64,000 nucleotides of DNA from positions 1,312,001 to 1,376,000 of the forward strand of contig CBDETK010000013.1 in assembly GCA_965242865.1 (NCBI GenBank), given 5' to 3'. The notes beneath the pieces were generated by a model, which was not told the origin of the DNA, did not search any database, and saw only the letters and a program-made list of their open reading frames with translations. The position numbers and the translations under genes are program-made. Positions 1 to 64,000 of this stretch are shown in pieces (positions within the stretch are counted from its first letter, which is position 1; the number at the start of each line of letters is the position of its first letter). Origin of the DNA: Candidatus Latescibacterota bacterium (lineage in GTDB: Bacteria; Latescibacterota; UBA2968; UBA8231).

Positions 1-1769
1 AACCCTTGGCCGCGGCGACGCCGGCCCTTCTCGGTCGCGCATTCCTTGTCGAGGATGAGCACGGTCGTCCCGGGGATTCCCTTAAACTGCGCTAGGGCCT
101 CGGCGTGGCGCTCCAAGCCGAACACCGCGATCCGCTCCCCGTCTAAGGGGCGGTAGCGCGCCGGCTCCTCGCTGACGATCCCCACCTTCGCGACCCCCAG
201 CCCCAAAAGCTCCTGCACGACATCCGCCACTGGCCGCTGCCCGCCGGGCGTCTGCCCGCCAGTGAGCGCGACCGCCCCATTAAAAAGCAGCAGAAAGGTG
301 ATGTTCACCTCGCCTTGGACGCAGCTTTGGATCGCGCCGCGGCCGCTGTGGAAGTAGCTCCCGTCGCCCAAGTATTGATAGATGTGCTGGTTGCCGTTGA
401 AGGGGGCCCACCCGCTGTAAATGGCCCCGCCAGCCCCCATCGTGGGGATGTAGAGAACGCCCGAGTCGTAGGCTTCAATCGCCCGGATGGAGGAGCAGCC
501 AATGGCCCCCCCGGGCTTTTCGCGCAAGTCGCGGAAGCTGTTGTACGGACAGCCGCCGCAGGACATGGGCGTGACGCGGGGCACGGCTGGATAGGTGCGG
601 TCGAGGACGCGCTGGAGCGCGGCGAGGCGTGCGGGGGCCGCCCCCAGACGCGGCCCGAGCTTGAGCGCCAATTCCTCGGGATCGACCTCGCCGTGCGCCG
701 GAATCAGCGGCTGCCCGTCCTCGTCCCACTGGCCGTACACCGCCTCCACCTCCGCGCCCCACAGCGCGGCTTTGACGCCCTCTTCGACAAACGGGCCGGG
801 CTCCTCAACCACGTAGATGCGCCGCAACCCTCGGGCGAATGTGCACACGATTTCGTAGTCGAGCGGGTAGCTCACCGCGAGGTGCAACACCGGCACGCGC
901 AGCCCCAAGTAGGAAAGGGCCTGCCGCACGTCCGCGTAGCTCTTGCCCACGGCCACAAGGCCGACCTCGCCGCCGGCGTCCGCATCCACGATGCGGTTGA
1001 GGTCGTTGGCGCGGACATAGGCTTCCACCAGCGGCCACTTTTCCTCCACGAGTTGCTGCTGCATGGGCAATGCGCCCGTAGCCATGACGATCTGGTTGAA
1101 TCGCTTGGCAAATGCGCGGGCGGGCAATGCGATGTCGGGCCGCACACGCTCCAAGTCCACCGTGCTCGCGCCATCGCACACCGGCGTCGTTAGCTTGAGT
1201 GCGGTTACTACGCCGGCGTGGCGCGACAAGGCGACCGCGTGCAGCCCCAAGCGAATGACGTCCTCAATGCTGGCCGGATAGAAAATGGGCACCATGCTGC
1301 TGCGCAACACCCAATCGCTGGCCCCGGGCGAGACCGAGCTTTTGGAGCGGTGATCTTCTCCCGACAGCAGCACCATCGCGCCGCGGGCGCTGGTGCCGCT
1401 GAGGTTGGCCAACCACACCTCGTCGGGAATCCACATCGTGCCGTGCGCTTTGCCATACCAAAAGGCATCCACGTCCCCACTCGCGGCAAACTGGCTGCCC
1501 AATAGGGCCGAAGCCGCGGTTTTCTCGTTGATGCCGAACTGATGCACCGTGCGCCCCAGCTCGTTGAGCGCGTCGAATTGGGCGACCAGCTTCAGGTCTA
1601 GCCCCCCCAGCGGCGACCCCTCATAGCCGGTGAAATAGGTCTGGTTGACGTGGCCGGTGGCTTGGTCGCGCTCCTGCTTTTCGCGCACGAGGCGCACTAT
1701 TGCCTCCACGCCCGTGAGAAAAATCCGGCCATCGCGCTGTAGAAATTTGTCTTGAATGTCCAGCTTCAT
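1..1769 (-). CDS. Indolepyruvate ferredoxin oxidoreductase family protein (N-terminal part; runs off the window start)
   Basis: Manual translation from ATG 1769: MKLDIQDKFLQRDGRIFLTGVEAIVRL...FTGYEGSPLGGLD...FGINEKTAA...WYGKAHG...GEDHRSKSS, matching fused IOR motifs. Not in the ORF track because it is open at the edge. Confidence 0.85.
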   Translation of the reverse strand, partial: MKLDIQDKFLQRDGRIFLTGVEAIVRLVREKQERDQATGHVNQTYFTGYEGSPLGGLDLKLVAQFDALNELGRTVHQFGINEKTAASALLGSQFAASGDVDAFWYGKAHGTMWIPDEVWLANLSGTSARGAMVLLSGEDHRSKSSVSPGASDWVLRSSMVPIFYPASIEDVIRLGLHAVALSRHAGVVTALKLTTPVCDGASTVDLERVRPDIALPARAFAKRFNQIVMATGALPMQQQLVEEKWPLVEAYVRANDLNRIVDADAGGEVGLVAVGKSYADVRQALSYLGLRVPVLHLAVSYPLDYEIVCTFARGLRRIYVVEEPGPFVEEGVKAALWGAEVEAVYGQWDEDGQPLIPAHGEVDPEELALKLGPRLGAAPARLAALQRVLDRTYPAVPRVTPMSCGGCPYNSFRDLREKPGGAIGCSSIRAIEAYDSGVLYIPTMGAGGAIYSGWAPFNGNQHIYQYLGDGSYFHSGRGAIQSCVQGEVNITFLLLFNGAVALTGGQTPGGQRPVADVVQELLGLGVAKVGIVSEEPARYRPLDGERIAVFGLERHAEALAQFKGIPGTTVLILDKECATEKGRRRRGQG

Positions 1770-1949
1770 AAGAGGCTCTTGGCGTTGTTTTTTGGCTTCG
1801 TTTAACTTATGTTTTTTACTCGTCAATCCATTCAATCGCAGAAGAAAAGCTAATAAATACAGTGCCTTTTGATCAATGGGGCCGGGATGGCCCAACTTAA
1901 ACGCAGCAAAACATAGCCAAGGCAATCGAAGGGTCGTGAACATCAACCA

Positions 1950-2276
1950 ATGGATATTGGCAACATCATTCGAGCTATAGATGCTAAACGCCACGCCATC
2001 ACCGATCATGCAGATGAAAAATCGCAGGATCGTCAACTAGAGCTTGAAGACGTATTCCACTCCGTCCGCAATGGTGAGATTATCGAAAATTACCCAAGAG
2101 ACAAACCACGCCCAAGTTGCTTGATATATGGAAAAGGTAGCACTAGAGAGCCAATCCACAGTGTTTGGGCCTACGATGAGCAGCGTGAACGAGCAATTCT
2201 GATTACAGTTTATCGTCCCAATCCAGCAATTTGGATCCATGGACGCGAAAGGAGAAAACGCGATGGGGACGTTTGA
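1950..2276 (+). CDS. DUF4258 family protein (putative toxin of the DUF4258/YgiT-zinc-finger pair)
   Basis: ITDHADE...GEIIENYPRDKPRPSCLIYG...PIHSVWAYD...LITVYRP is the typical DUF4258 pattern; overlaps the downstream zinc-finger gene. Confidence 0.85.
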   Translation: MDIGNIIRAIDAKRHAITDHADEKSQDRQLELEDVFHSVRNGEIIENYPRDKPRPSCLIYGKGSTREPIHSVWAYDEQRERAILITVYRPNPAIWIHGRERRKRDGDV

Positions 2277-3366
2277 GGAATGTGCGGTATGTGGTGGCGA
2301 AATTGTCGCCCGAAAAGTCGAGAAGGTTTTGCGCTACGGCAATCGCGCAAAGAGCGTGAAAATTCAGGCAAAAGTTTGTCTTCGTTGTGGCGAACGTTTT
2401 TACGGGCCAAAGGCAACAAAACGCTTTGCCGAAATCCGCGCAAAATTAAAAGCGTCTGACGCACCCAACACGCCATGGCTCAACCTGCAAGACAAATTGG
2501 ATTACGAGATTTGGCTGCTCGGCTTTCTGGAAAAACACCGTGATAAAGACGAGAGTGTGTCGATCGAGATCAAAAGCGGTGAGGAGCAAAATATCAAGGT
2601 AGAGATGGTCGCGGAAGAATCTCTTGCCTCTTACTATACCGTCCCTCTCCTGAACGCCATGATGCCTCTCACTTTTGTTGCTTTCTTCAAGACCTTGGAC
2701 ATGCTTTTTGAGTGGATAATCGAAGGAAATGGCAAAGCGGTTCCTCGGCCATTTAAGTGCAAGGTCGAGCTGCTAAAGAAAGACCTCCAACTGCCCCCTC
2801 TCTTTGAGAACCGACCGTACCTTTACGATTACGCCAAAGCACTCTTTTGCCAACTGCTGCCGTATCGCAATGCAGTAGTTCATGAAAACAGCTTCTGCGT
2901 CTCTAAAGACACCCTGACCCTATCGAGTTCAGCGCAGGGCACCTCCCTGACTTTGAGCAGCAAACAGGTCGATCATTTGATGCGTTTCGCGCGTGTAATC
3001 GTCCGTGCTCTAACAGGCGAAGAGGTCATTGACGACTACCAAGACAAGATGCTGCGCTACTATCTCGACATCCTCGCGCCGGTCCACAAGCTAGAGACTT
3101 TCGGTCAACAACCGCCGAATTTCGTGCATGTCAAACTCACTGTGCCCAAGCAAGGCCCAGCCTTTTTAGTGGATCTGAAGAACGTGCGCGATCAACTTGC
3201 TTGCCCAAACCAAGAAACGATCTTTGACCTTAAGGTGGAAGGCGTGGAAGGAGAGCAGCTCATTGCAAAGTGGCACTTTTCGCCTGAAGAGATTCCAGCT
3301 TTTGACGTGATGACGTTGTACGAGGAATCGCATGCGGCAAACCGAGAGGAGCTCGTCCTTCCGTAG
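2263..3366 (+). CDS. YgiT-type zinc-finger protein fused to a ~300 aa putative HEPN domain
   Basis: ATG 2263 follows AAGGAGA. CAVCGG...CLRCGERFY zinc ribbon in the first ~65 aa; the distal helical region has RNAVVH (RX4H). Confidence 0.65.
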   Translation: MGTFEECAVCGGEIVARKVEKVLRYGNRAKSVKIQAKVCLRCGERFYGPKATKRFAEIRAKLKASDAPNTPWLNLQDKLDYEIWLLGFLEKHRDKDESVSIEIKSGEEQNIKVEMVAEESLASYYTVPLLNAMMPLTFVAFFKTLDMLFEWIIEGNGKAVPRPFKCKVELLKKDLQLPPLFENRPYLYDYAKALFCQLLPYRNAVVHENSFCVSKDTLTLSSSAQGTSLTLSSKQVDHLMRFARVIVRALTGEEVIDDYQDKMLRYYLDILAPVHKLETFGQQPPNFVHVKLTVPKQGPAFLVDLKNVRDQLACPNQETIFDLKVEGVEGEQLIAKWHFSPEEIPAFDVMTLYEESHAANREELVLP

Positions 3367-3398
3367 CTCTTGCCCGTTATTCTATATTCCATATAATA
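3366..3398 (+). repeat. 33-bp direct repeat, copy 1 (contains TTGCCC-N16-TATAAT promoter-like sequence)
   Basis: gctcttgcccgttattctatattccatataata, identical at 5183-5215. Confidence 0.95.
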
Positions 3399-3725
3399 GA
3401 GACAGCACCGTAGCAGTACGCCAACCGTAGCGCGGAGTAAACGGTTATAGCCCCCCATCGCGCCGATGGACCTCATACCGCCCCGATAGCCATGAATGAG
3501 CGGGGTCGAGTTCGTGCCCGACCATCTATGATGCCGTAGAGCAGGGTCCGAACGCATCCAGTACCCGGAATCGCAGCCGGGGCGTCAGCATGCGTATAGT
3601 CTCGTGTAGCCGCAGCTATCCGCATGGGTTATTAGGCATCCGTAAGCCGGTGTGATAATATAGGGCTTGTGCTAGGCCGGTGGCTGGGAAATCACGGGGA
3701 CATACCAAGTGGCTGACCTAAAAAA

Positions 3726-4799
3726 ATGAATAAACAAATGAAAAATCCACGTATTATCATCGATGCAAGCTACATTCGCGGTATGGATAGGAGTAAGGCT
3801 CAGTCTTGTTTTGGAGCTATATGTGAAAGAGGTGGTCGCATCGTGATAATCGACACCCTAGTTTACGAGCTTTTTACCACATCTAACAGAAAACAATGGC
3901 CTGTATCACAGATCAAGCTAAGGACATGCGCGAACTCTATTGAAGTATGGGAGCATGTACCTGTAGTGGTGAACTCTGAAATTAAATGTAACCGCCCGGC
4001 CCTGGCCTATGACATTTTAGATATTGAAACTAATAAAACTACTCGACAAATGCTAAAAGGAGATAAGCCTTACATACCTGAAGATTCGGAAAATATAAGG
4101 AGGAAAGTTAGACAAGAAAGAGAATACGATGAGTTCATTGAAATGCTTAAGAAATTCGTTGACCTACAATTATTTACTGATGAGGCTAAAAAACGAATTC
4201 AAAATAACCCAAGTGATAGTGACGAAATCGTACAAATTTTCTATAAATTTATCAATGATCCATCCTGTATTAGGGAGGCCATAAAAATTATAGCTGTTTC
4301 ACTAGATCCCAATGACGTAGATGACGCTTGGGTTACATGGCATTTCTCAAAATTACTCCTAGTCATGTACTGCTACAGTCAATATCAAGGGAAAAATATA
4401 CACCAAATATCAAGGGAAAAACTAATAAACACGAAACACGACTTAGACTACTTGATGTCGCTGGCATTCGAGGATGCAATCGCCTCTAAAGAGAAAAAAG
4501 AAATGTCCGACTTTCGGCAATGGATGTTTGGCGACACAAAACCACTGATAGACAGTTATTGTCCAAAGCAAATCGCTCGTGTTATGGATAGCCTCAAAGG
4601 CAACTCAAGCGATCGTCTTTCGCAAGATCTCGGAGGCAAAGACCAAAAGGCACTGTCGCAAGTGGATTTTATGCAGCTTTCACTTGAGGATCGTCGCCAA
4701 ATTTTGGCCCAGCAAGCAGACCAGCTAAAGAGCTACTACAAAAGGACGAGGGACGAGCGAACGGAATGGCAGGCCGGGGACTTCATAGATGTGTATTAA
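3726..4799 (+). CDS. Low-GC PIN-like protein with a C-terminal antitoxin-like tail
   Basis: N-terminal RIIIDASY...VYEL and later KHDLDY...ED acidic pattern (PIN-like, tentative). The tail FMQLSLEDRRQILAQQADQLKSYY...EWQAGDFIDVY resembles small proteins encoded upstream of PemK/MazF toxins. Confidence 0.5.
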   Translation: MNKQMKNPRIIIDASYIRGMDRSKAQSCFGAICERGGRIVIIDTLVYELFTTSNRKQWPVSQIKLRTCANSIEVWEHVPVVVNSEIKCNRPALAYDILDIETNKTTRQMLKGDKPYIPEDSENIRRKVRQEREYDEFIEMLKKFVDLQLFTDEAKKRIQNNPSDSDEIVQIFYKFINDPSCIREAIKIIAVSLDPNDVDDAWVTWHFSKLLLVMYCYSQYQGKNIHQISREKLINTKHDLDYLMSLAFEDAIASKEKKEMSDFRQWMFGDTKPLIDSYCPKQIARVMDSLKGNSSDRLSQDLGGKDQKALSQVDFMQLSLEDRRQILAQQADQLKSYYKRTRDERTEWQAGDFIDVY

Positions 4800-5133
4800 A
4801 CGCGGCGAAATATGGCGCGTGAATCTCGATCCAACCCGCGGCACAGAAATTCGCAAGACTCGTCCCGCCGTTGTTGTTAGCTCCGATTGGGTCGGCACCT
4901 TGCCAATTCGGTTGATCGCTCCATTGACCGAATGAAAACATCACTTTGAGCATAAAATTTGGCTCGTCAAGCTGGTGCCCGATCACACCAATGGACTGAC
5001 GAAACCATCTGTGGCTGATATATTACAACTGCGCGGAGTTGATACGCGGCGACTCAGCGAAAAAGTGGGCAGTATCTCTGAAACGGATATGCGTTCAATT
5101 GTTAGCGCAATCGCGGCGATCATCGAGTATTGA
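4789..5133 (+). pseudogene. mazF: PemK/MazF family toxin with an in-frame TGA at codon 49 (4933-4935)
   Basis: MCIKRGEIWRVNLDPTRGTEIRKTRPAVVVSSD...APLTE*KHHFEHKIWLV...NGLTKPSVADILQLRGVD...AIIEY*; the stop falls where Trp is usual. Confidence 0.85.
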
Positions 5134-5182
5134 CGCGATCTTTGGCCCAAAGGTGTGCGCTTGACCGGAGCGGAGTTAGGCC

Positions 5183-5215
5183 GCTCTTGCCCGTTATTCT
5201 ATATTCCATATAATA
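5183..5215 (+). promoter_or_regulatory. 33-bp direct repeat, copy 2; likely sigma70 promoter of the 5253 gene
   Basis: TTGCCC-N16-TATAAT about 40 bp upstream of ATG 5253; identical to 3366-3398. Confidence 0.7.
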
Positions 5216-5252
5216 AGTACGCCAACCTTCAATCCAAACTCAGAGCTTAACA

Positions 5253-5540
5253 ATGGCCGAAACGATTGACGAACTCACCATCCATTACGAAGAAAACGGC
5301 AAAGTCTTGCGCCGGGAAGTAGCCAAGGAAGTGCTCAGCAAGGGCGCTTGGACGACGATCATGTACCTCTATCAAGACCTCAACCGCAAAACCGGCGAGT
5401 ACGGCCCGCACAAAATATCCATTCGCCGCTATCAGAAGCGCGACGGGACCTTTCTACAGCGCAGCAAGTTTGAGGTGTCCAGCCAAGCCCAAGCACACAC
5501 GATCTGCCGCAAGATACAGGACTGGTTCCCCCCCGCCTAG
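5253..5540 (+). CDS. Small conserved hypothetical protein (possibly PC4/YdbC-like nucleic-acid-binding fold)
   Basis: 95 aa ORF with host-like codon usage, SKGAWTTIMY...SIRRYQKRDG; the fold call is a guess. Confidence 0.7.
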   Translation: MAETIDELTIHYEENGKVLRREVAKEVLSKGAWTTIMYLYQDLNRKTGEYGPHKISIRRYQKRDGTFLQRSKFEVSSQAQAHTICRKIQDWFPPA

Positions 5541-5549
5541 CCGCGTCGC

Positions 5550-6698
5550 TTACCCGGCTCTGGTAGCAACCTTCACCGGCACGCGATGCCAGCCCGTGCG
5601 GCCGTCGTACAGGTCGGGGCCTTCATCGACTTCCGGCTGCCTGTCCCCTGAGCTATCGGTTGCCCGCGCCACGATATGGTACTCGCCCGTGGCGGGCAAT
5701 TTCCATTCGTAGGCCCAAGTGACCCAAATGTTCGGCAAGCGCTGCGTGGTAATCTGCGCCTCGGCCCAAGACCGCCCGCCATTGGTGCTGACCTCGACCT
5801 TTTCGACCGTGCGCTCGCCAGCCATGGCGATCCCGTGAATGACAAAGGAGCGCCCTTCGGCCCCGCGCAGGGTTTGCAGCACCACGGAAACGCCGCCGTT
5901 GGCCGGGTCTTTCACATCGTCCCACACCGAGAGGGGCGCGTCAATCCGCGAGTTCACGGTCGCCACGGCCGCGTCCGACCACTTGAAGGACTTGTTCTCG
6001 GGCTTGCTCTCCCAATAGCCTAAATGGACTTTGTCGATCAACTCGATGCGGGTGATCCACTTCGGCATCTTCTGCCCGTAGTGCCCGGGGTTTATCAAGC
6101 GCAGGGGAAACCCGTGCTTGGAGGGCAGGGGCTCGCCGTTCATTTCCCAAGCGAGAATCACCTCGTCGCGGAGCGCCCGCTCCAGTGGAATCGACGTGGT
6201 ATAGCCATCGACGCTGTAAAACTTGACCCGGATCGCCTCGCCCTTGATCCCGGCTCGATCGAGGACCTCCGCAAGCGGCGTACCGCCCCACTCGGCATTG
6301 CCCACTAACGGCCCGCCGGTCCAGTTGCCAATGCACTGCATGGTCAAGACCTGCCGCTGCATGGGCAGCGCGGTAATATCCGCGTACGTCCAGCCGGCGT
6401 TGGGCTGGTCCACCAACCCATTCACGGCCAAGCGCCAACTATCGGCCACCAAGCGCGGATCGTAGTTGGTTCCCTTAATCGACTGGAGATAGTGCCGCGC
6501 ATTGGAGGTAATCGGCGGCAGCGGTAGGGCCGCTTCCGCCGGCATCTCTTCCAGATCCATGCTTGGGTCCATGTCCGGCCCGGTGGGCATGCTCTTGAAG
6601 CGCACCTCGTTGCCGTCGCACCCCCAAACGGGGAAAATCGCGGTGGCGACAACTGCCCCGCTCGACTTGAGAAACTGACGTCTAGTTGATTTGTGCAT
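5550..6698 (-). CDS. Sulfite oxidase family molybdopterin oxidoreductase, Tat-exported lipoprotein
   Basis: MHKSTRRQFLK Tat motif, VWGC lipobox-like, MQCIGN Mo-ligand Cys, MNGEPLPSKHGFPLRL, GQKMPKWITRIE, C-terminal dimerisation domain. Confidence 0.9.
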   Translation of the reverse strand: MHKSTRRQFLKSSGAVVATAIFPVWGCDGNEVRFKSMPTGPDMDPSMDLEEMPAEAALPLPPITSNARHYLQSIKGTNYDPRLVADSWRLAVNGLVDQPNAGWTYADITALPMQRQVLTMQCIGNWTGGPLVGNAEWGGTPLAEVLDRAGIKGEAIRVKFYSVDGYTTSIPLERALRDEVILAWEMNGEPLPSKHGFPLRLINPGHYGQKMPKWITRIELIDKVHLGYWESKPENKSFKWSDAAVATVNSRIDAPLSVWDDVKDPANGGVSVVLQTLRGAEGRSFVIHGIAMAGERTVEKVEVSTNGGRSWAEAQITTQRLPNIWVTWAYEWKLPATGEYHIVARATDSSGDRQPEVDEGPDLYDGRTGWHRVPVKVATRAG

Positions 6699-6708
6699 GA
6701 CGACTCCT

Positions 6709-7524
6709 TTAGCGAATGAGGGCCAACCCCAAGCCCCACGACGACCCGGCCCCGATGTTTTCTCCGGTAAAAACCACCTTCCACAACAAGTCGATCCACA
6801 GCGGGCCAACCACTTGCACGGCCGCGTTGCCGCCCACTTCGGCCCAATCGCCCTCCGAGACCTGCGCCACTCCGACCAGCCCGCTTTCCGAGTCGCCCGC
6901 GCTGAGCGTGTACACCCCGGCGACAAAGCCCTTGGCAAACAGCCACGGCCACGGCGTAGCCCCTAGCTCGACAAAATAGGACCCTTGGTTGGAAAACGGA
7001 CCGCCGCGCAGCTTGTATCCCGCCTCGGCCCCGGCGTAGAGCGGCAGCGGATAGAGCGACAGCCCCGCCAAGAGCCGCGTTTCAAATTCGGAATACCCGG
7101 TGCCCAAGGCCGGGTCGTACTCGCGGTCGTACCCGCTCGGAACCACGACCGCGACCTGCGGCGACAGCACCAGCCGGCCCTCGGTGAGTTGGTATTTCGC
7201 GCCGAGTTGCACGTCGCCCAACCCCCAAGTGATGCGCTCGACAAAGCGATCTTCCGACACCAGCCGCCCCGCGCCAACTTGGCCGGTCAGCGTCAACCGC
7301 TCGCGCAACCCGTATTCGAGGTACGCGAGGACTTGGCGGGCGCGGAATTGGTTGTCGTCCATGCCCATGGGCGCACGGCGGCCCATGTCGTTGAAGACCT
7401 CGGCGGTCGAGTAGTGTAGCCCCGATAGTTTGGCGTAGTAACTGCCCCGGGGCTGACTCCAAGCCCCGGCCCAGCTCTCGCCGGCCCAACATAGAGCCAA
7501 CAGGCCCATTGCTAACCAACGCAT
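6709..7524 (-). CDS. Exported protein, probable outer-membrane beta-barrel
   Basis: Signal peptide MRWLAMGLLALCWAGESWA-GAW; alternating beta-strand pattern GLGDVQLGAKYQL, ALGTGYSEFE. Confidence 0.65.
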   Translation of the reverse strand: MRWLAMGLLALCWAGESWAGAWSQPRGSYYAKLSGLHYSTAEVFNDMGRRAPMGMDDNQFRARQVLAYLEYGLRERLTLTGQVGAGRLVSEDRFVERITWGLGDVQLGAKYQLTEGRLVLSPQVAVVVPSGYDREYDPALGTGYSEFETRLLAGLSLYPLPLYAGAEAGYKLRGGPFSNQGSYFVELGATPWPWLFAKGFVAGVYTLSAGDSESGLVGVAQVSEGDWAEVGGNAAVQVVGPLWIDLLWKVVFTGENIGAGSSWGLGLALIR

Positions 7525-8675
7525 TTTTCGCCCCCTTTCCGCGGTGCAATCCGCTCGTAGAGTGCTAATAGTTTCTCGGCTTCGGCGTCCCAATTAAAAT
7601 GCTCTTCTGCGGCTCGCCGCGCCCGCGCCCCCTTGGCCTGTGCGGCCACGGGATCGTCGAGTAAGCACCCGATGGCGCGGGCATGGGCGGCCGGATCGCG
7701 CGGATCCACGAGCAGGCCCCAATCCGCGACCGCGCGAAACCGGCGGATGGAAGGCAAATCACTGGCGACTACCGGCAAACCGCAGGCAAAGTACTCAAAG
7801 AGCTTGGTCGGCACGAATGAGGCCAGATTTTTGGGCGAGACCTGCCCGGGCACCAAGCCAATCTGGCACGCGGCAATCGCCGCGCCCAATTCGTCGTACG
7901 GGACGCGCTTTTCACTGTATTGTATCTGCTCTTCCAGCCCCCAGTCGCGCAGGCACGCTTCAAATCGCTCCCGCAGCTCCTGCGAGTGAAACTCGCCGAT
8001 GCTCAAGAGGCGAACCTGCGGATGGGTGGTGGCTAGCGCGCGCATAATTTCGAGCAAGAACAGCCCGCCCCGGTCTTCGGACAGCGAGCCAATGTGGACC
8101 AGCGCACAAGGCCCTAGCGCACGGCCGCCGGGGGCAAACCACTCCAAGCGCGGATAGTTCTTCACCACGGCAAAAGGGCGGCTGGCAAAGCGGTCGCCTT
8201 GCTCCTCAACCACTCCGACCACGGCCGTGACAAAGTAGCGAGCGAGCAAGCGTTCGCCCCAGTCGACCAAGCGCGAGAAGGGCCGCCGCAGCCACGAGGG
8301 CACCCACGGCCGCACCATGACCACCAGCGGGAAGTGCTCGTGTACGTCGTAGATGACCCGCCGGCCGCAGAGCCTGAGCACCGCGCCCACGGGCAACAGC
8401 TCGGGGTCGTGGAAGTGGAAGTAATCAGCGTCTGAGCTCAGCCCGACGCGCAGCAACCGCCACAGGTTCAAAAACCGCTGGTTGCTCCCTCCGCGAGCGA
8501 CCGGTAAGGTCTGCACCCGCACCCCGGCCCACTCCCTGCACCCCGCCTCCGGCCCCGGCCCCACCACCGTCACCGCGTATCCCGCCCGCGCCAAGGTCTG
8601 CGCTTGCTTGTAGAAAATCCGCGCGTCAAACGGGTTGTGGACATTCGTCAGGTGGTACACCTCAGGCGCAGCCAA
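7512..8675 (-). CDS. Glycosyltransferase family 4
   Basis: VHNPFDARIFYKQ, HFHDPEL, YDVHE, PTKLFEYFACGLPVVASDLP; TTG start after GGGAGG inferred. Confidence 0.9.
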   Translation of the reverse strand: MAAPEVYHLTNVHNPFDARIFYKQAQTLARAGYAVTVVGPGPEAGCREWAGVRVQTLPVARGGSNQRFLNLWRLLRVGLSSDADYFHFHDPELLPVGAVLRLCGRRVIYDVHEHFPLVVMVRPWVPSWLRRPFSRLVDWGERLLARYFVTAVVGVVEEQGDRFASRPFAVVKNYPRLEWFAPGGRALGPCALVHIGSLSEDRGGLFLLEIMRALATTHPQVRLLSIGEFHSQELRERFEACLRDWGLEEQIQYSEKRVPYDELGAAIAACQIGLVPGQVSPKNLASFVPTKLFEYFACGLPVVASDLPSIRRFRAVADWGLLVDPRDPAAHARAIGCLLDDPVAAQAKGARARRAAEEHFNWDAEAEKLLALYERIAPRKGGEKCVG

Positions 8676-9357
8676 AAAGCACCTCCCGGCTTTGCGGGCC
8701 GCAATTAAAGAGCAGGTCAACCACCGACAGTTCGGCGACAAAACCTGCGTGACACTGGGGGTACACCGGGTGTTCAAAGGGGGTAAAGCGGCACTCAATA
8801 CCGGCCGCCGCAAACGCCTCCACGTCCAAGTACGCCTTTGAGGCCCCGCCCCCCGCTAGGTACACCTGACAGTCACACGCCTTGGCCATATCCACTAAGC
8901 GCGACGTCCGCTCATTCGGCAGGTCTAGCTGCGAGCTAAAGCGGACTTCGACCTCCACCTCCAAGAGCTGCAACAGGTGGCGCAGCAGGGCCACGTTTAA
9001 GTCGAGCAACTGGGGGGCCGCCTCCGCGTATAGGCCCTCTATGGCGGGAGCGTACGCGTCGAAAAAGGGCGCGTGGCCATAGTGCCAGCGCAGGGATTGG
9101 CAGTGCTTGCGCCGCCAGTCGCCGTCGGGCTCGGTCTGGACATCGCATATCTGCTGCCGGCCCCGGCCGCGCGTCCGCACGGGTACGGTCAGCCATTGCC
9201 AGCCCGAGGCCGTGCGGATGCGGTTGCGGTTGGTCAGGCTGCCGCGGCTGTATTGCACATCGTCGGCCAAGACCCACACGTCGGCTTGCCCCACCTTGTG
9301 AAACAAGCCCAGCCAAGGCAGAAAGTTGGGCTGGTGCGCCGCCAACACCCGGCTCAT
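8662..9357 (-). CDS. WbqC family protein
   Basis: AHQPNFLPWLGLFHK...DDVQY...NRNRI...WLTVP...LSVVDLLFNCG. Confidence 0.9.
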   Translation of the reverse strand: MSRVLAAHQPNFLPWLGLFHKVGQADVWVLADDVQYSRGSLTNRNRIRTASGWQWLTVPVRTRGRGRQQICDVQTEPDGDWRRKHCQSLRWHYGHAPFFDAYAPAIEGLYAEAAPQLLDLNVALLRHLLQLLEVEVEVRFSSQLDLPNERTSRLVDMAKACDCQVYLAGGGASKAYLDVEAFAAAGIECRFTPFEHPVYPQCHAGFVAELSVVDLLFNCGPQSREVLFGCA

Positions 9358-9989
9358 CAGCGCACCCACCTGAGCACGTCAAACGCCTCGGCGTACTCCA
9401 CCATGATTTGCCCCCCCCTAGTCCGCGCCCAGCTCCAGATAAAATCCTCTTGGGTGTACGGACGGTGCTGTTGCGACTGGTAGCAGCGCAGCGCGGCGAT
9501 TTTGGTCTGGACGTGGGCGCGGGTGAGCACGCAAAAGTGCCGGTAGTCAAAGCTCAAGTTGTTCCACGGCAGCTCGTACCCGAGCACGGTGACCGTCTTG
9601 AAGGCCCGCAGGCCCTCTAGGTGAACGGTCTGGTGATCTTGGTGCAGGTCTTGGGCGCTGGGCAAGAACACGGTTTCTGGGTCAATTTCTCTTTTCATCC
9701 GCACCAGCTCTTCGAGGATTTCTTGGCGTATATGGGGCAAGTGGCGCACCGCGTACTGATAGGTCAGCAGGTTCGCCGCGGGGATCCCCAGCGCCTTGGT
9801 TCCCTCCCGCACCTCCTTTTCTAGAATGTCGGGCGGAAAGGGCGGCGGCACGGACTCGGCCGCCGTGGAAAAGGCCGCGTAGTACACCTCGCGCCCCTCC
9901 TCCACCATCCGGCTAATCGTCCCGCCGCACCCGAGCTCGCCGTCGTCCGTGTGCGGTGCGAGGACCAAAATGCGGTTATTGGCCGGCAC
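9357..9989 (-). CDS. PIG-L/LmbE family deacetylase
   Basis: LAPHTDDGELGCGG and DLHQDH metal-binding motifs. Confidence 0.9.
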   Translation of the reverse strand: MPANNRILVLAPHTDDGELGCGGTISRMVEEGREVYYAAFSTAAESVPPPFPPDILEKEVREGTKALGIPAANLLTYQYAVRHLPHIRQEILEELVRMKREIDPETVFLPSAQDLHQDHQTVHLEGLRAFKTVTVLGYELPWNNLSFDYRHFCVLTRAHVQTKIAALRCYQSQQHRPYTQEDFIWSWARTRGGQIMVEYAEAFDVLRWVR

Positions 9990-11157
9990 GACCCTCTCCT
10001 TCGGCCTCGGCCAATAGTTCGGCCAAGCCGCAGCACACCCTTTCCACGGCCTCGGTGCTCAGGCCCGGAAATATCGGCAGGGTTACCACCTGCGCGAGCG
10101 TGGACTCGGCAACGGGAAAATCCCCCGGGCCATAGCCCAACGCCCGCTGGTAAAACGGCGTCAGGTGGCACGGCGGCCAGTACACGCTGCCCGCTTCGAT
10201 CCCGCGCTCGCGCAACTGGGCAACCACCCATTCGCGCCTCGTTCCGGCGGGCAAGCGCACGGGAAACTTGTAGTACGCGTGGACTCGGCCGGCAAATTCC
10301 GGCAAGAGCACCCCGCCGCATCCCACACGGGCCAGCACGCGCCGATAGTGTGCGGCGAGGCGGTTGCGCTCGGCCGTGTGTGCAGCCAAGCGCGCCAACT
10401 GCCGCAGGCCGAGGGCCGCGCTCAGCTCAGGCAAGCGGTAGTTGTGGCCCAAGCGCTCCAACACGCGGCCCGGCGCGCCCACCCCGTGCGTGCGGAAGCT
10501 CCGCGCAAAGGCCGCCAAATCGCGGTCGTTGGTGCTCAACGCGCCGCCCTCGCCGGTGGTCAGCGGCTTGGTCGGAAAAAAGGAAAAGCCGGCTGCATCC
10601 CCCAAATTCCCGGCCGCCTCGCCGTCGGCCTTGGCACCGTGGGCGTGGGCCGCGTCTTCGAGCAGCAGCAGCCCGCGGGTGCGGCAAAACGAGCGAATGG
10701 CCTCGATGTCGGGCGCAATGAGACCCGCGATGTGGACCGCGACTACGGCCCGCGTCTTCTTGCCGACTTGGGCCTCGATCTGGGGCAGGCCGCTCGACAG
10801 GGTCTGCGGATCGATGTCGCAGAGCACGGGCCGGCCGCCGGCCAACAGCGCGGCGTTGGCCGAGGCAATAAACGTATTCGTCGGCACCACGACCTCCCGC
10901 CCTTCCACCCCCCAATAGCGCAGCGCCACCTCCAACGGCGCGGTCCCCGAGTTCATGCACACGGCGTGGTCCGTGCCCACACCCGCGGCAAACTCCTGCT
11001 CAAACCGCTCCAAGTACGGCCCCATCGTCAGGCGTCCGCTGCGGAGGATTTGGGCAAAGTCTCCCAGCAGCGCGGTCACGTCCTCTTCGGGGATACAGGG
11101 CTTGGTCTGGGGCACTTTGGTCGGCGACGCGGTCAACACCCGTCTCCCTCGGCCCAT
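9976..11157 (-). CDS. DegT/DnrJ/EryC1/StrS sugar aminotransferase
   Basis: NSGTAPL, PTNTFIASA, LEDAAHAHG, FSFFPTKPLTTGEGG; start may be GTG 11139. Confidence 0.92.
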   Translation of the reverse strand: MGRGRRVLTASPTKVPQTKPCIPEEDVTALLGDFAQILRSGRLTMGPYLERFEQEFAAGVGTDHAVCMNSGTAPLEVALRYWGVEGREVVVPTNTFIASANAALLAGGRPVLCDIDPQTLSSGLPQIEAQVGKKTRAVVAVHIAGLIAPDIEAIRSFCRTRGLLLLEDAAHAHGAKADGEAAGNLGDAAGFSFFPTKPLTTGEGGALSTNDRDLAAFARSFRTHGVGAPGRVLERLGHNYRLPELSAALGLRQLARLAAHTAERNRLAAHYRRVLARVGCGGVLLPEFAGRVHAYYKFPVRLPAGTRREWVVAQLRERGIEAGSVYWPPCHLTPFYQRALGYGPGDFPVAESTLAQVVTLPIFPGLSTEAVERVCCGLAELLAEAEGEGRAGQ

Positions 11158-11320
11158 GCACTCTCTGCTAGCACCAATACCTTCACGGCAAAAGCTCCTT
11201 AGCTCTTGAATACACTGCAATATACACAAGTACACAACAAGATGGGTTTTCAGCAAGAGAAAACACGCGGTTGCGCCTTCTTCCTTTGACAAACAGGGCC
11301 TCGCATTTAACTTTTGGAAC

Positions 11321-12445
11321 ATGAGAAACCCCACCCGTGCGGTTCAAATCGGCCGCACGACCATCGGCGGAGGCCACCCCATTGCCGTGCAAAGCATGGC
11401 CGCCACCCGCACCCAAGACACCGAGGCCACCATCGGCCAACTCCGGCTCTTAGCCGCGGCCGGGGCGGACATCATTCGCATTGCCGTCGATAGCAAAAAA
11501 GACGTGGAGGCCCTCGCCCAAATCGCGCCGACTGTTGACGTGCCTCTGTCCGTGGATCTGCAAGAAAACTACCGATTGGTCCGCAGCGTGGCCCCGCACG
11601 TGGAGAAAATACGCTACAACCCCGGGCACCTCTATCACCACGAAAAGGACAAGCCGGTCGCCGACAAGGTCGCCTTTATTGCGGACGAGGCCGCCAAGCA
11701 CGATTGCGCCCTGCGCGTGGGCGTCAACTGCGGCTCGGTCGATCCGGCCCAAGCCGAGCGCTTTCCAGCCGGCGACTCCATTTCGCCGATGATTGCCTCG
11801 GCCTTAGAGCACTGCGAGCGGCTCGACGCGCTGGGCTTTCACCGCTACTGCGTCTCGCTCAAGGACTCCGATCCGGCCAAGGTCATTGCCGCCAACACCC
11901 GCTTTGCCCACGAGCGGCCCGATGTGCCGCTGCACCTCGGCGTCACCGAGGCCGGGATGCCCCCCGAAGGCGTGATCAAGACCCGCATTGCCTTTGAACA
12001 GCTCATCAGCGCCGGCATTGGCGACACCATTCGCGTCTCCCTGACCTTGCCGTTTGACGACAAGGGCGAAGAGGTCAACGTCGGGCGGCAGATTCTCGAC
12101 GACATTTATTCGGGCCGCTTCCGCTCCGTCCCCCAGTCGCTCCCGACCGGGCTGAACATCATCTCCTGCCCCTCCTGCTCGCGGGTAGAAAACGAAGCCT
12201 TTATTGACCTAGCGCACCAAGTGCGCGCCCTAACCGAGTACGCCCGCGATCACCAGATCACCATCGCCGTCATGGGCTGCCGGGTCAACGGCCCGGGCGA
12301 GACCGACGCCGCCGACCTAGGGCTTTGGTGCGCCCCCAACTTCGTCAACCTCAAGCGCGGCCCCCAACTCATCGGCCAGTTCTCGTATAACGAGGTCCTC
12401 GGCGTGCTCAAAGAACAAGTTGACGAGCTCATTGCCGCGGGCTAG
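11321..12445 (+). CDS. ispG: HMBPP synthase (MEP pathway)
   Basis: [60 protein letters not shown]. Confidence 0.96.
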
Positions 12446-12473
12446 GTGCTTCGCAGGAAACGTTAGAGAACCA

Positions 12474-12710
12474 ATGCCGACGGTGTTGAGAGAAGGGCCG
12501 TATCGCTTCTTCTTTTATGCAAGTGATCGCACCGAACCTCAGCACGTGCATGTAGAACGCGACGACCGAGTCGCCAAGTTCTGGCTGGACCCGGTGAGGC
12601 TACAAAGGAGCGGAGGGCTGGTGCGCTCAGAGATCCGTCAGATTGCAAGGATAATTGAGGAAAATCAAACGATTCTTATGGAGGCATGGGATGGATATTT
12701 TGACCGTTGA
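12474..12710 (+). CDS. DUF4160 family protein (DhiT-like)
   Basis: MPTVLREGPYRFFFYASDRTEPQHVHVERDDRVAKFWLDP. Confidence 0.88.
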   Translation: MPTVLREGPYRFFFYASDRTEPQHVHVERDDRVAKFWLDPVRLQRSGGLVRSEIRQIARIIEENQTILMEAWDGYFDR

Positions 12711-12999
12711 CTTGAAGGTGCCGGAAGTTGAGCGCGTGGAAGTTACCGACGACGCTCTAATGGCCGATCTTTCCGATGGGCGGACCATCTCCGTTCCGTT
12801 GGCTTGGTATCCTAGGCTAGTGCATGCGACGCCGGCAGAAAGGCGCAACTGGCGGCTTATCGGTGTGGGCCAAGGAATCCACTGGCCCGATCTAGACGAG
12901 GATATCAGCATAGAGGGCTTGCTTGCGGGTAGGCCCTCCGGGGAAAGCCAAAAGTCCTTGAAGCGGTGGTTAGAAGCGAGGCAGACAAGGTTGCGGTGA
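12691..12999 (+). CDS. DUF2442 family protein (DhiA-like)
   Basis: LSDGRTISVPLAWYPRLVHATPAER...GIHWPDLDEDISIEGLL; overlaps the DUF4160 gene. Confidence 0.9.
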   Translation: MDILTVDLKVPEVERVEVTDDALMADLSDGRTISVPLAWYPRLVHATPAERRNWRLIGVGQGIHWPDLDEDISIEGLLAGRPSGESQKSLKRWLEARQTRLR

Positions 13000-13100
13000 A
13001 AGTGAACCGCAAACCTCCGTCGCCTTAGTCGAGGTGTAAAACTCGCTGCCGTCCGCCCCTTAGCCCTCAAACCCAATGGCATTCACAGGCTAGGTATTCT

Positions 13101-13844
13101 ATGCAAAATCCCATCAAAGTACAACTCGCCGCCGGGCAGCCCTCCATCGGCTCTTGGCTCAACCTAACCTCGCCGCTGGCCGCCGAAGTCATGGCCACGG
13201 CTGGCTTCCAATGGCTGGTGGTCGATGCCGAGCACTCGGCTTTTGACCTCGGCCACATCGCCCACACCTTCCGCGCTATTGAGGCCCGGGGGGCCCTGCC
13301 CTTGGCCCGCGCTTGGGACCACGATCCCACCACGGCCGCTCGCCTGCTCGATGCCGGGGCTTGGGGCTTAGTCTTTCCACACGTCAGCACCCCAGAGCAA
13401 GCCGAGAAGCTGGCCCAAGCCGTGCGCTATCCACCGCGCGGCACTCGGTCGGTCGGCACGGGCCGTTGCGTCACATTGGCCCCGGACTACCGCCAGCGTT
13501 TTGACGACGCCGTCCTCTGCATCCCCCAGATCGAGGATATGGAGGGCATTGAAAACGCCTCGGCCATCGCCCGCGTCGAAGGCGTTGATATTGGCCTCCT
13601 CGGGCCGGGCGACTTGGCCATGTCTATGGGCGTCGCGGCCGGTCACCCCGACCACGAGGCCGCCTTACAGGCTTTTCGCGCCGGCTGTGCCCACGCCGGC
13701 AAACCCAGCGGCATCCCGGTCAAGGACCCGGCCGAAGTCAAACGGCGCGTCGCCGAAGGCTTCCAGTTTATCGACCTCAGCAACGACATGCGGTTTTTGG
13801 AAGCCACAGCGCAAGCCGCGTACCGCGAGGCGACCGCTCAATGA
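13101..13844 (+). CDS. HpcH/HpaI 2-keto-3-deoxy sugar-acid aldolase
   Basis: WLVVDAEHS, RYPPRGTRS, QIED, GPGDL. Confidence 0.9.
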   Translation: MQNPIKVQLAAGQPSIGSWLNLTSPLAAEVMATAGFQWLVVDAEHSAFDLGHIAHTFRAIEARGALPLARAWDHDPTTAARLLDAGAWGLVFPHVSTPEQAEKLAQAVRYPPRGTRSVGTGRCVTLAPDYRQRFDDAVLCIPQIEDMEGIENASAIARVEGVDIGLLGPGDLAMSMGVAAGHPDHEAALQAFRAGCAHAGKPSGIPVKDPAEVKRRVAEGFQFIDLSNDMRFLEATAQAAYREATAQ

Positions 13845-13860
13845 ACATCCTCACAGGCTC

Positions 13861-14916
13861 ATGGCAGGCGTAAGGGTGCTCAATGCACTCGTCCCCAACG
13901 AGATATACCACGGCGACTCGCGGCAGCTTCTAAAGAAAATTGAGCGAGAATCCATCGCCCTGAGTATATGGTCGCCGCCCTATTACGTCGGCAAAGAATA
14001 TGAACGAGATTTGTCTTTTACTGATTGGCAGTAACTTTTGCACACGGTGATTAAACTGCACTTTCCCATCATTAAGCCGGGCGGCTTTTTGGTGATAAAC
14101 ATCGCCGATATACTGTGTTTCAAAGACGAGAGCATGCCGAAAATCATGGCCGAAAACGTCTCGCGCAGAAAAATCGCCCTGACAAAAGAGAACATTCTTG
14201 AGGTTAAACAACAGTACCCCGACTGGAACCGATACCAACTCGCGGCACACTTCGGATGCAGCGAACAAACCATTGACCGGCGGCTCAACGGCAATAACAT
14301 CCGCGGCGGCAAGTACCAGCTCCAAACGAGGGTTTATCTAGTGGGCGGCCTAATAGAATCATCCGCAACCGACGCTGGCTTTTATTTGTACGATCGGTGC
14401 TTATGGGTAAAAGACGCCGCTTGGGAAAATTCGCGCTGGCACACCATATCGTACCGCTCGGTAGATGAGTCCGAATACCTATACATCTTTTGGAAACCGG
14501 GTATAACAAAAGTGGATAGATCGCGGCTGACAAAAAGCGAATGGGTGGATTGGGGTTCACGAGGGGTTTGGGAAATCCCCTCCGTCCGCAGCAACTCAGA
14601 CCACGATTCCAAGTTCCCCATCGAATTGCCGCGGCGAGCGATCAAGCTGTTTACGGAGCCAGACGACATCGTTCTCGACTGCTTTGTCGGCAGCGGCACG
14701 ACGGCCTTGGCCGCCCTGAGCGAAGGAAGGCGTTACATCGGCATCGACAAAGAAGAGCAGTCGGTGGCGATTGCAAACGCCGCGCTCCAATCGCTCAACA
14801 CCTACCAAAAAGGTCCCGAGCAAATGGAGTTTATGCTGCGGGACTTAGAGGCGTTCTATGGCAGTCCTACATCCTTCAAGACTGGTTCCCGCGTTCGCGG
14901 GAATGACGCCTCCTAG
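13861..14916 (+). pseudogene. Orphan beta-class DNA methyltransferase (N4C/N6A) with an in-frame TAA at 14032-14034
   Basis: IYHGDS...WSPPY...DWQ*LLHTVIK continues in frame to HDSKFPIELPRRAIKLFTEPDDIVLDCFVGSGTT. Confidence 0.88.
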
Positions 14917-14974
14917 GCAAAAAAGACCGTGCGGATCAACATTCCATGCTTTCGAGTCATTTAGGACGGCTATA
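14860..14974 (-). repeat. MITE/REP-like element family 1, copy A
   Basis: Reverse complement reads tatagccgtcctaaatgactcgaaagcatggaatgttgatc...gtcattcccgcgaacgcgggaaccag; homologous to 21075-21188 and 48724-48861. Confidence 0.85.
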
Positions 14975-14983
14975 GTACGCGCA

Positions 14984-15844
14984 ATGAACATCCTCAATTT
15001 CGGCTCGCTCAACATCGACCTCGTGTACCAAGTTGAGCATATCGCTCGCCCAGGCGAGACCATCGCCAGCTCGGCCCACCAAGTCTTTGCCGGCGGCAAG
15101 GGCGCGAATCAATCCGCCGCGCTGGCCCGCGCCGGTGCGAAAGTCTTTCACGCCGGCCAAGTCGGGCCAGACGGGGCATGGGTCGTCGATAAATTGGCCG
15201 GGCTGGGCGTGGATGTGCAGCACATCCGCGTTGGCGACGCACCGACCGGTCACGCCATTATCCAAGTGGACCGCCAAGGGCAAAACAGCATCGTCCTGTT
15301 TGCCGGAGCCAATGCCCAAGTAGAACGAGAGGCCATAGACACCGCGCTAGCCCATTTTGGCTGCGGGGATATGCTCCTCTTGCAAAACGAGATAAACGAC
15401 GTGGCTTACATCCTCACTGCTGCGGCCGAGCAGGGCCTGACGATCTGCTTAAACCCCGCGCCCTTTGGCCCAGAGGTCGGTGCGTATCCCCTCGAACTAG
15501 TCAATTTGCTCATCGTCAACGAAATCGAAGCGGCTGGACTGGTCGGCGCATCTACGCTTGATGCCCTAGCCGCACGCTGTCCCCGCGCCCAGATCGCGCT
15601 CACGCTGGGCACCGCTGGTGCTCAGTATCGCTCCGCAACCGAGGAATTCCACCTGCCGGCCCCGCCCGTCGAAGCCATCGACACGACCGGGGCGGGCGAC
15701 ACCTTCATCGGCTATTTTCTCCAGGGCCTGACCGCCGACCTGACGGCGCGCGACGCCATGGCCCGAGCAGTGCAGGCCGCGGCCTTGTGCGTCACTCGCC
15801 CGGGGGCCATGGATTCAATTCCAGCCGCAGCCGAACTCCCTTAA
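14984..15844 (+). CDS. rbsK: Ribokinase (PfkB family)
   Basis: MNILNFGSLNIDLV, GGKGANQ, LLLQNE, DTTGAGDTFIG. Confidence 0.85.
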   Translation: MNILNFGSLNIDLVYQVEHIARPGETIASSAHQVFAGGKGANQSAALARAGAKVFHAGQVGPDGAWVVDKLAGLGVDVQHIRVGDAPTGHAIIQVDRQGQNSIVLFAGANAQVEREAIDTALAHFGCGDMLLLQNEINDVAYILTAAAEQGLTICLNPAPFGPEVGAYPLELVNLLIVNEIEAAGLVGASTLDALAARCPRAQIALTLGTAGAQYRSATEEFHLPAPPVEAIDTTGAGDTFIGYFLQGLTADLTARDAMARAVQAAALCVTRPGAMDSIPAAAELP

Positions 15845-15860
15845 TCAAAAAGGAATACCC

Positions 15861-16844
15861 ATGCCCAACATCATGCTCTCCGCCCAGTTCCAAAACGCCG
15901 AATTCGCCTCCAGCCAGCGCGAACAGGGCCTCGAACACCTCCGCTCGCTGGGCACCCTCATCCCGGAGCCGGCCGTGCTCACCGCCGAACACGCCCCAGA
16001 CCTGATCGCCTCTATCGCCAGTTCATCCGTCTATACGGACGAATTTTACGCGGCCGCCGAAAATTTGCGTATCGTCGCCCGCTGGGGCGTTGGTTTCGAC
16101 AAGGTCAATGTCCCGGGTGCTACGCGGCACGGGGTGATCATCACGGTGACTCCGGTTCACATGGACGCGGTCGCCGAATACGCCATTGCCCAGTGGATGG
16201 CCACCCTCAAGCGGGTCTATACCCTCAATCATCTCTCCCACCGGGGCGATTTCTCCATCATCCGCACCTATGAGGCCCAACACACCACCCTCGGCCTGTA
16301 CGGTTGCGGGCGCATCGGCCAAGAGGTGGCCCAACGCGCCGTGCCCCTTTTGGGTGCTGGCGGACGCTTACTCGTCTATGACACCCGCCCAGACATCGCC
16401 GACATTGCCGCCCAATACGGAGCCGACATCGCCGACTCCCCCCAAACGCTCTTCCGCGAGAGCGACACGGTCTCGCTCCACGTCTCGGGCGACGCGACCA
16501 TCGTCCACTACGACCTGCTTCGCCTGATGCAGCCCCACGCCTCCCTGATCAATCCCTCGCGGGGCAATCTCGTCAACGACGCGGACGTCCACCGCGCCAT
16601 TGAGGAAGAGAAGCTCTATTACTACGTGGTTGACGATCCAGTCAACGACACCCGCGCCATCCACAAGGGGCACCCGCGCATTATCTGCACCAACCACAAC
16701 GCCGGCATTACGGTCGAATCCACCATGCGTCTCGACGCCAAGAGCATTGAGCAAGTCGAGGCCGCCATCACCGGCCGGCGGCCCGAGCACATCCTCAATC
16801 CAGCGGTCCTCGACCATCCCCGGGTCCAAGGGTGGCTGCAATGA
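15861..16844 (+). CDS. D-isomer-specific 2-hydroxyacid dehydrogenase
   Basis: RWGVGFDKV, GLYGCGRIG, LINPSRG, HNAG. Confidence 0.85.
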   Translation: MPNIMLSAQFQNAEFASSQREQGLEHLRSLGTLIPEPAVLTAEHAPDLIASIASSSVYTDEFYAAAENLRIVARWGVGFDKVNVPGATRHGVIITVTPVHMDAVAEYAIAQWMATLKRVYTLNHLSHRGDFSIIRTYEAQHTTLGLYGCGRIGQEVAQRAVPLLGAGGRLLVYDTRPDIADIAAQYGADIADSPQTLFRESDTVSLHVSGDATIVHYDLLRLMQPHASLINPSRGNLVNDADVHRAIEEEKLYYYVVDDPVNDTRAIHKGHPRIICTNHNAGITVESTMRLDAKSIEQVEAAITGRRPEHILNPAVLDHPRVQGWLQ

Positions 16845-17971
16845 AAATAACCCGCTTCGCCGTCACGCCGCTCAACAATCGCGGCCTCTTACTGCAAGTC
16901 GAGACCGACGTCGGTCTCACCGGCTTGGGCGCGCCCATGAACTACGAACACGGTCGCACGGTGGAGCGGGCCATCCTCGACATGGGCGATTACCTCATGG
17001 GCCGCGACCCCCTGCAAATCGAAGACCACTGGCAGACCCTCTACCGCTCCAGCTATTCCCGCCAGATGCCGATCCTGTTGGCGGCTCTCAGCGGCATCGA
17101 AATGGCCTGCCTAGACCTATTGGGCAAAACCGCGGGCTTGCCCGTGTGGCAGCTATTGGGCGGAGCGGTGCGCGAGCGAATCCGCGTCTATGGAGCAGCC
17201 GGAGGCACCACCCCAGAGCAAGCCGCTCAGGCCGCTCGCCAGCGCGTCGCCGAAGGCTTTACCGCGCTCAAAACCACCCCTTTCCCCGACCCGGTGCGTC
17301 CCATTGAGACCCCGGCCGGGATCGAGCGGGTTGTGTCCCGGATTGCGGCCATGCGCGAAGCCATCGGCCCGGGCATTGACCTCGCCATCGACTTCCACCG
17401 CGCCACCAGCCCGGCACTGGCCAAGGTGCTCTTGCGCGAACTCGAGCCCCTAAAGCCGCTCTTTGTGGAGGAGCCGACCCGTTCCACCGACAACATCGGT
17501 CCCTTGTTGGAACTGACGCGCTCGACCTCCATCCCCATCGCCACGGGCGAGCGTTGCGCCACCCGCTGGGGCTTCCGCGAATTGTGCGAGCGCAAGGCCG
17601 CGGCCATCATCCAGCCCGATATACGCCACTGCGGCGGCCTGCTCGAAATGAAGAAAATTGCCGCCTTAGCCGAAGTCCACGAGCTCGCGGTCGCGCCCCA
17701 CAACGCCGCTGACCCCCTCGGCATCGTCGCCTCCGTCCACGCGATGGCCGGCACGCCCAACTTCCTCATCATGGAATACGGCGGCGGGGGCGGCGAAGGG
17801 TTTTTCACCGCCCCGTTGCAAATGAAGGATGGGTTTGTGGAATTGCCGCGCAGGCCGGGGCTGGGCGTGGAGATCGATCCAGCAAGGTTAGCGGCGGCCA
17901 CTCACCGCGGCCCGTGGCGGCAACGGACGATGCGCCGCCACCCCGAGGACGGCGCATTCGCGGATTTTTAG
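16841..17971 (+). CDS. Galactonate dehydratase-like enolase superfamily enzyme
   Basis: SGIEMACLDLLGK, IDFH, FVEEP, ATGER, QPD, APHN. Confidence 0.85.
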   Translation: MKITRFAVTPLNNRGLLLQVETDVGLTGLGAPMNYEHGRTVERAILDMGDYLMGRDPLQIEDHWQTLYRSSYSRQMPILLAALSGIEMACLDLLGKTAGLPVWQLLGGAVRERIRVYGAAGGTTPEQAAQAARQRVAEGFTALKTTPFPDPVRPIETPAGIERVVSRIAAMREAIGPGIDLAIDFHRATSPALAKVLLRELEPLKPLFVEEPTRSTDNIGPLLELTRSTSIPIATGERCATRWGFRELCERKAAAIIQPDIRHCGGLLEMKKIAALAEVHELAVAPHNAADPLGIVASVHAMAGTPNFLIMEYGGGGGEGFFTAPLQMKDGFVELPRRPGLGVEIDPARLAAATHRGPWRQRTMRRHPEDGAFADF

Positions 17972-18034
17972 TTGACCGCGCTATGTACAAAAAAGAACCT
18001 CCGAGCAACACACCTATTCGCTGGAGGATGGGTA

Positions 18035-18253
18035 ATGGACGACAAAAAAACCACCGATGCCGTAGAAATCCTTCATAGGCACTATGTTGAAGGCGATTCA
18101 GAAATGGAAGCTCTAATACAAGAAGAACGGATATGCGCCAAAGTCGCTGCTGAACTTTATCAACTCAGAACTCAACTTGGCCTATCCCAACGGGCATTGG
18201 CAAAAAAGAGCGGTACGTCAGCATCTGTGGTATGTAAAGGAAGCTCTGATTAA
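18035..18253 (+). pseudogene. XRE/HigA-type HTH antitoxin truncated by an IS5 end
   Basis: TTDAVEILHRHY...LYQLRTQLGLSQRALAKKSGTSASVVC then runs into the IS terminus at 18239. Confidence 0.75.
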
Positions 18254-19181
18254 GTCTCATTTTAGAAGGCTTGTATCTTCTGTTTGTTTTTGTTGGATTC
18301 CACTCTGTCAAAAAGGCTCTATTTCGCGGTAATTTTTTGCTCTTTGTTTCCTCGCTATCGATTCGGGACGGATTCGTCCCTAGGCTGCCCGAAGTGGTCT
18401 ACGGACGAGGTATAAGTTGGCTAGCGCAAACAAGGTAACGAGTTGAGCGGCATTGTTGGCCAAACCTCGATAGCGTACCGTGCGATAGCCCCAGCGGTGC
18501 TTGATGATGCCAAAGACATGTTCGACCCGGGCTCGGACGCGGTGGCTCTTGCGGTTAAACGAGCGGTCGGCACAGGTTAGTTTTCGATAGCGGGTGGCCT
18601 TGCGATGGACCCGCCACTCGATGCCTTGGGCTTCGGCCTCTTGCTGGCGTTGGGCATCGGCATCGGCTTTGTCGCCATAGATAACCTGTTCGTCGCCATG
18701 CAACCAGTCGGCCATGACTTGCGAATCATGGACTGAAGCCGAGGTCACTACCACGCGATGCACCCGTCCATGCGGATCACGGCCAATATGTGCTTTGAGG
18801 CCAAAGTGCCACGTCGTCCCCTTCTTCGTAGATCCCATCTCCGGATCCCAGGCGCGATCCCGATTCTGGGTCGAAGTCGGGATTTGTAGATCGTCGTCTC
18901 ATCGGGAATGTCGTCCAACGACACCCCCGCAAAACGCCACATCGATTCCATATCATACAGCCTATCCTCCATCGCCGGATCACTCAGATTATACCCTTGT
19001 TACATGAAGTAAATACGCAACATCACGGCTGCCGCCATCGGACGACGATCCCGGCCGGGTTTCGGATACTTCTGCAAAATGGGTTGCAGAAGGCAATCCC
19101 AAGGCACTTGTCCATTAAAATCTTATAAATCTCTTCAATGTTCATCGAACGCAAATCGAGATATCCGACGGTCGGTGAAAC
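18239..19181 (-). mobile_element. Degenerate IS5-family insertion sequence remnant
   Basis: Terminus ggaagctctgattaag resembles IS5 IRs. Transposase fragments VPWDCLLQPILQKYPKPG...MLRIYFM*QGYNLSDPAMED...IPDETTI and DPEMGSTKKGTTWHFGLKAHIG...RARVEHVF...RYRGL, with a stop, a frameshift and an internal deletion. The right boundary is approximate. Confidence 0.9.
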
Positions 19182-21071
19182 CTGGCAGGCCACCGGCTGA
19201 ATATCCACCCCAAAGATGCTATTCTGAATCAGGTACAGCTTGCGCCCAAAGTCTGAGTCGCGATAGTGCTCAAAGGTCTCGCTGATTTCCTTGAGTTCAG
19301 CCTCGCGTTCTTGTTGATCTTGGGTGTCAAACGCCGCATCCGCCTTAGCTAAGGCGCGTTCCTTTTGCAACTTCTCCCAGTGGGCGTTGTCGGGGTCAAT
19401 CCGCCGCAAGGCCAAAGTGAGTTTATGCAAGACCCCCATGGGAAACGCGCCCGATCCGACCGCCGGGTCCAGCACCTTGAGTTCCGCAATCGCCTGCACA
19501 ATGTCCGCCGCTTCGACCTCCTCAAAGAGTTCATTGGCATCATCAAACGCATCCTCATAGTCCAGCAAATAGCGCAACCGGGCTTGCCAAAACCCAACGT
19601 CGCCATCTCTTGGCGACACGTCAGCCAATGCCGCGACCAACGCCTCATCTACCATGTAATCCACCACCGGACGCGGCGTATAGTACGAGCCGGTCTGCTC
19701 GCGGACGGTGTTGCGGGTTTCGGGATTGTACGCGGCCAGCAAATTCTCGAACACCTTGCCGAGCAATTCCGGGTCAAGCGCGACTTCCTGTTCGGCGGGC
19801 GTGTTTTCCTCCACCGTGAATTTGTAGCGATTGAACAGGGAAATCAGCCCGTCATCGTCAAAAAACAGGCGGTTGGGAATGCTCAACTTGTGGTAGTGAA
19901 CATCGGAAAAGCAGTCAATGCGCCAGCCGCCATAAGTGGTAGATTCCTCGCTGTCCAGACAATCGAACAGGCCACCGTTGATAAAGGGCGTCTGGCTGAA
20001 CAGACACAACAGCTCATCCGGGTCGCTCATTTCTTGTTTGAAGCGATAGCGGGAGAAATCGCGGTGGGTGGCATTCTTCTTTTTGCTAAAACCGCGCTTG
20101 TCGATCTCGGTGTTAAGCGTGGCGAAAAACAGGTTTTGTAGCACCGCACGATAATAGGAATCACCCGCGTCTTGGTCGTAATCCTTCAGCAATTTGGCGA
20201 TTCGCGCCTCAATAAACAGGGCGTCGGCGATGAGCCTCTTTTCCTTGATGAACCAGACGAATAGCAGGCGAGTAATGAGGCGGATGACGTGTTCTTCGGC
20301 GTATAGGGGTCGCGCTTCGCCGGTTGGGAAAGTCGCTTCCTGAACCGCACGGTTGAACCATTTGTACAAATCTTGATAGAACCGCCGATTCAATTCTTCC
20401 GTGTCCAGCGCGTCCAACCAAGCGGCCAACAAGCCATCGAAGTTGGGCAACATGTCGTGGGCGTCCATCCACAGCAACCGCTGCCGCAGCGACAAGTCAG
20501 CGAGAATGTCCAACTGGGCGCGATGCGGCTCGGTCGGGTTAATCTCCCGGACCAGCGACACGTGGCCGAGCACATCGCGATTGGGATCGCGCTTGTGTTC
20601 GCGGCGGTGAACAAAGGACAGGGACAGCCGATCATTAGCGGTCTTGAACAGCACCACCGTCGGCATGGGAAATCGCTTGTTGATCTCGCGGGTAAAGGCG
20701 GCGTATTGCCCGCGTGGATAGGATGCGCCATTTAGCTCAACAGCGGCAAAGAGGAAGCTCCGAGCGTTGCCGCGGTCAAAATCGCCCGCGTTGAACCGCG
20801 TGCGTCGCACCACCGTGATTTCGGCATTGGTCACCTGAAAGAGAATTCGCACGGATTGGACGTTGTCGCGGAATGCCTGCGCGGTCTTCGTGTTTTCATT
20901 GGACGCAGGAAATTGCCGAATAAAGGCATCTGCGTTGCCCGCCAGCGCGAGGGTGCGCTCGCTCCGATAGCCCAACACGTCGAGCAAGTGAACGGCACTT
21001 TCGCACCATTCACCCGTTTGGCAGCACCGTATGGCTTTACGGATCTCCTGTTTGTATGCTGTATCATTCAT
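19023..21071 (-). pseudogene. Type IIG/Eco57I-like restriction-modification methylase, 3'-truncated by IS5
   Basis: PFINGGLF, LDPELLGKVFENLL, GSYYTPRPVV, LDPAVGSGAF, IFGVDIQPVACQ then unrelated sequence; no NPPY motif or target-recognition domain. Confidence 0.85.
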
Positions 21072-21074
21072 CTT

Positions 21075-21188
21075 TAGCAGTCCTAAATAACTTGAAGGCA
21101 TGAAATGTTGATCGGCACCGTCTTTTTCGCCTATGAAAAGTCATTCCCGCGAACGCGGGAATCCAGTCCTGAGTAATATGGGATTGCT
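21075..21188 (+). repeat. MITE/REP-like element family 1, copy B
   Basis: tagcagtcctaaataacttgaaggcatgaaatgttgatc...gtcattcccgcgaacgcgggaatccag fills the helicase-methylase gap. Confidence 0.85.
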
Positions 21189-24100
21189 ATTTAATCACCA
21201 GCCACGTCACAAGTTCAAAATCCGTCGTTTTGCCGATCTGTTCATCGCGCCGCGGCAAGACACTGCGGCGACTAGACAAGAGATTGCCGATAGCCCGCTG
21301 CTGGTAGGTGCTGCTCAAAGACTGCACCGCTTTTTCGAGCAAGTCGTTGTATCGCGTCATGTCGGCGCCGTCGTCCGTCTGCTCGTCAAACAGGGCGCAC
21401 AATTCCTCATGCGGACTTTCCTCCCCTGCACACAACAGCCGATACAGCTCTAGTATCTGCTTGGGTTGGGCAAAAGTAAAGCGCACCTCGCCGCTCTTGC
21501 GGACATAGACGAGAAAATAGGGATGCAGCGGGTTTATCTGCTCATTGCCCGTTGAATCGCCTTGCTGCCGGAGACAAAAAACAACGCCGGCCGTAATCAT
21601 TGGATAATCCGCATGCGCTGGAACAACAGCATAAAGCCCCAAAGGAGCGTCTGCAAGGATTTGCCGATTGCTCTCGATGTACTTCACCAGTTCGACGCGG
21701 AAATCGTCGAGGGTAAATTCATTGAGCACGACGCTTTCGCTGAAATCCTCGAGGTCTAACACTTCGTCTTTCAATCGCAGCAATTGTTTGTCGCGGTAAG
21801 TGAGGTCCTGTTCGAGCAGGTCCCGCATCTCTTCGGGCGCCAATAGATTGTCTCCCTGCGTAGCGGCAATATCGACCAGTGCCATGCGCGCCTCAACGCG
21901 ATTTCTCAGGTTGATATAGCGATTGAGGTCGGGCGTGGGCCAGAAGTTGACGAGTTGAACTCGGTGGTTGATGCTCCCGATGCGGTCAATCCGCCCAAAC
22001 CGTTGGATGATGCGCACCGGATTCCAGTGAATGTCGTAGTTAATCAAGTAATCGCAATCTTGCAGGTTTTGCCCTTCGGATATGCAGTCCGTGCCGATTA
22101 GCAAATCGATCTCCCCGGCCTGCGGCATGGATGGCATCTGGGCGCGTTGCTTGGCCACCGGCGAAAAGTTCGTCAGAATGTGACTCAAGTCGCGCTGGCC
22201 AAACGTCGTTTGATTCCCGGACTCGCCGCCCGATACCATGGCCAGGTGAATCCCCAAGTCTTGGGTGGCCCATGGCCGCAGCGCGTCGTACAGATAGGCG
22301 GCGGTGTCGGCAAAATGGGTGAAAACCAACACCTTGCGATTCGGCTGGCCGCGCTGGTCAGCCGTCGGGTGCTTGACTTTGGCGGCGATGAGGTCCTTGA
22401 GTTTGGCGAGTTTAGCGTCGCGCTCGGGGGTAATGTCTTTGGCAAAAAGATACGGCAGTTCGAGTTGCTCTTTGTCGCGTTGCAAATCCGTCAGCCACGC
22501 TTCAACATCGAGATGCGCCATGTTGAAGACCAGCTTTTTCCCCACCTGCATTGCTTCTTGCAACTCTTCGTCCTCCAAGGCTTCAATTTCGGCTTCTTCC
22601 AAATCCAAATCGGGGTTGTCCGCGCGGAACGCCTGAAACCGCTGGATTCGTTTTGCTAGTGTCTCAATTTTTTCAATGGTCCGCTCCAGCGTAATGGCAA
22701 AGGAATGAACCGAACTTTCCAGCCGCTTGAGAAAGTTCACCTTCATCATGCCGATCAAGTAGTGTTCCCGGTCGCTTTGCCTAAAGTTTTTTATCGGCGG
22801 CCCATCGTATGCTGAACGGTATTGAGGGAGGACGTACCGCGAAGGATTGAACAAGGAAAGCTGGTACTTAGAGATTTCGTCGTTCAGATCGTCGTACGAC
22901 ATAAACCCATCTTGCCGCAAGTCAATGTTCGCATAGACGGCCTGCGGCTGACCGCGCTCGGGGAATCCACCCAGTTCCGCCAGCGAGTCCGGGTAGTATC
23001 GCTCGATGTGCTTGCGGGAACGGGCAATGGTCAACTCGTCGAGCAGCTTAAAAAAAGTGGAACTGAGCCGTTCCAAGAGCTCGCGGGTTTGGCGAGCGTC
23101 CGACCGCTTGGCCCATTCCGTAAAGGTGCGTTGAGCCGTGGCCAGCGTCTCTTGCAGGCTGGCCACGCCGAGCGATTCGCCAAAGGCGTCGTCGCGGCCT
23201 TCGGTCAAAAAGTAAAGCTGGTTGCGCAAGTCTTTCAGGTCGTTGTTCACCGGCGTCGCAGAAAGCAATAGCACCTTGGTCTTAACGCCGCGCTGGACAA
23301 CATCCTCCATCAACCGTTGATAGCGGCTCTTGCGAATTAGCTTGCCGTCCTCGTCCCGCTTGCCGGGCGTGTTGTTGCGGAAGTTGTGCGATTCGTCGAT
23401 GACCACCAAATCGAAATTGCCCCAGTGAATGGTCGCCAGATCGAGATCGCCCGACCGGCCGCGGTCGCGGCTCAGATCGGTATGGGCCAGCACCGTGTAG
23501 CGAAAGCGGTCTTTGAGGAACGGGTTGAGTGCGCTGTTGTTCTGCGCTTGATATATCGTCCAGTTGTCGCGCAGCTTCTTGGGACACAAGACGAGGACGC
23601 GGGCATTCAGCAGCTCAAAGTATTTGATCACGGCGAGGGCCTCAAAGGTCTTGCCCAAGCCCACGCTATCGGCGATGATGCAGCCATTGTGTTGCTGGAT
23701 TTTGTGGATCGCGTTCTTGGCGCCATCCCGCTGAAATTCAAACAGGGCCTGCCATATCTCCGTATCGACGAGTTGCTGTGGTCCGGTGAGCAGGCCGCTG
23801 TTTTCCTGTTCCGCCAAAAACCGCTCAAAAAGGTGAAACAGGGTTTTGTAGTAGATAAATTCCGGCGCGTGATTTTGGTAGAGCTGCTCTAGATAGGACA
23901 GCACATCCGCGGTGACATCTTTGACCCGGCTGTTGTCTTGCCACAGTTCGTCAAACCACGCCTTTAGGTCGCGGCGGTCGCGGTTGCTATCCACCTCCAG
24001 ATTGAGCTCAATGTTGTTGCCCGCACCCGTCGGACTCAGGCCCAAACCGCACACCGTAAAATTGGAACTGCCCAAGATCGCTTCTTCCACGCCGTTGCGG

Positions 24101-24492
24101 GCGATGTGGTACATTTTCCCGTGCAACAAATTCAACGCCCGAATGGACCGAATCTGTACCTTGCGGTCGATCCACTCGGCGCATTCTCGGGCCACGCGCT
24201 TTTGTTGGAGTCGATTTTGTAGCTGCAAGCCCTCGTCTTCGATTTTGAAGGCTTTTTTGTCGGTCCGTTCCGGGTCCAGGCTTTGGATAAAGCGCGGTTC
24301 GCCAAACAAAAACCGGAGGTCTTCGATGTCTAGCAGCGATGCCTTTAGCGCGTCAAAGGCATAAATGGTAAAGTACGCGGAGACGATGGAAAGCGATGAG
24401 CCGCCCTGGATCTTGGCCTTGAGAAACTCGCCCACCGTGCCGCGGCGGTGGTTGTCGCGGATGCCAGATGCGGCTGGGCTAGCGTCCGCCAT
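21187..24492 (-). CDS. PLD-nuclease-domain SNF2 helicase (R-M associated)
   Basis: HGKMY...GSSNFT (PLD), ADSVGLGKT, IDESHNFRN, SATP, SEGQNLQ, QRFGRIDR. Confidence 0.92.
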   Translation of the reverse strand: MADASPAASGIRDNHRRGTVGEFLKAKIQGGSSLSIVSAYFTIYAFDALKASLLDIEDLRFLFGEPRFIQSLDPERTDKKAFKIEDEGLQLQNRLQQKRVARECAEWIDRKVQIRSIRALNLLHGKMYHIARNGVEEAILGSSNFTVCGLGLSPTGAGNNIELNLEVDSNRDRRDLKAWFDELWQDNSRVKDVTADVLSYLEQLYQNHAPEFIYYKTLFHLFERFLAEQENSGLLTGPQQLVDTEIWQALFEFQRDGAKNAIHKIQQHNGCIIADSVGLGKTFEALAVIKYFELLNARVLVLCPKKLRDNWTIYQAQNNSALNPFLKDRFRYTVLAHTDLSRDRGRSGDLDLATIHWGNFDLVVIDESHNFRNNTPGKRDEDGKLIRKSRYQRLMEDVVQRGVKTKVLLLSATPVNNDLKDLRNQLYFLTEGRDDAFGESLGVASLQETLATAQRTFTEWAKRSDARQTRELLERLSSTFFKLLDELTIARSRKHIERYYPDSLAELGGFPERGQPQAVYANIDLRQDGFMSYDDLNDEISKYQLSLFNPSRYVLPQYRSAYDGPPIKNFRQSDREHYLIGMMKVNFLKRLESSVHSFAITLERTIEKIETLAKRIQRFQAFRADNPDLDLEEAEIEALEDEELQEAMQVGKKLVFNMAHLDVEAWLTDLQRDKEQLELPYLFAKDITPERDAKLAKLKDLIAAKVKHPTADQRGQPNRKVLVFTHFADTAAYLYDALRPWATQDLGIHLAMVSGGESGNQTTFGQRDLSHILTNFSPVAKQRAQMPSMPQAGEIDLLIGTDCISEGQNLQDCDYLINYDIHWNPVRIIQRFGRIDRIGSINHRVQLVNFWPTPDLNRYINLRNRVEARMALVDIAATQGDNLLAPEEMRDLLEQDLTYRDKQLLRLKDEVLDLEDFSESVVLNEFTLDDFRVELVKYIESNRQILADAPLGLYAVVPAHADYPMITAGVVFCLRQQGDSTGNEQINPLHPYFLVYVRKSGEVRFTFAQPKQILELYRLLCAGEESPHEELCALFDEQTDDGADMTRYNDLLEKAVQSLSSTYQQRAIGNLLSSRRSVLPRRDEQIGKTTDFELVTWLVIK

Positions 24493-25009
24493 GGTGCAGG
24501 GCCTTTTGATACAGGCCGACGCTGTAGAACTCGTAAGCCGCCGCCTTGTCCGGGAAATCGACCACGTGGACCGTGAAGCGGGCCGGCACCCCGGCGTCGG
24601 GCATGCAGTCGCGGAAAAAGCGACTGTACGCTTCGGCGTATTCTTGGTAGAGCCGCTGTTGCTCCGCGTGAAAGTGCTGCGGATCGGTCAGGGGGTTTAC
24701 GTCCTTGGGCTGGGCGCCAAAGGCGTGGACTTCGATGAAATCGATCTGGGCAATGGAGTCGCAAATCTCGGCTTGCCGCAGCCACTGCTCCCAACAGCGA
24801 AAGACCAAGTCGACCTCAACGGCCGGCGTCATCCGCACCAACTCGTCGCGGCCGAGGATCCCCTGCGCCGAATGCCCGCCGGTCAAGCCAGCGAAGTAAA
24901 TTTTCAAGTCGCCGTTGTCCAGTGCTTCGGTCACCAAGGCCGATAAGGTGGGGTGCTCCCCGTTGTAGTAATAGGTCAATCGGCCGCGTTGCTTGACGTT
25001 AAATGCCAT
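24479..25009 (-). CDS. Hypothetical protein
   Basis: 176 aa ORF from ATG 25009 after AAGGA; overlaps the helicase start. Confidence 0.7.
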   Translation of the reverse strand: MAFNVKQRGRLTYYYNGEHPTLSALVTEALDNGDLKIYFAGLTGGHSAQGILGRDELVRMTPAVEVDLVFRCWEQWLRQAEICDSIAQIDFIEVHAFGAQPKDVNPLTDPQHFHAEQQRLYQEYAEAYSRFFRDCMPDAGVPARFTVHVVDFPDKAAAYEFYSVGLYQKALHHGGR

Positions 25010-25029
25010 GGTATTCCTTTCAGATTGCG

Positions 25030-27894
25030 TTAGAGTGCTTCGACGAAAATCTCGGCCCAATGCCGCGCCCGCCGCCCGGTAAAATCCGCGATCTGGTGGC
25101 GACACGAGGTCCCGACCGCCGCGATCTCCACCTCCTCGGCCGCATCCTCCAGCGCGGCAAAGAGCCGCTCCTGCCCCACCGCGCGCGATATTTCAAAGTG
25201 TTCCTTTTCGTAGCCAAAGCTGCCGGCCATGCCACAGCAGCCCGAGGGGATTTCCTCGGCCCGAAAGCCGGGGGGCATGTTGAGCACGGCCAGGGTCGCG
25301 GCCGTTCCGGTCAGGGCCTTTTGGTGGCAGTGGCCGTGGACCAAAATCTGGCGGGCCGTCTGGTTGAACTCCACCTCAAGCGGCGCCGCGCCGACGAGAA
25401 AGTCTTCGAGCAGGACCGTTTGCTCGGCCACGCGCTGGCTTTGCCGGTCGTCCATCAAGTCGCGGTAATCGTCGCTGAGGGCCGACGCGCAGCTCGGCTC
25501 CAGCCCGATGATCGGCACCCCTTGCTCGGCCCAAGGCGCGAGCACCTCGACGTTGCGCTGGGCCAAGGCGCGGGCGCGGTCGAGAAAGCCCTTGGATATG
25601 AACGGCCGACCGCAACAGACTTTGCCCTCGGCCAACACGACCTCGTACCCGGCGCGCTCCAAGATGGTCGTCGCCGCCCGGCCAATGGCCGGCTCGTTGT
25701 ACTCGACGAAGGTGTCGTTGAAGAGCACGACGCGGCCCTTGCGGCCGCTGGCTGGCGGCCGGCCGGCAAACCAGCGCGAAAACGGCTGGCGGGCAAAGGC
25801 CGGCAACCGGCGGCGGCGGTCAATGCCCAAAAATGCGTCCAACAGCCAGCGATTGAACCCGCTGCGGCCGATCCAATTCGACAGGGGGGCCAACGCCGAT
25901 CCCAAGCGGCTGATGCGGGCGATGTCGGCAAAGAGCCGCGACCGCAGGGGGTAGCCGTGCTGGCGATGGTAGTGGGCGAGAAATTCGTACTTGAGTTTGG
26001 CCATATCCACGCTCGACGGGCACTCGGCCTTGCAGGCTTTGCACTCCAAGCACAGGTCCATCACGCGGTGGACCGCTCGGCTGTGCAGGCCGTCGGGCAA
26101 TGCGCCGGAGAGCGCGGCGCGCAGGGCATTGGCGCGGCCGCGGGTGGTGTGCTCCTCGTCCAAGGTCGCCATGTACGACGGGCACATCGTGCCGACCAGT
26201 TTTTTGCGGCAGTGGCCCACCCCGGAGCACATTTCAACGGCTTCCTGAAAACCGCCCGCCTCGCTAAAGCTGAAAAACGTCTCGACCTGGGCTGTCTGGT
26301 AGCCCTCGTGGTAGCGCAGGTGCTCGTCCATCGGCGGGGGGCGGGTGATCTTGCCGGGATTCATGATTCCCTGTGGATCAAACGCATCCTTCACCTCGGC
26401 AAAAGCCGCGACCAACTCCGGGCTGAACATCTTGGCGATCCACTCGCTGCGGGCCAAGCCATCGCCGTGCTCGCCCGACACAGTCCCCCCGTACTCGCGC
26501 ACCATGTCGCTCATCCTCTCCTCGATCTGGCGCAAGAGCCGGATGCCCTCGGGGTCTTTGAGGCTGAAGATGGGCCGGATGTGCAACAGGCCGACGCTGG
26601 CGTGCCCATAGTACTCGGCCTCAATCCCCAATTCCTCCATCAGCGCGACCACTCGGCGGACGTAATCGGGCAGGTGGGCGACCGGGACGCAGGTATCCTC
26701 CACCCCGGGCTGGGGCTTGGGATCGCCCTTCATGCCCATCAAAAGCCCCAACCCGGCCTTGCGCAACGCCCATATCGCCTGCTGATCCCCAGCGGCCACG
26801 GCCCGCGCAAACGCATAGCCCATCCGGCGCGTACGCAAGCACTCTTCCAATTCGTCCAGCTTGCGGTGCAACTCGGCCTGGGAGTCCGCATAGTACTCCA
26901 CGATGAGCAAGGCGGCTGGATCGCCGGTGAGGAAGCGGCGGCTCGGGGCGTGTTCGAGCGAGCCTTGGGTTTGGTCGAGCAGAATTTTGTCGATCAACTC
27001 GCTCGCCACGGGCGCGGTCTCCAGCGCGGTCAGGTTGGCCTCCATGGCCTCGACCAAGTCGTGGAAGTGGACGGCCACCAAGCCCTGGTGCGCGGGCAAC
27101 TCAACCAAGTTCAATTGCGCTTCAACGACCGCGCAGAGCGTGCCCTCCGAGCCGACGACCAGCTTGCTCAGGTCAAAGGGCGCGCCGTCGATGAATTCGT
27201 CGAGATTGTACCCGGAAACGCGGCGCATCACTTGGGGAAATCCCGTGCGGATCGCTGCTTCGCGCTCGCGGACGATGCGGCGCACTGCGCGGTAAATGCG
27301 GCCTTCAAGGTGGTCCAAGCGCGCCCGGCGTTCGCACTCCTCGTCGTCGAGCGGCCCAAAGACCGCTTGCGAGCCGTCGGCCAACACCGCCTTTAGCTCC
27401 CGGATGTGGTCAATGGTCTTGCCGTAGATAATGGAGTGGGCGCCGCAGGAGTTGTTGCCGATCATGCCGCCGATATTGGCCCGGCTGCTCGTGGATACAT
27501 CGGGCGCGAACATCAGGCCGTAGGGCTGCAAGAACGCATTGAGCTCGTCGAGCACCAAGCCCGGCTGCACCCGAACCCAGCGCTCGTCCGGGTTGAACTC
27601 CAAGATCCGATTCATGTATTTGGAAAAATCGACATGGACCGCAGCTCCCACGGACTGGCCGGCCAAACTCGTGCCGCCGCCGCGCGGCAAGACGGCCGCT
27701 TGCTGCTCAGCGGCAATTTTTACGGTCGCGACGACATCGGCCTCGTCTTTGGGCACGACTAGGCCGAGGGGCTCCATCTCGTAGATGCTGGCGTCGGTGC
27801 GGTAGAGCATGCGCGAAACCGGGTCAAAGCGCACTTCGCCGCGCACGGCCTGCCGCAAGGCCATCTCCAAGGTATTTCTGTTCATTTTGGGCAT
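25030..27894 (-). CDS. FAD-linked oxidase fused to an Fe-S/CCG domain (GlcD-GlcF-like)
   Basis: RGGGTSLAGQ, GSEGTL, GEHGDG, CSGVGHC, CLECKACKAECP, CCG and CCGMAG. Confidence 0.92.
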   Translation of the reverse strand: MPKMNRNTLEMALRQAVRGEVRFDPVSRMLYRTDASIYEMEPLGLVVPKDEADVVATVKIAAEQQAAVLPRGGGTSLAGQSVGAAVHVDFSKYMNRILEFNPDERWVRVQPGLVLDELNAFLQPYGLMFAPDVSTSSRANIGGMIGNNSCGAHSIIYGKTIDHIRELKAVLADGSQAVFGPLDDEECERRARLDHLEGRIYRAVRRIVREREAAIRTGFPQVMRRVSGYNLDEFIDGAPFDLSKLVVGSEGTLCAVVEAQLNLVELPAHQGLVAVHFHDLVEAMEANLTALETAPVASELIDKILLDQTQGSLEHAPSRRFLTGDPAALLIVEYYADSQAELHRKLDELEECLRTRRMGYAFARAVAAGDQQAIWALRKAGLGLLMGMKGDPKPQPGVEDTCVPVAHLPDYVRRVVALMEELGIEAEYYGHASVGLLHIRPIFSLKDPEGIRLLRQIEERMSDMVREYGGTVSGEHGDGLARSEWIAKMFSPELVAAFAEVKDAFDPQGIMNPGKITRPPPMDEHLRYHEGYQTAQVETFFSFSEAGGFQEAVEMCSGVGHCRKKLVGTMCPSYMATLDEEHTTRGRANALRAALSGALPDGLHSRAVHRVMDLCLECKACKAECPSSVDMAKLKYEFLAHYHRQHGYPLRSRLFADIARISRLGSALAPLSNWIGRSGFNRWLLDAFLGIDRRRRLPAFARQPFSRWFAGRPPASGRKGRVVLFNDTFVEYNEPAIGRAATTILERAGYEVVLAEGKVCCGRPFISKGFLDRARALAQRNVEVLAPWAEQGVPIIGLEPSCASALSDDYRDLMDDRQSQRVAEQTVLLEDFLVGAAPLEVEFNQTARQILVHGHCHQKALTGTAATLAVLNMPPGFRAEEIPSGCCGMAGSFGYEKEHFEISRAVGQERLFAALEDAAEEVEIAAVGTSCRHQIADFTGRRARHWAEIFVEAL

Positions 27895-28004
27895 TCGCCT
27901 TTCCACTCTGCCGGGGGCTACCGCAATAGTAAGAAGGCACGCTGCGGGCCGTCAATTCCGCTGGGGCGCATTTTCACTTTTTGCAAAAAATATCCAATAT
28001 GTAG

Positions 28005-28033
28005 TTGACAGACGTTTTTAGCCCCAATAGATT
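28005..28033 (+). promoter_or_regulatory. Sigma70-type promoter
   Basis: TTGACA-N17-TAGATT. Confidence 0.7.
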
Positions 28034-28060
28034 GATTAGTTCCACGTGGTTAGCGTACGC

Positions 28061-28111
28061 AAAAAAGGGGCTTCCGGGACAAGGGGAGATCGCGGAAGCC
28101 CCTACTTTTTT
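28061..28111. terminator. Bidirectional terminator-like hairpin between the promoter and zapA
   Basis: aaaaaaggggcttccg...cggaagcccct-ac-tttttt. Confidence 0.55.
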
Positions 28112-28126
28112 ATTCTCCCGAATCTC

Positions 28127-28456
28127 ATGTCACAAGACCAGCCTGTCGCGGTCCGCATCTACAATCAGACCTATCACCTCGTCAACAACGAGGGCCAAGA
28201 CCCGGAGTACATCCGGCACGCTGCGGCCTATCTCGACGAGAAGATGCAGCAAATAGCCGCTGCGGTTGGCTCCCGAAGTCCGCTCGATGTCGCCATCTTA
28301 GCCGGGCTGCATATCGCCGAAGAGGTGCTCCGCGCTCGCCAGCACAAGGACGCGCTGATCAACCGCGCCGATGCCCGCATCGGCTCCTTCACTCAGTTGC
28401 TGTCCGACGATCCCACCCCCCCAGACAGCCCCCCTACGGAAACCAAGCGGTTCTAA
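28127..28456 (+). CDS. zapA: Cell division protein ZapA
   Basis: VRIYNQTYHL...YIRHAAAYLDEKMQQI...VAILAGLHIAEE. Confidence 0.9.
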   Translation: MSQDQPVAVRIYNQTYHLVNNEGQDPEYIRHAAAYLDEKMQQIAAAVGSRSPLDVAILAGLHIAEEVLRARQHKDALINRADARIGSFTQLLSDDPTPPDSPPTETKRF

Positions 28457-28479
28457 TTCGCTGCTGCTGCTAGTTTTCG

Positions 28480-28580
28480 GCAGGACGCTACGTTGTGGTT
28501 TTACTGCGTGTACGTAGCCTTCAGTCATTCTCGCAAAAGGACGTCACCCCGTGCTCCGACACGGGGCGGGAATCCAGCGC
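28480..28580 (+). repeat. REP/MITE-like element, copy D
   Basis: caggacgc...ggttttactgcgtgta shared with 30089-30120; gtcaccccgtgctccgacacggggcgggaatccag shared (inverted) with ~48745-48780. Confidence 0.8.
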
Positions 28581-28626
28581 GGGGTATGCTTAGCCCCACT
28601 TCCCTCGATCATACTCGCTCGCGTCG

Positions 28627-29922
28627 TCAAAATACGGAGCGAAATGACCCAACGACGTCGAACTGTGGATTGATGACGTAGCGGCCCTGCCGGTCTATGA
28701 AACCCCACCTATCGCCGCTATATACCGCCACCACCGCCGCCAAGCCTTCCGAAAACGACTGAGCACCGTCGAATTGGGGCTCAACGACGTAGCGGCCTTG
28801 CCGGTCTATGAACCCATACTTGCCGACACCTGTCTCCCGATCGCCGATCCGTACCACCGCCAAGCCTTCCGAAAACGACTGAGCGTAGTCGAATTGTGGC
28901 TCAATGACATAAGTGCCCTGCGCGTCTATGAACCCCCACTGCCCTGTCCTCCAGTCGAGTGCCGTGGCCAAGCTCCGTACATCCGCCAAGCCTTCCCCCT
29001 CGTCGCCGATCTCTACACCCTCGCCAATCCCCATCGGCAGCCTCGTATCCAACGGATTAGAGGAATACACCCCAATCAGCCAAGCGTCCGTAATGTCGAT
29101 CGCGCCATCGCCGTTCACATCGCCGAGCGCAATAATGCCTCCATTGGGGAGCACGGTCGCGGGATTGGCAACGTACATGGCCACCAGCAGGGCGTCGAGC
29201 AAATCAACGTGGCCGCTGTTATCGACATCGCCCAAAATCCCCCGCTCCGTCTGCGCCGTCTTCCCGCTGCTCGCCAACCCCACCGGCTCAACCACCACTT
29301 CCACCGGCCCACCGCCCACCGCAAACGCCGCATCCACATAAGTCACCAAGCCCGTCCCTGAAACGACCAACCCATACACCGGAGCGTCCGCCGCCCCAGC
29401 CACCCGCACCGGCCCAGCCGCCGCACCCGCCGGCCCGTCCACCAGCACCATCCGCCGCGTCGTTGTCGCTCCTTCAGCCATCAGCCGATACACATACACC
29501 CCGGCGGCCACCCCATGCCCCGCCCCATCCCGCGCATCCCAACGCACCGCGTGGCCCCCCGCCGACTGCACCCCATCCACCAACGTCGCCACCCGCTGCC
29601 CCAACAGGTTGAACACCTCCAGCCGCACGTACCCATCCATCGCTAGCTTGTACGGAATCACGGTCCCCGGATTAAACGGATTCGGATAGTTCTGGCCCAG
29701 CCCAAACCCGTCCGGCAACGCCCCCAGCGCCAGCGCGAACCGCCCCGACGCATCCGCGGTCGCTCCGATCCACCGGCGCAAATCCGCCAAATCGAACAAC
29801 GCGACCTGCGCTCCGGCCGCCGGTTCCCCAGACGCCAGACGCACCTGCCCCTCAATCCCCGGCCCCGCGCTGGCCCCAACGCTCAACAGCAATCCAACGA
29901 ACCATGCGACGACGATCTGCAT
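28627..29922 (-). CDS. Secreted modular protein: FlgD/T9SS-CTD-like domain, dockerin-like domain, WG repeats
   Basis: Signal peptide; LGQNYPNPFNPGTVIPY...VFNLLGQRVATLVDG...WDARD...GVYVYRL; GDVDNSGHVDLLDA and GDVNGDGAIDITDA; WGFIDxxGxxVIxPQFDxAQSFSEGLA about 2.5 times. Confidence 0.85.
   Translation of the reverse strand: MQIVVAWFVGLLLSVGASAGPGIEGQVRLASGEPAAGAQVALFDLADLRRWIGATADASGRFALALGALPDGFGLGQNYPNPFNPGTVIPYKLAMDGYVRLEVFNLLGQRVATLVDGVQSAGGHAVRWDARDGAGHGVAAGVYVYRLMAEGATTTRRMVLVDGPAGAAAGPVRVAGAADAPVYGLVVSGTGLVTYVDAAFAVGGGPVEVVVEPVGLASSGKTAQTERGILGDVDNSGHVDLLDALLVAMYVANPATVLPNGGIIALGDVNGDGAIDITDAWLIGVYSSNPLDTRLPMGIGEGVEIGDEGEGLADVRSLATALDWRTGQWGFIDAQGTYVIEPQFDYAQSFSEGLAVVRIGDRETGVGKYGFIDRQGRYVVEPQFDGAQSFSEGLAAVVAVYSGDRWGFIDRQGRYVINPQFDVVGSFRSVF
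28640..28935 (-). repeat. Coding tandem repeat (WG repeats, ~114-120 bp period)
   Basis: ccgccaagccttccgaaaacgactgagc and gtctatgaa recur. Confidence 0.8.
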
Positions 29923-29940
29923 AGCGATTACTCCTTTTCC

Positions 29941-30160
29941 GTAAGGTACACGATAGTAACGGCCCGCCTTCCACGGATCGAGGGCATCTTGCCCTCGTCG
30001 AGGGCGGGACGCCCTCGATCCCGGACGCATCGGGAATATCAGAAAAGGCATACGCAAAGTAAGTGTCGCGTACTTAGCCTTTTCCGTTCAGGACGCGACA
30101 TGGCGGTTTTACTGCGTGTATTTCGCCCCGGTAGTCCTTCCGCGCAAGCGGGAATCCATT
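29941..30160 (+). repeat. Composite repeat: family 2 element (29941-30078) plus a D-like element (30089-30160)
   Basis: ggatcgagggcatcttgccctcgtcgagggcgggacgccctcgatcc, with flanks homologous to 44648-44752 and (inverted) 48637-48720; imperfect termini taaggtacacga / tcgcgtacttag. Confidence 0.8.
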
Positions 30161-31899
30161 CATATATAGTACTGAGCTTCCCCATCCCGAGACCCCGGGG
30201 AATGCGGCACATTGAGCGGACACCGCGCCTTGTAGTCGGGATGGAGCCGCGCCCACAGGTAATCGAGCGCGTGTTGATTCCAGCGAAAAAAGTGGTCGCG
30301 GCCAATTTGCTCCATCAGCCCCGACCGCTCTAGCGCGTCGGTAAGCTGCCGTTTGGCCCGCGTAAAGTACAGGTCCAGCCCCACTTCGCGCAGGCGTTCC
30401 ACCACGTCGCGCAGGGCCTGTTCGCCCGAAGCGTCGATCCGGTTGATCCCGTCTGCATCGAGAATCAAGTACCGCAGTTCGGGCACTGAAGCGATCGTTT
30501 CGAGCACCTTATCCGCAAAATAACGGCTCGACCCAAAGTAAAGCTGGCCGTCAAAGCGCATAATCGCGATCTGCTGGTCCGGCCTCAAGCCGGCGTCGCT
30601 GCCGCGCATCGTCCCGTCGAGGTGCCGGGCGAGAAACACCACGCGGGGCCGCATGGTGCGGTAGAAGTTGAGCACGAGCGAGGCTCCCACCCCGAGGGCA
30701 ACCCCCAAGTGCAGGTCTGGCGCCAAGACCAGCGTGCCGACAAACGTCGCGACTCCAATCAACCCATCCTGTGCTCTAACGCGCCAAGCGGTCACTAGGG
30801 GTTGGATGCGCACCAAGCCGCACACCGCAGCGATGATGACCACCGCGAGCGTCGCTTGGGGCAGATAGTACAACAGCGGCGTGAGCCAGAGCAGAGTTGC
30901 GGCGATGACCAGCGACGCCACGACCGAGGCAAACCCCGTCCGCGCCCCGCTCTGATGGTTGACGGCCGACCGCGAGAACGAACCCGAAGTCGCATAGCTT
31001 TGGAAAAGCCCGCCGACCACGTTGGCCAGACCTTGGCCGATGAGCTCCTGATTGATGTCGAGATGCTGCCGCGTCCGCGCCGCCAAGGTCTTGGCAATGG
31101 CCATGGCCTCCATCAAGCCGAGCAAGGTCAAGGTCAAGGCCCCCACGAAAAGCTGCGACAGGATCTCCGCGTCTAAGTCCGGTGCGGCAAGCCGCGGCAA
31201 GCCGCGTGGGATCGCGCCGACCACTGCGCCGCTAAAACCGGCCAGCCAAGAAACGAGCGTAGTGACCACCAGCGTCGTCAACATGCTCGGCAGCTCCCAG
31301 CGCACGCGGCGCAAAACCAGCAGCAGCCCGCCGGCCAACGCGGCCATCCCCAACGTAGGCCAATGGACCGCCAGCAGCACATCGTCAACCACGCGGAGCG
31401 CGGCCAGCAGATGTCCCCCCGGTTGGGGCGCGACCCCAAACACCTTGTGTAGCTGGGAAATGGCGATGATAAGGGCCGCGGCATTGGTAAAGCCGACGAC
31501 CACCGGGCCGGACAGCAGGTCGATCAGCAAGCCCAACCGCAACGCACCCAAGGCGATTCGGATCAAACCGACGAGCAAGCCCAAAACCAGCGAATAGGCG
31601 ATGTATAGCTCGCTGCCCTCAAGGGCGAGCCCCTGCACGGTCGTCGCGCTGATGAGCGAAGCGATGGCCACCGGGCCGGTGGACAAATGCCGGGAAGAGC
31701 CAAAGAGCGCGGCCACGGCCGGCGGCAGAAAGGCCGCGTACAGCCCATAGACCGGCGGCAACCCGGCCAACTCGGCATAGGCCATGGCTTGGGGCACGAG
31801 GATCGTCGCCACGGTGAGGCCGGCGACCACATCGGCGCGCAGGATGCCCGGCTGGCCGAGTTCGGGCAGCCAGCGGATAAATGGCAAGAATCGCTTCAT
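30160..31899 (-). CDS. SulP family anion transporter with STAS domain
   Basis: DVVAGLTVATILVPQAMAYAELAGLPPVYGLY, NQELIGQG, GSFSRSA, RFDGQLYF, IDASG. Confidence 0.95.
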   Translation of the reverse strand: MKRFLPFIRWLPELGQPGILRADVVAGLTVATILVPQAMAYAELAGLPPVYGLYAAFLPPAVAALFGSSRHLSTGPVAIASLISATTVQGLALEGSELYIAYSLVLGLLVGLIRIALGALRLGLLIDLLSGPVVVGFTNAAALIIAISQLHKVFGVAPQPGGHLLAALRVVDDVLLAVHWPTLGMAALAGGLLLVLRRVRWELPSMLTTLVVTTLVSWLAGFSGAVVGAIPRGLPRLAAPDLDAEILSQLFVGALTLTLLGLMEAMAIAKTLAARTRQHLDINQELIGQGLANVVGGLFQSYATSGSFSRSAVNHQSGARTGFASVVASLVIAATLLWLTPLLYYLPQATLAVVIIAAVCGLVRIQPLVTAWRVRAQDGLIGVATFVGTLVLAPDLHLGVALGVGASLVLNFYRTMRPRVVFLARHLDGTMRGSDAGLRPDQQIAIMRFDGQLYFGSSRYFADKVLETIASVPELRYLILDADGINRIDASGEQALRDVVERLREVGLDLYFTRAKRQLTDALERSGLMEQIGRDHFFRWNQHALDYLWARLHPDYKARCPLNVPHSPGSRDGEAQYYI

Positions 31900-31917
31900 C
31901 GGTTTGGTAGGGGCCGG

Positions 31918-31947
31918 TTGACAGCTAGTCGGCGGCCAGTGTACACT
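31918..31947 (+). promoter_or_regulatory. Putative sigma70 promoter
   Basis: TTGACA-N18-TACACT upstream of ATG 31982. Confidence 0.5.
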
Positions 31948-31981
31948 TAGCGCGTTATCACTTCAACAGGGGGAGGGCCGC

Positions 31982-32782
31982 ATGGACCCACACGAGCAGC
32001 AAGCCTTTTTCGATCAGCAGGGCTACTTAATTGTCCCCGACCTGCTCAACAGCCGCGAAGTCGCCGAATGCCAGCGCGAGGTCCTGCGCCTCCACCAACT
32101 AGCCGCCGATCTAGAGGCCAGCCAAGACCCACTCAGCAACCACTTTCAGCGCGAGCCTTTTTCTAACGACCCAAACCACAACGGCCTGCCCGTCCTCCGC
32201 AAAATCGAGAACACCCGCGCCCTGTCGCCGTGCTTTACCCAGCTCGCGGCCCATCCCCGCCTCGTCGCCATCGTGCAATCGCTCCTCGGGGACGACTTGC
32301 TCCTCTTCCGCAGCACCCTCATGCTCAAGCCCGCCTTCCACGGCTCGGCCCACGCCCTGCACCAAGACTCGGCCTATTGGCCTATGGAGCCGCCCGCGCT
32401 CGTAACAGCGAGCATCGCCCTCAACGACGCCACCCCGGACAACGGCTGCATCAAGGTCATTCCCGGCAGCCACCATTGGGGCTTGCAGGAATGGGGCCGC
32501 ATTGCCCAACAGCAAGGGGCGCCGCTGACCGACCGCCAAGACCTCGACGGCTCGCGCCCGCTCGACGTGCCGCTCGCCGCCGGGGCCGCCGTGCTATTCC
32601 ACAGCTTGATGGTCCACGGTTCCGGCCCCAACCAGACCGCTCGCCCGCGCAACACCGCGCTCTACGCCTATTTCTCGCCGCACGTGCGCTACGTGCCCGG
32701 GGCCAAGGGGCCGCCATCGAAGTCCTTCCCGGTCATCGCGGGCCTCAATGGCGCAGCCGAACACGTGCTGGTCGCCTCCTGA
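31982..32782 (+). CDS. Phytanoyl-CoA dioxygenase (PhyH) family protein
   Basis: HQDSAYW, NGCIKVIPGSH, HGSGPN..R. Confidence 0.9.
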   Translation: MDPHEQQAFFDQQGYLIVPDLLNSREVAECQREVLRLHQLAADLEASQDPLSNHFQREPFSNDPNHNGLPVLRKIENTRALSPCFTQLAAHPRLVAIVQSLLGDDLLLFRSTLMLKPAFHGSAHALHQDSAYWPMEPPALVTASIALNDATPDNGCIKVIPGSHHWGLQEWGRIAQQQGAPLTDRQDLDGSRPLDVPLAAGAAVLFHSLMVHGSGPNQTARPRNTALYAYFSPHVRYVPGAKGPPSKSFPVIAGLNGAAEHVLVAS

Positions 32783-32857
32783 GATAATCCTCTAAAAAAA
32801 GAGATCTACCTCCAAGGGCCAAAATCTTGGGGCGGGTGGTAGCAACGCGGCGTACAT

Positions 32858-32895
32858 AAAAAAGCCGACGCCCGCAGTGCGGACACCGGCCTTTT
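32858..32895 (-). terminator. Intrinsic terminator downstream of infC
   Basis: Minus strand: ggccggtgtccgcactgcgggcgtcggc-tttttt. Confidence 0.7.
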
Positions 32896-32913
32896 GCACG
32901 GCTCGTGCTAGCC

Positions 32914-33435
32914 TCAGTGGGGCCTGAGAATGAGCGACATTTCGCGGCCTTCCATCTTGGGCCTCTGGTCGACGACCGCCACATCTTCGAGCTTATCGGC
33001 CAGCTCTTGCAGCAGATGGTATCCCCGTTCCTGATAGGCCATCTGCCGTCCTTTGAAGCGGACGCTGACTTTGACCCGGTTCCCCTTTTCGATAAACGTG
33101 CGGATGTGGCCCATCCGGTATTCGAGATCGTGTTCGGAGATATTGGCACCGGCGATGCGGATGCCCTTCATCTGCACGTTTTGCTGCTTCTTGCGCGCTT
33201 CTTTGGCCTTTTTTTCTTGGTCGTAGCGGTGTTTGCCGTAGTCGATGATCCGGCAGACCGGGGGGCGCGCTTCGGCGGCCACTTCTACTAGGTCGAGATT
33301 GGCTTCCTCCGCCATGGCCAAGGCACGGGCCGTTTCGATGATCCCCACCTGCCCCCCATCAGACCCAATGAGCCGGATTTGGGGTACGCGAATATCATCG
33401 TTTACTCTCGTAAAACTCTTTTTCTTTGCTGCGAT
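32914..33435 (-). CDS. infC: Translation initiation factor IF-3, non-canonical ATC start
   Basis: (I)AAKKKSFTRVNDDIRVPQIRLIGSDGGQVGI...LDLVEVA...PPVCRIIDYGK...GNRVKVSVRFKGR; GGAGG lies 8 nt upstream of ATC at 33435. Confidence 0.93.
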   Translation of the reverse strand: MAAKKKSFTRVNDDIRVPQIRLIGSDGGQVGIIETARALAMAEEANLDLVEVAAEARPPVCRIIDYGKHRYDQEKKAKEARKKQQNVQMKGIRIAGANISEHDLEYRMGHIRTFIEKGNRVKVSVRFKGRQMAYQERGYHLLQELADKLEDVAVVDQRPKMEGREMSLILRPH

Positions 33436-33594
33436 TGCATCAACCTCCGTAAAGGGTGGAAAGCGCGGGCGTTTCCCGCAGAGATTTTAATATATTCTCA
33501 GTGCGAATTAAAACAAGCAAAGATTTGCTCCCGCCCGCTTTGGCAGCCGCGAGCGAATAGCTTACTTTGCCTATTTTCGCTCTAAGGAAAACCC

Positions 33595-34596
33595 ATGACT
33601 CGCACGTATGATGTCTATGGCGTCGGCCACGCCCTCGTGGACATCCAATACCAAGTCGCCCCCGAGTTCCTCGCCGAATACCAAATCGAAAAGGGGGTTA
33701 TGACCCTCGTGGATGAGGCGCGGCAACGCACCCTCACGGCCGCCGTAGGCCGCGCGCCGGTCGCGGCGACTTCGGGCGGCTCGGCCGCCAATACCCTCAT
33801 CGGCGTGGCCTGCTATGGCGGCCGAACCTATTACGCCTGCCTGACGGGCCGCGACGATTGGGGCGACTTCTACCAGCGCGATCTCAAAGCGGCCGGCGTG
33901 GCCACGCATTCGGCCAACCGCGGGGTGGGCAAAACCGGCCAGTGCTTGGTCTTTATCACGCCAGACGCGGACCGCACCCTCAACACCTTCTTGGGCATCA
34001 GCAGCACCCTCGGCCCGGCCCAGCTCCAAGAGGAGGTCATCGCCGACAGCCAATACCTTTATATAGAAGGGTATCTCCTCGGCTCGGACGACGGCTTTGC
34101 CGCAGCGGCCCGAGCGCAGCAACTAGCCCAACGGCACGGCACGACCGTCGCCCTGACCCTGAGCGATCCCTTGGCCGTCCGGGCCTTTCGGGCGCGCTTT
34201 GACGCGCTCTTGCACCGCGGCGTCGATCTGCTCTTTTGCAATGCGGAAGAAGCACTTGCCAGCACCGGCCTCAGCGACCGCGAGGCCGCTGGCGCGGCCT
34301 TAGCTTCCCAAGTCGGCACGGCTTATGTAACGTGCGGGGCTGACGGCGCCTTAGTGTACGCCGACCACACCCCCTGCCAAGTGCTCGGCGTCCCGGTGCA
34401 AGCCATCGACACCAACGGTGCCGGCGATCTTTTTGCCGGGGGCGTGCTCTACGGGTTGTCCTACGGGTACAGCCCTTTAGACGCGGCGCGGCTGGGTTGC
34501 TATGCGGCCGCACAAGTAGTAACCCGCTTCGGGCCGCGCCTAGAACAATCACTCGCAGATCGCATCGATCCCATCCTATCCCATTTCTCAACCTAG
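33595..34596 (+). CDS. Adenosine kinase-like PfkB carbohydrate kinase
   Basis: GHALVD, KGVMTLVD, SGGSAANT, YIEGYL, DTNGAGDLFAGG. Confidence 0.88.
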   Translation: MTRTYDVYGVGHALVDIQYQVAPEFLAEYQIEKGVMTLVDEARQRTLTAAVGRAPVAATSGGSAANTLIGVACYGGRTYYACLTGRDDWGDFYQRDLKAAGVATHSANRGVGKTGQCLVFITPDADRTLNTFLGISSTLGPAQLQEEVIADSQYLYIEGYLLGSDDGFAAAARAQQLAQRHGTTVALTLSDPLAVRAFRARFDALLHRGVDLLFCNAEEALASTGLSDREAAGAALASQVGTAYVTCGADGALVYADHTPCQVLGVPVQAIDTNGAGDLFAGGVLYGLSYGYSPLDAARLGCYAAAQVVTRFGPRLEQSLADRIDPILSHFST

Positions 34597-34609
34597 CTTG
34601 GAGGTCCCC

Positions 34610-35566
34610 GTGAAAATCCTAGTCCACTATCCATTCACCGACGAACAGCACGACCGCCTGCGCCAGCTAGCGTGCGAAAACGGCGGGCACGAAGTCTTTG
34701 TGGTCCGCAGCGATCAAGAAGCCATGGCCGTAGCCGACACAATCGACATCATCGTCGGCCACTTCTCGCCTGCGGTCTGCGCCGCGGCCCCCAACCTGCG
34801 CTGGGTCCAGTCCTTCAGCACCGGCATGGACAAATTTCTCTTCCCCGAAATCATCGCCCGCGACGAAGTGGCCATTTCCAACGTCGCCGGGCTGTACGCC
34901 CCTCAAGGCGGCGAACACGCTTGGGCCTTACTCCTCGCCCTGACCCGGGGCATTGATCGGTCGATTCGCCACAACGATCAGCGCAAGTGGGCTGGCGGCG
35001 CTACCGTCGAGCTCACCGGGCAGACCTTGGGCTTGGTGGGCTTGGGGGGGTTTGGGATTGAAATGGCGAAGCGAGCCGCTGGCTACGACATGCCGATCAT
35101 CGCCATTGATCCGGTGCGCCGCGACCGGCCGCCGGGCGTTTGCGAGCTCAAAGACAACACCCGCGAAAACCTGCACAGCCTCCTCGGGCGCGCCGACGTG
35201 GTAATGATGGCCTGTCCGCTCACCGCGGAGACCTACCACCTCATTGGGCGCGAGGAACTAGCGCTGATGAAGCAGAGTGCCTATCTGATCAACGTGACGC
35301 GGGGCGGCATCATCGACGAGGCCGCGCTCTGCGCGGCCCTGCACCAAGAGCAGATCGCCGGCGCCGGTATCGACGTCACCGAGATCGAGCCGCTTCCCGC
35401 AGAATCTCCGCTGTGGGACGCCCCCAACATCATCCTCACCCCGCATCGCGCCGGTTCCTCCCAGCACCGGCCGCGCAAAATCTACGAGTTCTTCTGCGTC
35501 CAGTTAGTGCGCTACCTCAAGGGCGAGCCAGTGCTCAATATCATCGACAAGAAGAAGGGATACTAG
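34610..35566 (+). CDS. D-2-hydroxyacid dehydrogenase
   Basis: GLVGLGGFG, LINVTRG, DVTEIEPLP, TPHRAG; GTG start after GGAGG. Confidence 0.9.
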   Translation: MKILVHYPFTDEQHDRLRQLACENGGHEVFVVRSDQEAMAVADTIDIIVGHFSPAVCAAAPNLRWVQSFSTGMDKFLFPEIIARDEVAISNVAGLYAPQGGEHAWALLLALTRGIDRSIRHNDQRKWAGGATVELTGQTLGLVGLGGFGIEMAKRAAGYDMPIIAIDPVRRDRPPGVCELKDNTRENLHSLLGRADVVMMACPLTAETYHLIGREELALMKQSAYLINVTRGGIIDEAALCAALHQEQIAGAGIDVTEIEPLPAESPLWDAPNIILTPHRAGSSQHRPRKIYEFFCVQLVRYLKGEPVLNIIDKKKGY

Positions 35567-35582
35567 GGCGTAAATCAATGCA

Positions 35583-38500
35583 ATGAAACAGGAATACGAT
35601 TTTTCCAAAGCCGTGAGCGGGAAATTTTTCCGCGAGGGGGCAGAGCAACAACTGCCAGTCTGCTCTGATAGGAGTTCCCAAGCGGAATTTGCCCAAGGCC
35701 AAATCGTATGCTTGGCTTCCGACCCGTCCATCCAGGGGGCCATCGTCGAAGTGTTGCCCGGAACCCCCGAAGACCGCATCAAGGTTTTTGTCGATGGCAG
35801 TATTCGGACCTATTACGCATCTCAGTTGCGGGCCGATGCTCAGAGTGATGGCGTCTCGTTTCTTTCGCCCGATCCGTTTCACGCCTACTTAACTGCCCTG
35901 CAAATCCGCCATCCTAGCCTATCGACCTTGTATTCGCTCAATGCGGCGCGGGTTGACTTCATCCCCTACCAGTTTCGCCCGGTACTGAAATTCATCCGCT
36001 CGGACCGTCCGCGGCTGCTGATCGCCGATGGCGTCGGCGTCGGCAAAACCATTGAAGCTGGCCTGATTCTGCGAGAATTGCAGGCGCGGCGAGAAATTCA
36101 ATCCGTTCTCATTGTCTGTCCTCGCCCCCTAGTGACCGAGCGCAAGTGGGAAAAGGAAATGAGGCGGTTTGACCAACAGTTTACCCATCTCGACGGACGC
36201 ACCCTGCGATACTGTATCAGCGAGATGGATTTAGAAGGCGCGTGGCCCGAGCAACACCAGAAGGCGATCATGCCCTATTCGCTGTTTAACGAGGTCTTGC
36301 TTTATGGTCCCGCGGGCAACCGCGGAAAAGGACTTTTGGACCTCGACCCACCGCCGCGCTTCGATCTCGTGATCGTCGATGAAGCCCACCACATCCGCAA
36401 CCAGCACACCTACGCGCACAAGGCGGTGCGGTTTTTCTGCGACCACGCGGAAGCAGCGGTCTTTCTCACGGCCACCCCGATCCAACTCGGCGACCACGAT
36501 CTGTTTGTGCTGCTCAATGCGCTACGGCCCGACTTCGTTTTGGACGAGGAAAGTTTCCACCATATCGCGGCCCCCAATCCGTTTATCAACGAGGCGGTCC
36601 ATCATGTGCGGACCCAAGTATCGGGTTGGACCGCGCGGGCAGTTCAAGCTCTCGACCAAGCCGCCGCAACTCCTTGGGGACAGACCATGCTCAGGGCCAA
36701 TCCTGAGTTTAACCGGATTAAAAATCAGCTTGCCGAAGATCGCATCGGCACCAACGACCGAGTCCGCCTCATCACCGCCCTAGAGACCTTGCACACCTTT
36801 TCCGGGATCATAAACCGGACGCGCCGGCGCGACATCGGCTCGTTCACCATTAGAAAACCTGAAACGGTCCATGTCCCATTCACCGCCCCACAGCAACAGC
36901 TTCACGACGCATTGCTCCGAGTCCAAGCGGACATATTCAGCCGCCTGCACAGCGACATCAACGTCAAATTCATGATGACCACGATCCGACGCCAAGCAGC
37001 GAGTTGCCTGTATGGACTAGCCCCTTTCCTCGAGCACATCCTGCAACGGCATCTCGATGAATTGGAATGGGAAGAAGCCGATGATATAGGGCCGGGGCCA
37101 GCAGACAAGGCCATCGACTTAATCCAAAAGCAAATTCAAACTATCCTTGAAAAGGCACGCAGTCTTGATCCCCGCGACCCAAAGCTCGAAGCCCTACGCA
37201 AAATCATCCGCGACAAGCAACGCCTACCTAATAACAAGGTGATGCTGTTCAGCAGCTTCCGGCACACCCTTTCCTATCTATACGAACATCTCAGGGCCGA
37301 CGGCGTCCGCGTCGGCATGGTGCATGGAGGGACGCCGGACGAAGAACGCGTTGCGCTCAGGAGCCGCTTTGAGCAGCCGCGAGAGGTCGGCGACACGCTC
37401 GACGTGTTGCTGTTCTCGGAAATCGGTTGCGAGGGACTGGACTACCAGTTCTGCGACTGCATCGTCAACTACGACTTGCCGTGGAATCCCATGCGCGTTG
37501 AGCAACGGATTGGCCGCATTGACCGCAACGGCCAGCAGAGCGAGGCCGTCGCCATTGTCAACCTAATCACGCCGGGCACGGTTGATGCGGACATCTACGA
37601 ACGCTGTCTCGTGCGCATCGGGGTATTCAAGAACGCTTTGGGCGGCGGCGAGGAAATTCTGGGGGAAATCTCCAAGGCGATCAAAAACATCGCCGAGAAC
37701 TATGCTCTGAGCGAAGCGGAACGAAGGATCAAGTTACAACAGTTGGCGGACAACAAAATCCGGTTGGTACAAGAACAGGAAAGGCTTGAACAGCAGCAGA
37801 TGGAGCTTTTTGGCATCCGGCTGCCCGAAGACCAGCTAAAGGAGGAAATTGAAGAGGCCTCCAGTTTTTGGCTGTCCCCGACCTCCCTGCAAAGGCTCGT
37901 CGCAATTTATCTGAACGATACATGCGGCGAGGAACGGGAATTCATCCTCGGCGAAAAAGCCCTGAAAACGCTCCGCCTTTCGCAGGAGGCGCGCACTGCC
38001 CTGTTGCGCGATTTCCAGCAACTCCCCAGACGAACCACGCCCGACTATCGGGCATGGGAAAAGTGGCTGAAGGGCGGCGAGCCTCATTTCTCCATAACCT
38101 TCGAGGCGGTCTGTGCAACGCACCATCCCAACGCTGCGTTCATCACGCCGGTCCATCCTTTAGTGAAGCAAGCGGCCCGATCACTAGAGACCGGGCAACG
38201 AATTTTTACCGCGCTGAAGATACAGAGCGGTGCGGCCCCTGCGGGTCGCTATGAATTTGCCGTGTATCAATGGCGGTTCCACGGCATTCGGGAAGACTGG
38301 GTGCTCAAGCCGATAGCCTCGTCCGCGGCTGTGACGCCGCACTTAGGACGCCTGCTCGAGAACGCGGTGGATGCTTCGGCTGCAGATCCAGTGGATAGCG
38401 ATTCTCCAGTATGGGATGCCCTCGACGCGCAGCACCATACCTTGTGGTCGCAAGCGAAGGAAGAGCATCGCCAACGGACGCGAGAGCTCGCCGAATATCG

Positions 38501-38738
38501 CAAAGAAAGTCTATCGAAAAGTCATCAAGCGCGGATGGAGCTTCTGGCGGAACAACTCGCCCAAGCCAGCGACGAGAAGTTGCAACGAATGCGGAGATCG
38601 CAAATCGCGGCGGCTGAGGCCGACTACACTCGGCGTCTCCAAGACTTAGGTACTGCGACGAAGCGAGCGGATATCATCGCCGAGCCGGTGGCGTATGGCG
38701 TAATCGAACTGCAAGGAAAAGGGCAACATGCCGAGTAA
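35583..38738 (+). CDS. SNF2-family helicase (RapA/DrmD-like) with an antitoxin-like N-terminal peptide
   Basis: ADGVGVGKT, VDEAHH, TATP, EGLDYQ, EQRIGRIDR; C-terminal coiled coil; begins MKQEYDFSKAVSGKFFR. Confidence 0.9.
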   Translation: MKQEYDFSKAVSGKFFREGAEQQLPVCSDRSSQAEFAQGQIVCLASDPSIQGAIVEVLPGTPEDRIKVFVDGSIRTYYASQLRADAQSDGVSFLSPDPFHAYLTALQIRHPSLSTLYSLNAARVDFIPYQFRPVLKFIRSDRPRLLIADGVGVGKTIEAGLILRELQARREIQSVLIVCPRPLVTERKWEKEMRRFDQQFTHLDGRTLRYCISEMDLEGAWPEQHQKAIMPYSLFNEVLLYGPAGNRGKGLLDLDPPPRFDLVIVDEAHHIRNQHTYAHKAVRFFCDHAEAAVFLTATPIQLGDHDLFVLLNALRPDFVLDEESFHHIAAPNPFINEAVHHVRTQVSGWTARAVQALDQAAATPWGQTMLRANPEFNRIKNQLAEDRIGTNDRVRLITALETLHTFSGIINRTRRRDIGSFTIRKPETVHVPFTAPQQQLHDALLRVQADIFSRLHSDINVKFMMTTIRRQAASCLYGLAPFLEHILQRHLDELEWEEADDIGPGPADKAIDLIQKQIQTILEKARSLDPRDPKLEALRKIIRDKQRLPNNKVMLFSSFRHTLSYLYEHLRADGVRVGMVHGGTPDEERVALRSRFEQPREVGDTLDVLLFSEIGCEGLDYQFCDCIVNYDLPWNPMRVEQRIGRIDRNGQQSEAVAIVNLITPGTVDADIYERCLVRIGVFKNALGGGEEILGEISKAIKNIAENYALSEAERRIKLQQLADNKIRLVQEQERLEQQQMELFGIRLPEDQLKEEIEEASSFWLSPTSLQRLVAIYLNDTCGEEREFILGEKALKTLRLSQEARTALLRDFQQLPRRTTPDYRAWEKWLKGGEPHFSITFEAVCATHHPNAAFITPVHPLVKQAARSLETGQRIFTALKIQSGAAPAGRYEFAVYQWRFHGIREDWVLKPIASSAAVTPHLGRLLENAVDASAADPVDSDSPVWDALDAQHHTLWSQAKEEHRQRTRELAEYRKESLSKSHQARMELLAEQLAQASDEKLQRMRRSQIAAAEADYTRRLQDLGTATKRADIIAEPVAYGVIELQGKGQHAE

Positions 38739-41225
38739 CTACCAAGCCATAACGTGGATGTAGCCTTTGGTATGGACGAGAAAGGAGCAATTGTGCCAGT
38801 GCCAGCAGAAGAAGATTTTCTTTACGTTCTCTTTGCGACAAAACAGGAGACCCATCTCAGATTTATACTGAATAGCCCATATCGAACAAACCCAGCGCGG
38901 GAGACCATCTCGGAAGATGATTCTTTCAACAGACACCTTATAAAGGAGACCTGTGATTTGGTGGAGGATATGCTACCGCAAATCCGAAAAATGAGACTTC
39001 TTACGACCAAATCTTTGGCCGTCTTTCCAAACAGAGATGATATACGGGGGGATTTTTATGAACCAATCCTGAATAGGCTAGTCGATCTATTCAATAATGA
39101 AAAACTGACGCCGATGAAACGCGGAGGCCATGCCGCTGCATCAGGAATCTACCAAGGAAGCAGGCAGTTGTCCGAATTGATCAACGACAAAGATTTGGCA
39201 ACGATTCTTGGAAAGGATACATCTCTACCTCTATGGGTTGCCAATGCTCCGCAACGAAACTCAGATGCGGATAATTTTCTGAATTTGCTCAGAATTTCCA
39301 AGTGGGACGAAGAAGATCTTATAAGAGAACTATCCGAGCAACCTGATTTGATAAAGACATGGCTGAAGAACAAATCGGACGAATGGCATCAGAGATTTTA
39401 TGCCTTGCTCGGCGATTCCCTATCTAGTACCCCTCGATCATATACATATACAGATTATTTAGATAAATATCGCAAGGATGCGCTATCAGCTCTTCCTATC
39501 GTCCGACTCAGTGATCGCACCTATAGAAAAGGAGAGGACTGCTACTTCCCAAACGACGATGTAGAACACGATAAAAAATTTCCTCGTGTCGCCAAAGGCG
39601 TCTATTCATCTGGAAAAAACAAGAACCAGCAGGAAAACGCTCGCAAATTCCTTGAAGAGATTGGTGTTAGTGAAGTTGAAGAAAGCGACCGAGTTAAGGC
39701 GATTTTGGATCAGCGGTACGTAAAGGGTACAATTAATCTCCGAAAGCAACATCACGAGGAAGACTTAAAAAGGTTTATTAAACTTATTGAGGAGGATCCA
39801 AGTCAAGCAAATTTATTTAAGGATTACTTTATCTTTGAACTAGACAACGAGACCTGGGGAAGGCCATGTGCCCATGTTTTCGTGGATCGCCCTTATCTCG
39901 ATACTGGATTGAGTATCTACTATGAAGCACTTGACAAAAATTCAAATCGGAAACGAGCACTTCACCCGAAGTATAAAAAGTATGGCTTAAAAAAGATCGG
40001 AGAATTCGCCAAAATGGTAGGTGCTCAGATAGAATTGGAGGTTACAGAGCAAAAAATTCCATGTAGTCATCCCGAATACGATCATCTGATGGCTGCCCCA
40101 GGAGAGCGATTTACTTATATGATCAATATGGATCATACAATTCTCGAATTTAAGGTTCTACTCGATGAACCCAATCTCGATAAGGCACGACTGATTTGGC
40201 GAACGATGAATTCACTAGATGACGAGTATTTGAGAGCAAAGTATCGGAAAAACATAAGTGGAGGATTTCGTCACGGCTCCTCTAGCCTTATACATAATTT
40301 AAGGAAGGCAGAATGGGTTCCTCAGAAGAATGGAGGGCCCCTCCGTTTTGTGCGCCCTTGTGACGCATCAAGTGACTGTCTTCCAGAAGGTTTTTCGTAC
40401 GAGTCTTGGCGAGAATGGGTCAGGAAGGTTGAATTTGGAGAAAGTGCCAAAAAACAGAGCGAAAAATACAAGAAGCGCAAAGAGCTCTTATCATCAATCG
40501 GCATGCCGATAGAACTGTTTAATAAATTCGATGAACTCTCCTCGGAATCAAAAAAAGAAATGAGCAAAAAATGGTTGACAGATATAGAGACACGTAAGCG
40601 TGATCAATCTACTCAGCAGGGAAAGCTCCCCTTCCATAAGGCCCTATCCGAGGCTTTTGTAGCATCTGGCAAAGATGCCGTTGACAATGGCACGGGCTAT
40701 GGAGGTTCCGTTCAAAATCCTTCACGTCGTCGAGATAAAACTTCAGAAAGCATCACCGATTCCATAGAGAACGAAGGTAAGCAGGAAACACGCTCGTATT
40801 TTGCCACAGTTAAAAAATGGAAGAGTAAAAACGACCAAGTTAGGGTAAATCTTACCGAATGGTACGGAGGACGATGTCAGATTTGCGACAAGACCTTCAC
40901 TCAAAACAACGGCGAGCCATACTTTGAAGGGCTATACCTTGTGTCCCACACGACCGCCGGATGGATTGACCGAGTTGGCAATGTTCTCTGTCTCTGTCCT
41001 TGGCATAGTGCGATGTTCCTGTTTGGCCCGAAAGAAGTTGACGAAGATATCATTCAGCAAATTTTACAGTTGAAAGTTCAGGACGAAGGAGGCGATGGTC
41101 CGCTCGCAATCAAGTTGCGATTATGCGGCGAGAACGTCGAAATAAAATTTGAAGAGAGCCACCTTATTGATCTACAAGAAATGATCAAGAAATCTCAGGA
41201 GTTAGAACGTCCTTCGGTCGATTGA
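38728..41225 (+). pseudogene. Sacsin/Nov-like protein with a C-terminal HNH-like domain; N-terminal ATPase apparently deleted
   Basis: An overlapping ATG gives MPSNYQAITWM*. Another frame (38754-41225) begins with YVLFATKQETHLRFILNSPYRTNPARETI and ends CQICDKTF...VGNVLCLCPWH. Low GC. Confidence 0.6.
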
Positions 41226-41261
41226 ACGAGCAGTTTGGTATCGCAGAATACCTTGTCGCCC

Positions 41262-42413
41262 CTATTTTGCACCGGCGATAAAATCGAGGTAATTCCCCGG
41301 ATGGACGACCTCAAACGAACTATCGGGGTACGCTTGACGCCAGCCGCGGGGAACCCGAGCGGTGGCTTGGGGCGACCACTTCATTTCGGCGGCGAGCAGA
41401 CTCCCGCCCCACTCCTCGATCAAGTCGATCTCCTGCTGGTCGTAGGTGCGCCAGAAGTGGCTCTCGGCCAAACGCCCGGTGTATAGGTTGTACTTCAGCC
41501 GCTCGACCAAGACATAGTTCTCCCACAAGGCCCCCACATCGTCGCGCAACGACAAGACATTGAAGTTGTTGATCAGCCCATTCCTAATGCCATTGTCGTA
41601 AAAATAGTACCGCCGACTCTTGGTAATTTCCTTGCGGAGATTGCGGCTGAAGCCGCGGCGGCTATAGAGGATATAGGCTTTTTCGAGCAGGTCGAGGTAG
41701 CGCTCCACCGTGTTTTTGTTCATGCCCAGCTGGGTTCCCAATTCCGCCACGGAAACCTCGCGGCCAATCTGAAAGGCAAGCAACTGGAGCAAGCGGAGCA
41801 GCTTGTCGGCGTGGCGAATGCCTTCCAACTGTAGAATGTCTTTGAACAGATAGGACGCGATCAGTTCCTTTATGTAAAGCTGACGGTCTTCATCCGACTC
41901 CATGAGGACGACTTCGGGATACGACCCGTAAACCAACCGCAGTTCGAGCTGGGCCTTAGTCTGGTGCGCGGTTTCGACCTCCTGCAGTTCGAGCTGGGCC
42001 AAGGGCAACAGCAGCAGGGTGTATTTGCGGCCAGTCAAAGGCTCGCCCGTCTGCTGCGCGAGCTCAAAGGAAGACGACCCCGTGGCGATAATGCGCAGCC
42101 CTTCGACGTGATCGGCCAATAGCTTCAGATTCAGGCCGATTTGCCGCACGTACTGGGCTTCGTCGATAATCAATGTGCGCCGCTGGCCGATAAAGGCGCG
42201 CAATTTGACGAGGGATTGACTTTCCAAATAGTCGCGTACCGTTATATCTTCCCCGGGCACCACGAGGATGTCGCGGTCGCACTGTTGGACGTACTGCTGG
42301 ATCAAGGTGGTCTTGCCCACTTGCCTAGGACCATGCACCACGACGACTTTACCCGGGCGAGCCAAGCGCGTGAGGCGCGTGAGTTGCGCTTGGGGAATGT
42401 AAATATCGGACAT
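41262..42413 (-). CDS. AAA_14 ATPase with DUF4143 domain
   Basis: GPRQVGKTT, IIDEAQ, TGSS, LTGRK, YGSYPE, DNG, LWEN, QEIDL...EMKW. Confidence 0.92.
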   Translation of the reverse strand: MSDIYIPQAQLTRLTRLARPGKVVVVHGPRQVGKTTLIQQYVQQCDRDILVVPGEDITVRDYLESQSLVKLRAFIGQRRTLIIDEAQYVRQIGLNLKLLADHVEGLRIIATGSSSFELAQQTGEPLTGRKYTLLLLPLAQLELQEVETAHQTKAQLELRLVYGSYPEVVLMESDEDRQLYIKELIASYLFKDILQLEGIRHADKLLRLLQLLAFQIGREVSVAELGTQLGMNKNTVERYLDLLEKAYILYSRRGFSRNLRKEITKSRRYYFYDNGIRNGLINNFNVLSLRDDVGALWENYVLVERLKYNLYTGRLAESHFWRTYDQQEIDLIEEWGGSLLAAEMKWSPQATARVPRGWRQAYPDSSFEVVHPGNYLDFIAGAK

Positions 42414-42416
42414 AGT

Positions 42417-42446
42417 ACTGACTAAATTAACGTTAATTCAGTCAGT
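42417..42446. promoter_or_regulatory. 30-bp near-perfect palindrome, putative operator
   Basis: actgactaaattaacgttaattcagtcagt (one mismatched pair), 3 nt from the ATPase start codon. Confidence 0.65.
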
Positions 42447-42478
42447 TACCAAATCTACAAGTGCGGAGTACGCAGCCG

Positions 42479-43234
42479 ATGGAACTAAAAATAACCGCCC
42501 AGCACCGCCAACAGTACGAGCGCGATGGCTATGCGATCGTCCGCGGCGGCTTTACCGCGGACGAGTGCGACCGCTTTGTCGCGTACATGATGGACCTCCA
42601 CGCCGGTCGCTTGAGCGTCGAGGGCTATCCCCCGCGCCAGCCGGACGATTGGAGCCGCCTCATCAGCCGCAGCCTGCACCATCCGGCCGGGCTCGCTTGG
42701 ATGCTCAGTCCGCGGCTGCGCCAGCCCTTGCGCACCTTCCTCGGCGCCGAGCCCGATGGCGTCCAGAGCATGTACTTTTACAAAGGCTCCGAGCAACGCC
42801 GGCACCAAGACGCCTTTTTCCTGCCGGGCTGCATAGCGGCTTGGGTCGCTCTCCAGCCAGTCAGTGCCCGCAACGGCAGCATTCACATTCAGGTGGGCTC
42901 CCACAAGGGGCCTCTCATAGAAAAGCGTCATTTCCGCCGCGCTGAAACCGGCGCGTTCGGCCCTTGGTATGGCTGGGATCAGGACGAGGCTTTTGACGCC
43001 CTTTTCGCGCGCAACGGGTTGCCGGAAATCGCCATTGAAGCGGCCAAAGGCGACATCGTGTTCTTCAACGGCCGCTTAATCCACCGCGGCGGCCCCATAC
43101 TAGACGGAGGGGCTTTCCGCCACAGTTGGGCCGGCCACTACATTCCCCGCTCCTACAATCCCTGGCCCTACGAAAGCCATCCCCGATTGCGCGTCTCCTT
43201 TGACGGCGTGTGCCGCTTTACGCCCACGCACTGA
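42479..43234 (+). CDS. PhyH family dioxygenase
   Basis: YERDGY, HQDAF, GSH, HRGG. Confidence 0.88.
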   Translation: MELKITAQHRQQYERDGYAIVRGGFTADECDRFVAYMMDLHAGRLSVEGYPPRQPDDWSRLISRSLHHPAGLAWMLSPRLRQPLRTFLGAEPDGVQSMYFYKGSEQRRHQDAFFLPGCIAAWVALQPVSARNGSIHIQVGSHKGPLIEKRHFRRAETGAFGPWYGWDQDEAFDALFARNGLPEIAIEAAKGDIVFFNGRLIHRGGPILDGGAFRHSWAGHYIPRSYNPWPYESHPRLRVSFDGVCRFTPTH

Positions 43235-43262
43235 GACCGCGGTTTGAGAGAGGAGGTTGACC

Positions 43263-44633
43263 ATGAAGCTATGGATGGATGTAATGCGCGATCTCGAAAG
43301 CGTGATGAACGATCACGAGCGCATCCTCGATGCTTGGGCCGAAGGCGGCGTCGACGGGGTCGTGTTCGGTCCCCTCGTTTTCGGCACGGCAAAACTGTCG
43401 CAACATGCCGTGGCCACTCCGAGCGGTGCCATCGTCGCGGAGGCGTACGATCCAAACCCGGCGGTGTACGCACGCCTCGGGGTTGAGCCGCCGCCCCCGC
43501 CGCAACAGAAGCTGCCCGAAAAAAGGGCCTTGCTAGCAAAGACCATGCACGCCGCCAAGGAGCGCGGCATGCAGGTTTACTGCATGTACGCCGATGGGGG
43601 CGCCGGTCCAGGCGGGACGGGCCACCACCTGCACGACGACGAGACGCTGGCGTCGCGGGTGGCGCGCATGGTCGACGCGCTAGAGCACTTCCCGATGGCG
43701 GACGGGGCCGTACTGGACGGGCCGGAGTGGGGGTACGAAATCGCCCCCCATCACATGAATCACCGCTCCTACTTCTTCCACGACCTGCCAGAATCTGTGG
43801 CGCCGATGGCCGAAGCGCTAGGGTACGACTACGAGGCCATGGTGGCCGCGAAAGACCGGCTCGCGTCCCGGTTGCACAACCTCGACCCGGCGCACATCCG
43901 CGCACACGCCGGCGGCGGCCTCGTCGGCTCCTACCGCATGCTCGGCGCCGATCCCGACTTGATGGCTTGGCTGTCGTTTCGGGTCGACTCCCTGACTCGC
44001 TACTTTCGCCGCATCCGCGCCGGCGTGGCCGCGGAGTTGGCGCGTCCGGTGCGCCTCGGCTGCGGCCCGCGCTCGGCCGCCTTCGCTCCCTTGTGTGGGT
44101 ACGACTTCGTCGATCTAGCCCAGTTCATGGATTTTCTGCTGCCAAAGCACTACTTCTTTCACCGCGGCTTCGATGGCTTCCTCGGCACGGTCTATCGCTA
44201 TGCGCAGACGCTCTTGGAGTGGAATGCGGGGATCAGCGTGGCCGACACCCTGCACGTCGTGGAAGCGCTCTTCGGCATCGTCCTACCGGGCGTGGGCGAC
44301 GACCTGCTCGATTTCGAGGGGGCCCTCAATCCTGAGTTTTTCGAGCAGGTGGTAACACAGGAGACGCGACGAGCGCTGGCCTCGGTCGACGACCCGGAGC
44401 GCATCGTGCCTTGGCTCGACACCGGCCGCTTTCCCCACGACGGCGACCCCATGTCGGCCCGCGACCTCAAGATGTTGCTCGACGCCGCAGAGGCCGCAGG
44501 GCTGAGGCGCTTTAACTACCACCATCAAGGGAACCTCAGCCCCGGGGAATGGACGGTCATCAGCGACAAATGCGGAACCCGCTGGGACCCGCGCAAGAGC
44601 GACTACGAGCCGCCGGACGAACTGGTGTTGTAG
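43263..44633 (+). CDS. Hypothetical protein (possible TIM-barrel hydrolase-like)
   Basis: 456 aa ORF with GGAGG RBS, DGPEWGYE motif; function not recognised. Confidence 0.7.
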   Translation: MKLWMDVMRDLESVMNDHERILDAWAEGGVDGVVFGPLVFGTAKLSQHAVATPSGAIVAEAYDPNPAVYARLGVEPPPPPQQKLPEKRALLAKTMHAAKERGMQVYCMYADGGAGPGGTGHHLHDDETLASRVARMVDALEHFPMADGAVLDGPEWGYEIAPHHMNHRSYFFHDLPESVAPMAEALGYDYEAMVAAKDRLASRLHNLDPAHIRAHAGGGLVGSYRMLGADPDLMAWLSFRVDSLTRYFRRIRAGVAAELARPVRLGCGPRSAAFAPLCGYDFVDLAQFMDFLLPKHYFFHRGFDGFLGTVYRYAQTLLEWNAGISVADTLHVVEALFGIVLPGVGDDLLDFEGALNPEFFEQVVTQETRRALASVDDPERIVPWLDTGRFPHDGDPMSARDLKMLLDAAEAAGLRRFNYHHQGNLSPGEWTVISDKCGTRWDPRKSDYEPPDELVL

Positions 44634-44647
44634 AACAGGGCCGCTCC

Positions 44648-44752
44648 ACGACAGTACCGGCCCGCTTTCCCGGGATCGAGGGCATCTTGCCCTCGATCCC
44701 AGAGGCAGCGACAACCGCAGAAAAGGCGGACGTAACGCAGGGCCGCTCTACT
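44648..44752 (+). repeat. Family 2 REP/MITE-like element between convergent genes
   Basis: gggatcgagggcatcttgccctcgatccc hairpin; flanks homologous to 29950-30075. Confidence 0.8.
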
Positions 44753-44762
44753 CCTCCCGAGA

Positions 44763-46712
44763 TCACAAGTAGCCCAAGACATTCCCCGTCATCCCTGTGA
44801 AGTAGTCGATTACCAGCCACATACCTGCTACCACTACTTGGCCTAGGATCAACCCTAAAAAGAAAGGCCGCGTCCGGCGGTAGGCCGCGGAGCCGCCGTA
44901 CTTGAGCACGATCGTCTTGACCAGCCAAGCCAAAAAGATGCTAAACCACACCCAGTTCATGATGTAGAACGTGCCGGTGGCGAATCCCAAAGGATGGATC
45001 GGCCACCACACAAAGCGGTAGCGAATATAGGTGAACAGACTCATCAAGAAGGCCCCCAGCCCCGTGAAGGCCCAGCCCGCTAGGCTGGCCGGTACGGGGC
45101 TGTCGAACTTGGGGGCCACATAGGTGAAAGCCATCTGCGGAACGAAGATGAAGAAGAAATTGTGCAGGTTGATGCCGCCGTGAGCATACGCCATTTCCAT
45201 AACCAGATAGATGGAACTGGCCAAGGTGAGGACAATGGCCAGCAATACAGCCCAGAGCAGCCCCCTTTTGCTGCCTTTTATCTCTTCGGCCAATTTGAGG
45301 GCATTGGCGAAGCAAGCCATGAAGAAAATGCGCACATTGGCACTCCATACGTACGTGAAGGCCACGCCGATCAAGCCGGAGGCCCCCAAGGCGGTCGTCC
45401 CCAGGCCGGAAATGGTGAAATCAGCCGGAGTAATGGGCGTCCGCAGCACCGAAACCCCTCCTTCGACCACGGCCCGGGTAAGCGCGATGAGGACGACAGC
45501 TACCCCGAAGAGAAACACCAAGACGATCCACAGCGGGATGCCCGACTTCCACAGCCACCCGATCATCACCGCTAGGCCTATCACCAAGCCCAATACGGCC
45601 CGGCGGTAGGACAGTATCTCCGCGGAATCGTCGATGCGAGCATCCCCGCGCAACGCCTTGGTGAAGACCGCGCGCAAATGCCCGCGCCCCAGCCACAGCC
45701 CGGCGAGCACCAGCACGATCATGGCCCCCATGGCTTGGTGGGCCATATGCGGCCCGACTAGGTTGGCAAAACGGCTCAGGTTTTCCGCACTGTAGATGCC
45801 CAGCACATTGAAAACTCCCCGTTGTAGAGAGGATAGCAAAAAGAAAAACCAGAACCCCAAGGCAACATCCCGGCTCAATAAGTACGCAAAGCCGATCAGC
45901 GCTAGGTTCATATCTAGGCGAAGATACGTAGTGCCGCGAAAGAGGTGGAAGTCGGTCGAGGTGGTGATGCGGGGCACGAATTCGTAGTAGCTATGCAGGG
46001 CATTGACATGGCCGATGAGGAAGGGGATGATAAACCCCAGCCACATCGCCGTATTATAAAAAAAGGGGGCTAGAAGCCTTGGTCTCCCATCGTCCTGAAT
46101 CATCTCTAGGGGAACTTGGGCCAAGGGATAAAGCAGTTTTTCGCTTTCCATCCACTGGCGGCGCACGATGACCATGGCGCAGATGGATACCCAGTAAAAG
46201 GCGAGGATGAACAGGCACCAGTAGGCCAAGGGCTCAAACCAAGCCCCCCAAGGCAGCGGCCGCCCCTCGGGTAGCCCTTCGTAGAAATAGCGAATGGCGT
46301 CGGGATCCCGGGGGACCATCCACTCGGGCACATGCGGGTGAATCAAGGATGCCCAGTTGTTTTCCGGGGTGGCAAAGTAGTACAGCCCCGTGATGATGGG
46401 CAGGACGTATTCGGTAAAGCCGATTGTGGGGATGGACGTAGCCACCATCGCCATGATATAGACCACGGCCAATTCCCCGCGGGACAGGGCCAAGCCCCGG
46501 TGAAACAGGTGCAACAGCGGATTGAGGACGAGGACGAGGACGAAGAAGATGAACAGGGCGACCGGCGTGCTGAAGTTGTGTGCCAGTACCGTCCCCTTGA
46601 TGACCATATTGGAATAGGGTACAGCAATGCCGATGAAGACCGAGGCTCCGCCGCCGATTAGCAGGGCTTTGAAGGTGACGCCGCGGCCCGAGTTTTTCGC
46701 CTCAGTTGCCAT
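44763..46712 (-). CDS. DUF6785/DUF6784-type polytopic membrane protein (putative transporter)
   Basis: Many TM segments; RRQWMESEKLLYPLAQVP, WWPIHPLGF, LKYGGSAAYRRTRPFFLGLILG. Confidence 0.75.
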   Translation of the reverse strand: MATEAKNSGRGVTFKALLIGGGASVFIGIAVPYSNMVIKGTVLAHNFSTPVALFIFFVLVLVLNPLLHLFHRGLALSRGELAVVYIMAMVATSIPTIGFTEYVLPIITGLYYFATPENNWASLIHPHVPEWMVPRDPDAIRYFYEGLPEGRPLPWGAWFEPLAYWCLFILAFYWVSICAMVIVRRQWMESEKLLYPLAQVPLEMIQDDGRPRLLAPFFYNTAMWLGFIIPFLIGHVNALHSYYEFVPRITTSTDFHLFRGTTYLRLDMNLALIGFAYLLSRDVALGFWFFFLLSSLQRGVFNVLGIYSAENLSRFANLVGPHMAHQAMGAMIVLVLAGLWLGRGHLRAVFTKALRGDARIDDSAEILSYRRAVLGLVIGLAVMIGWLWKSGIPLWIVLVFLFGVAVVLIALTRAVVEGGVSVLRTPITPADFTISGLGTTALGASGLIGVAFTYVWSANVRIFFMACFANALKLAEEIKGSKRGLLWAVLLAIVLTLASSIYLVMEMAYAHGGINLHNFFFIFVPQMAFTYVAPKFDSPVPASLAGWAFTGLGAFLMSLFTYIRYRFVWWPIHPLGFATGTFYIMNWVWFSIFLAWLVKTIVLKYGGSAAYRRTRPFFLGLILGQVVVAGMWLVIDYFTGMTGNVLGYL

Positions 46713-46819
46713 GTACCAGTCCGTTCCGGTTCCGGTTCCGGCCATCGGCACTGGGCTGGGCTGGTCGCCGGCGAGAGCAAGCAGCCAAAAACCGCCTCAG
46801 CGCCCGATCGGCCGCCTAG

Positions 46820-48202
46820 TTAGTCGGCGTAGTAATAGCCGTAGAGAATCATCATTTCATCGGCGCGCGTGAACCCGAAGTTGAGATTCCGCTCGGTGTC
46901 GTTGTCGTAGGTCGCCCTGATCCTAAAGCCTTCGCCTGCTTTGAGCGCGAGCGGCGGATCGAATCTGAGCGGGGCCGGGTGTTCCCATTCGTAGCAGATG
47001 TAAACCAATTCCCCGTCCCGAGGCCCACCGATGAGTTCGGCGGTGAATTCCTCCATGCGGTCGTGGGTGTGGGAAACGAGTTGGAAGATGTGCCGGTCCT
47101 CCTTAAAAATGAACTCTTTTGCTAGGGAAGTGACTTGGCCAGCGGGCAGGTCGATATCGAAGTTGCTCAGCGCGAAGACCTCGGCTACTCGTTTCACTTT
47201 CGCGGGCTCAACGAGATGCAGGTTGACGAACACTTCGCCTATCACGACCTGATCGGTGGTGTTGGCATAGTGGGAGTTCATATCGAGGCCCGTTCCAGCG
47301 GGCAGGCGCATGGCCACGCCGGGCGGCAAGCTGAAGTCGAGGCGCGGCGATTGGGCAATTGCGATGGGGATCTGGTACTGCATGACCCGCCAGTCGAACA
47401 AATCGTACCCGTCAGCGTCTTGGTACTTGCCGGTCGCGTCGCGCAGGTCGCGATAGACCTCCGGCTGGGGCACCACATCGGCCGGTGTGTAAGCGGGAAA
47501 CTGGTTGAGAATGAAGTGGTGGCTCCCCGACCGCATGGACAGTTCAAAGCGGTTGACAAAGAGATCTTCAGCGTGGTCCAGGGGCTGGTAAAAATAGACC
47601 TCGCGCTCGTACTGGGGTGCGACCTCAAAGGGGCCTAAGTGGAGTTGGATGCCGCCGCTCGGCGGATGGAGCGGCGCGAACTCCGGTACTGCATAGCGCG
47701 TTTCGTCCTGCAGCAGGGCCCAGTCGGCTACCACTCCTTCTTCGGGAGCTCCAGCGCGGATCCACTGGCGTATGAACTCCAGTTGGCCGTTGGTCAGCGG
47801 CGGACGCCCCAGCGGCATCTGCGCGCCGTAGTTGGGATGATCCGCGTAGAAGTGCTCTTGGTCGGGCGCGTTGATTTTTTCCCAAAGGTAGCTCTTGAAA
47901 AGACCCGCAAGTCCCCCATTGCTCAGCAAGACCAAGCCGTCTTGGGCGGCCGCAGCATTGCGCGGTACACTGTTGAGCAATTGGCTATACGCCAAATCTG
48001 GCGTCAGCACCAAGCCGGACTGGCGGGCAAAGGCGGTGCCGGCGCTGTGGCAGCTAACGCAGTTGGAGGCGAAGATGTCGTGCTGAATAGCATCCCAAGT
48101 CGATAATTCTCGGGGCTCTACCGACCGGCCGGAATCGCACCCGCTCAGCAGCCAACCCGCCGCGCCGAGCAAGGCACTTGGTACAAAGCCAATTCGCCGC
48201 AT
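46820..48202 (-). CDS. Lipoprotein: c-type heme domain plus PHM-like copper type II monooxygenase
   Basis: LLSGC lipobox; CVSCH; SHHF, NSHY, SHTH, DEMM. Confidence 0.7.
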   Translation of the reverse strand: MRRIGFVPSALLGAAGWLLSGCDSGRSVEPRELSTWDAIQHDIFASNCVSCHSAGTAFARQSGLVLTPDLAYSQLLNSVPRNAAAAQDGLVLLSNGGLAGLFKSYLWEKINAPDQEHFYADHPNYGAQMPLGRPPLTNGQLEFIRQWIRAGAPEEGVVADWALLQDETRYAVPEFAPLHPPSGGIQLHLGPFEVAPQYEREVYFYQPLDHAEDLFVNRFELSMRSGSHHFILNQFPAYTPADVVPQPEVYRDLRDATGKYQDADGYDLFDWRVMQYQIPIAIAQSPRLDFSLPPGVAMRLPAGTGLDMNSHYANTTDQVVIGEVFVNLHLVEPAKVKRVAEVFALSNFDIDLPAGQVTSLAKEFIFKEDRHIFQLVSHTHDRMEEFTAELIGGPRDGELVYICYEWEHPAPLRFDPPLALKAGEGFRIRATYDNDTERNLNFGFTRADEMMILYGYYYAD

Positions 48203-48318
48203 ATTTATCCTCCACAATCGCCAACTTACGTCTGTTCACCTACTATATTTCTGATACCACCATTTTGGGAGATTGTCAAGTTTTCTAACATCGAGTGCTC
48301 TGAGTGTTCTGCAATGTT

Positions 48319-48627
48319 ATGGCTGACTTATTCCGTTCATTGATCTGGGTCCTCCCTCTATGGGCTGGTTTTACGGCCGGACCGGCCGCCGGATTGGTCA
48401 TATACCGATTGGGCGGCGCGGCCCTAGAGCCACCTTTAGAAGCGGATCGCGCAGGAGTGGAATTCATCCAGTTGGACTAGACGGTGCTCGACCCTTCCCT
48501 CGGCGGAAAAGCCATTGATTTGGATATAGACCCCGCCGCGATCCGGCCTCCCAAACTGTACCAAGTCGCCGTCGAAGCCAACCACCAAGCGATCGAGGCG
48601 ATAAAACCAATACAGGTCGCCTATTAA
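48319..48627 (+). pseudogene. Internally deleted paralogue of the 58745-60649 gene
   Basis: AAGLVIYRLGGAALEPP...VEFIQLD*TVLDPSLGGKAIDLDID...LYQVAVEANHQAIEAIKPIQVAY*; TAG at 48478-48480. Confidence 0.85.
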
Positions 48628-48636
48628 GGGGACCCT

Positions 48637-48861
48637 TCTAAGTACGCGACCCTTGCTTTGCGAACGCATTTTCTGCCGTTCCCACTGCGTCTGGGATCGA
48701 GGGCGTCCCGCCCTCGACGAGGCAGCAATCCTACATCATTCAAGCTGGATTCCCGCCCCGTGTCGGAGCACGGGGTGACGTTCTGTTGTGGGAATGACGC
48801 CCCTATGCAAAAAACAGGGCCGATGAACATACCATGCTTTCAAGTCATTTAGGACCGCTAT
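48637..48861 (-). repeat. Composite repeat: family 2 half plus family 1 copy C
   Basis: ctaagtacgcgac...gggatcgagggcgtcccgccctcg...ctggattcccgccccgtgtcggagcacgggg...gggaatgac...gtcatttaggaccgctat. Confidence 0.85.
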
Positions 48862-48880
48862 GTCCCGCGGATCCGGGCTC

Positions 48881-50914
48881 TTAAAACTCTTCAGGCGATG
48901 TCCCCTCCCGACGTAGCCGCTCGGCGGTTTCAAAGGCGGTCTGGGCCAATTCTCGTCGCCCGGTGTGCATATAGAGCATGCCTAGATTGTAGTGGGCAAC
49001 GGCCACATCGGGTTCGAGCTGCAGGGCTTGGCGCAACGCCTCTTCGGCGCGGGATAGCTCGCCGCGCCGCAGGTACAAGGCACCAAGGTTGCGGTAGGCC
49101 GCGGCAAATTCCGGAGCTATCTCTATGGTCTGTCGCAAGTGCCGGATCTGCTCGGCCTCGGCCCCTAGATGGTGGCAGGCATTAGCCAAGGCGTAGAACC
49201 CTTCGGCTCGTTGCTCCGCTTCTAGTGCTGTGGAGAACGCACCATAAGCCCGCAGATAGTCCCGCTGGTCTAGGTGGAGATACCCTAGGTAGTAATGACC
49301 CTCGTATTGAATGGCGGGACGCGGGTCGTTGGCGAGTGCCGTCAAGAGGAGGGACCGGGCTTCCGCGAAGCGCTGCTCCCCGCGGAGCAGATTGCCCAGA
49401 TTGAGCCGAGCCCGGGTGTGATCTGCGGCCAGAGCAAGGGCTTGGCGATACGCCGTCTCCGCTTCACGAGGCCGCCTCTGCGCCTCGTAAACCGCGCCCA
49501 GACTGCCATAGACATCTGCATCGTCAGGGACGACTTGAAGGGCTTGCAAATAGGCCGCCTCAGCGTCGGCGTATGCTTGGTTGCGTGTATGGGCCTGCCC
49601 ATAGAGCCAAGCCGAGCGCAGATGATCCACCTGTGCGGGGTCAATTCCGGTGTGTCCCAGTGCCAACGCCGCCCCCAGCACCAGCACCAAAGCCGCACTG
49701 CGCCTCCACTGGTGCCCCTTTAGACTGAGCACCCCTTGACGGATCGCTTCGGCGGCGAAAATCATCAGAAAAGGCACCGCGGGAAGTCGATAGCGGGCGC
49801 ATACCGTGAAGAGCAGGCCCGCGACCAAGTAGGATAGGCCAAAACCGTAGAGCAAGCCGTACTGACGCCAGCGGCGTCCGTTCCACGCTAGGCCCACTAA
49901 GGCTAGGGACGCGACCATGCCAAAACCGAAAACATTCAGGCGACTCAGGTGGGAATGGGTCTCGTAAAAGTGGATGTCAACGCTCACTGGAATTTCAAAG
50001 GCGTGCCAAAACAGTCTGAATTTGCGGTAGAGCAGGTAGAGATAGGAACGCGGTTGATCGACAATGAAGCCGAGGCCCTCAATCAGATAGAACCGGCCTC
50101 GGTCGGCTGGCGATGCGGCCATCCCGGCTTGGTAGGGCACTATTTCGAGGCGTTGCCAGTCCAGCCCTTGGCGGGCATACGGAGTGCCGTCGGCTGCTGG
50201 GTTGTTGCCCAGGTAAAAGCTCCAAGCCCCTTGGAAGGGGAGCGGCGTACCTTGGACGAGGCTGTTGTGGACCAAGAAGGGCGTCAGGATGGCACAAAGC
50301 CCCAAGCAGAAGGACACCATCAATCTGTACCGAGTCCGATGGTAGAGCCACCACAGGGCCACCGGCACCAGCAGCAGGGTATTGCTGCGCGTCGCCACTA
50401 GCAGGCCCAGTAGCACTCCGGCCCCGGCGGCCGCCCCAGAGCTAGACTGATCGGTGCAGCGCACCAGTTGGACGACCAAAAGCAGCTCGATAAAGATGGT
50501 CAGGGTGGTGGCCAGCAGTTCGCCATTGTAGAGGATAAAGGGCCAGTATCCAACGGCCATCAGGCCGGTTAGCAAGGGCGTCGGAGCGGGGAAAAAGCGC
50601 CGAGCAATAGCGTAGAGGAGGACGCAGGAGAAAGCCCCGAGGACAGCTTGGAATAAGCGCGTGGCCCCGAGGCCGGCCCCGCCCAGTTTGAGCAGGGCCA
50701 ACAGCACTGGATAGAGGGGACCGTGGACGTAAGTGCGCTGAGTCGCGGTCCACCAGTCGCCATTGAGCAGGGCCTGCGCCAAATAATAGTACTCCTCGGC
50801 GTCGAGGAGCAGGGTGTGAAAGTAGAGTGTATCGCGGATTTCTGCTAGGTACGCCAAGCGCAGAATCAGGGCCGAGAGGAACAGGGCGACGGCATGGCGC
50901 TTGTTTATGTACAT
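48881..50914 (-). CDS. GT-C (PMT/ArnT-like) membrane glycosyltransferase with C-terminal TPRs
   Basis: ILRL...LLDAEEY...GPLYP; FYLGNNPAADG; ARYRLP; multiple TPRs (AHYNLG). Confidence 0.8.
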   Translation of the reverse strand: MYINKRHAVALFLSALILRLAYLAEIRDTLYFHTLLLDAEEYYYLAQALLNGDWWTATQRTYVHGPLYPVLLALLKLGGAGLGATRLFQAVLGAFSCVLLYAIARRFFPAPTPLLTGLMAVGYWPFILYNGELLATTLTIFIELLLVVQLVRCTDQSSSGAAAGAGVLLGLLVATRSNTLLLVPVALWWLYHRTRYRLMVSFCLGLCAILTPFLVHNSLVQGTPLPFQGAWSFYLGNNPAADGTPYARQGLDWQRLEIVPYQAGMAASPADRGRFYLIEGLGFIVDQPRSYLYLLYRKFRLFWHAFEIPVSVDIHFYETHSHLSRLNVFGFGMVASLALVGLAWNGRRWRQYGLLYGFGLSYLVAGLLFTVCARYRLPAVPFLMIFAAEAIRQGVLSLKGHQWRRSAALVLVLGAALALGHTGIDPAQVDHLRSAWLYGQAHTRNQAYADAEAAYLQALQVVPDDADVYGSLGAVYEAQRRPREAETAYRQALALAADHTRARLNLGNLLRGEQRFAEARSLLLTALANDPRPAIQYEGHYYLGYLHLDQRDYLRAYGAFSTALEAEQRAEGFYALANACHHLGAEAEQIRHLRQTIEIAPEFAAAYRNLGALYLRRGELSRAEEALRQALQLEPDVAVAHYNLGMLYMHTGRRELAQTAFETAERLRREGTSPEEF

Positions 50915-51027
50915 GGGCAAGTGCCAGTCTTTCGACAACGGCAAAAAAGTTAGCTTTATTGGGGATTGATTTTACCTCTAAAACAATACCTTAATATGCG
51001 GCCCTAGCGGCGTTGGAGGAAAACGGT

Positions 51028-52773
51028 GTGAAAGACTTGAGAAGCAGTACCCGCCTTGTATCCACCGCGACGCGATGGGGGATCGGGGCGGCCCTGCCCC
51101 TGCTGGCGATGGGGGGGACTGGGTGTGCCCAGCAAGAGGAAGAAGTCGCCCAGCCGGAGGTCGCGCTCGTCGCCCCTCCCGATTCGACCGCCCAAGGGGA
51201 ACTGGAACTGGCCCGGGTGGGCGACCGCTCCATCACCGCTGGCCAACTGCGGACGTTCTACGGCAAAATCCCCCAGTACCTCCAAAGCGACCGGGAAGGG
51301 CTGGAGAAAGAGCGCGACCATTTGCAGACGCTCATCGATATGGAGTTGCTGCAAATGGAGGCCAAAGCGCGGGGGATCGATCGCCTGCCGGTCTTCATTA
51401 CTAAGATGGCCCAGTACCGGAAGGAAAGGCTCATTGGCCTCTACCAGACCCAAAAGATCAGGGTGCGCGTCTCGGGGCAGGAGGTCCGCGATTACTTTCA
51501 AGCGCGAGGGTTGGCGCGCAAAGTCCGCTTTGCCCAACTCATCGCCGCCAGCCAAGACAGCGCGTGGTCTGCCCGGCGCGCGATCGCGGCGGGGCGAGAC
51601 TTTGGTGAAGTGGCCGAGCAGTGGTCCATCCACGGGCCGACGCTGGAGCAACAGAGGGCCAGCGAGCGGTTTGTCGGCAAGCTCGATATGCCACCCTATC
51701 TGCGGCCGCCCCTCTTCGCACTTGCAACCGGGGAAGTGAGCCAGCCCATAGACATCGGGGGGCATTTCGCCCTTTTCAAAGCCTTGGAGTCCGTGGAAAC
51801 CGGGCTGGACGACGAGCAATTCCAAACGATCTACCGACAGCTCTTCATCGAGCGCAGCGTCGCGTCGCGGGCGGCCTTGGCCGACAGCCTCAAAGAAGCC
51901 TTCAAACTCGAACGGGACCAGCGGGGGTTGGACGCTTTTGTGGCAGCCATGCACAGGGGGGCCTCCTCCGACGATAAACAGGTGCGGGCCCTTGTTCTCT
52001 ACCGCTATGCAGGAGGAACCATCGCGGCCGGGGATGTACTCGATGCCGCCAGTCAACTCAAGTACAAAACGCTGGACTTGCGCCGCAAGGAGGCCGTCAC
52101 CGAGTACGCCGAAAGCACCTTGGTGCCCGATGCGCTCTTTGTCGAGGCCGCCCTGCGGGAGGGCTTAGACCGGAGCGGGGAAGTGACGCAATGGCTGGCG
52201 AGGAAGCGGAACCGGGAATTGGTCGTGCAGTTGCGCGTCTCTGTGTTGCAGGAGCGCGTCAGCATTTTTGAAGAGGATATCCGCCGGGAGTACGAAGAAA
52301 ATCCCGACCGCTACATGCAGCCCGACCAAATTGAGATCCAAGAAATCCTCGTCGCCACGGAAGCGGAGGCCGAGGACTTGCTCCAGCGCCTCCGGCAGGG
52401 AGCGTCCATGGGGGACTTGGCTCGCCAGCACTCCCAACGCTTGCCCGCCCTGCGGGACGAGGAGGGCCGCCGCCGGTTCACGGTTGCGGCCGCCGCAGTG
52501 TACGGACGCTTGGTCGCCGCGGCCCGAAAGGCCCCGGTAGGCGAGTTGATCGGGCCGCTACAGGTGCGCGAGGGGTACTCCGTTTTCAAGGTGTTGTCCC
52601 GCGAGCAGCAGCGGGCCTCCTTTGCACAAGCCAAAAAGCGGGTGCGGGCCACAGTCAATTGGCTCGAGAAACAGCAGGTGTTCGAGCAATTCTTGGCCGA
52701 ACTGCGGGCTAAGTACGCGGCGCAAGTCGAGGTCCGGGAGGACAATCTGCAACGCGCTCTCACCAGCGGCTGA
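51028..52773 (+). CDS. Parvulin-type peptidyl-prolyl isomerase lipoprotein (two rotamase modules)
   Basis: GTGC lipobox-like; ELARVGDRSIT; GRDFGEVAEQWS...GEVSQPI; IQEILVATEAEA...GDLARQHS...GYSVFKV. Confidence 0.82.
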   Translation: MKDLRSSTRLVSTATRWGIGAALPLLAMGGTGCAQQEEEVAQPEVALVAPPDSTAQGELELARVGDRSITAGQLRTFYGKIPQYLQSDREGLEKERDHLQTLIDMELLQMEAKARGIDRLPVFITKMAQYRKERLIGLYQTQKIRVRVSGQEVRDYFQARGLARKVRFAQLIAASQDSAWSARRAIAAGRDFGEVAEQWSIHGPTLEQQRASERFVGKLDMPPYLRPPLFALATGEVSQPIDIGGHFALFKALESVETGLDDEQFQTIYRQLFIERSVASRAALADSLKEAFKLERDQRGLDAFVAAMHRGASSDDKQVRALVLYRYAGGTIAAGDVLDAASQLKYKTLDLRRKEAVTEYAESTLVPDALFVEAALREGLDRSGEVTQWLARKRNRELVVQLRVSVLQERVSIFEEDIRREYEENPDRYMQPDQIEIQEILVATEAEAEDLLQRLRQGASMGDLARQHSQRLPALRDEEGRRRFTVAAAAVYGRLVAAARKAPVGELIGPLQVREGYSVFKVLSREQQRASFAQAKKRVRATVNWLEKQQVFEQFLAELRAKYAAQVEVREDNLQRALTSG

Positions 52774-52801
52774 GCAGTCCGATTGCGAGCGCAGATTCAA
52801 C

Positions 52802-54964
52802 GTGTCCCACAACGCAGAGCAGGCCCCCAAACGCAGCCTATTCCGCTGGGGTACGGGTGCTATCTTGGCCCTAGCACTGGCGTTGCGCTGGCCCGTGCCC
52901 GCCCCGGCTTGGACCCATTTCGACGAGCTCGCCTTCATCGTCCTGCCACTCGGTTTCTGGAGCGGCGATCTCAATCCCCACTATTTCAATTACCCCACTT
53001 TTCACTTCTACCTTAGTTCACTGCTGTACCTGCTCTACTACCTTTTGACGAGTGCTGAATCAGTGGACCAGTTCGTGGCCTATCGCTTGCTGGTAGATGG
53101 CCGCGACTTGCTGCCGTTAGTGCGCGGGGTCAACGCACTGATGGCCGTTGCCACAGTAGGGGCTGTCGCCTGTTTAGGCCGGCGTCTCTACGGCGTCAGC
53201 GAAGGACTCTTGGCCGCCCTAATTTTGGCGGTCGCGCCGCTAGCCGTGCGGTTTGCCCATCTGGCCACCACGGATACGCCGGCTGTTTTCTGGGCGGTAA
53301 TGGCCCTGTTGTGGGCCGTGCGCGCCCGGCAGGAGGGGTGCGTAGGGGATTTTCTGGCGGCGGGTATTTTTATGGGTTTGGCCGGGGCGACCAAGTACCC
53401 GGCGGTCCTAGTGGCGGTGCCAGTGGTCACGGCGATCTGGCTGGGTCGTCCTTGGCCGCGGCCGCGCAGCCTCTGGGTCGTCGGTGGGGCCGCGCTCAGT
53501 TTTGCCTTAGCCACGCCCTTTGTCTGGATCGACGCCGGGCAGTTTTGGGAGCATTTCGCCGATATGGGGCAGACCCATCTGCTGGCCGAGTCAAGGGCCG
53601 AGGAACGGGCTTGGCTCTACCACCTGCGCTATACCCTGCGCCACGGTCTGGGCGCGGTGGCGGCCGGGGCCGCAACTCTGTCCCTGCTCTGGGGCATTGG
53701 CCGGCGGCAATGGCAGGAACTCGTCTTGCTGGCCGGCATCGTCCCCTTGGCCGCAGTTCTCGCCCTTGCGGGGTCCACTTTCATGCGCTATGCCCTGCCC
53801 CTCGCGCCCCTGCTGGCCCTGCTCATCGGCCGCCTAGTCGGGATGGGGTGCAGGTATCCTTTGATGGGGGGCTTAGTCGTCCTGACTCTGGTAGCCGAGC
53901 CCCTGTACGCCTCGCTTCGCACTCGATCCCTACTCAGCGGCCCAGATACCCGCATTGAGGCGCGGGCTTGGCTCCAGACCCACCTTCCCCAGCACTATCG
54001 CCTGCTCCAATGGCCCGCGGAGTGCGGCCGGATCGAGGTGCTGACCCCTGAACGCGTACAGGTGCGGCAGACTCACTACCTCCACAGCTACGGCCGCGAA
54101 GCGTTGCTACAGGCGTACAGACTGCTGGCCCAGCGCGATGATCTGCCGCCCCTGTACCTAGAGATCAAGGCGGCGAGAGTAACGGCGACATCCCAAGACA
54201 GTGCGAGTGTCCCGGCCGTGGTCATCCACTATCAGCATCCAGTGTGCCGCGACGAGGAGATACCGCCCGACTTCCAAGCCCTTCTAGCGAAGAGCCAAGG
54301 ACAGAAAGTCTTTTCGCCAGGCCGGGTGGAAGCGGCTATTTTCGACCGAATGGACTGGTATTTTTTGCCGATTGCGGGATTTGACCGCGTAGAAAAGACC
54401 GGGCCTGTCGTCCGGCTGGGCACGCTCTCTGTGGGGGGCGACCCGGTGCGGATAGAGACCCGTTCTTACTTTGAGGCCCTGCACTCGGTTTTGCGCGGCC
54501 ACCAAGCTCGGGCCGAAAAGAATTGGATGGGGGCCTTGCAGGCGTACCACCGGGTTTTGGCAATCGTGCCCGTTCCCGAAGAGCTCGTCGGCCTCGCAAT
54601 GGGACGCTATCTCTACGCCCAGCTGGGGCGAACATATACTCAAGTAGGCCAATTGGACCAAGCCGTGCGCTTTTTGGAGCGAGCTATAGCTATCGATCTA
54701 AAGCCGGCGTACCGAGAAACGCACAACGAACTCGGGGTGGCGTACGCCTCCTTGGGAGATCTGGAAAAAGCCGTGGAAACGTGGGAAGAGCTAGTCGCGT
54801 TGCAGCCAGATTTTGCCCCGGCGTACTTTAATCTAGGCCGGGCTTTGTGGCGTTTGGAACGACGTCAGCAGGCCCGTGCGTACTGGCGGAAGGGGGTGGA
54901 GTTGATGCCCAATCATCCAGCGGCGGGCCGAATACAGCCGTTGGAGTTGGAGGAAGGAGACTGA
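52802..54964 (+). CDS. GT-C (ArnT/PMT-like) glycosyltransferase with C-terminal TPRs
   Basis: LRW...HFDE...DLNPHYFNYPTF; TKYP; FMRYALP; TPRs (AYFNLG). Confidence 0.8.
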   Translation: MSHNAEQAPKRSLFRWGTGAILALALALRWPVPAPAWTHFDELAFIVLPLGFWSGDLNPHYFNYPTFHFYLSSLLYLLYYLLTSAESVDQFVAYRLLVDGRDLLPLVRGVNALMAVATVGAVACLGRRLYGVSEGLLAALILAVAPLAVRFAHLATTDTPAVFWAVMALLWAVRARQEGCVGDFLAAGIFMGLAGATKYPAVLVAVPVVTAIWLGRPWPRPRSLWVVGGAALSFALATPFVWIDAGQFWEHFADMGQTHLLAESRAEERAWLYHLRYTLRHGLGAVAAGAATLSLLWGIGRRQWQELVLLAGIVPLAAVLALAGSTFMRYALPLAPLLALLIGRLVGMGCRYPLMGGLVVLTLVAEPLYASLRTRSLLSGPDTRIEARAWLQTHLPQHYRLLQWPAECGRIEVLTPERVQVRQTHYLHSYGREALLQAYRLLAQRDDLPPLYLEIKAARVTATSQDSASVPAVVIHYQHPVCRDEEIPPDFQALLAKSQGQKVFSPGRVEAAIFDRMDWYFLPIAGFDRVEKTGPVVRLGTLSVGGDPVRIETRSYFEALHSVLRGHQARAEKNWMGALQAYHRVLAIVPVPEELVGLAMGRYLYAQLGRTYTQVGQLDQAVRFLERAIAIDLKPAYRETHNELGVAYASLGDLEKAVETWEELVALQPDFAPAYFNLGRALWRLERRQQARAYWRKGVELMPNHPAAGRIQPLELEEGD

Positions 54965-55116
54965 GATTTTTCTTTGTACTTAGACTGTTTGCTCTTATAT
55001 TACCGCCGGCCAAGGGAAAGGAGGTTTTACCAGTAACTTGGCACTGTCCATGCAATGCAAGTGAGTAGATAGCTGAATCAGCTCCTCAATACAATACCTA
55101 ACAGGAGGTTAAGGTA

Positions 55117-56049
55117 ATGAAACTGATTCGTTGCTTTTTGGCTTTGGCACTTATCGTCGCCTTCGCTAATATCGGCTCGGCTCACGAACCGCCCGGCGAA
55201 GTGTACTTCGCCTTTCAGTTCCCCCTGCACGCCGTGCCCACCATCGACGGCGATCTAAGCGACTGGGACATGTTAGACCCAGAAGTCTTTGAGATCTCGG
55301 TGGAACGCGGCCATATCCAAGAGACTGTGCGCGGGGATGACAGCGGTGAGCTGTCGGATTTCAACGCTCGGAGCATGTGGGCTTGGAACGAGGAAATGAA
55401 CCGGGTTTTCTCCTTTGCCTTTGTGGTTGACGATCACCTCGACAACGACCGCGACGACCCCACCATCTTCAATTGGGATGACGACTGGCACTTCGTGCTC
55501 GACGCCGATCACAGCGGCGGCGATATGTTCACCGACGATTGGAACCAGTTGGACGATGCCGATCGCCGGGCTGTGATGTTCGTCACGGGTCAGCTATGGC
55601 AGATCCACGTGCCGCCCATCGACGGGTACTGGGCCTTCAAGTACATTGAGGCGACCGACTGGGAGACCACGGGCCGCGAGCTACCCTTCCCCGAGTTCTC
55701 GCAGGTAGGCTGGGCCCGCACCGGCGAGACAGGTGGCCCAGGGACTTATACCTACGAGATCATGATGACTCCGTGGGAAACTTGGAGTTGGGATGGTCCT
55801 GAGCAAAGCACAATCGTCGACTTGGAAGTAGGCAATATCATCCACGTCGGCTCCCTGTCCAAGGACTATGACACCAATCCCGACCGCTACGAGGGAGGCT
55901 ACGATTTTCCAGCTATTCACAATGTCTGGCGCAATGCCAATCTCATGGCCGACATGGAGTTGCTGGAGGTCGATGACTCCCTGTTTCCCACCTCTGTAGA
56001 AAACGACTCGTGGGGCCGGATTAAGTCCCACTATCTGCTGGAAGAGTAA
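55117..56049 (+). CDS. Secreted CBM9/DOMON-like protein with a C-terminal SVExxSWGRIK motif
   Basis: Signal peptide; VPTIDGDLSDW; acidic; ends PTSVENDSWGRIKSHY. Confidence 0.7.
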   Translation: MKLIRCFLALALIVAFANIGSAHEPPGEVYFAFQFPLHAVPTIDGDLSDWDMLDPEVFEISVERGHIQETVRGDDSGELSDFNARSMWAWNEEMNRVFSFAFVVDDHLDNDRDDPTIFNWDDDWHFVLDADHSGGDMFTDDWNQLDDADRRAVMFVTGQLWQIHVPPIDGYWAFKYIEATDWETTGRELPFPEFSQVGWARTGETGGPGTYTYEIMMTPWETWSWDGPEQSTIVDLEVGNIIHVGSLSKDYDTNPDRYEGGYDFPAIHNVWRNANLMADMELLEVDDSLFPTSVENDSWGRIKSHYLLEE

Positions 56050-56066
56050 TTCCAGTTTCTCGAGCG

Positions 56067-56098
56067 CAAAAAGGGGATATTTCCATATCCCCTTTTTG
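56067..56098 (+). terminator. Intrinsic terminator
   Basis: caaaaaggggatat-ttcc-atatcccctttttg. Confidence 0.85.
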
Positions 56099-56141
56099 TG
56101 TTTTAGCCATCTAAAAGCGGTTTCATCCCCTGGGGGCCATC

Positions 56142-58706
56142 ATGGCAGCGGACTCGATCGCCTATCGACTGGGCATCCCCAGCTTGGTGTGTACCCTGTT
56201 AGTCTTTCCCCTACAGGTCTGGTCGCAACAGGGCTATGCCATCCGCGGAAATCAAGTCCTGATTGACCGAGCAAGTCACTGGCAGGCGTGGAAAGGGGCT
56301 TCAAGCATTCTCGACATTTCCACCGCCGACAATACCGTGCGGCCCTCCTTTATGCGGAAAGAGGTCAACGCGGCTCAGGACGCACCGCAATTTTCCATTA
56401 CCGGCGCGGGGGGCGTGCTAGCGGGCTCCGGCCTCAATACGGCGCGCAACCTGATAGATGGCGACCTACAGACTCTGTGGAGCCCCGACCCGGAAAGCCC
56501 TCTACAAAATTGGTGGATAGAGGTACATCTTGGCCGCGTGGTGGTCGTCAAAAAAATCGTCGTGCATTTTGCCCAAGAAGACGAAGGGGATCCCTTTTTG
56601 CAGTTCAAGGTGCTGGGCTGGCGGCAACCCCCACCGCGCTCGGTCTTGGGCTACTATCTCGACGATCCCAAGACCAATGTCCCCAACTTCTGGGAAATCG
56701 GCCGAACCGACAAACCCAACAAGACTCAGCGCGTATTTGAATTTGAACCCCGACCGACCGAAGGATCGGATGCGCTCTTTAGGGGCGATCCGCTCGAGCG
56801 CATTCTAATTATTGCCATCAATAGTGATTCGACCAAGGCCGAGGAATTGACCGAACAGGAGTACGAAAATCTGCCGACCGAACAGCGCGGCGCTATCGAA
56901 TTTTATCGGCGAGAGCGGTCCGGCCGGGAAACCCTAATTTCACAAGGGGAATACGACAGCATCAATCCCGCACGCCAAGGCCCGATCCGCTACTACCGGC
57001 GGGAAATCCCCAAGATCGCCGAGGTCGAAGTCGTGACGGAGGGAGACAATATCAACATCGGCGTGGTAGAGCGGGGCGGCCAAGTGACGATCGAGACCAA
57101 CGGCGGCGTTAGCGACATTGGAGCTACAGTTACCGACGCCAACTACAGCACCGGGGTTAATGGGTCCATTTTCGGCTATCGCGACTACAATTACTTCGAG
57201 GATCTGGGCGCGCTATTCTGGGTTGACACCATGCACTTTCTCACCGACGGGGCCTCGCCGATCAACGAACTGTACGTCGATGTCTCCGACGGCACCCGGG
57301 CACCCGACGGCAGTATCAAATGGACTCGGGTGGGCCAAAGTACCTCTCGGGACGCTTTTGGCCACACCTCTTCCCGCGGCTTGCGATTTCGCGAAATCCA
57401 GATCGCGCCCACTCGGATCCGCTTTATCCGCTCGCCGTTCCAAAACCCACTGAGTTCGCTCAGCTACATCGCTTTTACAGAGGTGATGCTCTACGGGGAG
57501 GGCTTTGTGGCGGAGGTATCGCTGACTTCGGACCTAATTCAATTCAGCGAACCTAAGAACCTGATTTCCGTCGAGTGGGAGGCGGATACCCCGCCCGGCA
57601 CCCAAGTCCAGCTACAGACCCGCACGGGCAATGAGTTGATAGAAGAGAATATCCACCACGATTCCAATGGCAAGGTCGTCACTGCGAGTCGCTACAAAAA
57701 GCTGCCTAAGTCCAAAAAGGGCGATATCACCAGCACCTTCAAACCGGGCGACGACTGGAGCACGTGGAGTGTGCCGCATACTCAGTCTGGGGAAGCGATC
57801 AAATCCCCTAGTCCCAGGCAGTTTATGGAGCTTAGGCTCATCTTGCTCACAAACAGGTCGGACGCGGCCGCCACCCTCCGCTCCATTGCCGTCAACACCT
57901 CAGACCCCGTGGCCGACCGGCTGGTGGGAGAGATATGGCCCACCCGAATTGAGGCCGTGGGCACCCCGGAAGAATTCTCTTATTTCATCCGGCCCGATTT
58001 CACTGCGACCGAGCAGGGTTTCGACGAGATTAGCCTAGCAGGCACGGCGGGAACCGAGCTGGAGTTGCTCGAAGTGCGGACGGGAAGTACGGATGACTTC
58101 AAAAACGAACAGACCACCAACTACACACCAGCGGATCTGACTCTGCTCGATGCGCCAGCCGGTTCCCTCCGATTGCGTTTGAGCGAGAAAATTGGCTTGG
58201 GAACGGAGTTGGTTCAGGTCCGATTTCGCGCCACCATATTCGGCAATAGTGCCTCCTTTAGAGCTCTAGTACAGAACTCTGACGCCCCCAACTTCTGGCA
58301 GCGAGTTGACGAGGGCGATCCCACGGAGTTGGTCGGCAGCCAGACCGTCACCGTCCTAGCGCTCAGCGGCGACGAAATCATCAGAGATTTCAGCCTGGAG
58401 GCGCGGGTATTCACGCCCAATGGAGACGGCGTCAACGATGAGCTGCTAGTCAGCTTTGGCGTGGCGCGGGTGGGCACTGAGCGGCCGGTGACCCTGACCG
58501 TTTACGATCTGAGTGGGGTTGAGACCAGCCGGATAGAGGAACGCCGTCCAGACCCGCGCGGAAACTATATCTTTCGCTGGGATGGCAAGGATCACGGGGG
58601 CGCGCCGGTTCCTCCGGGGATATACTTGGCTCGGGTAAAAGTGGATGTGGATGCTGGCTCGGCCGATAACACTTTTGTGCAGCGGGTGGTCCATGTAGCA
58701 TACTGA
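56142..58706 (+). CDS. Large secreted protein, discoidin-like domain(s) plus FlgD/CHU_C-like CTD ending VAY (paralogue 1)
   Basis: Signal peptide; NLIDGDLQTLW...WWIEVHLG; FTPNGDGVND...VYDLSG...WDGKD...VPPGIY...VAY. Confidence 0.8.
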   Translation: MAADSIAYRLGIPSLVCTLLVFPLQVWSQQGYAIRGNQVLIDRASHWQAWKGASSILDISTADNTVRPSFMRKEVNAAQDAPQFSITGAGGVLAGSGLNTARNLIDGDLQTLWSPDPESPLQNWWIEVHLGRVVVVKKIVVHFAQEDEGDPFLQFKVLGWRQPPPRSVLGYYLDDPKTNVPNFWEIGRTDKPNKTQRVFEFEPRPTEGSDALFRGDPLERILIIAINSDSTKAEELTEQEYENLPTEQRGAIEFYRRERSGRETLISQGEYDSINPARQGPIRYYRREIPKIAEVEVVTEGDNINIGVVERGGQVTIETNGGVSDIGATVTDANYSTGVNGSIFGYRDYNYFEDLGALFWVDTMHFLTDGASPINELYVDVSDGTRAPDGSIKWTRVGQSTSRDAFGHTSSRGLRFREIQIAPTRIRFIRSPFQNPLSSLSYIAFTEVMLYGEGFVAEVSLTSDLIQFSEPKNLISVEWEADTPPGTQVQLQTRTGNELIEENIHHDSNGKVVTASRYKKLPKSKKGDITSTFKPGDDWSTWSVPHTQSGEAIKSPSPRQFMELRLILLTNRSDAAATLRSIAVNTSDPVADRLVGEIWPTRIEAVGTPEEFSYFIRPDFTATEQGFDEISLAGTAGTELELLEVRTGSTDDFKNEQTTNYTPADLTLLDAPAGSLRLRLSEKIGLGTELVQVRFRATIFGNSASFRALVQNSDAPNFWQRVDEGDPTELVGSQTVTVLALSGDEIIRDFSLEARVFTPNGDGVNDELLVSFGVARVGTERPVTLTVYDLSGVETSRIEERRPDPRGNYIFRWDGKDHGGAPVPPGIYLARVKVDVDAGSADNTFVQRVVHVAY

Positions 58707-58744
58707 GGGATGAGCAAGATCGGCGTCTAGGATTTGCGAGGGAA

Positions 58745-60649
58745 ATGTCAATGAGGACGGCTCCATTCTTTTGTGCCCTGATCTGGCTTTTCTGGTTTTG
58801 GGTCGGTTTTATGGCCAACGAGGCCGCTGGACTGGTCATTGTCCGCTTAGGCGGCCAAGCGCTGGATCCGCCTCCAGAAGTAAGCAGCGAAGAGGTGGAA
58901 TTTATCCAACTAAGCTGGCCTGATCTCGACCCTTCCCTAGGCGGCGAAACCATCGATCTAGCGATAGACGCCACGGCCATTCGGGCCCTAAAACGAGATC
59001 CTACCTTCAACATAGCCCCCGGAATTGAGGAAAGAGGGGGAAGCCATGTCAGAAAGCAAACCAACGGGCAGGTATGGGATGGGGACACCAGCACTTTCTG
59101 GTTGGCGGAACGGTATCTATGCACCGAATTCGAGGAAAGGAATTACTTCCTTAGCTGCACCGACGATTTCGGCACTCCGGGCACGGCAAATCTCAATCTA
59201 GGAGGCCCTCATCTCATCGACCGGATTCGGATAATATCCGGGCTGACCGATCCGAGCAGAATAGCACAGACCTTTCGCATTCACCTCAACGAAGAGCAGC
59301 CCCGCCAAGCTGCGTACCTGCACCCCCGTCCCTACGCGCCTTGGCTCGTTGAGGTGCGAGACAACCGCGAACAAATCATAGACGTACCCATCCCGCCGCA
59401 CGATAAAGCAAGTTTCGTTCAAGTCACTATCGGCGAGCACAACGAGGACTGGGAGGTAAACGAGATCGAAGTCTATGCCAAAGGCTTTGTCGAACAATCC
59501 ACGTACATTTCCAACATCCTCGATTGGGGGCGGCCCATGGCTTGGGGCGACCTGCGCTGGTCCGGCCACCAAGCCCCCAACGCCCGCATCTTCATCCAAT
59601 CCCGAACCGGACACGACGACGACCCGGACCTGTTCTGGCGCTTCACCGGCCGAGGCGACGAAAAAATACCCGTCAGCCGAGCCGACTACGCCAAGTTAGC
59701 GCGCGGCGAAAAAGCCGGGATCGGCTACGATCAAGCCCACTGGACATTCTGGTCGGCTCCTTACGCGTTTGCCGACAGCCTCGGCACCCCCGTTGCCTCG
59801 CAAGGCCCCCGACGCTATCTCCAACTCAAAGTAGATTTGCTCCCCCAAGCCGACGCTGGCGGTCACCTCCACTGGCTCGAAGTGCGGGCGTCTCCGCCGG
59901 TGGCGACGCAGTTGGTCGGCGAGGTCTGGCCGGTCGAAGCGCCGGTCGGACAGCCGCAGCCGTTTACTTACGTGCTGCGGCCCACCATTGGGGCGGAGGA
60001 TGGCGGCTTTGACCGGGTGGAGGTGGCCACGACTGCGCGGCTTTTGTCCGTAACGCACGTGCATATCGGCGATGCGCCGGTCGATTATGCCGTAGAAGCG
60101 ATGGCTCCTCACCGGGTGGTCTTGGGCATCCCGCGGCTGACGGCTGAAGATTCGGGCACGTTGGTGGAGGTGGGGTTCAACGCGGCAGTGTTGCGCTACG
60201 GCTCGACGTTTTCGGGTCGGGTGTGGGACAGCACCCAGCCATTGGAAGTGCCCCAGAGCGTCCAAGCGGGCGATGCCAGTCCGGCCTACGCGGCCAATCG
60301 GGTTTGGGTGGCCACCCCAGCGGTACAGCAGGCGGTGTTGCAGTTAGGGGTCGGTTCGGTGGTTTTGACGCCCAACGGGGATGGGGTCAACGACGCGGGT
60401 CGGCTAGGCTACGATTTATTGGAACTGCTGGCGCCGGCGTGGGTGGGGGTGTCGGTGTGGGATGTGTCGGGTCGTCGGGTGCGTGGGGTGTATGGGGGTT
60501 GGGATGGGGTGGGGGGGTATGAACGGGTGTGGGATGGTCGGGACGACGCGGGGCGATTGGTGCCGCCGGGTCTGTACCTGTACCGGGTCTCCGTCGAAGC
60601 CGACCACCAAACGATCGAGGCGATAAAACCAATACAGGTCGCCTACTAA
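58745..60649 (+). CDS. Secreted protein with FlgD/CHU_C-like CTD ending VAY (paralogue 2)
   Basis: Signal peptide; LTPNGDGVND...WDVSGRRVR...WDGRD...VPPGLY...VAY. Confidence 0.8.
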   Translation: MSMRTAPFFCALIWLFWFWVGFMANEAAGLVIVRLGGQALDPPPEVSSEEVEFIQLSWPDLDPSLGGETIDLAIDATAIRALKRDPTFNIAPGIEERGGSHVRKQTNGQVWDGDTSTFWLAERYLCTEFEERNYFLSCTDDFGTPGTANLNLGGPHLIDRIRIISGLTDPSRIAQTFRIHLNEEQPRQAAYLHPRPYAPWLVEVRDNREQIIDVPIPPHDKASFVQVTIGEHNEDWEVNEIEVYAKGFVEQSTYISNILDWGRPMAWGDLRWSGHQAPNARIFIQSRTGHDDDPDLFWRFTGRGDEKIPVSRADYAKLARGEKAGIGYDQAHWTFWSAPYAFADSLGTPVASQGPRRYLQLKVDLLPQADAGGHLHWLEVRASPPVATQLVGEVWPVEAPVGQPQPFTYVLRPTIGAEDGGFDRVEVATTARLLSVTHVHIGDAPVDYAVEAMAPHRVVLGIPRLTAEDSGTLVEVGFNAAVLRYGSTFSGRVWDSTQPLEVPQSVQAGDASPAYAANRVWVATPAVQQAVLQLGVGSVVLTPNGDGVNDAGRLGYDLLELLAPAWVGVSVWDVSGRRVRGVYGGWDGVGGYERVWDGRDDAGRLVPPGLYLYRVSVEADHQTIEAIKPIQVAY

Positions 60650-60689
60650 GGGGCGTTTTGTACAAATCCAATTGGAGGTTAGCTCGCCT

Positions 60690-62891
60690 GTGCAAGTGGA
60701 TTTTGGTTTGAATGTACGCTCCCTAATTATGGGGATTTTGCTCGCCGCCTACGGGGCTGTGGACACCGGGGAAACCAAGGAATTGATCATCCTTGGTGGA
60801 ACGGAAGGTCGGCCTTGGCAGGACGGTGGCGGTGGTATAGCTCCGGTGATCATCTTAGGTCCCCGAGAAGTAACAAACGAAAACGTACCGGGAGGGATTA
60901 TCGACTTTTCTGCGCGGGAGGGATGGATTTTTCCCGAAAAGGCCGACCAAACGGACAACATCGCCTTACAACTGCTAGACCGGGGCGGCTCTGTAACCGC
61001 GCCCACTGTGCTCGCCGATCTGGGAACAGATTTGTTGAAAATGATCGACAATGATGCCAATTCGGCCTTTGAACGAAAAAGTTCGCCCGGTCAGAATGTC
61101 CGCGCATTGGGCGTGGTCTTCCAGTTCGATTTGGGAGCGCGATTCGGCGTGAGTCGCATCCGCTTCTTCCCCAGAAACGCAGATCCAGACTTTCTCGCCC
61201 CTGACTTTCCCTTTCAGGACGATTATATGAGGGCTTATGAGATTTTTCTCAACGACGGTACGCGAGAAACACTAGCGGCCGGCTTGCCGGTATTTACCAG
61301 CGTTCTGCTCGTCCTACAGAACGACCAGCCGGTGGTGGATGTGCAGATAGAACCCCAGTACGTGCGCTACATCCAGCTAAAATCCCAGACCACAGTGGGC
61401 TTTGAAATAGGTGAGTTTCAAGTCTTCGGAGAAGGCTTCGTTCCCACGGCCGAGTATCATTCGGATGTATTTGATCTGGGAGAAAATCTGGCTCTTTGGG
61501 GGCAGCTACGTTGGGAGGAAGCCAGCCAAGGGGACCCCATCCGCTCCCAAGTGCCCATCAGTACGCGGAGCGGCTTTGACGATTCCCCAGTCGTGTTCAA
61601 TCGCCTGCGCAGCGACCTCGACGGCACCGAAGTGCCTTGGAAGATGGCCGAGGAGTTCGACGAAGGCAGCCAAGCGCGGGAAATAGTCAGCCAGCTCGAC
61701 TCGCCCGATCTCGATATAAGGCAGGCTCGGCTACTCTACAAAGACCTGCCCCTCAAGAGGAGAAACGAGATCTCGCTGACCCAAGCCGACTACAAAAAAC
61801 TGCGAGCGGGCAACAAGGGGTCCGTGCGCGACGACCTAGAAAACTGGAGTGCGTGGTCGCCGCCTTATGCGGCCGAGGGCATCACGAGCGCCGATAACGT
61901 GGCCGCTGGGATGGCAGGAGTGCCCATCATTTCGCCCGCGCCACGGCGCTACTTTCAGTTCAAGGTGGATTATTTGAGTGAAGACCTCTTTTCAGCCAAA
62001 GGCATTGGGTCGCTGTCCTTTGATTTTTCCAGCCCTGTACTGGCCGAAGAAATCGTCGGCGAGATCACCCCGCGCCAAGCGGCTCTGGGGCAAGCAACCG
62101 AGTTTTCCTTGGTGCTCGTTCCCAATATGCGGCCCGGCCTCGATCAGGGCTTCCGGTCCCTCGAAATCAGCACCCCTGTAACGGTGGACGCCGTGGAGCG
62201 GATTGGGATGTCGCTACCGGATGGCTCTCGCCGCGAACAACATTTCTCGGATTCGGACCTGCGCGACCTGCCGGTGGAACGCGGGGAGTTCCGCATTGAT
62301 TTGGTAGCGGAAGACCGCTTCCAGATCAGTTTTCCCAAAGTGGAAACCAGCCGCCTAGCAGCGGACCAAATGACCGTTCTAGACGTGGATTTCAAGTGCG
62401 TGGTGCTGCGGACGGGCACCGCCTTTTCCTCCTGGGCCTTGTCCGAGACCCCTAGCGAAGTGCCGCAACGAGTGGTGGGCGGCAATGTCGTGGCCCTGCT
62501 CCAAGCCGGGGCCAATGCTTCGCTCATCCGCGACCCGGGCAATCTAGTGGTGCAAGTGGCCAAGAAAGGGGCCTTGCTAATCAATATCAACGCGGTGCCG
62601 TCGGTCTTGACGCCCAACGGGGATCAAATCAACGACACCGCACAGATCCATTTTGATATAACCGATCTCATCAGCGGGGCCGATGTAGGGGTGCGGATAT
62701 ACGACTTGGCCGGCAGCATGGTGCGGGAAGTCTATCGGGGAATCGCCCAGAGCGGCCGCTTCGCCAAGGCTTGGAACGGCACCGATGGACGCGGCAAGAC
62801 CGTGCCGCCCGGCCTCTATATTTTCAAAATTGACTTGGACACCGATGGCGGCAAGGCCGAGGCGAGCGGTCTCCTAGGCGTGGCCTATTGA
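60690..62891 (+). CDS. Secreted protein with FlgD/CHU_C-like CTD ending VAY (paralogue 3); start uncertain
   Basis: LTPNGDQIND...IYDLAGSMVR...WNGTD...VPPGLY...VAY; GTG start after GGAGG. Confidence 0.8.
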   Translation: MQVDFGLNVRSLIMGILLAAYGAVDTGETKELIILGGTEGRPWQDGGGGIAPVIILGPREVTNENVPGGIIDFSAREGWIFPEKADQTDNIALQLLDRGGSVTAPTVLADLGTDLLKMIDNDANSAFERKSSPGQNVRALGVVFQFDLGARFGVSRIRFFPRNADPDFLAPDFPFQDDYMRAYEIFLNDGTRETLAAGLPVFTSVLLVLQNDQPVVDVQIEPQYVRYIQLKSQTTVGFEIGEFQVFGEGFVPTAEYHSDVFDLGENLALWGQLRWEEASQGDPIRSQVPISTRSGFDDSPVVFNRLRSDLDGTEVPWKMAEEFDEGSQAREIVSQLDSPDLDIRQARLLYKDLPLKRRNEISLTQADYKKLRAGNKGSVRDDLENWSAWSPPYAAEGITSADNVAAGMAGVPIISPAPRRYFQFKVDYLSEDLFSAKGIGSLSFDFSSPVLAEEIVGEITPRQAALGQATEFSLVLVPNMRPGLDQGFRSLEISTPVTVDAVERIGMSLPDGSRREQHFSDSDLRDLPVERGEFRIDLVAEDRFQISFPKVETSRLAADQMTVLDVDFKCVVLRTGTAFSSWALSETPSEVPQRVVGGNVVALLQAGANASLIRDPGNLVVQVAKKGALLININAVPSVLTPNGDQINDTAQIHFDITDLISGADVGVRIYDLAGSMVREVYRGIAQSGRFAKAWNGTDGRGKTVPPGLYIFKIDLDTDGGKAEASGLLGVAY

Positions 62892-62934
62892 TGGATTGCT
62901 TCTGAGCAGCGCTTGCTAACGAGAGGGATACCTG

Positions 62935-64000
62935 ATGGCAGATGCAGGGTACAGAGGATGGATAGCACTGTGGATAGCCGCGGCCTTGAGCACGCCGGCT
63001 TTTTCCCAAGAGTACAACAACCGCCTCGGGCAACAGAGAGGGGGCAAGGTCACCTTTGAACCCTTGGGCCCAGGGGTGTTTTTCGATGCCCTCGATCCCA
63101 CCGTAAAGCGATGGTACGTCCCCCAAGAACTCTACCGAGATTACCGATTCCAGACTTGGGAATACTCCAACTATGCCCGGGAGCCTTATGAGCGCTACGT
63201 CAACACCACTCGGGAAGGCGAGTATTTCTACGACACGTTCGGCAATTTCGTCAACCGGGGATGGCTCATCTACGACTGGCGTCAGGAAGCCTTGACCCCG
63301 TTGGGCAGCTCCATCTATCAGGATTCGAGGTATCTGGGTTGGTTCAACCAAGTGTTGATCGCCACTGATTCAAAAGGCGGTGCTCTCTACTCCATAACCA
63401 CCGGGGATCAGATTCGCACCACGCTCACTCCCATGACCTTTTCCAAGCCCGCCTTCAACGGCATCCAGCTAGACTTTGCAACGGATAAATACGCCGGCAC
63501 GGTCCTCCTATCGAGGATCAGCAGCCCGGTCCGGGCGTCGGTCTCCAGCGCCGACACCCGGACCAACGCCACCAATATGATCGGCGGCCGGGCCCTAGCC
63601 CAAGTGGGCGATTTCGTCACCCTCGGCGCGACTTGGGTCAATGCCCACAACACCCGGACCACGCTAGGTTCGTTCGACAGCAACCCCACCAAGGGCACCT
63701 TGGGCGACGGGCAGGCCAGAGTGCCAATCAACGCCATCGCCCTCGTGCTCAGCGATGATTCTCCCGCAGACGGCGAGGGCGGAACCGCGCTTTTTTCTCA
63801 CGATTTAGTCGTGGTGCGCGAAGATTTTCAAAACGGAATCCGCGAAACGCTCGGCCTCGCCGACCTGACCAACGACCCAACGCGCTGGCCAGTCATAGAG
63901 GGCGGCTTTCGCGAAGAAGGCTTCTTGGCGGCCAACGGCCTTCAGCGGATCATCCTCAACTACGACTTTAACGATCCGGCCTATATCGGCCCCGACCCGA
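62935..64000 (+). CDS. Large exported protein, N-terminal part (possible outer-membrane protein); runs off the window end
   Basis: Manual translation: MADAGYRGWIALWIAAALSTPAFS-QEYNNRLG...DALDPTVKRWYVPQELY...YDTFGNFVNRGWLIYDW...LTPMTFSKPAFNGIQLD; no stop noticed up to the edge. Confidence 0.75.
   Translation, partial: MADAGYRGWIALWIAAALSTPAFSQEYNNRLGQQRGGKVTFEPLGPGVFFDALDPTVKRWYVPQELYRDYRFQTWEYSNYAREPYERYVNTTREGEYFYDTFGNFVNRGWLIYDWRQEALTPLGSSIYQDSRYLGWFNQVLIATDSKGGALYSITTGDQIRTTLTPMTFSKPAFNGIQLDFATDKYAGTVLLSRISSPVRASVSSADTRTNATNMIGGRALAQVGDFVTLGATWVNAHNTRTTLGSFDSNPTKGTLGDGQARVPINAIALVLSDDSPADGEGGTALFSHDLVVVREDFQNGIRETLGLADLTNDPTRWPVIEGGFREEGFLAANGLQRIILNYDFNDPAYIGPDP

Follow-up and report, generated by a model that had tools for sequence, protein, structure and literature searches.

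A many-times duplicated gene cassette of a Latescibacterota bacterium that may encode a surface capture-and-uptake complex

We analysed a window of 64,000 nucleotides from the genome of a Candidatus Latescibacterota bacterium (G000; 93.6% complete). The window contains one of 23 similar cassettes in this genome, whose products may form a surface complex that captures a ligand and takes it up. Such a complex would be analogous to SusCD, and an ExbB/ExbD motor, encoded separately, would power it; we put the probability of this at about 40%. We found no description of such a system in the literature that we searched. The cassette itself is a many-times duplicated satellite of an operon that contains the motor. 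All positions are numbered within the window (Table 1).

Results

Gene content of the window

Our check of the ORF list found every gene that the earlier note had named, including the WGRIK-tailed protein (WGK), the two-module parvulin (PPIase), and the two GT-C genes with TPRs that it placed before three tandem secreted proteins (the VAY proteins). Both GT-C genes are real, but the one at 48881-50944 is divergent: it lies on the minus strand and points away from the cassette, while the other genes of the finding are on the plus strand. The note began its locus at 48319, and what lies there is a broken VAY gene of subtype C with an internal deletion. The 5' part of this remnant is 69% identical to the gene at 58745 over 186 nt, and its 3' part is 92% identical over 76 nt. 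In L015, a close relative, an intact VAY gene occupies this position, and its start also matches the 5' part of the remnant (77% over 230 nt). As listed, the second GT-C gene shares 152 nt with the PPIase gene; its true start is probably further downstream. The BIG ORF extends beyond the end of the window, where it is followed by a paralogue of 924 amino acids. As for the DUF6785 family, 9 of its 29 paralogues are within 5 kb of a cassette (3.6 expected; p 0.011), which is a modest enrichment.

Table 1. Features of the window, with positions, strand, and basis or remarks
Feature	Positions	Strand	Basis or remarks
DUF6785/DUF6784 polytopic membrane protein	44763-46751	-	Pfam; outside the finding, loosely associated family
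Broken remnant of VAY subtype C	48319-48627	+	N-terminal part fused to last ~24 codons; 1 internal stop
Predicted GT-C (PMT_2) membrane glycosyltransferase with C-terminal TPRs, 687 aa	48881-50944	-	Pfam; accessory family
Two-module parvulin PPIase, 586 aa as listed	51013-52773	+	Rotamase_2 x2 (Pfam)
Second GT-C + TPR protein	52622-54964	+	PMT_2, 57.1 bits
WGK, secreted CBM9/DOMON-like protein, 310 aa, TSVExxSWGxIK tail	55117-56049	+	Family profile
VAY subtype A, 854 aa: F5/8 type C (CBM32-like) domain, conserved core, type-B-like C-terminal domain	56142-58706	+	Pfam; subtype clustering and tree
VAY subtype C, 634 aa	58745-60649	+	Pfam; subtype clustering and tree
VAY subtype B, 739 aa	60672-62891	+	CBM32-like ~92-254, beta-rich core, Ig-like C-terminal domain ~634-739 (AlphaFold2)
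BIG, 5' part; predicted outer-membrane beta-barrel, 928 aa	62935-64000	+	Full gene G000:C13:1374935-1377721

The Tyr-tailed VAY proteins

The earlier note described ordered motifs that are shared by the three VAY proteins, and this holds: all seven occur once in each protein and in the order given, and all three proteins end in VAY-stop. Their pairwise identity is 24-28%, and each has an N-terminal hydrophobic segment (11-residue hydropathy 2.2-2.4, which is a crude test for a Sec signal). Across the genome, it is the final tyrosine rather than the full ending that is conserved. The family, defined without its C-terminal domain, has 102 members, of which 97 end in Tyr, and 58 of those 97 end in VAY. 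Tyr ends 161 of the 3412 ORFs of at least 300 amino acids in the genome, those 97 included, and chance is excluded as an explanation for the ending of the VAY family.

TPNxD is found in 92 of the 97 VAY tails and in none of 83 other tails from this genome, while PNPFN-type motifs are found in 71 of the 83 other tails and in one VAY tail. Judged by these motifs, the VAY tail is a type-B-like C-terminal domain (CTD) of the T9SS, as had been proposed. CHU_C scores 27.1, 24.3, and 36.2 bits for the three window proteins (cut-off 27), with similar scores for FlgD_ig, and TIGR04131 finds only the 739-residue protein (24.3 bits against a cut-off of 35). The best structural match of the AlphaFold2 model of this subtype B protein (pLDDT 92.2, pTM 0.85) is CBM32 4a42 (Z 15.4, rmsd 2.0, 123 aligned), and residues 472-739 match PorU 6za2 (Z 12.2, rmsd 2.6, 101 aligned). 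The VAY proteins are predicted to bear a CBM32-like domain, a fold that our search also returned for non-lectins (IFT25 and DOC domains).

WGK, PPIase, and GT-C partners

Nearly all WGK paralogues (28 of 29) have the TSVExxSWGxIK tail. CBM9_1 (PF06452) matches 7 of the 23 aligned members, the window protein not among them, and the family profile matches xylanase A chain 1i82 (E 3.6e-5), which suggests that WGK is CBM9-like and has a fold of a sugar-binding type. The two-module PPIase is present in 21 of the 23 cassettes, 24 of its 31 paralogues have a lipobox-like Cys, and it is likely to be a lipoprotein foldase similar to SurA or PrsA.

Both GT-C proteins have TPRs and exceed the PMT_2 cut-off of 26.1 bits (28.2 for 48881-50944 and 57.1 for 52622-54964). 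The former has 11 paralogues in its family, 8 of them within 5 kb of a cassette (1.3 expected). No close paralogue of the latter was found in the genome; its orthologue, at 81-88% identity, lies upstream of WGK in all four orthologous loci tested. Most cassettes lack a GT-C gene, and at this locus L015 lacks the whole GT-C/PPIase/WGK/VAY-A block, both GT-C genes included. The earlier note made these enzymes core parts; they are instead accessories to a minority of cassettes, and we predict that they are glycosyltransferases.

BIG, a predicted giant barrel

The model of the 928-residue BIG protein (pLDDT 77.7, pTM 0.73) predicts a large outer-membrane barrel with about 24 strands and without a named family, and not a soluble protein. 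Fold searches return large outer-membrane barrels: MtrB 6r2q (Z 12.2, rmsd 8.1, 415 aligned), PgaA-type 4y25 (Z 11.3), PelB 9h80 (Z 10.4), SlpA 7zgx (Z 10.1, rmsd 7.1, 425 aligned, TM 0.18), the FimD usher (Z 9.4, rmsd 7.0, 336 aligned), and LptD. With TM-scores of 0.15-0.26 and identities of 7-11%, these model-based matches indicate barrel architecture only. The model also suggests an inserted beta domain, a conserved acidic loop, and an N-terminal segment of about 80 residues that could be a plug; for this candidate plug, mean column conservation is 0.63 (residues 26-104) and pLDDT is below 50 (residues 16-72).

In profile searches, PF00593 has 21 matches in the genome, all of them outside the BIG genes, and BIG is not among the genome's PorV_fam matches either. 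The 32 distant BIG members have no match to the PF00593 barrel or the PF07715 plug at E<=0.1, and no NCBIfam model matched two full-length paralogues. We rejected two identifications. By sequence, BIG is not a TonB-dependent transporter or SusC, as it lacks PF00593 and PF07715. Neither is it a PorP/SprF/PorV shuttle (PF11751, TIGR03519, NF033709), as these have ~300 amino acids and 14 strands.

Expansion of the cassette

The locus is not unique. The genome encodes 97 Tyr-tailed VAY proteins, 37 BIG paralogues, 29 WGK proteins, and 31 two-module PPIases, mostly within the 23 cassettes, and these four families account for 6.7% of the genome. A typical cassette has one VAY protein of each subtype (A, B, and C), with A+D+D as the alternative. 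Trees of the VAY subtypes are congruent with that of BIG over 13 cassettes (Mantel r 0.91 for A, 0.85 for B, and 0.91 for C), as are those of WGK (0.63; 11 cassettes) and PPIase (0.65; 12 cassettes), with the caveats that genes were assigned to cassettes after the trees were seen and that duplication of whole cassettes would suffice for congruence.

Near the cassettes, CRTAC1/ASPIC-UnbV propellers are enriched (19 of 39 versus 4.9 expected), while catabolic genes are at or below expectation: 2 of 21 sulfatases (2.6 expected), 2 of 27 PhyH, 1 of 14 GFO oxidoreductases, and 3 of 29 enolase-like genes. Among 183 neighbouring ORFs, we found no glycoside hydrolase or lyase families at E<=1e-8 and no synthase, OPX, or Wzx/Wzy families. 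Given that these neighbours include no such hydrolases or lyases and that sulfatases are not enriched, we rejected the idea that these are polysaccharide utilisation loci.

The motor operon

A compact operon encodes, in order, a VAY protein, a small PorV/PorP-like barrel, BIG, a TPR protein, ExbB, ExbD, a TonB-like arm with DUF4159, and a lipoprotein. Neither the motor nor the small barrel was in the earlier note. This order is found in G000, G008, G011, and G031, and in G107 without the small barrel; the operon thus extends to other families, and Kryptonium-like contigs have it as well. The motor genes match the ExbB/TolQ and ExbD/TolR profiles, and the small barrels match PorV_fam below the cut-off (E 6e-10 to 2e-21). 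Because the operon combines such a small barrel with a motor, the small barrel is likelier than BIG to be the T9SS shuttle, and BIG is likely to be coupled to the motor.

Synteny and the terminal Tyr are conserved across relatives, and BIG is predicted to be a barrel, so that none of the three outcomes that the earlier note named as refuting it was seen. We read by eye the ORF lists of 13 metagenome loci, for which GT-C was outside the profile set that was run. In 11 of the 13, a VAY gene is followed directly by a PorV/P-like gene and BIG, and the other two begin at BIG. A TPR gene follows BIG in 11 of the 13 and an ExbB-like gene is present in 9; L169 and L172 have VAY, shuttle, and BIG genes without an adjoining motor. 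All 11 of the VAY proteins end in Tyr. We saw no GT-C gene in these 13 loci, and no PPIase was labelled in them. The dedicated, self-contained locus for export, folding, and glycosylation that had been proposed is not supported; the cassette is instead a duplicated satellite of a motor operon, and that operon is without GT-C in these loci.

The DUF4159 arms begin with a hydrophobic anchor, and 6 of 8 have an SxxxH motif, which the operon's own arm (C13:4743480) lacks. In G000, a BIG gene lies within 5 kb of just 2 of the 8 arms. Five arms are in or beside arrays of secreted propellers, 4-5 of them far from any BIG. In G008, the arm gene adjoins BIG in 5 of the 7 BIG loci that we read, so arm and barrel duplicate together, as TonB and its receptor can. 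BIG has at least 15 near-full-length copies in G008 and dozens in G098 and in G107. Of 168 genomes, 107 have BIG and 101 have VAY (E<=1e-30). Both are missing from the same 56 genomes, which belong to three families, and SprA is present in all 13 of these that were tested.

Secretion genes

Part of the T9SS core that the earlier note had listed was found: SprA (481.9 bits; cut-off 200), PorU (624 bits; cut-off 420) adjoining porV, and 7 PorV_fam matches over the cut-off. GldL, GldM, and GldN had no match in the genome, but the same profiles are silent in all control genomes, so their absence is not implied; PF11751 (PorP/SprF) likewise had no match here or in the controls. In the window, there is no PorP/SprF-like gene directly downstream of the VAY genes. 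A PorV/P-like gene, below the cut-off, does directly follow VAY in the G000 operon, in G008, G011, and G031, and in the 11 metagenome loci with VAY. Type B cargo may have a cognate or a shared shuttle, according to two reports (PMC12618676, PMC9143113).

Discussion

How might the complex work? VAY proteins would cross the inner membrane by Sec, be kept folding-competent by the cassette's PPIase, and pass through SprA, after which a shared PorV/PorP-like shuttle would read the invariant TPNxD...Tyr tail. We suggest a shared shuttle by analogy with orphan type B cargo in Flavobacterium, which has one common shuttle. A single subunit of each of the subtypes A, B, and C (or a set of A+D+D), together with WGK, would then cap the barrel of the same cassette and bind the ligand, which is probably a glycan or glycoconjugate, and each paralogous cassette may have its own specificity. 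The weakest step is the last, in which the bound ligand would be imported as the ExbB/ExbD motor pulls on BIG, with the DUF4159 arm as a TonB-like link and the TPR protein as a scaffold. The complex would act like a SusCD "utilisome" that is made from different parts.

In favour of uptake, we count the conservation of the operon, the expansion of the barrels, the sugar-binding-type folds of the partners (CBM32 and CBM9), the congruent trees, the joint duplication of arm and barrel in G008, the absence of BIG and VAY from the same 56 genomes, the modest enrichment of DUF6785 membrane proteins, and the published cases of type B cargo with a cognate or shared shuttle. A large expansion of barrels is typical of receptor families. 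Against uptake, we count the lack of catabolic enrichment and of hydrolases, the presence of about 20 ordinary TonB-dependent receptors, the distance of most arms from BIG in G000, the missing SxxxH motif in the operon's arm, the low pLDDT of the candidate plug, the occurrence of CBM32-like folds in non-lectins, and the two metagenome loci without an adjoining motor; the congruent trees, too, could follow from cassette duplication. The enrichment of CRTAC1/ASPIC-UnbV and GT-C neighbours fits the building of a surface better than it fits feeding. A close rival, although we think it rather unlikely, is a separate type-B branch of the T9SS for surface display: the small barrel would shuttle VAY adhesins or lectins from SprA, BIG would be their final anchor, and the ExbB/ExbD-TPR-arm motor would replace GldLM for hand-over, release, or movement. 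The type-B-like tail, the PorV/P-like gene downstream of it, the enriched propeller and GT-C neighbours, the lack of catabolic enrichment, and the unmatched GldL, GldM, GldN, and PF11751 profiles are as expected from this, but the Gld profiles are silent in the controls too. Published work reports that type B cargo stays attached to PorP-like barrels (PMC9143113) and describes a TPR-tolQ-tolR-tolR-transducer class of unknown function (PMC12204202). On the other hand, an anchor does not obviously need 24 strands. Also, in G008, which has at least 15 BIG genes, VAY adjoins BIG in just one of the 7 loci read, and at E<=1e-30 the genome gave no match to VAY; G098 has dozens of BIG genes versus 2 VAY matches, so under surface display most barrels there would be without cargo of their own.

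It is quite improbable that BIG is instead an usher, to which the PPIase would hand A, B, and C so that a strand with the terminal Tyr is recognised and a short fibre or cap is built without SprA. The single subunit of each subtype per cassette, the near-constant PPIase, the FimD match, and the invariant last residue would suit such a system, but FimD matches no better than unrelated barrels do, the tail resembles T9SS CTDs (CHU_C and PorU), the ancestral operon has a PorV/P-like gene between VAY and BIG, and the metagenome loci have no labelled PPIase. The earlier note allowed for either glycan capture or an S-layer-like coat, and the coat is the weaker of these; we consider it very unlikely. 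In it, BIG would be a structural barrel like SlpA within a glycosylated coat, and the locus would be dedicated to export, folding, and glycosylation, with GT-C enzymes among its core parts. The share of the genome that is devoted to the four families, the enrichment of one GT-C family, the rank of SlpA among the top fold matches, and weak matches of 9 of the 32 distant BIG members to PF21620 (SlpA_C; E<=0.1, best E 8e-7) speak for a coat. The scarcity of GT-C genes, the low TM-score of the SlpA match, and a motor operon that a coat does not require speak against it, and dozens of paralogues that are 25-50% identical would be unusual in a lattice. The least probable reading is that BIG and the giant TPR protein form a porin like PgaA, BcsC, or PelB for export of a glycopolymer. 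The pairing of barrel and TPRs and the PgaA-type and PelB matches recall such porins, and the nearest named Atlas cluster to BIG is DUF6029 (0.89; a lead only), which one paper tentatively ties to polysaccharide secretion (PMC9603273). However, such fold scores are usual among barrels, the 183 scanned neighbours include no synthase, OPX, or Wzx/Wzy family, and this reading would leave unexplained why there are dozens of paralogues and why their partners are lectin-like.

Among known systems, T9SS type B (SprB-SprF; PG1035-PorP-PorE; orphan cargo on Fjoh_1677) resembles this one in its TPNxD-type tail beside a separate PNPFN-type class, in the presence of SprA, PorU, and PorV, and in the PorV/P-like gene downstream of cargo in the ancestral operon. 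It differs in that the last residue of the VAY tail is an invariant Tyr, that the score of this tail is below the TIGR04131 cut-off, that 97 cargo genes face few candidate shuttles, that the cargo comes in fixed A/B/C sets with a barrel of ~900 amino acids, and that there is linkage to ExbB/ExbD, with GldL, GldM, and GldN unmatched (here and in controls). SusC/SusD and other TonB-dependent transporters share the large barrel in dozens of paralogues, partners at the surface whose folds are of carbohydrate-binding types, and a tie to ExbB/ExbD and a TonB-like arm, which here is one of gene linkage. But the TonB-receptor families of Pfam do not match BIG, its predicted strands number about 24 instead of 22, its partners are secreted and tail-tagged instead of lipoproteins, the arm ends in DUF4159 instead of TonB_C, and there are no hydrolases nearby. 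The vWA-headed, motor-driven force transducers beside TPR-tolQ-tolR-tolR genes, as presented in the main text of Williams-Jones et al. 2025 (PMC12204202), also combine TPR, TolQ/ExbB, and one or two TolR/ExbD with a membrane-anchored arm that has a non-TonB head. Here the head is DUF4159, which that main text does not mention, and the same operon includes T9SS-type cargo and a barrel that is a candidate target in the outer membrane. MtrB, SlpA, LptD, and FimD are like BIG in fold-search rank, not in TM-score or identity. Lastly, TMTC/PMT-like enzymes share PMT_2 and C-terminal TPRs with both window GT-C proteins, which differ in being accessories with a predicted glycosyltransferase role.

If uptake is correct, then BIG may represent a second class of outer-membrane importers that are driven by the PMF, although we hold this broader idea more tentatively than the uptake reading itself. 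Its members would have a barrel of ~24 strands that is unrelated in sequence to TonB-dependent receptors, would be gated by a DUF4159 arm, and would be capped by lectin-like T9SS cargo that arrives via a dedicated Tyr-tail shuttle. Such a class would be old in the FCB group (as in the Kryptonium-like genomes), and it would have multiplied dozens-fold in Latescibacterota, where it would correspond to SusCD.

The locus and its surroundings

Every gene named in the earlier note was found among the open reading frames of the window. The three tandem secreted proteins (854, 634 and 739 amino acids) do all end in VAY followed by a stop, and all three carry the seven motifs described for them, in that order, at pairwise identities of 24-28%. 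We call this family the VAY proteins and divide it into subtypes A, B, C and D; in the window the order is A, C, B. Upstream of the trio lie a 310-amino-acid protein with a WGRIK tail, a GT-C+TPR gene, a two-module parvulin (PPIase) and a second GT-C+TPR gene, which is on the minus strand. Downstream, the 928-amino-acid protein that begins at 62935, a member of the family that we call BIG, is followed by a 924-amino-acid paralogue outside the window.

The first 309 bases of the region described in the note are a broken remnant of a gene like the one at 58745. These two related copies bracket the GT-C, PPIase, GT-C, WGRIK protein and VAY-A block. In a related locus (L015, 5809-7696), an intact VAY gene with a remnant-like 5' end begins at the remnant's position and the 10-kb block is absent, as recombination between the two flanking VAY copies would give. 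Near the remnant is a repeat of about 60 nucleotides with about 33 further genome-wide BLAST matches (78-100% identity), possibly a REP- or MITE-like element. The probable lipoprotein gene upstream is syntenic in L015. The genome contains 30 copies of the DUF6785/DUF6784 membrane proteins, and what a literature search listed for these domains dealt with DUF6029 alone. Each SNF2-type helicase gene of the window adjoins a large gene without a Pfam match (692 and 823 amino acids), and similar helicases are found beside other cassettes too; these regions are possibly defence islands.

Coordinates of features in the window and elsewhere on the same contig (G000:C13)
Feature	Location	Remarks
SNF2-type helicase genes, each with an adjoining large gene	window 19023-24492, 35583-41225	helicases 1101 and 1051 aa
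DUF6785/DUF6784 membrane proteins	window 44763-46751; G000:C13:1380505-1382469, 1384804-1386807	three around the cassette
Probable lipoprotein	window 46820-48217	CxxCH motif; weak copper monooxygenase C-terminal match, E 0.006
Remnant of VAY gene	window 48319-48627	
Repeat of ~60 nt	window ~48638-48700	
VAY trio	window 56142-62891	
Arrays of ~720-aa proteins	G000:C13:367162-410433, 488964-505267, 3156151-3205137	
WGxIK-type tails on other secreted proteins (example)	G000:C13:723232-739668	
Motor operon without BIG	G000:C13:4626394-4634935	
Compact operon	G000:C13:4725205-4741852	DUF4159 gene divergent

Cassettes in the genome

The source genome (6.0 Mb, 93.6% complete) encodes 97 VAY-class proteins, 37 BIG proteins, 29 secreted proteins of the WGRIK protein's family (WGK, with WGxIK tails) and 31 PPIases of the cassette type, and the four families make up 6.7% of the genome. 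They cluster into 44 groups, and 23 of these are cassettes, in which BIG is joined by two or more further core genes. The cassettes contain 36 BIG and 76 VAY genes, and most also have a PPIase (21 of 23) and a WGK gene (19 of 23). The closest relatives of the window's BIG protein, at 90-95% identity, are in records that are labelled mostly as Candidatus Latescibacterota and sometimes as Gemmatimonadetes.

If the VAY family is defined by its core, it has 102 members, of which 97 end in Tyr and 58 in VAY. TPNxD is present in 92 of the 97 VAY tails. A second class of tails, on 83 proteins from the same genome, has a PNPFN-type motif in 71 and TPNxD in none. [quoted passage not shown] The type A and type B classes are described in PMC12618676. 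Tails of the WGxIK type also occur on many secreted proteins that are unrelated to the WGK family; 82 reading frames in the genome match the pattern, some by chance, and the impression is of a further, third sorting signal, one for which NCBIfam has no model.

Subtypes A, B, C and D have 36, 21, 20 and 20 members, and a cassette usually contains A+B+C or A+D+D. The BIG tree and those of subtypes A, B and C (with the VAY tree built from the last 420 residues) agree on which cassettes are sisters. Across 13 cassettes, with the D-type cassettes excluded and genes assigned to cassettes by adjacency after the trees had been seen, Mantel correlations with BIG were 0.91, 0.85 and 0.91 for A, B and C, 0.63 for WGK over 11 cassettes and 0.65 for the PPIase over 12. 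Because duplication of whole cassettes would by itself yield such a signal, the congruent trees argue for a stable module and not for contact.

Twelve families were tested, without correction, for lying no more than 5 kb from one of the 23 cassettes. This held for 19 of 39 CRTAC1/ASPIC-UnbV propellers against 4.9 expected, 10 of 13 lipoproteins of the operon type against 1.5, 8 of 11 genes from one GT-C family against 1.3, and 9 of 29 DUF6785 genes against 3.6 (p 0.011). Sulfatases, PhyH, GFO and enolase-like genes were not enriched at this distance, and a Pfam scan of 183 neighbouring reading frames from 40 of 53 regions found no glycoside hydrolase or lyase. It had been proposed that GT-C enzymes are part of the locus; these counts imply that they are real partners but optional ones. 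The CRTAC1-like propellers, with FG-GAP and ASPIC/UnbV domains, lie in cassette flanks (for example in L099, L108 and L125), often with stand-alone or fused TPRs. They are the most enriched neighbours, and no reading discussed here explains them.

Predicted structures

The model of BIG (pLDDT 77.7, pTM 0.73) is predicted to have 24 barrel strands over residues 105-925, by count of DSSP elements; residues 242-427 or so form a beta insert, and 505-629 an acidic loop. This loop has 31 D/E in 125 residues and is the best-conserved region of BIG. Counting back from a periplasmic C-terminus, we infer that both inserts face outside and residues 26-104 inside. Fold searches returned large outer-membrane barrels at low TM-scores, led by MtrB (Z 12.2, rmsd 8.1, 415 aligned) and then PgaA-type proteins, SlpA, FimD and LptD; for this model, these are generic barrels only. 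There was a weak SlpA_C match in 9 of 32 distant BIG members, and a BIG profile had a single match among PDB sequences, at E 1. The idea that BIG is a miniature SprA was dropped, as profile comparison gave 0.8% probability and no homology. Likewise, BIG and VAY showed no homology (1.7%).

In the VAY-B model (pLDDT 92.2) one domain is CBM32-like (Z 15.4, rmsd 2.0, 123 aligned), and the C-terminal part matches PorU (Z 12.2, rmsd 2.6, 101 aligned). An Atlas search with the VAY core returned unnamed clusters only. The WGK proteins are CBM9-like, and 7 of 23 match PF06452; the window's member is not one of the seven. A complex prediction for BIG 37-928 with the VAY-B tail (634-739) scored 0.01 against a mark of 0.32, with controls that did not fold, and we weigh it neither way.

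Secretion genes, motor operons and range

The genome has SprA, PorU and seven PorV-family genes above cut-off. GldL, GldM, GldN and PF11751 had no match in the genome, but the controls were silent as well. According to PMC11285876, further FCB phyla may have a T9SS; Latescibacterota is unlisted in the passage that says so.

Across 168 genomes of the phylum, BIG is present in 107 and the VAY profile in 101 (E<=1e-30). Neither occurs in any of the 56 genomes that make up three of the families, and SprA is present in all 13 of these that were tested; as kin are not independent, the joint absence may reflect one loss or one gain. The order WGK-A-C-B-BIG is kept in 11 of 12 orthologous loci with upstream DNA, and L015 is without WGK and A.

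In distant families there is a compact operon: VAY, a PorV/PorP-like barrel of 300-400 amino acids, one to three BIG genes, a TPR protein of about 1100 amino acids, ExbB, ExbD in one or two copies, a DUF4159 protein with a membrane anchor (a TonB-like arm) and lipoproteins. It is present in the source genome and in three others (G008, G011, G031), and G107 has a version without the small barrel. Some members of a distant cluster of BIG proteins bear the name Candidatus Kryptonium thompsonii, which lies outside Latescibacterota. Among 13 metagenome loci of this cluster, 11 have VAY, small barrel and BIG in a row and the other two begin at BIG; TPR is present in 11 and ExbB in 9, all 11 VAY proteins end in Tyr, and no WGK or PPIase gene is labelled.

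In three genomes (G008, G098 and G107) BIG is far more multiplied than VAY, which implies that the barrel is the constant element. In G008, BIG adjoins WGK and DUF4159-arm genes. We started from the reading that BIG is a one-to-one analogue of PorP, and we lowered it given the separate PorV/P-like gene and the genomes with many BIG and few VAY. The small barrel is the better candidate for the shuttle, and the window's cassette is a satellite that would depend on a shuttle and a motor encoded at other sites of the genome.

A second motor operon contains WGK, a lipoprotein, a PorV/P-like barrel, TPR, ExbB, ExbD and a DUF4159 arm, but BIG is missing from it. There are also arrays of ~720-amino-acid proteins with type-A-like tails (KKTTKLP or RKMxKIE ends) and interspersed DUF4159 arms; one of these arrays ends in a VAY-BIG-TPR-lipoprotein unit.

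What the system might do

Our preferred reading, to which we give a probability of roughly 0.4, is an energised capture-and-uptake complex. VAY subunits would be exported by the T9SS through a shared shuttle and would assemble on their own cassette's barrel, and the motor would then drive import. We favour uptake because the motor is in the conserved operon, because arm and barrel are co-duplicated in G008, because the family has expanded as receptors do, and because the folds are of sugar-binding kinds. What chiefly speaks against it is that there are no catabolic neighbours and that most DUF4159 arms of the source genome are distant from BIG. The closest rival is surface display by a motor-assisted type-B branch, which we consider somewhat unlikely. 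A usher-like channel seems improbable to us: FimD is one of the fold matches, but so are other generic barrels. We doubt even more that this is a glycosylated S-layer, with SlpA-like matches on one side and optional GT-C enzymes on the other, and export of a polymer, which a PgaA-type match might bring to mind, is the least credible of all.

The front end would work like type B cargo and its shuttle, and the back end possibly like SusCD. BIG nevertheless belongs to neither the PorP family nor the TonB-dependent receptors, and none of the PF00593 and PorV_fam matches in the genome falls on a BIG gene. In its motor part the system is similar to the transducers with a vWA head in PMC12204202, the main text of which mentions neither DUF4159 nor Latescibacterota. 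For Latescibacteria, PMC4454575 reports porins and import that depends on TonB, and its accessible part has nothing like the present system. Our literature searches (T9SS, Latescibacterota, DUF4159, ASPIC/UnbV and Kryptonium/ExbB/PorV), mostly among open-access papers, found no description of it, only a Pfam paper on DUF4159, and none on the T9SS in Latescibacterota or Latescibacter.

The system ties a T9SS in which no GldLMN motor is detectable to a motor of the ExbB/ExbD type, and BIG is a candidate for the target, in the outer membrane, of the non-TonB force transducers noted recently. With the compact single operon of the Kryptonium-like genomes, expression and structural work could start from few and well-defined proteins. 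The four families are unnamed or barely annotated, and with BIG in 107 of 168 genomes the system ranks as a major feature of the envelope in a group that is widespread and uncultured. If display is correct, this would be a new branch of the T9SS; if import is, energised uptake would gain a new route, and the system would supply dozens of binding proteins.
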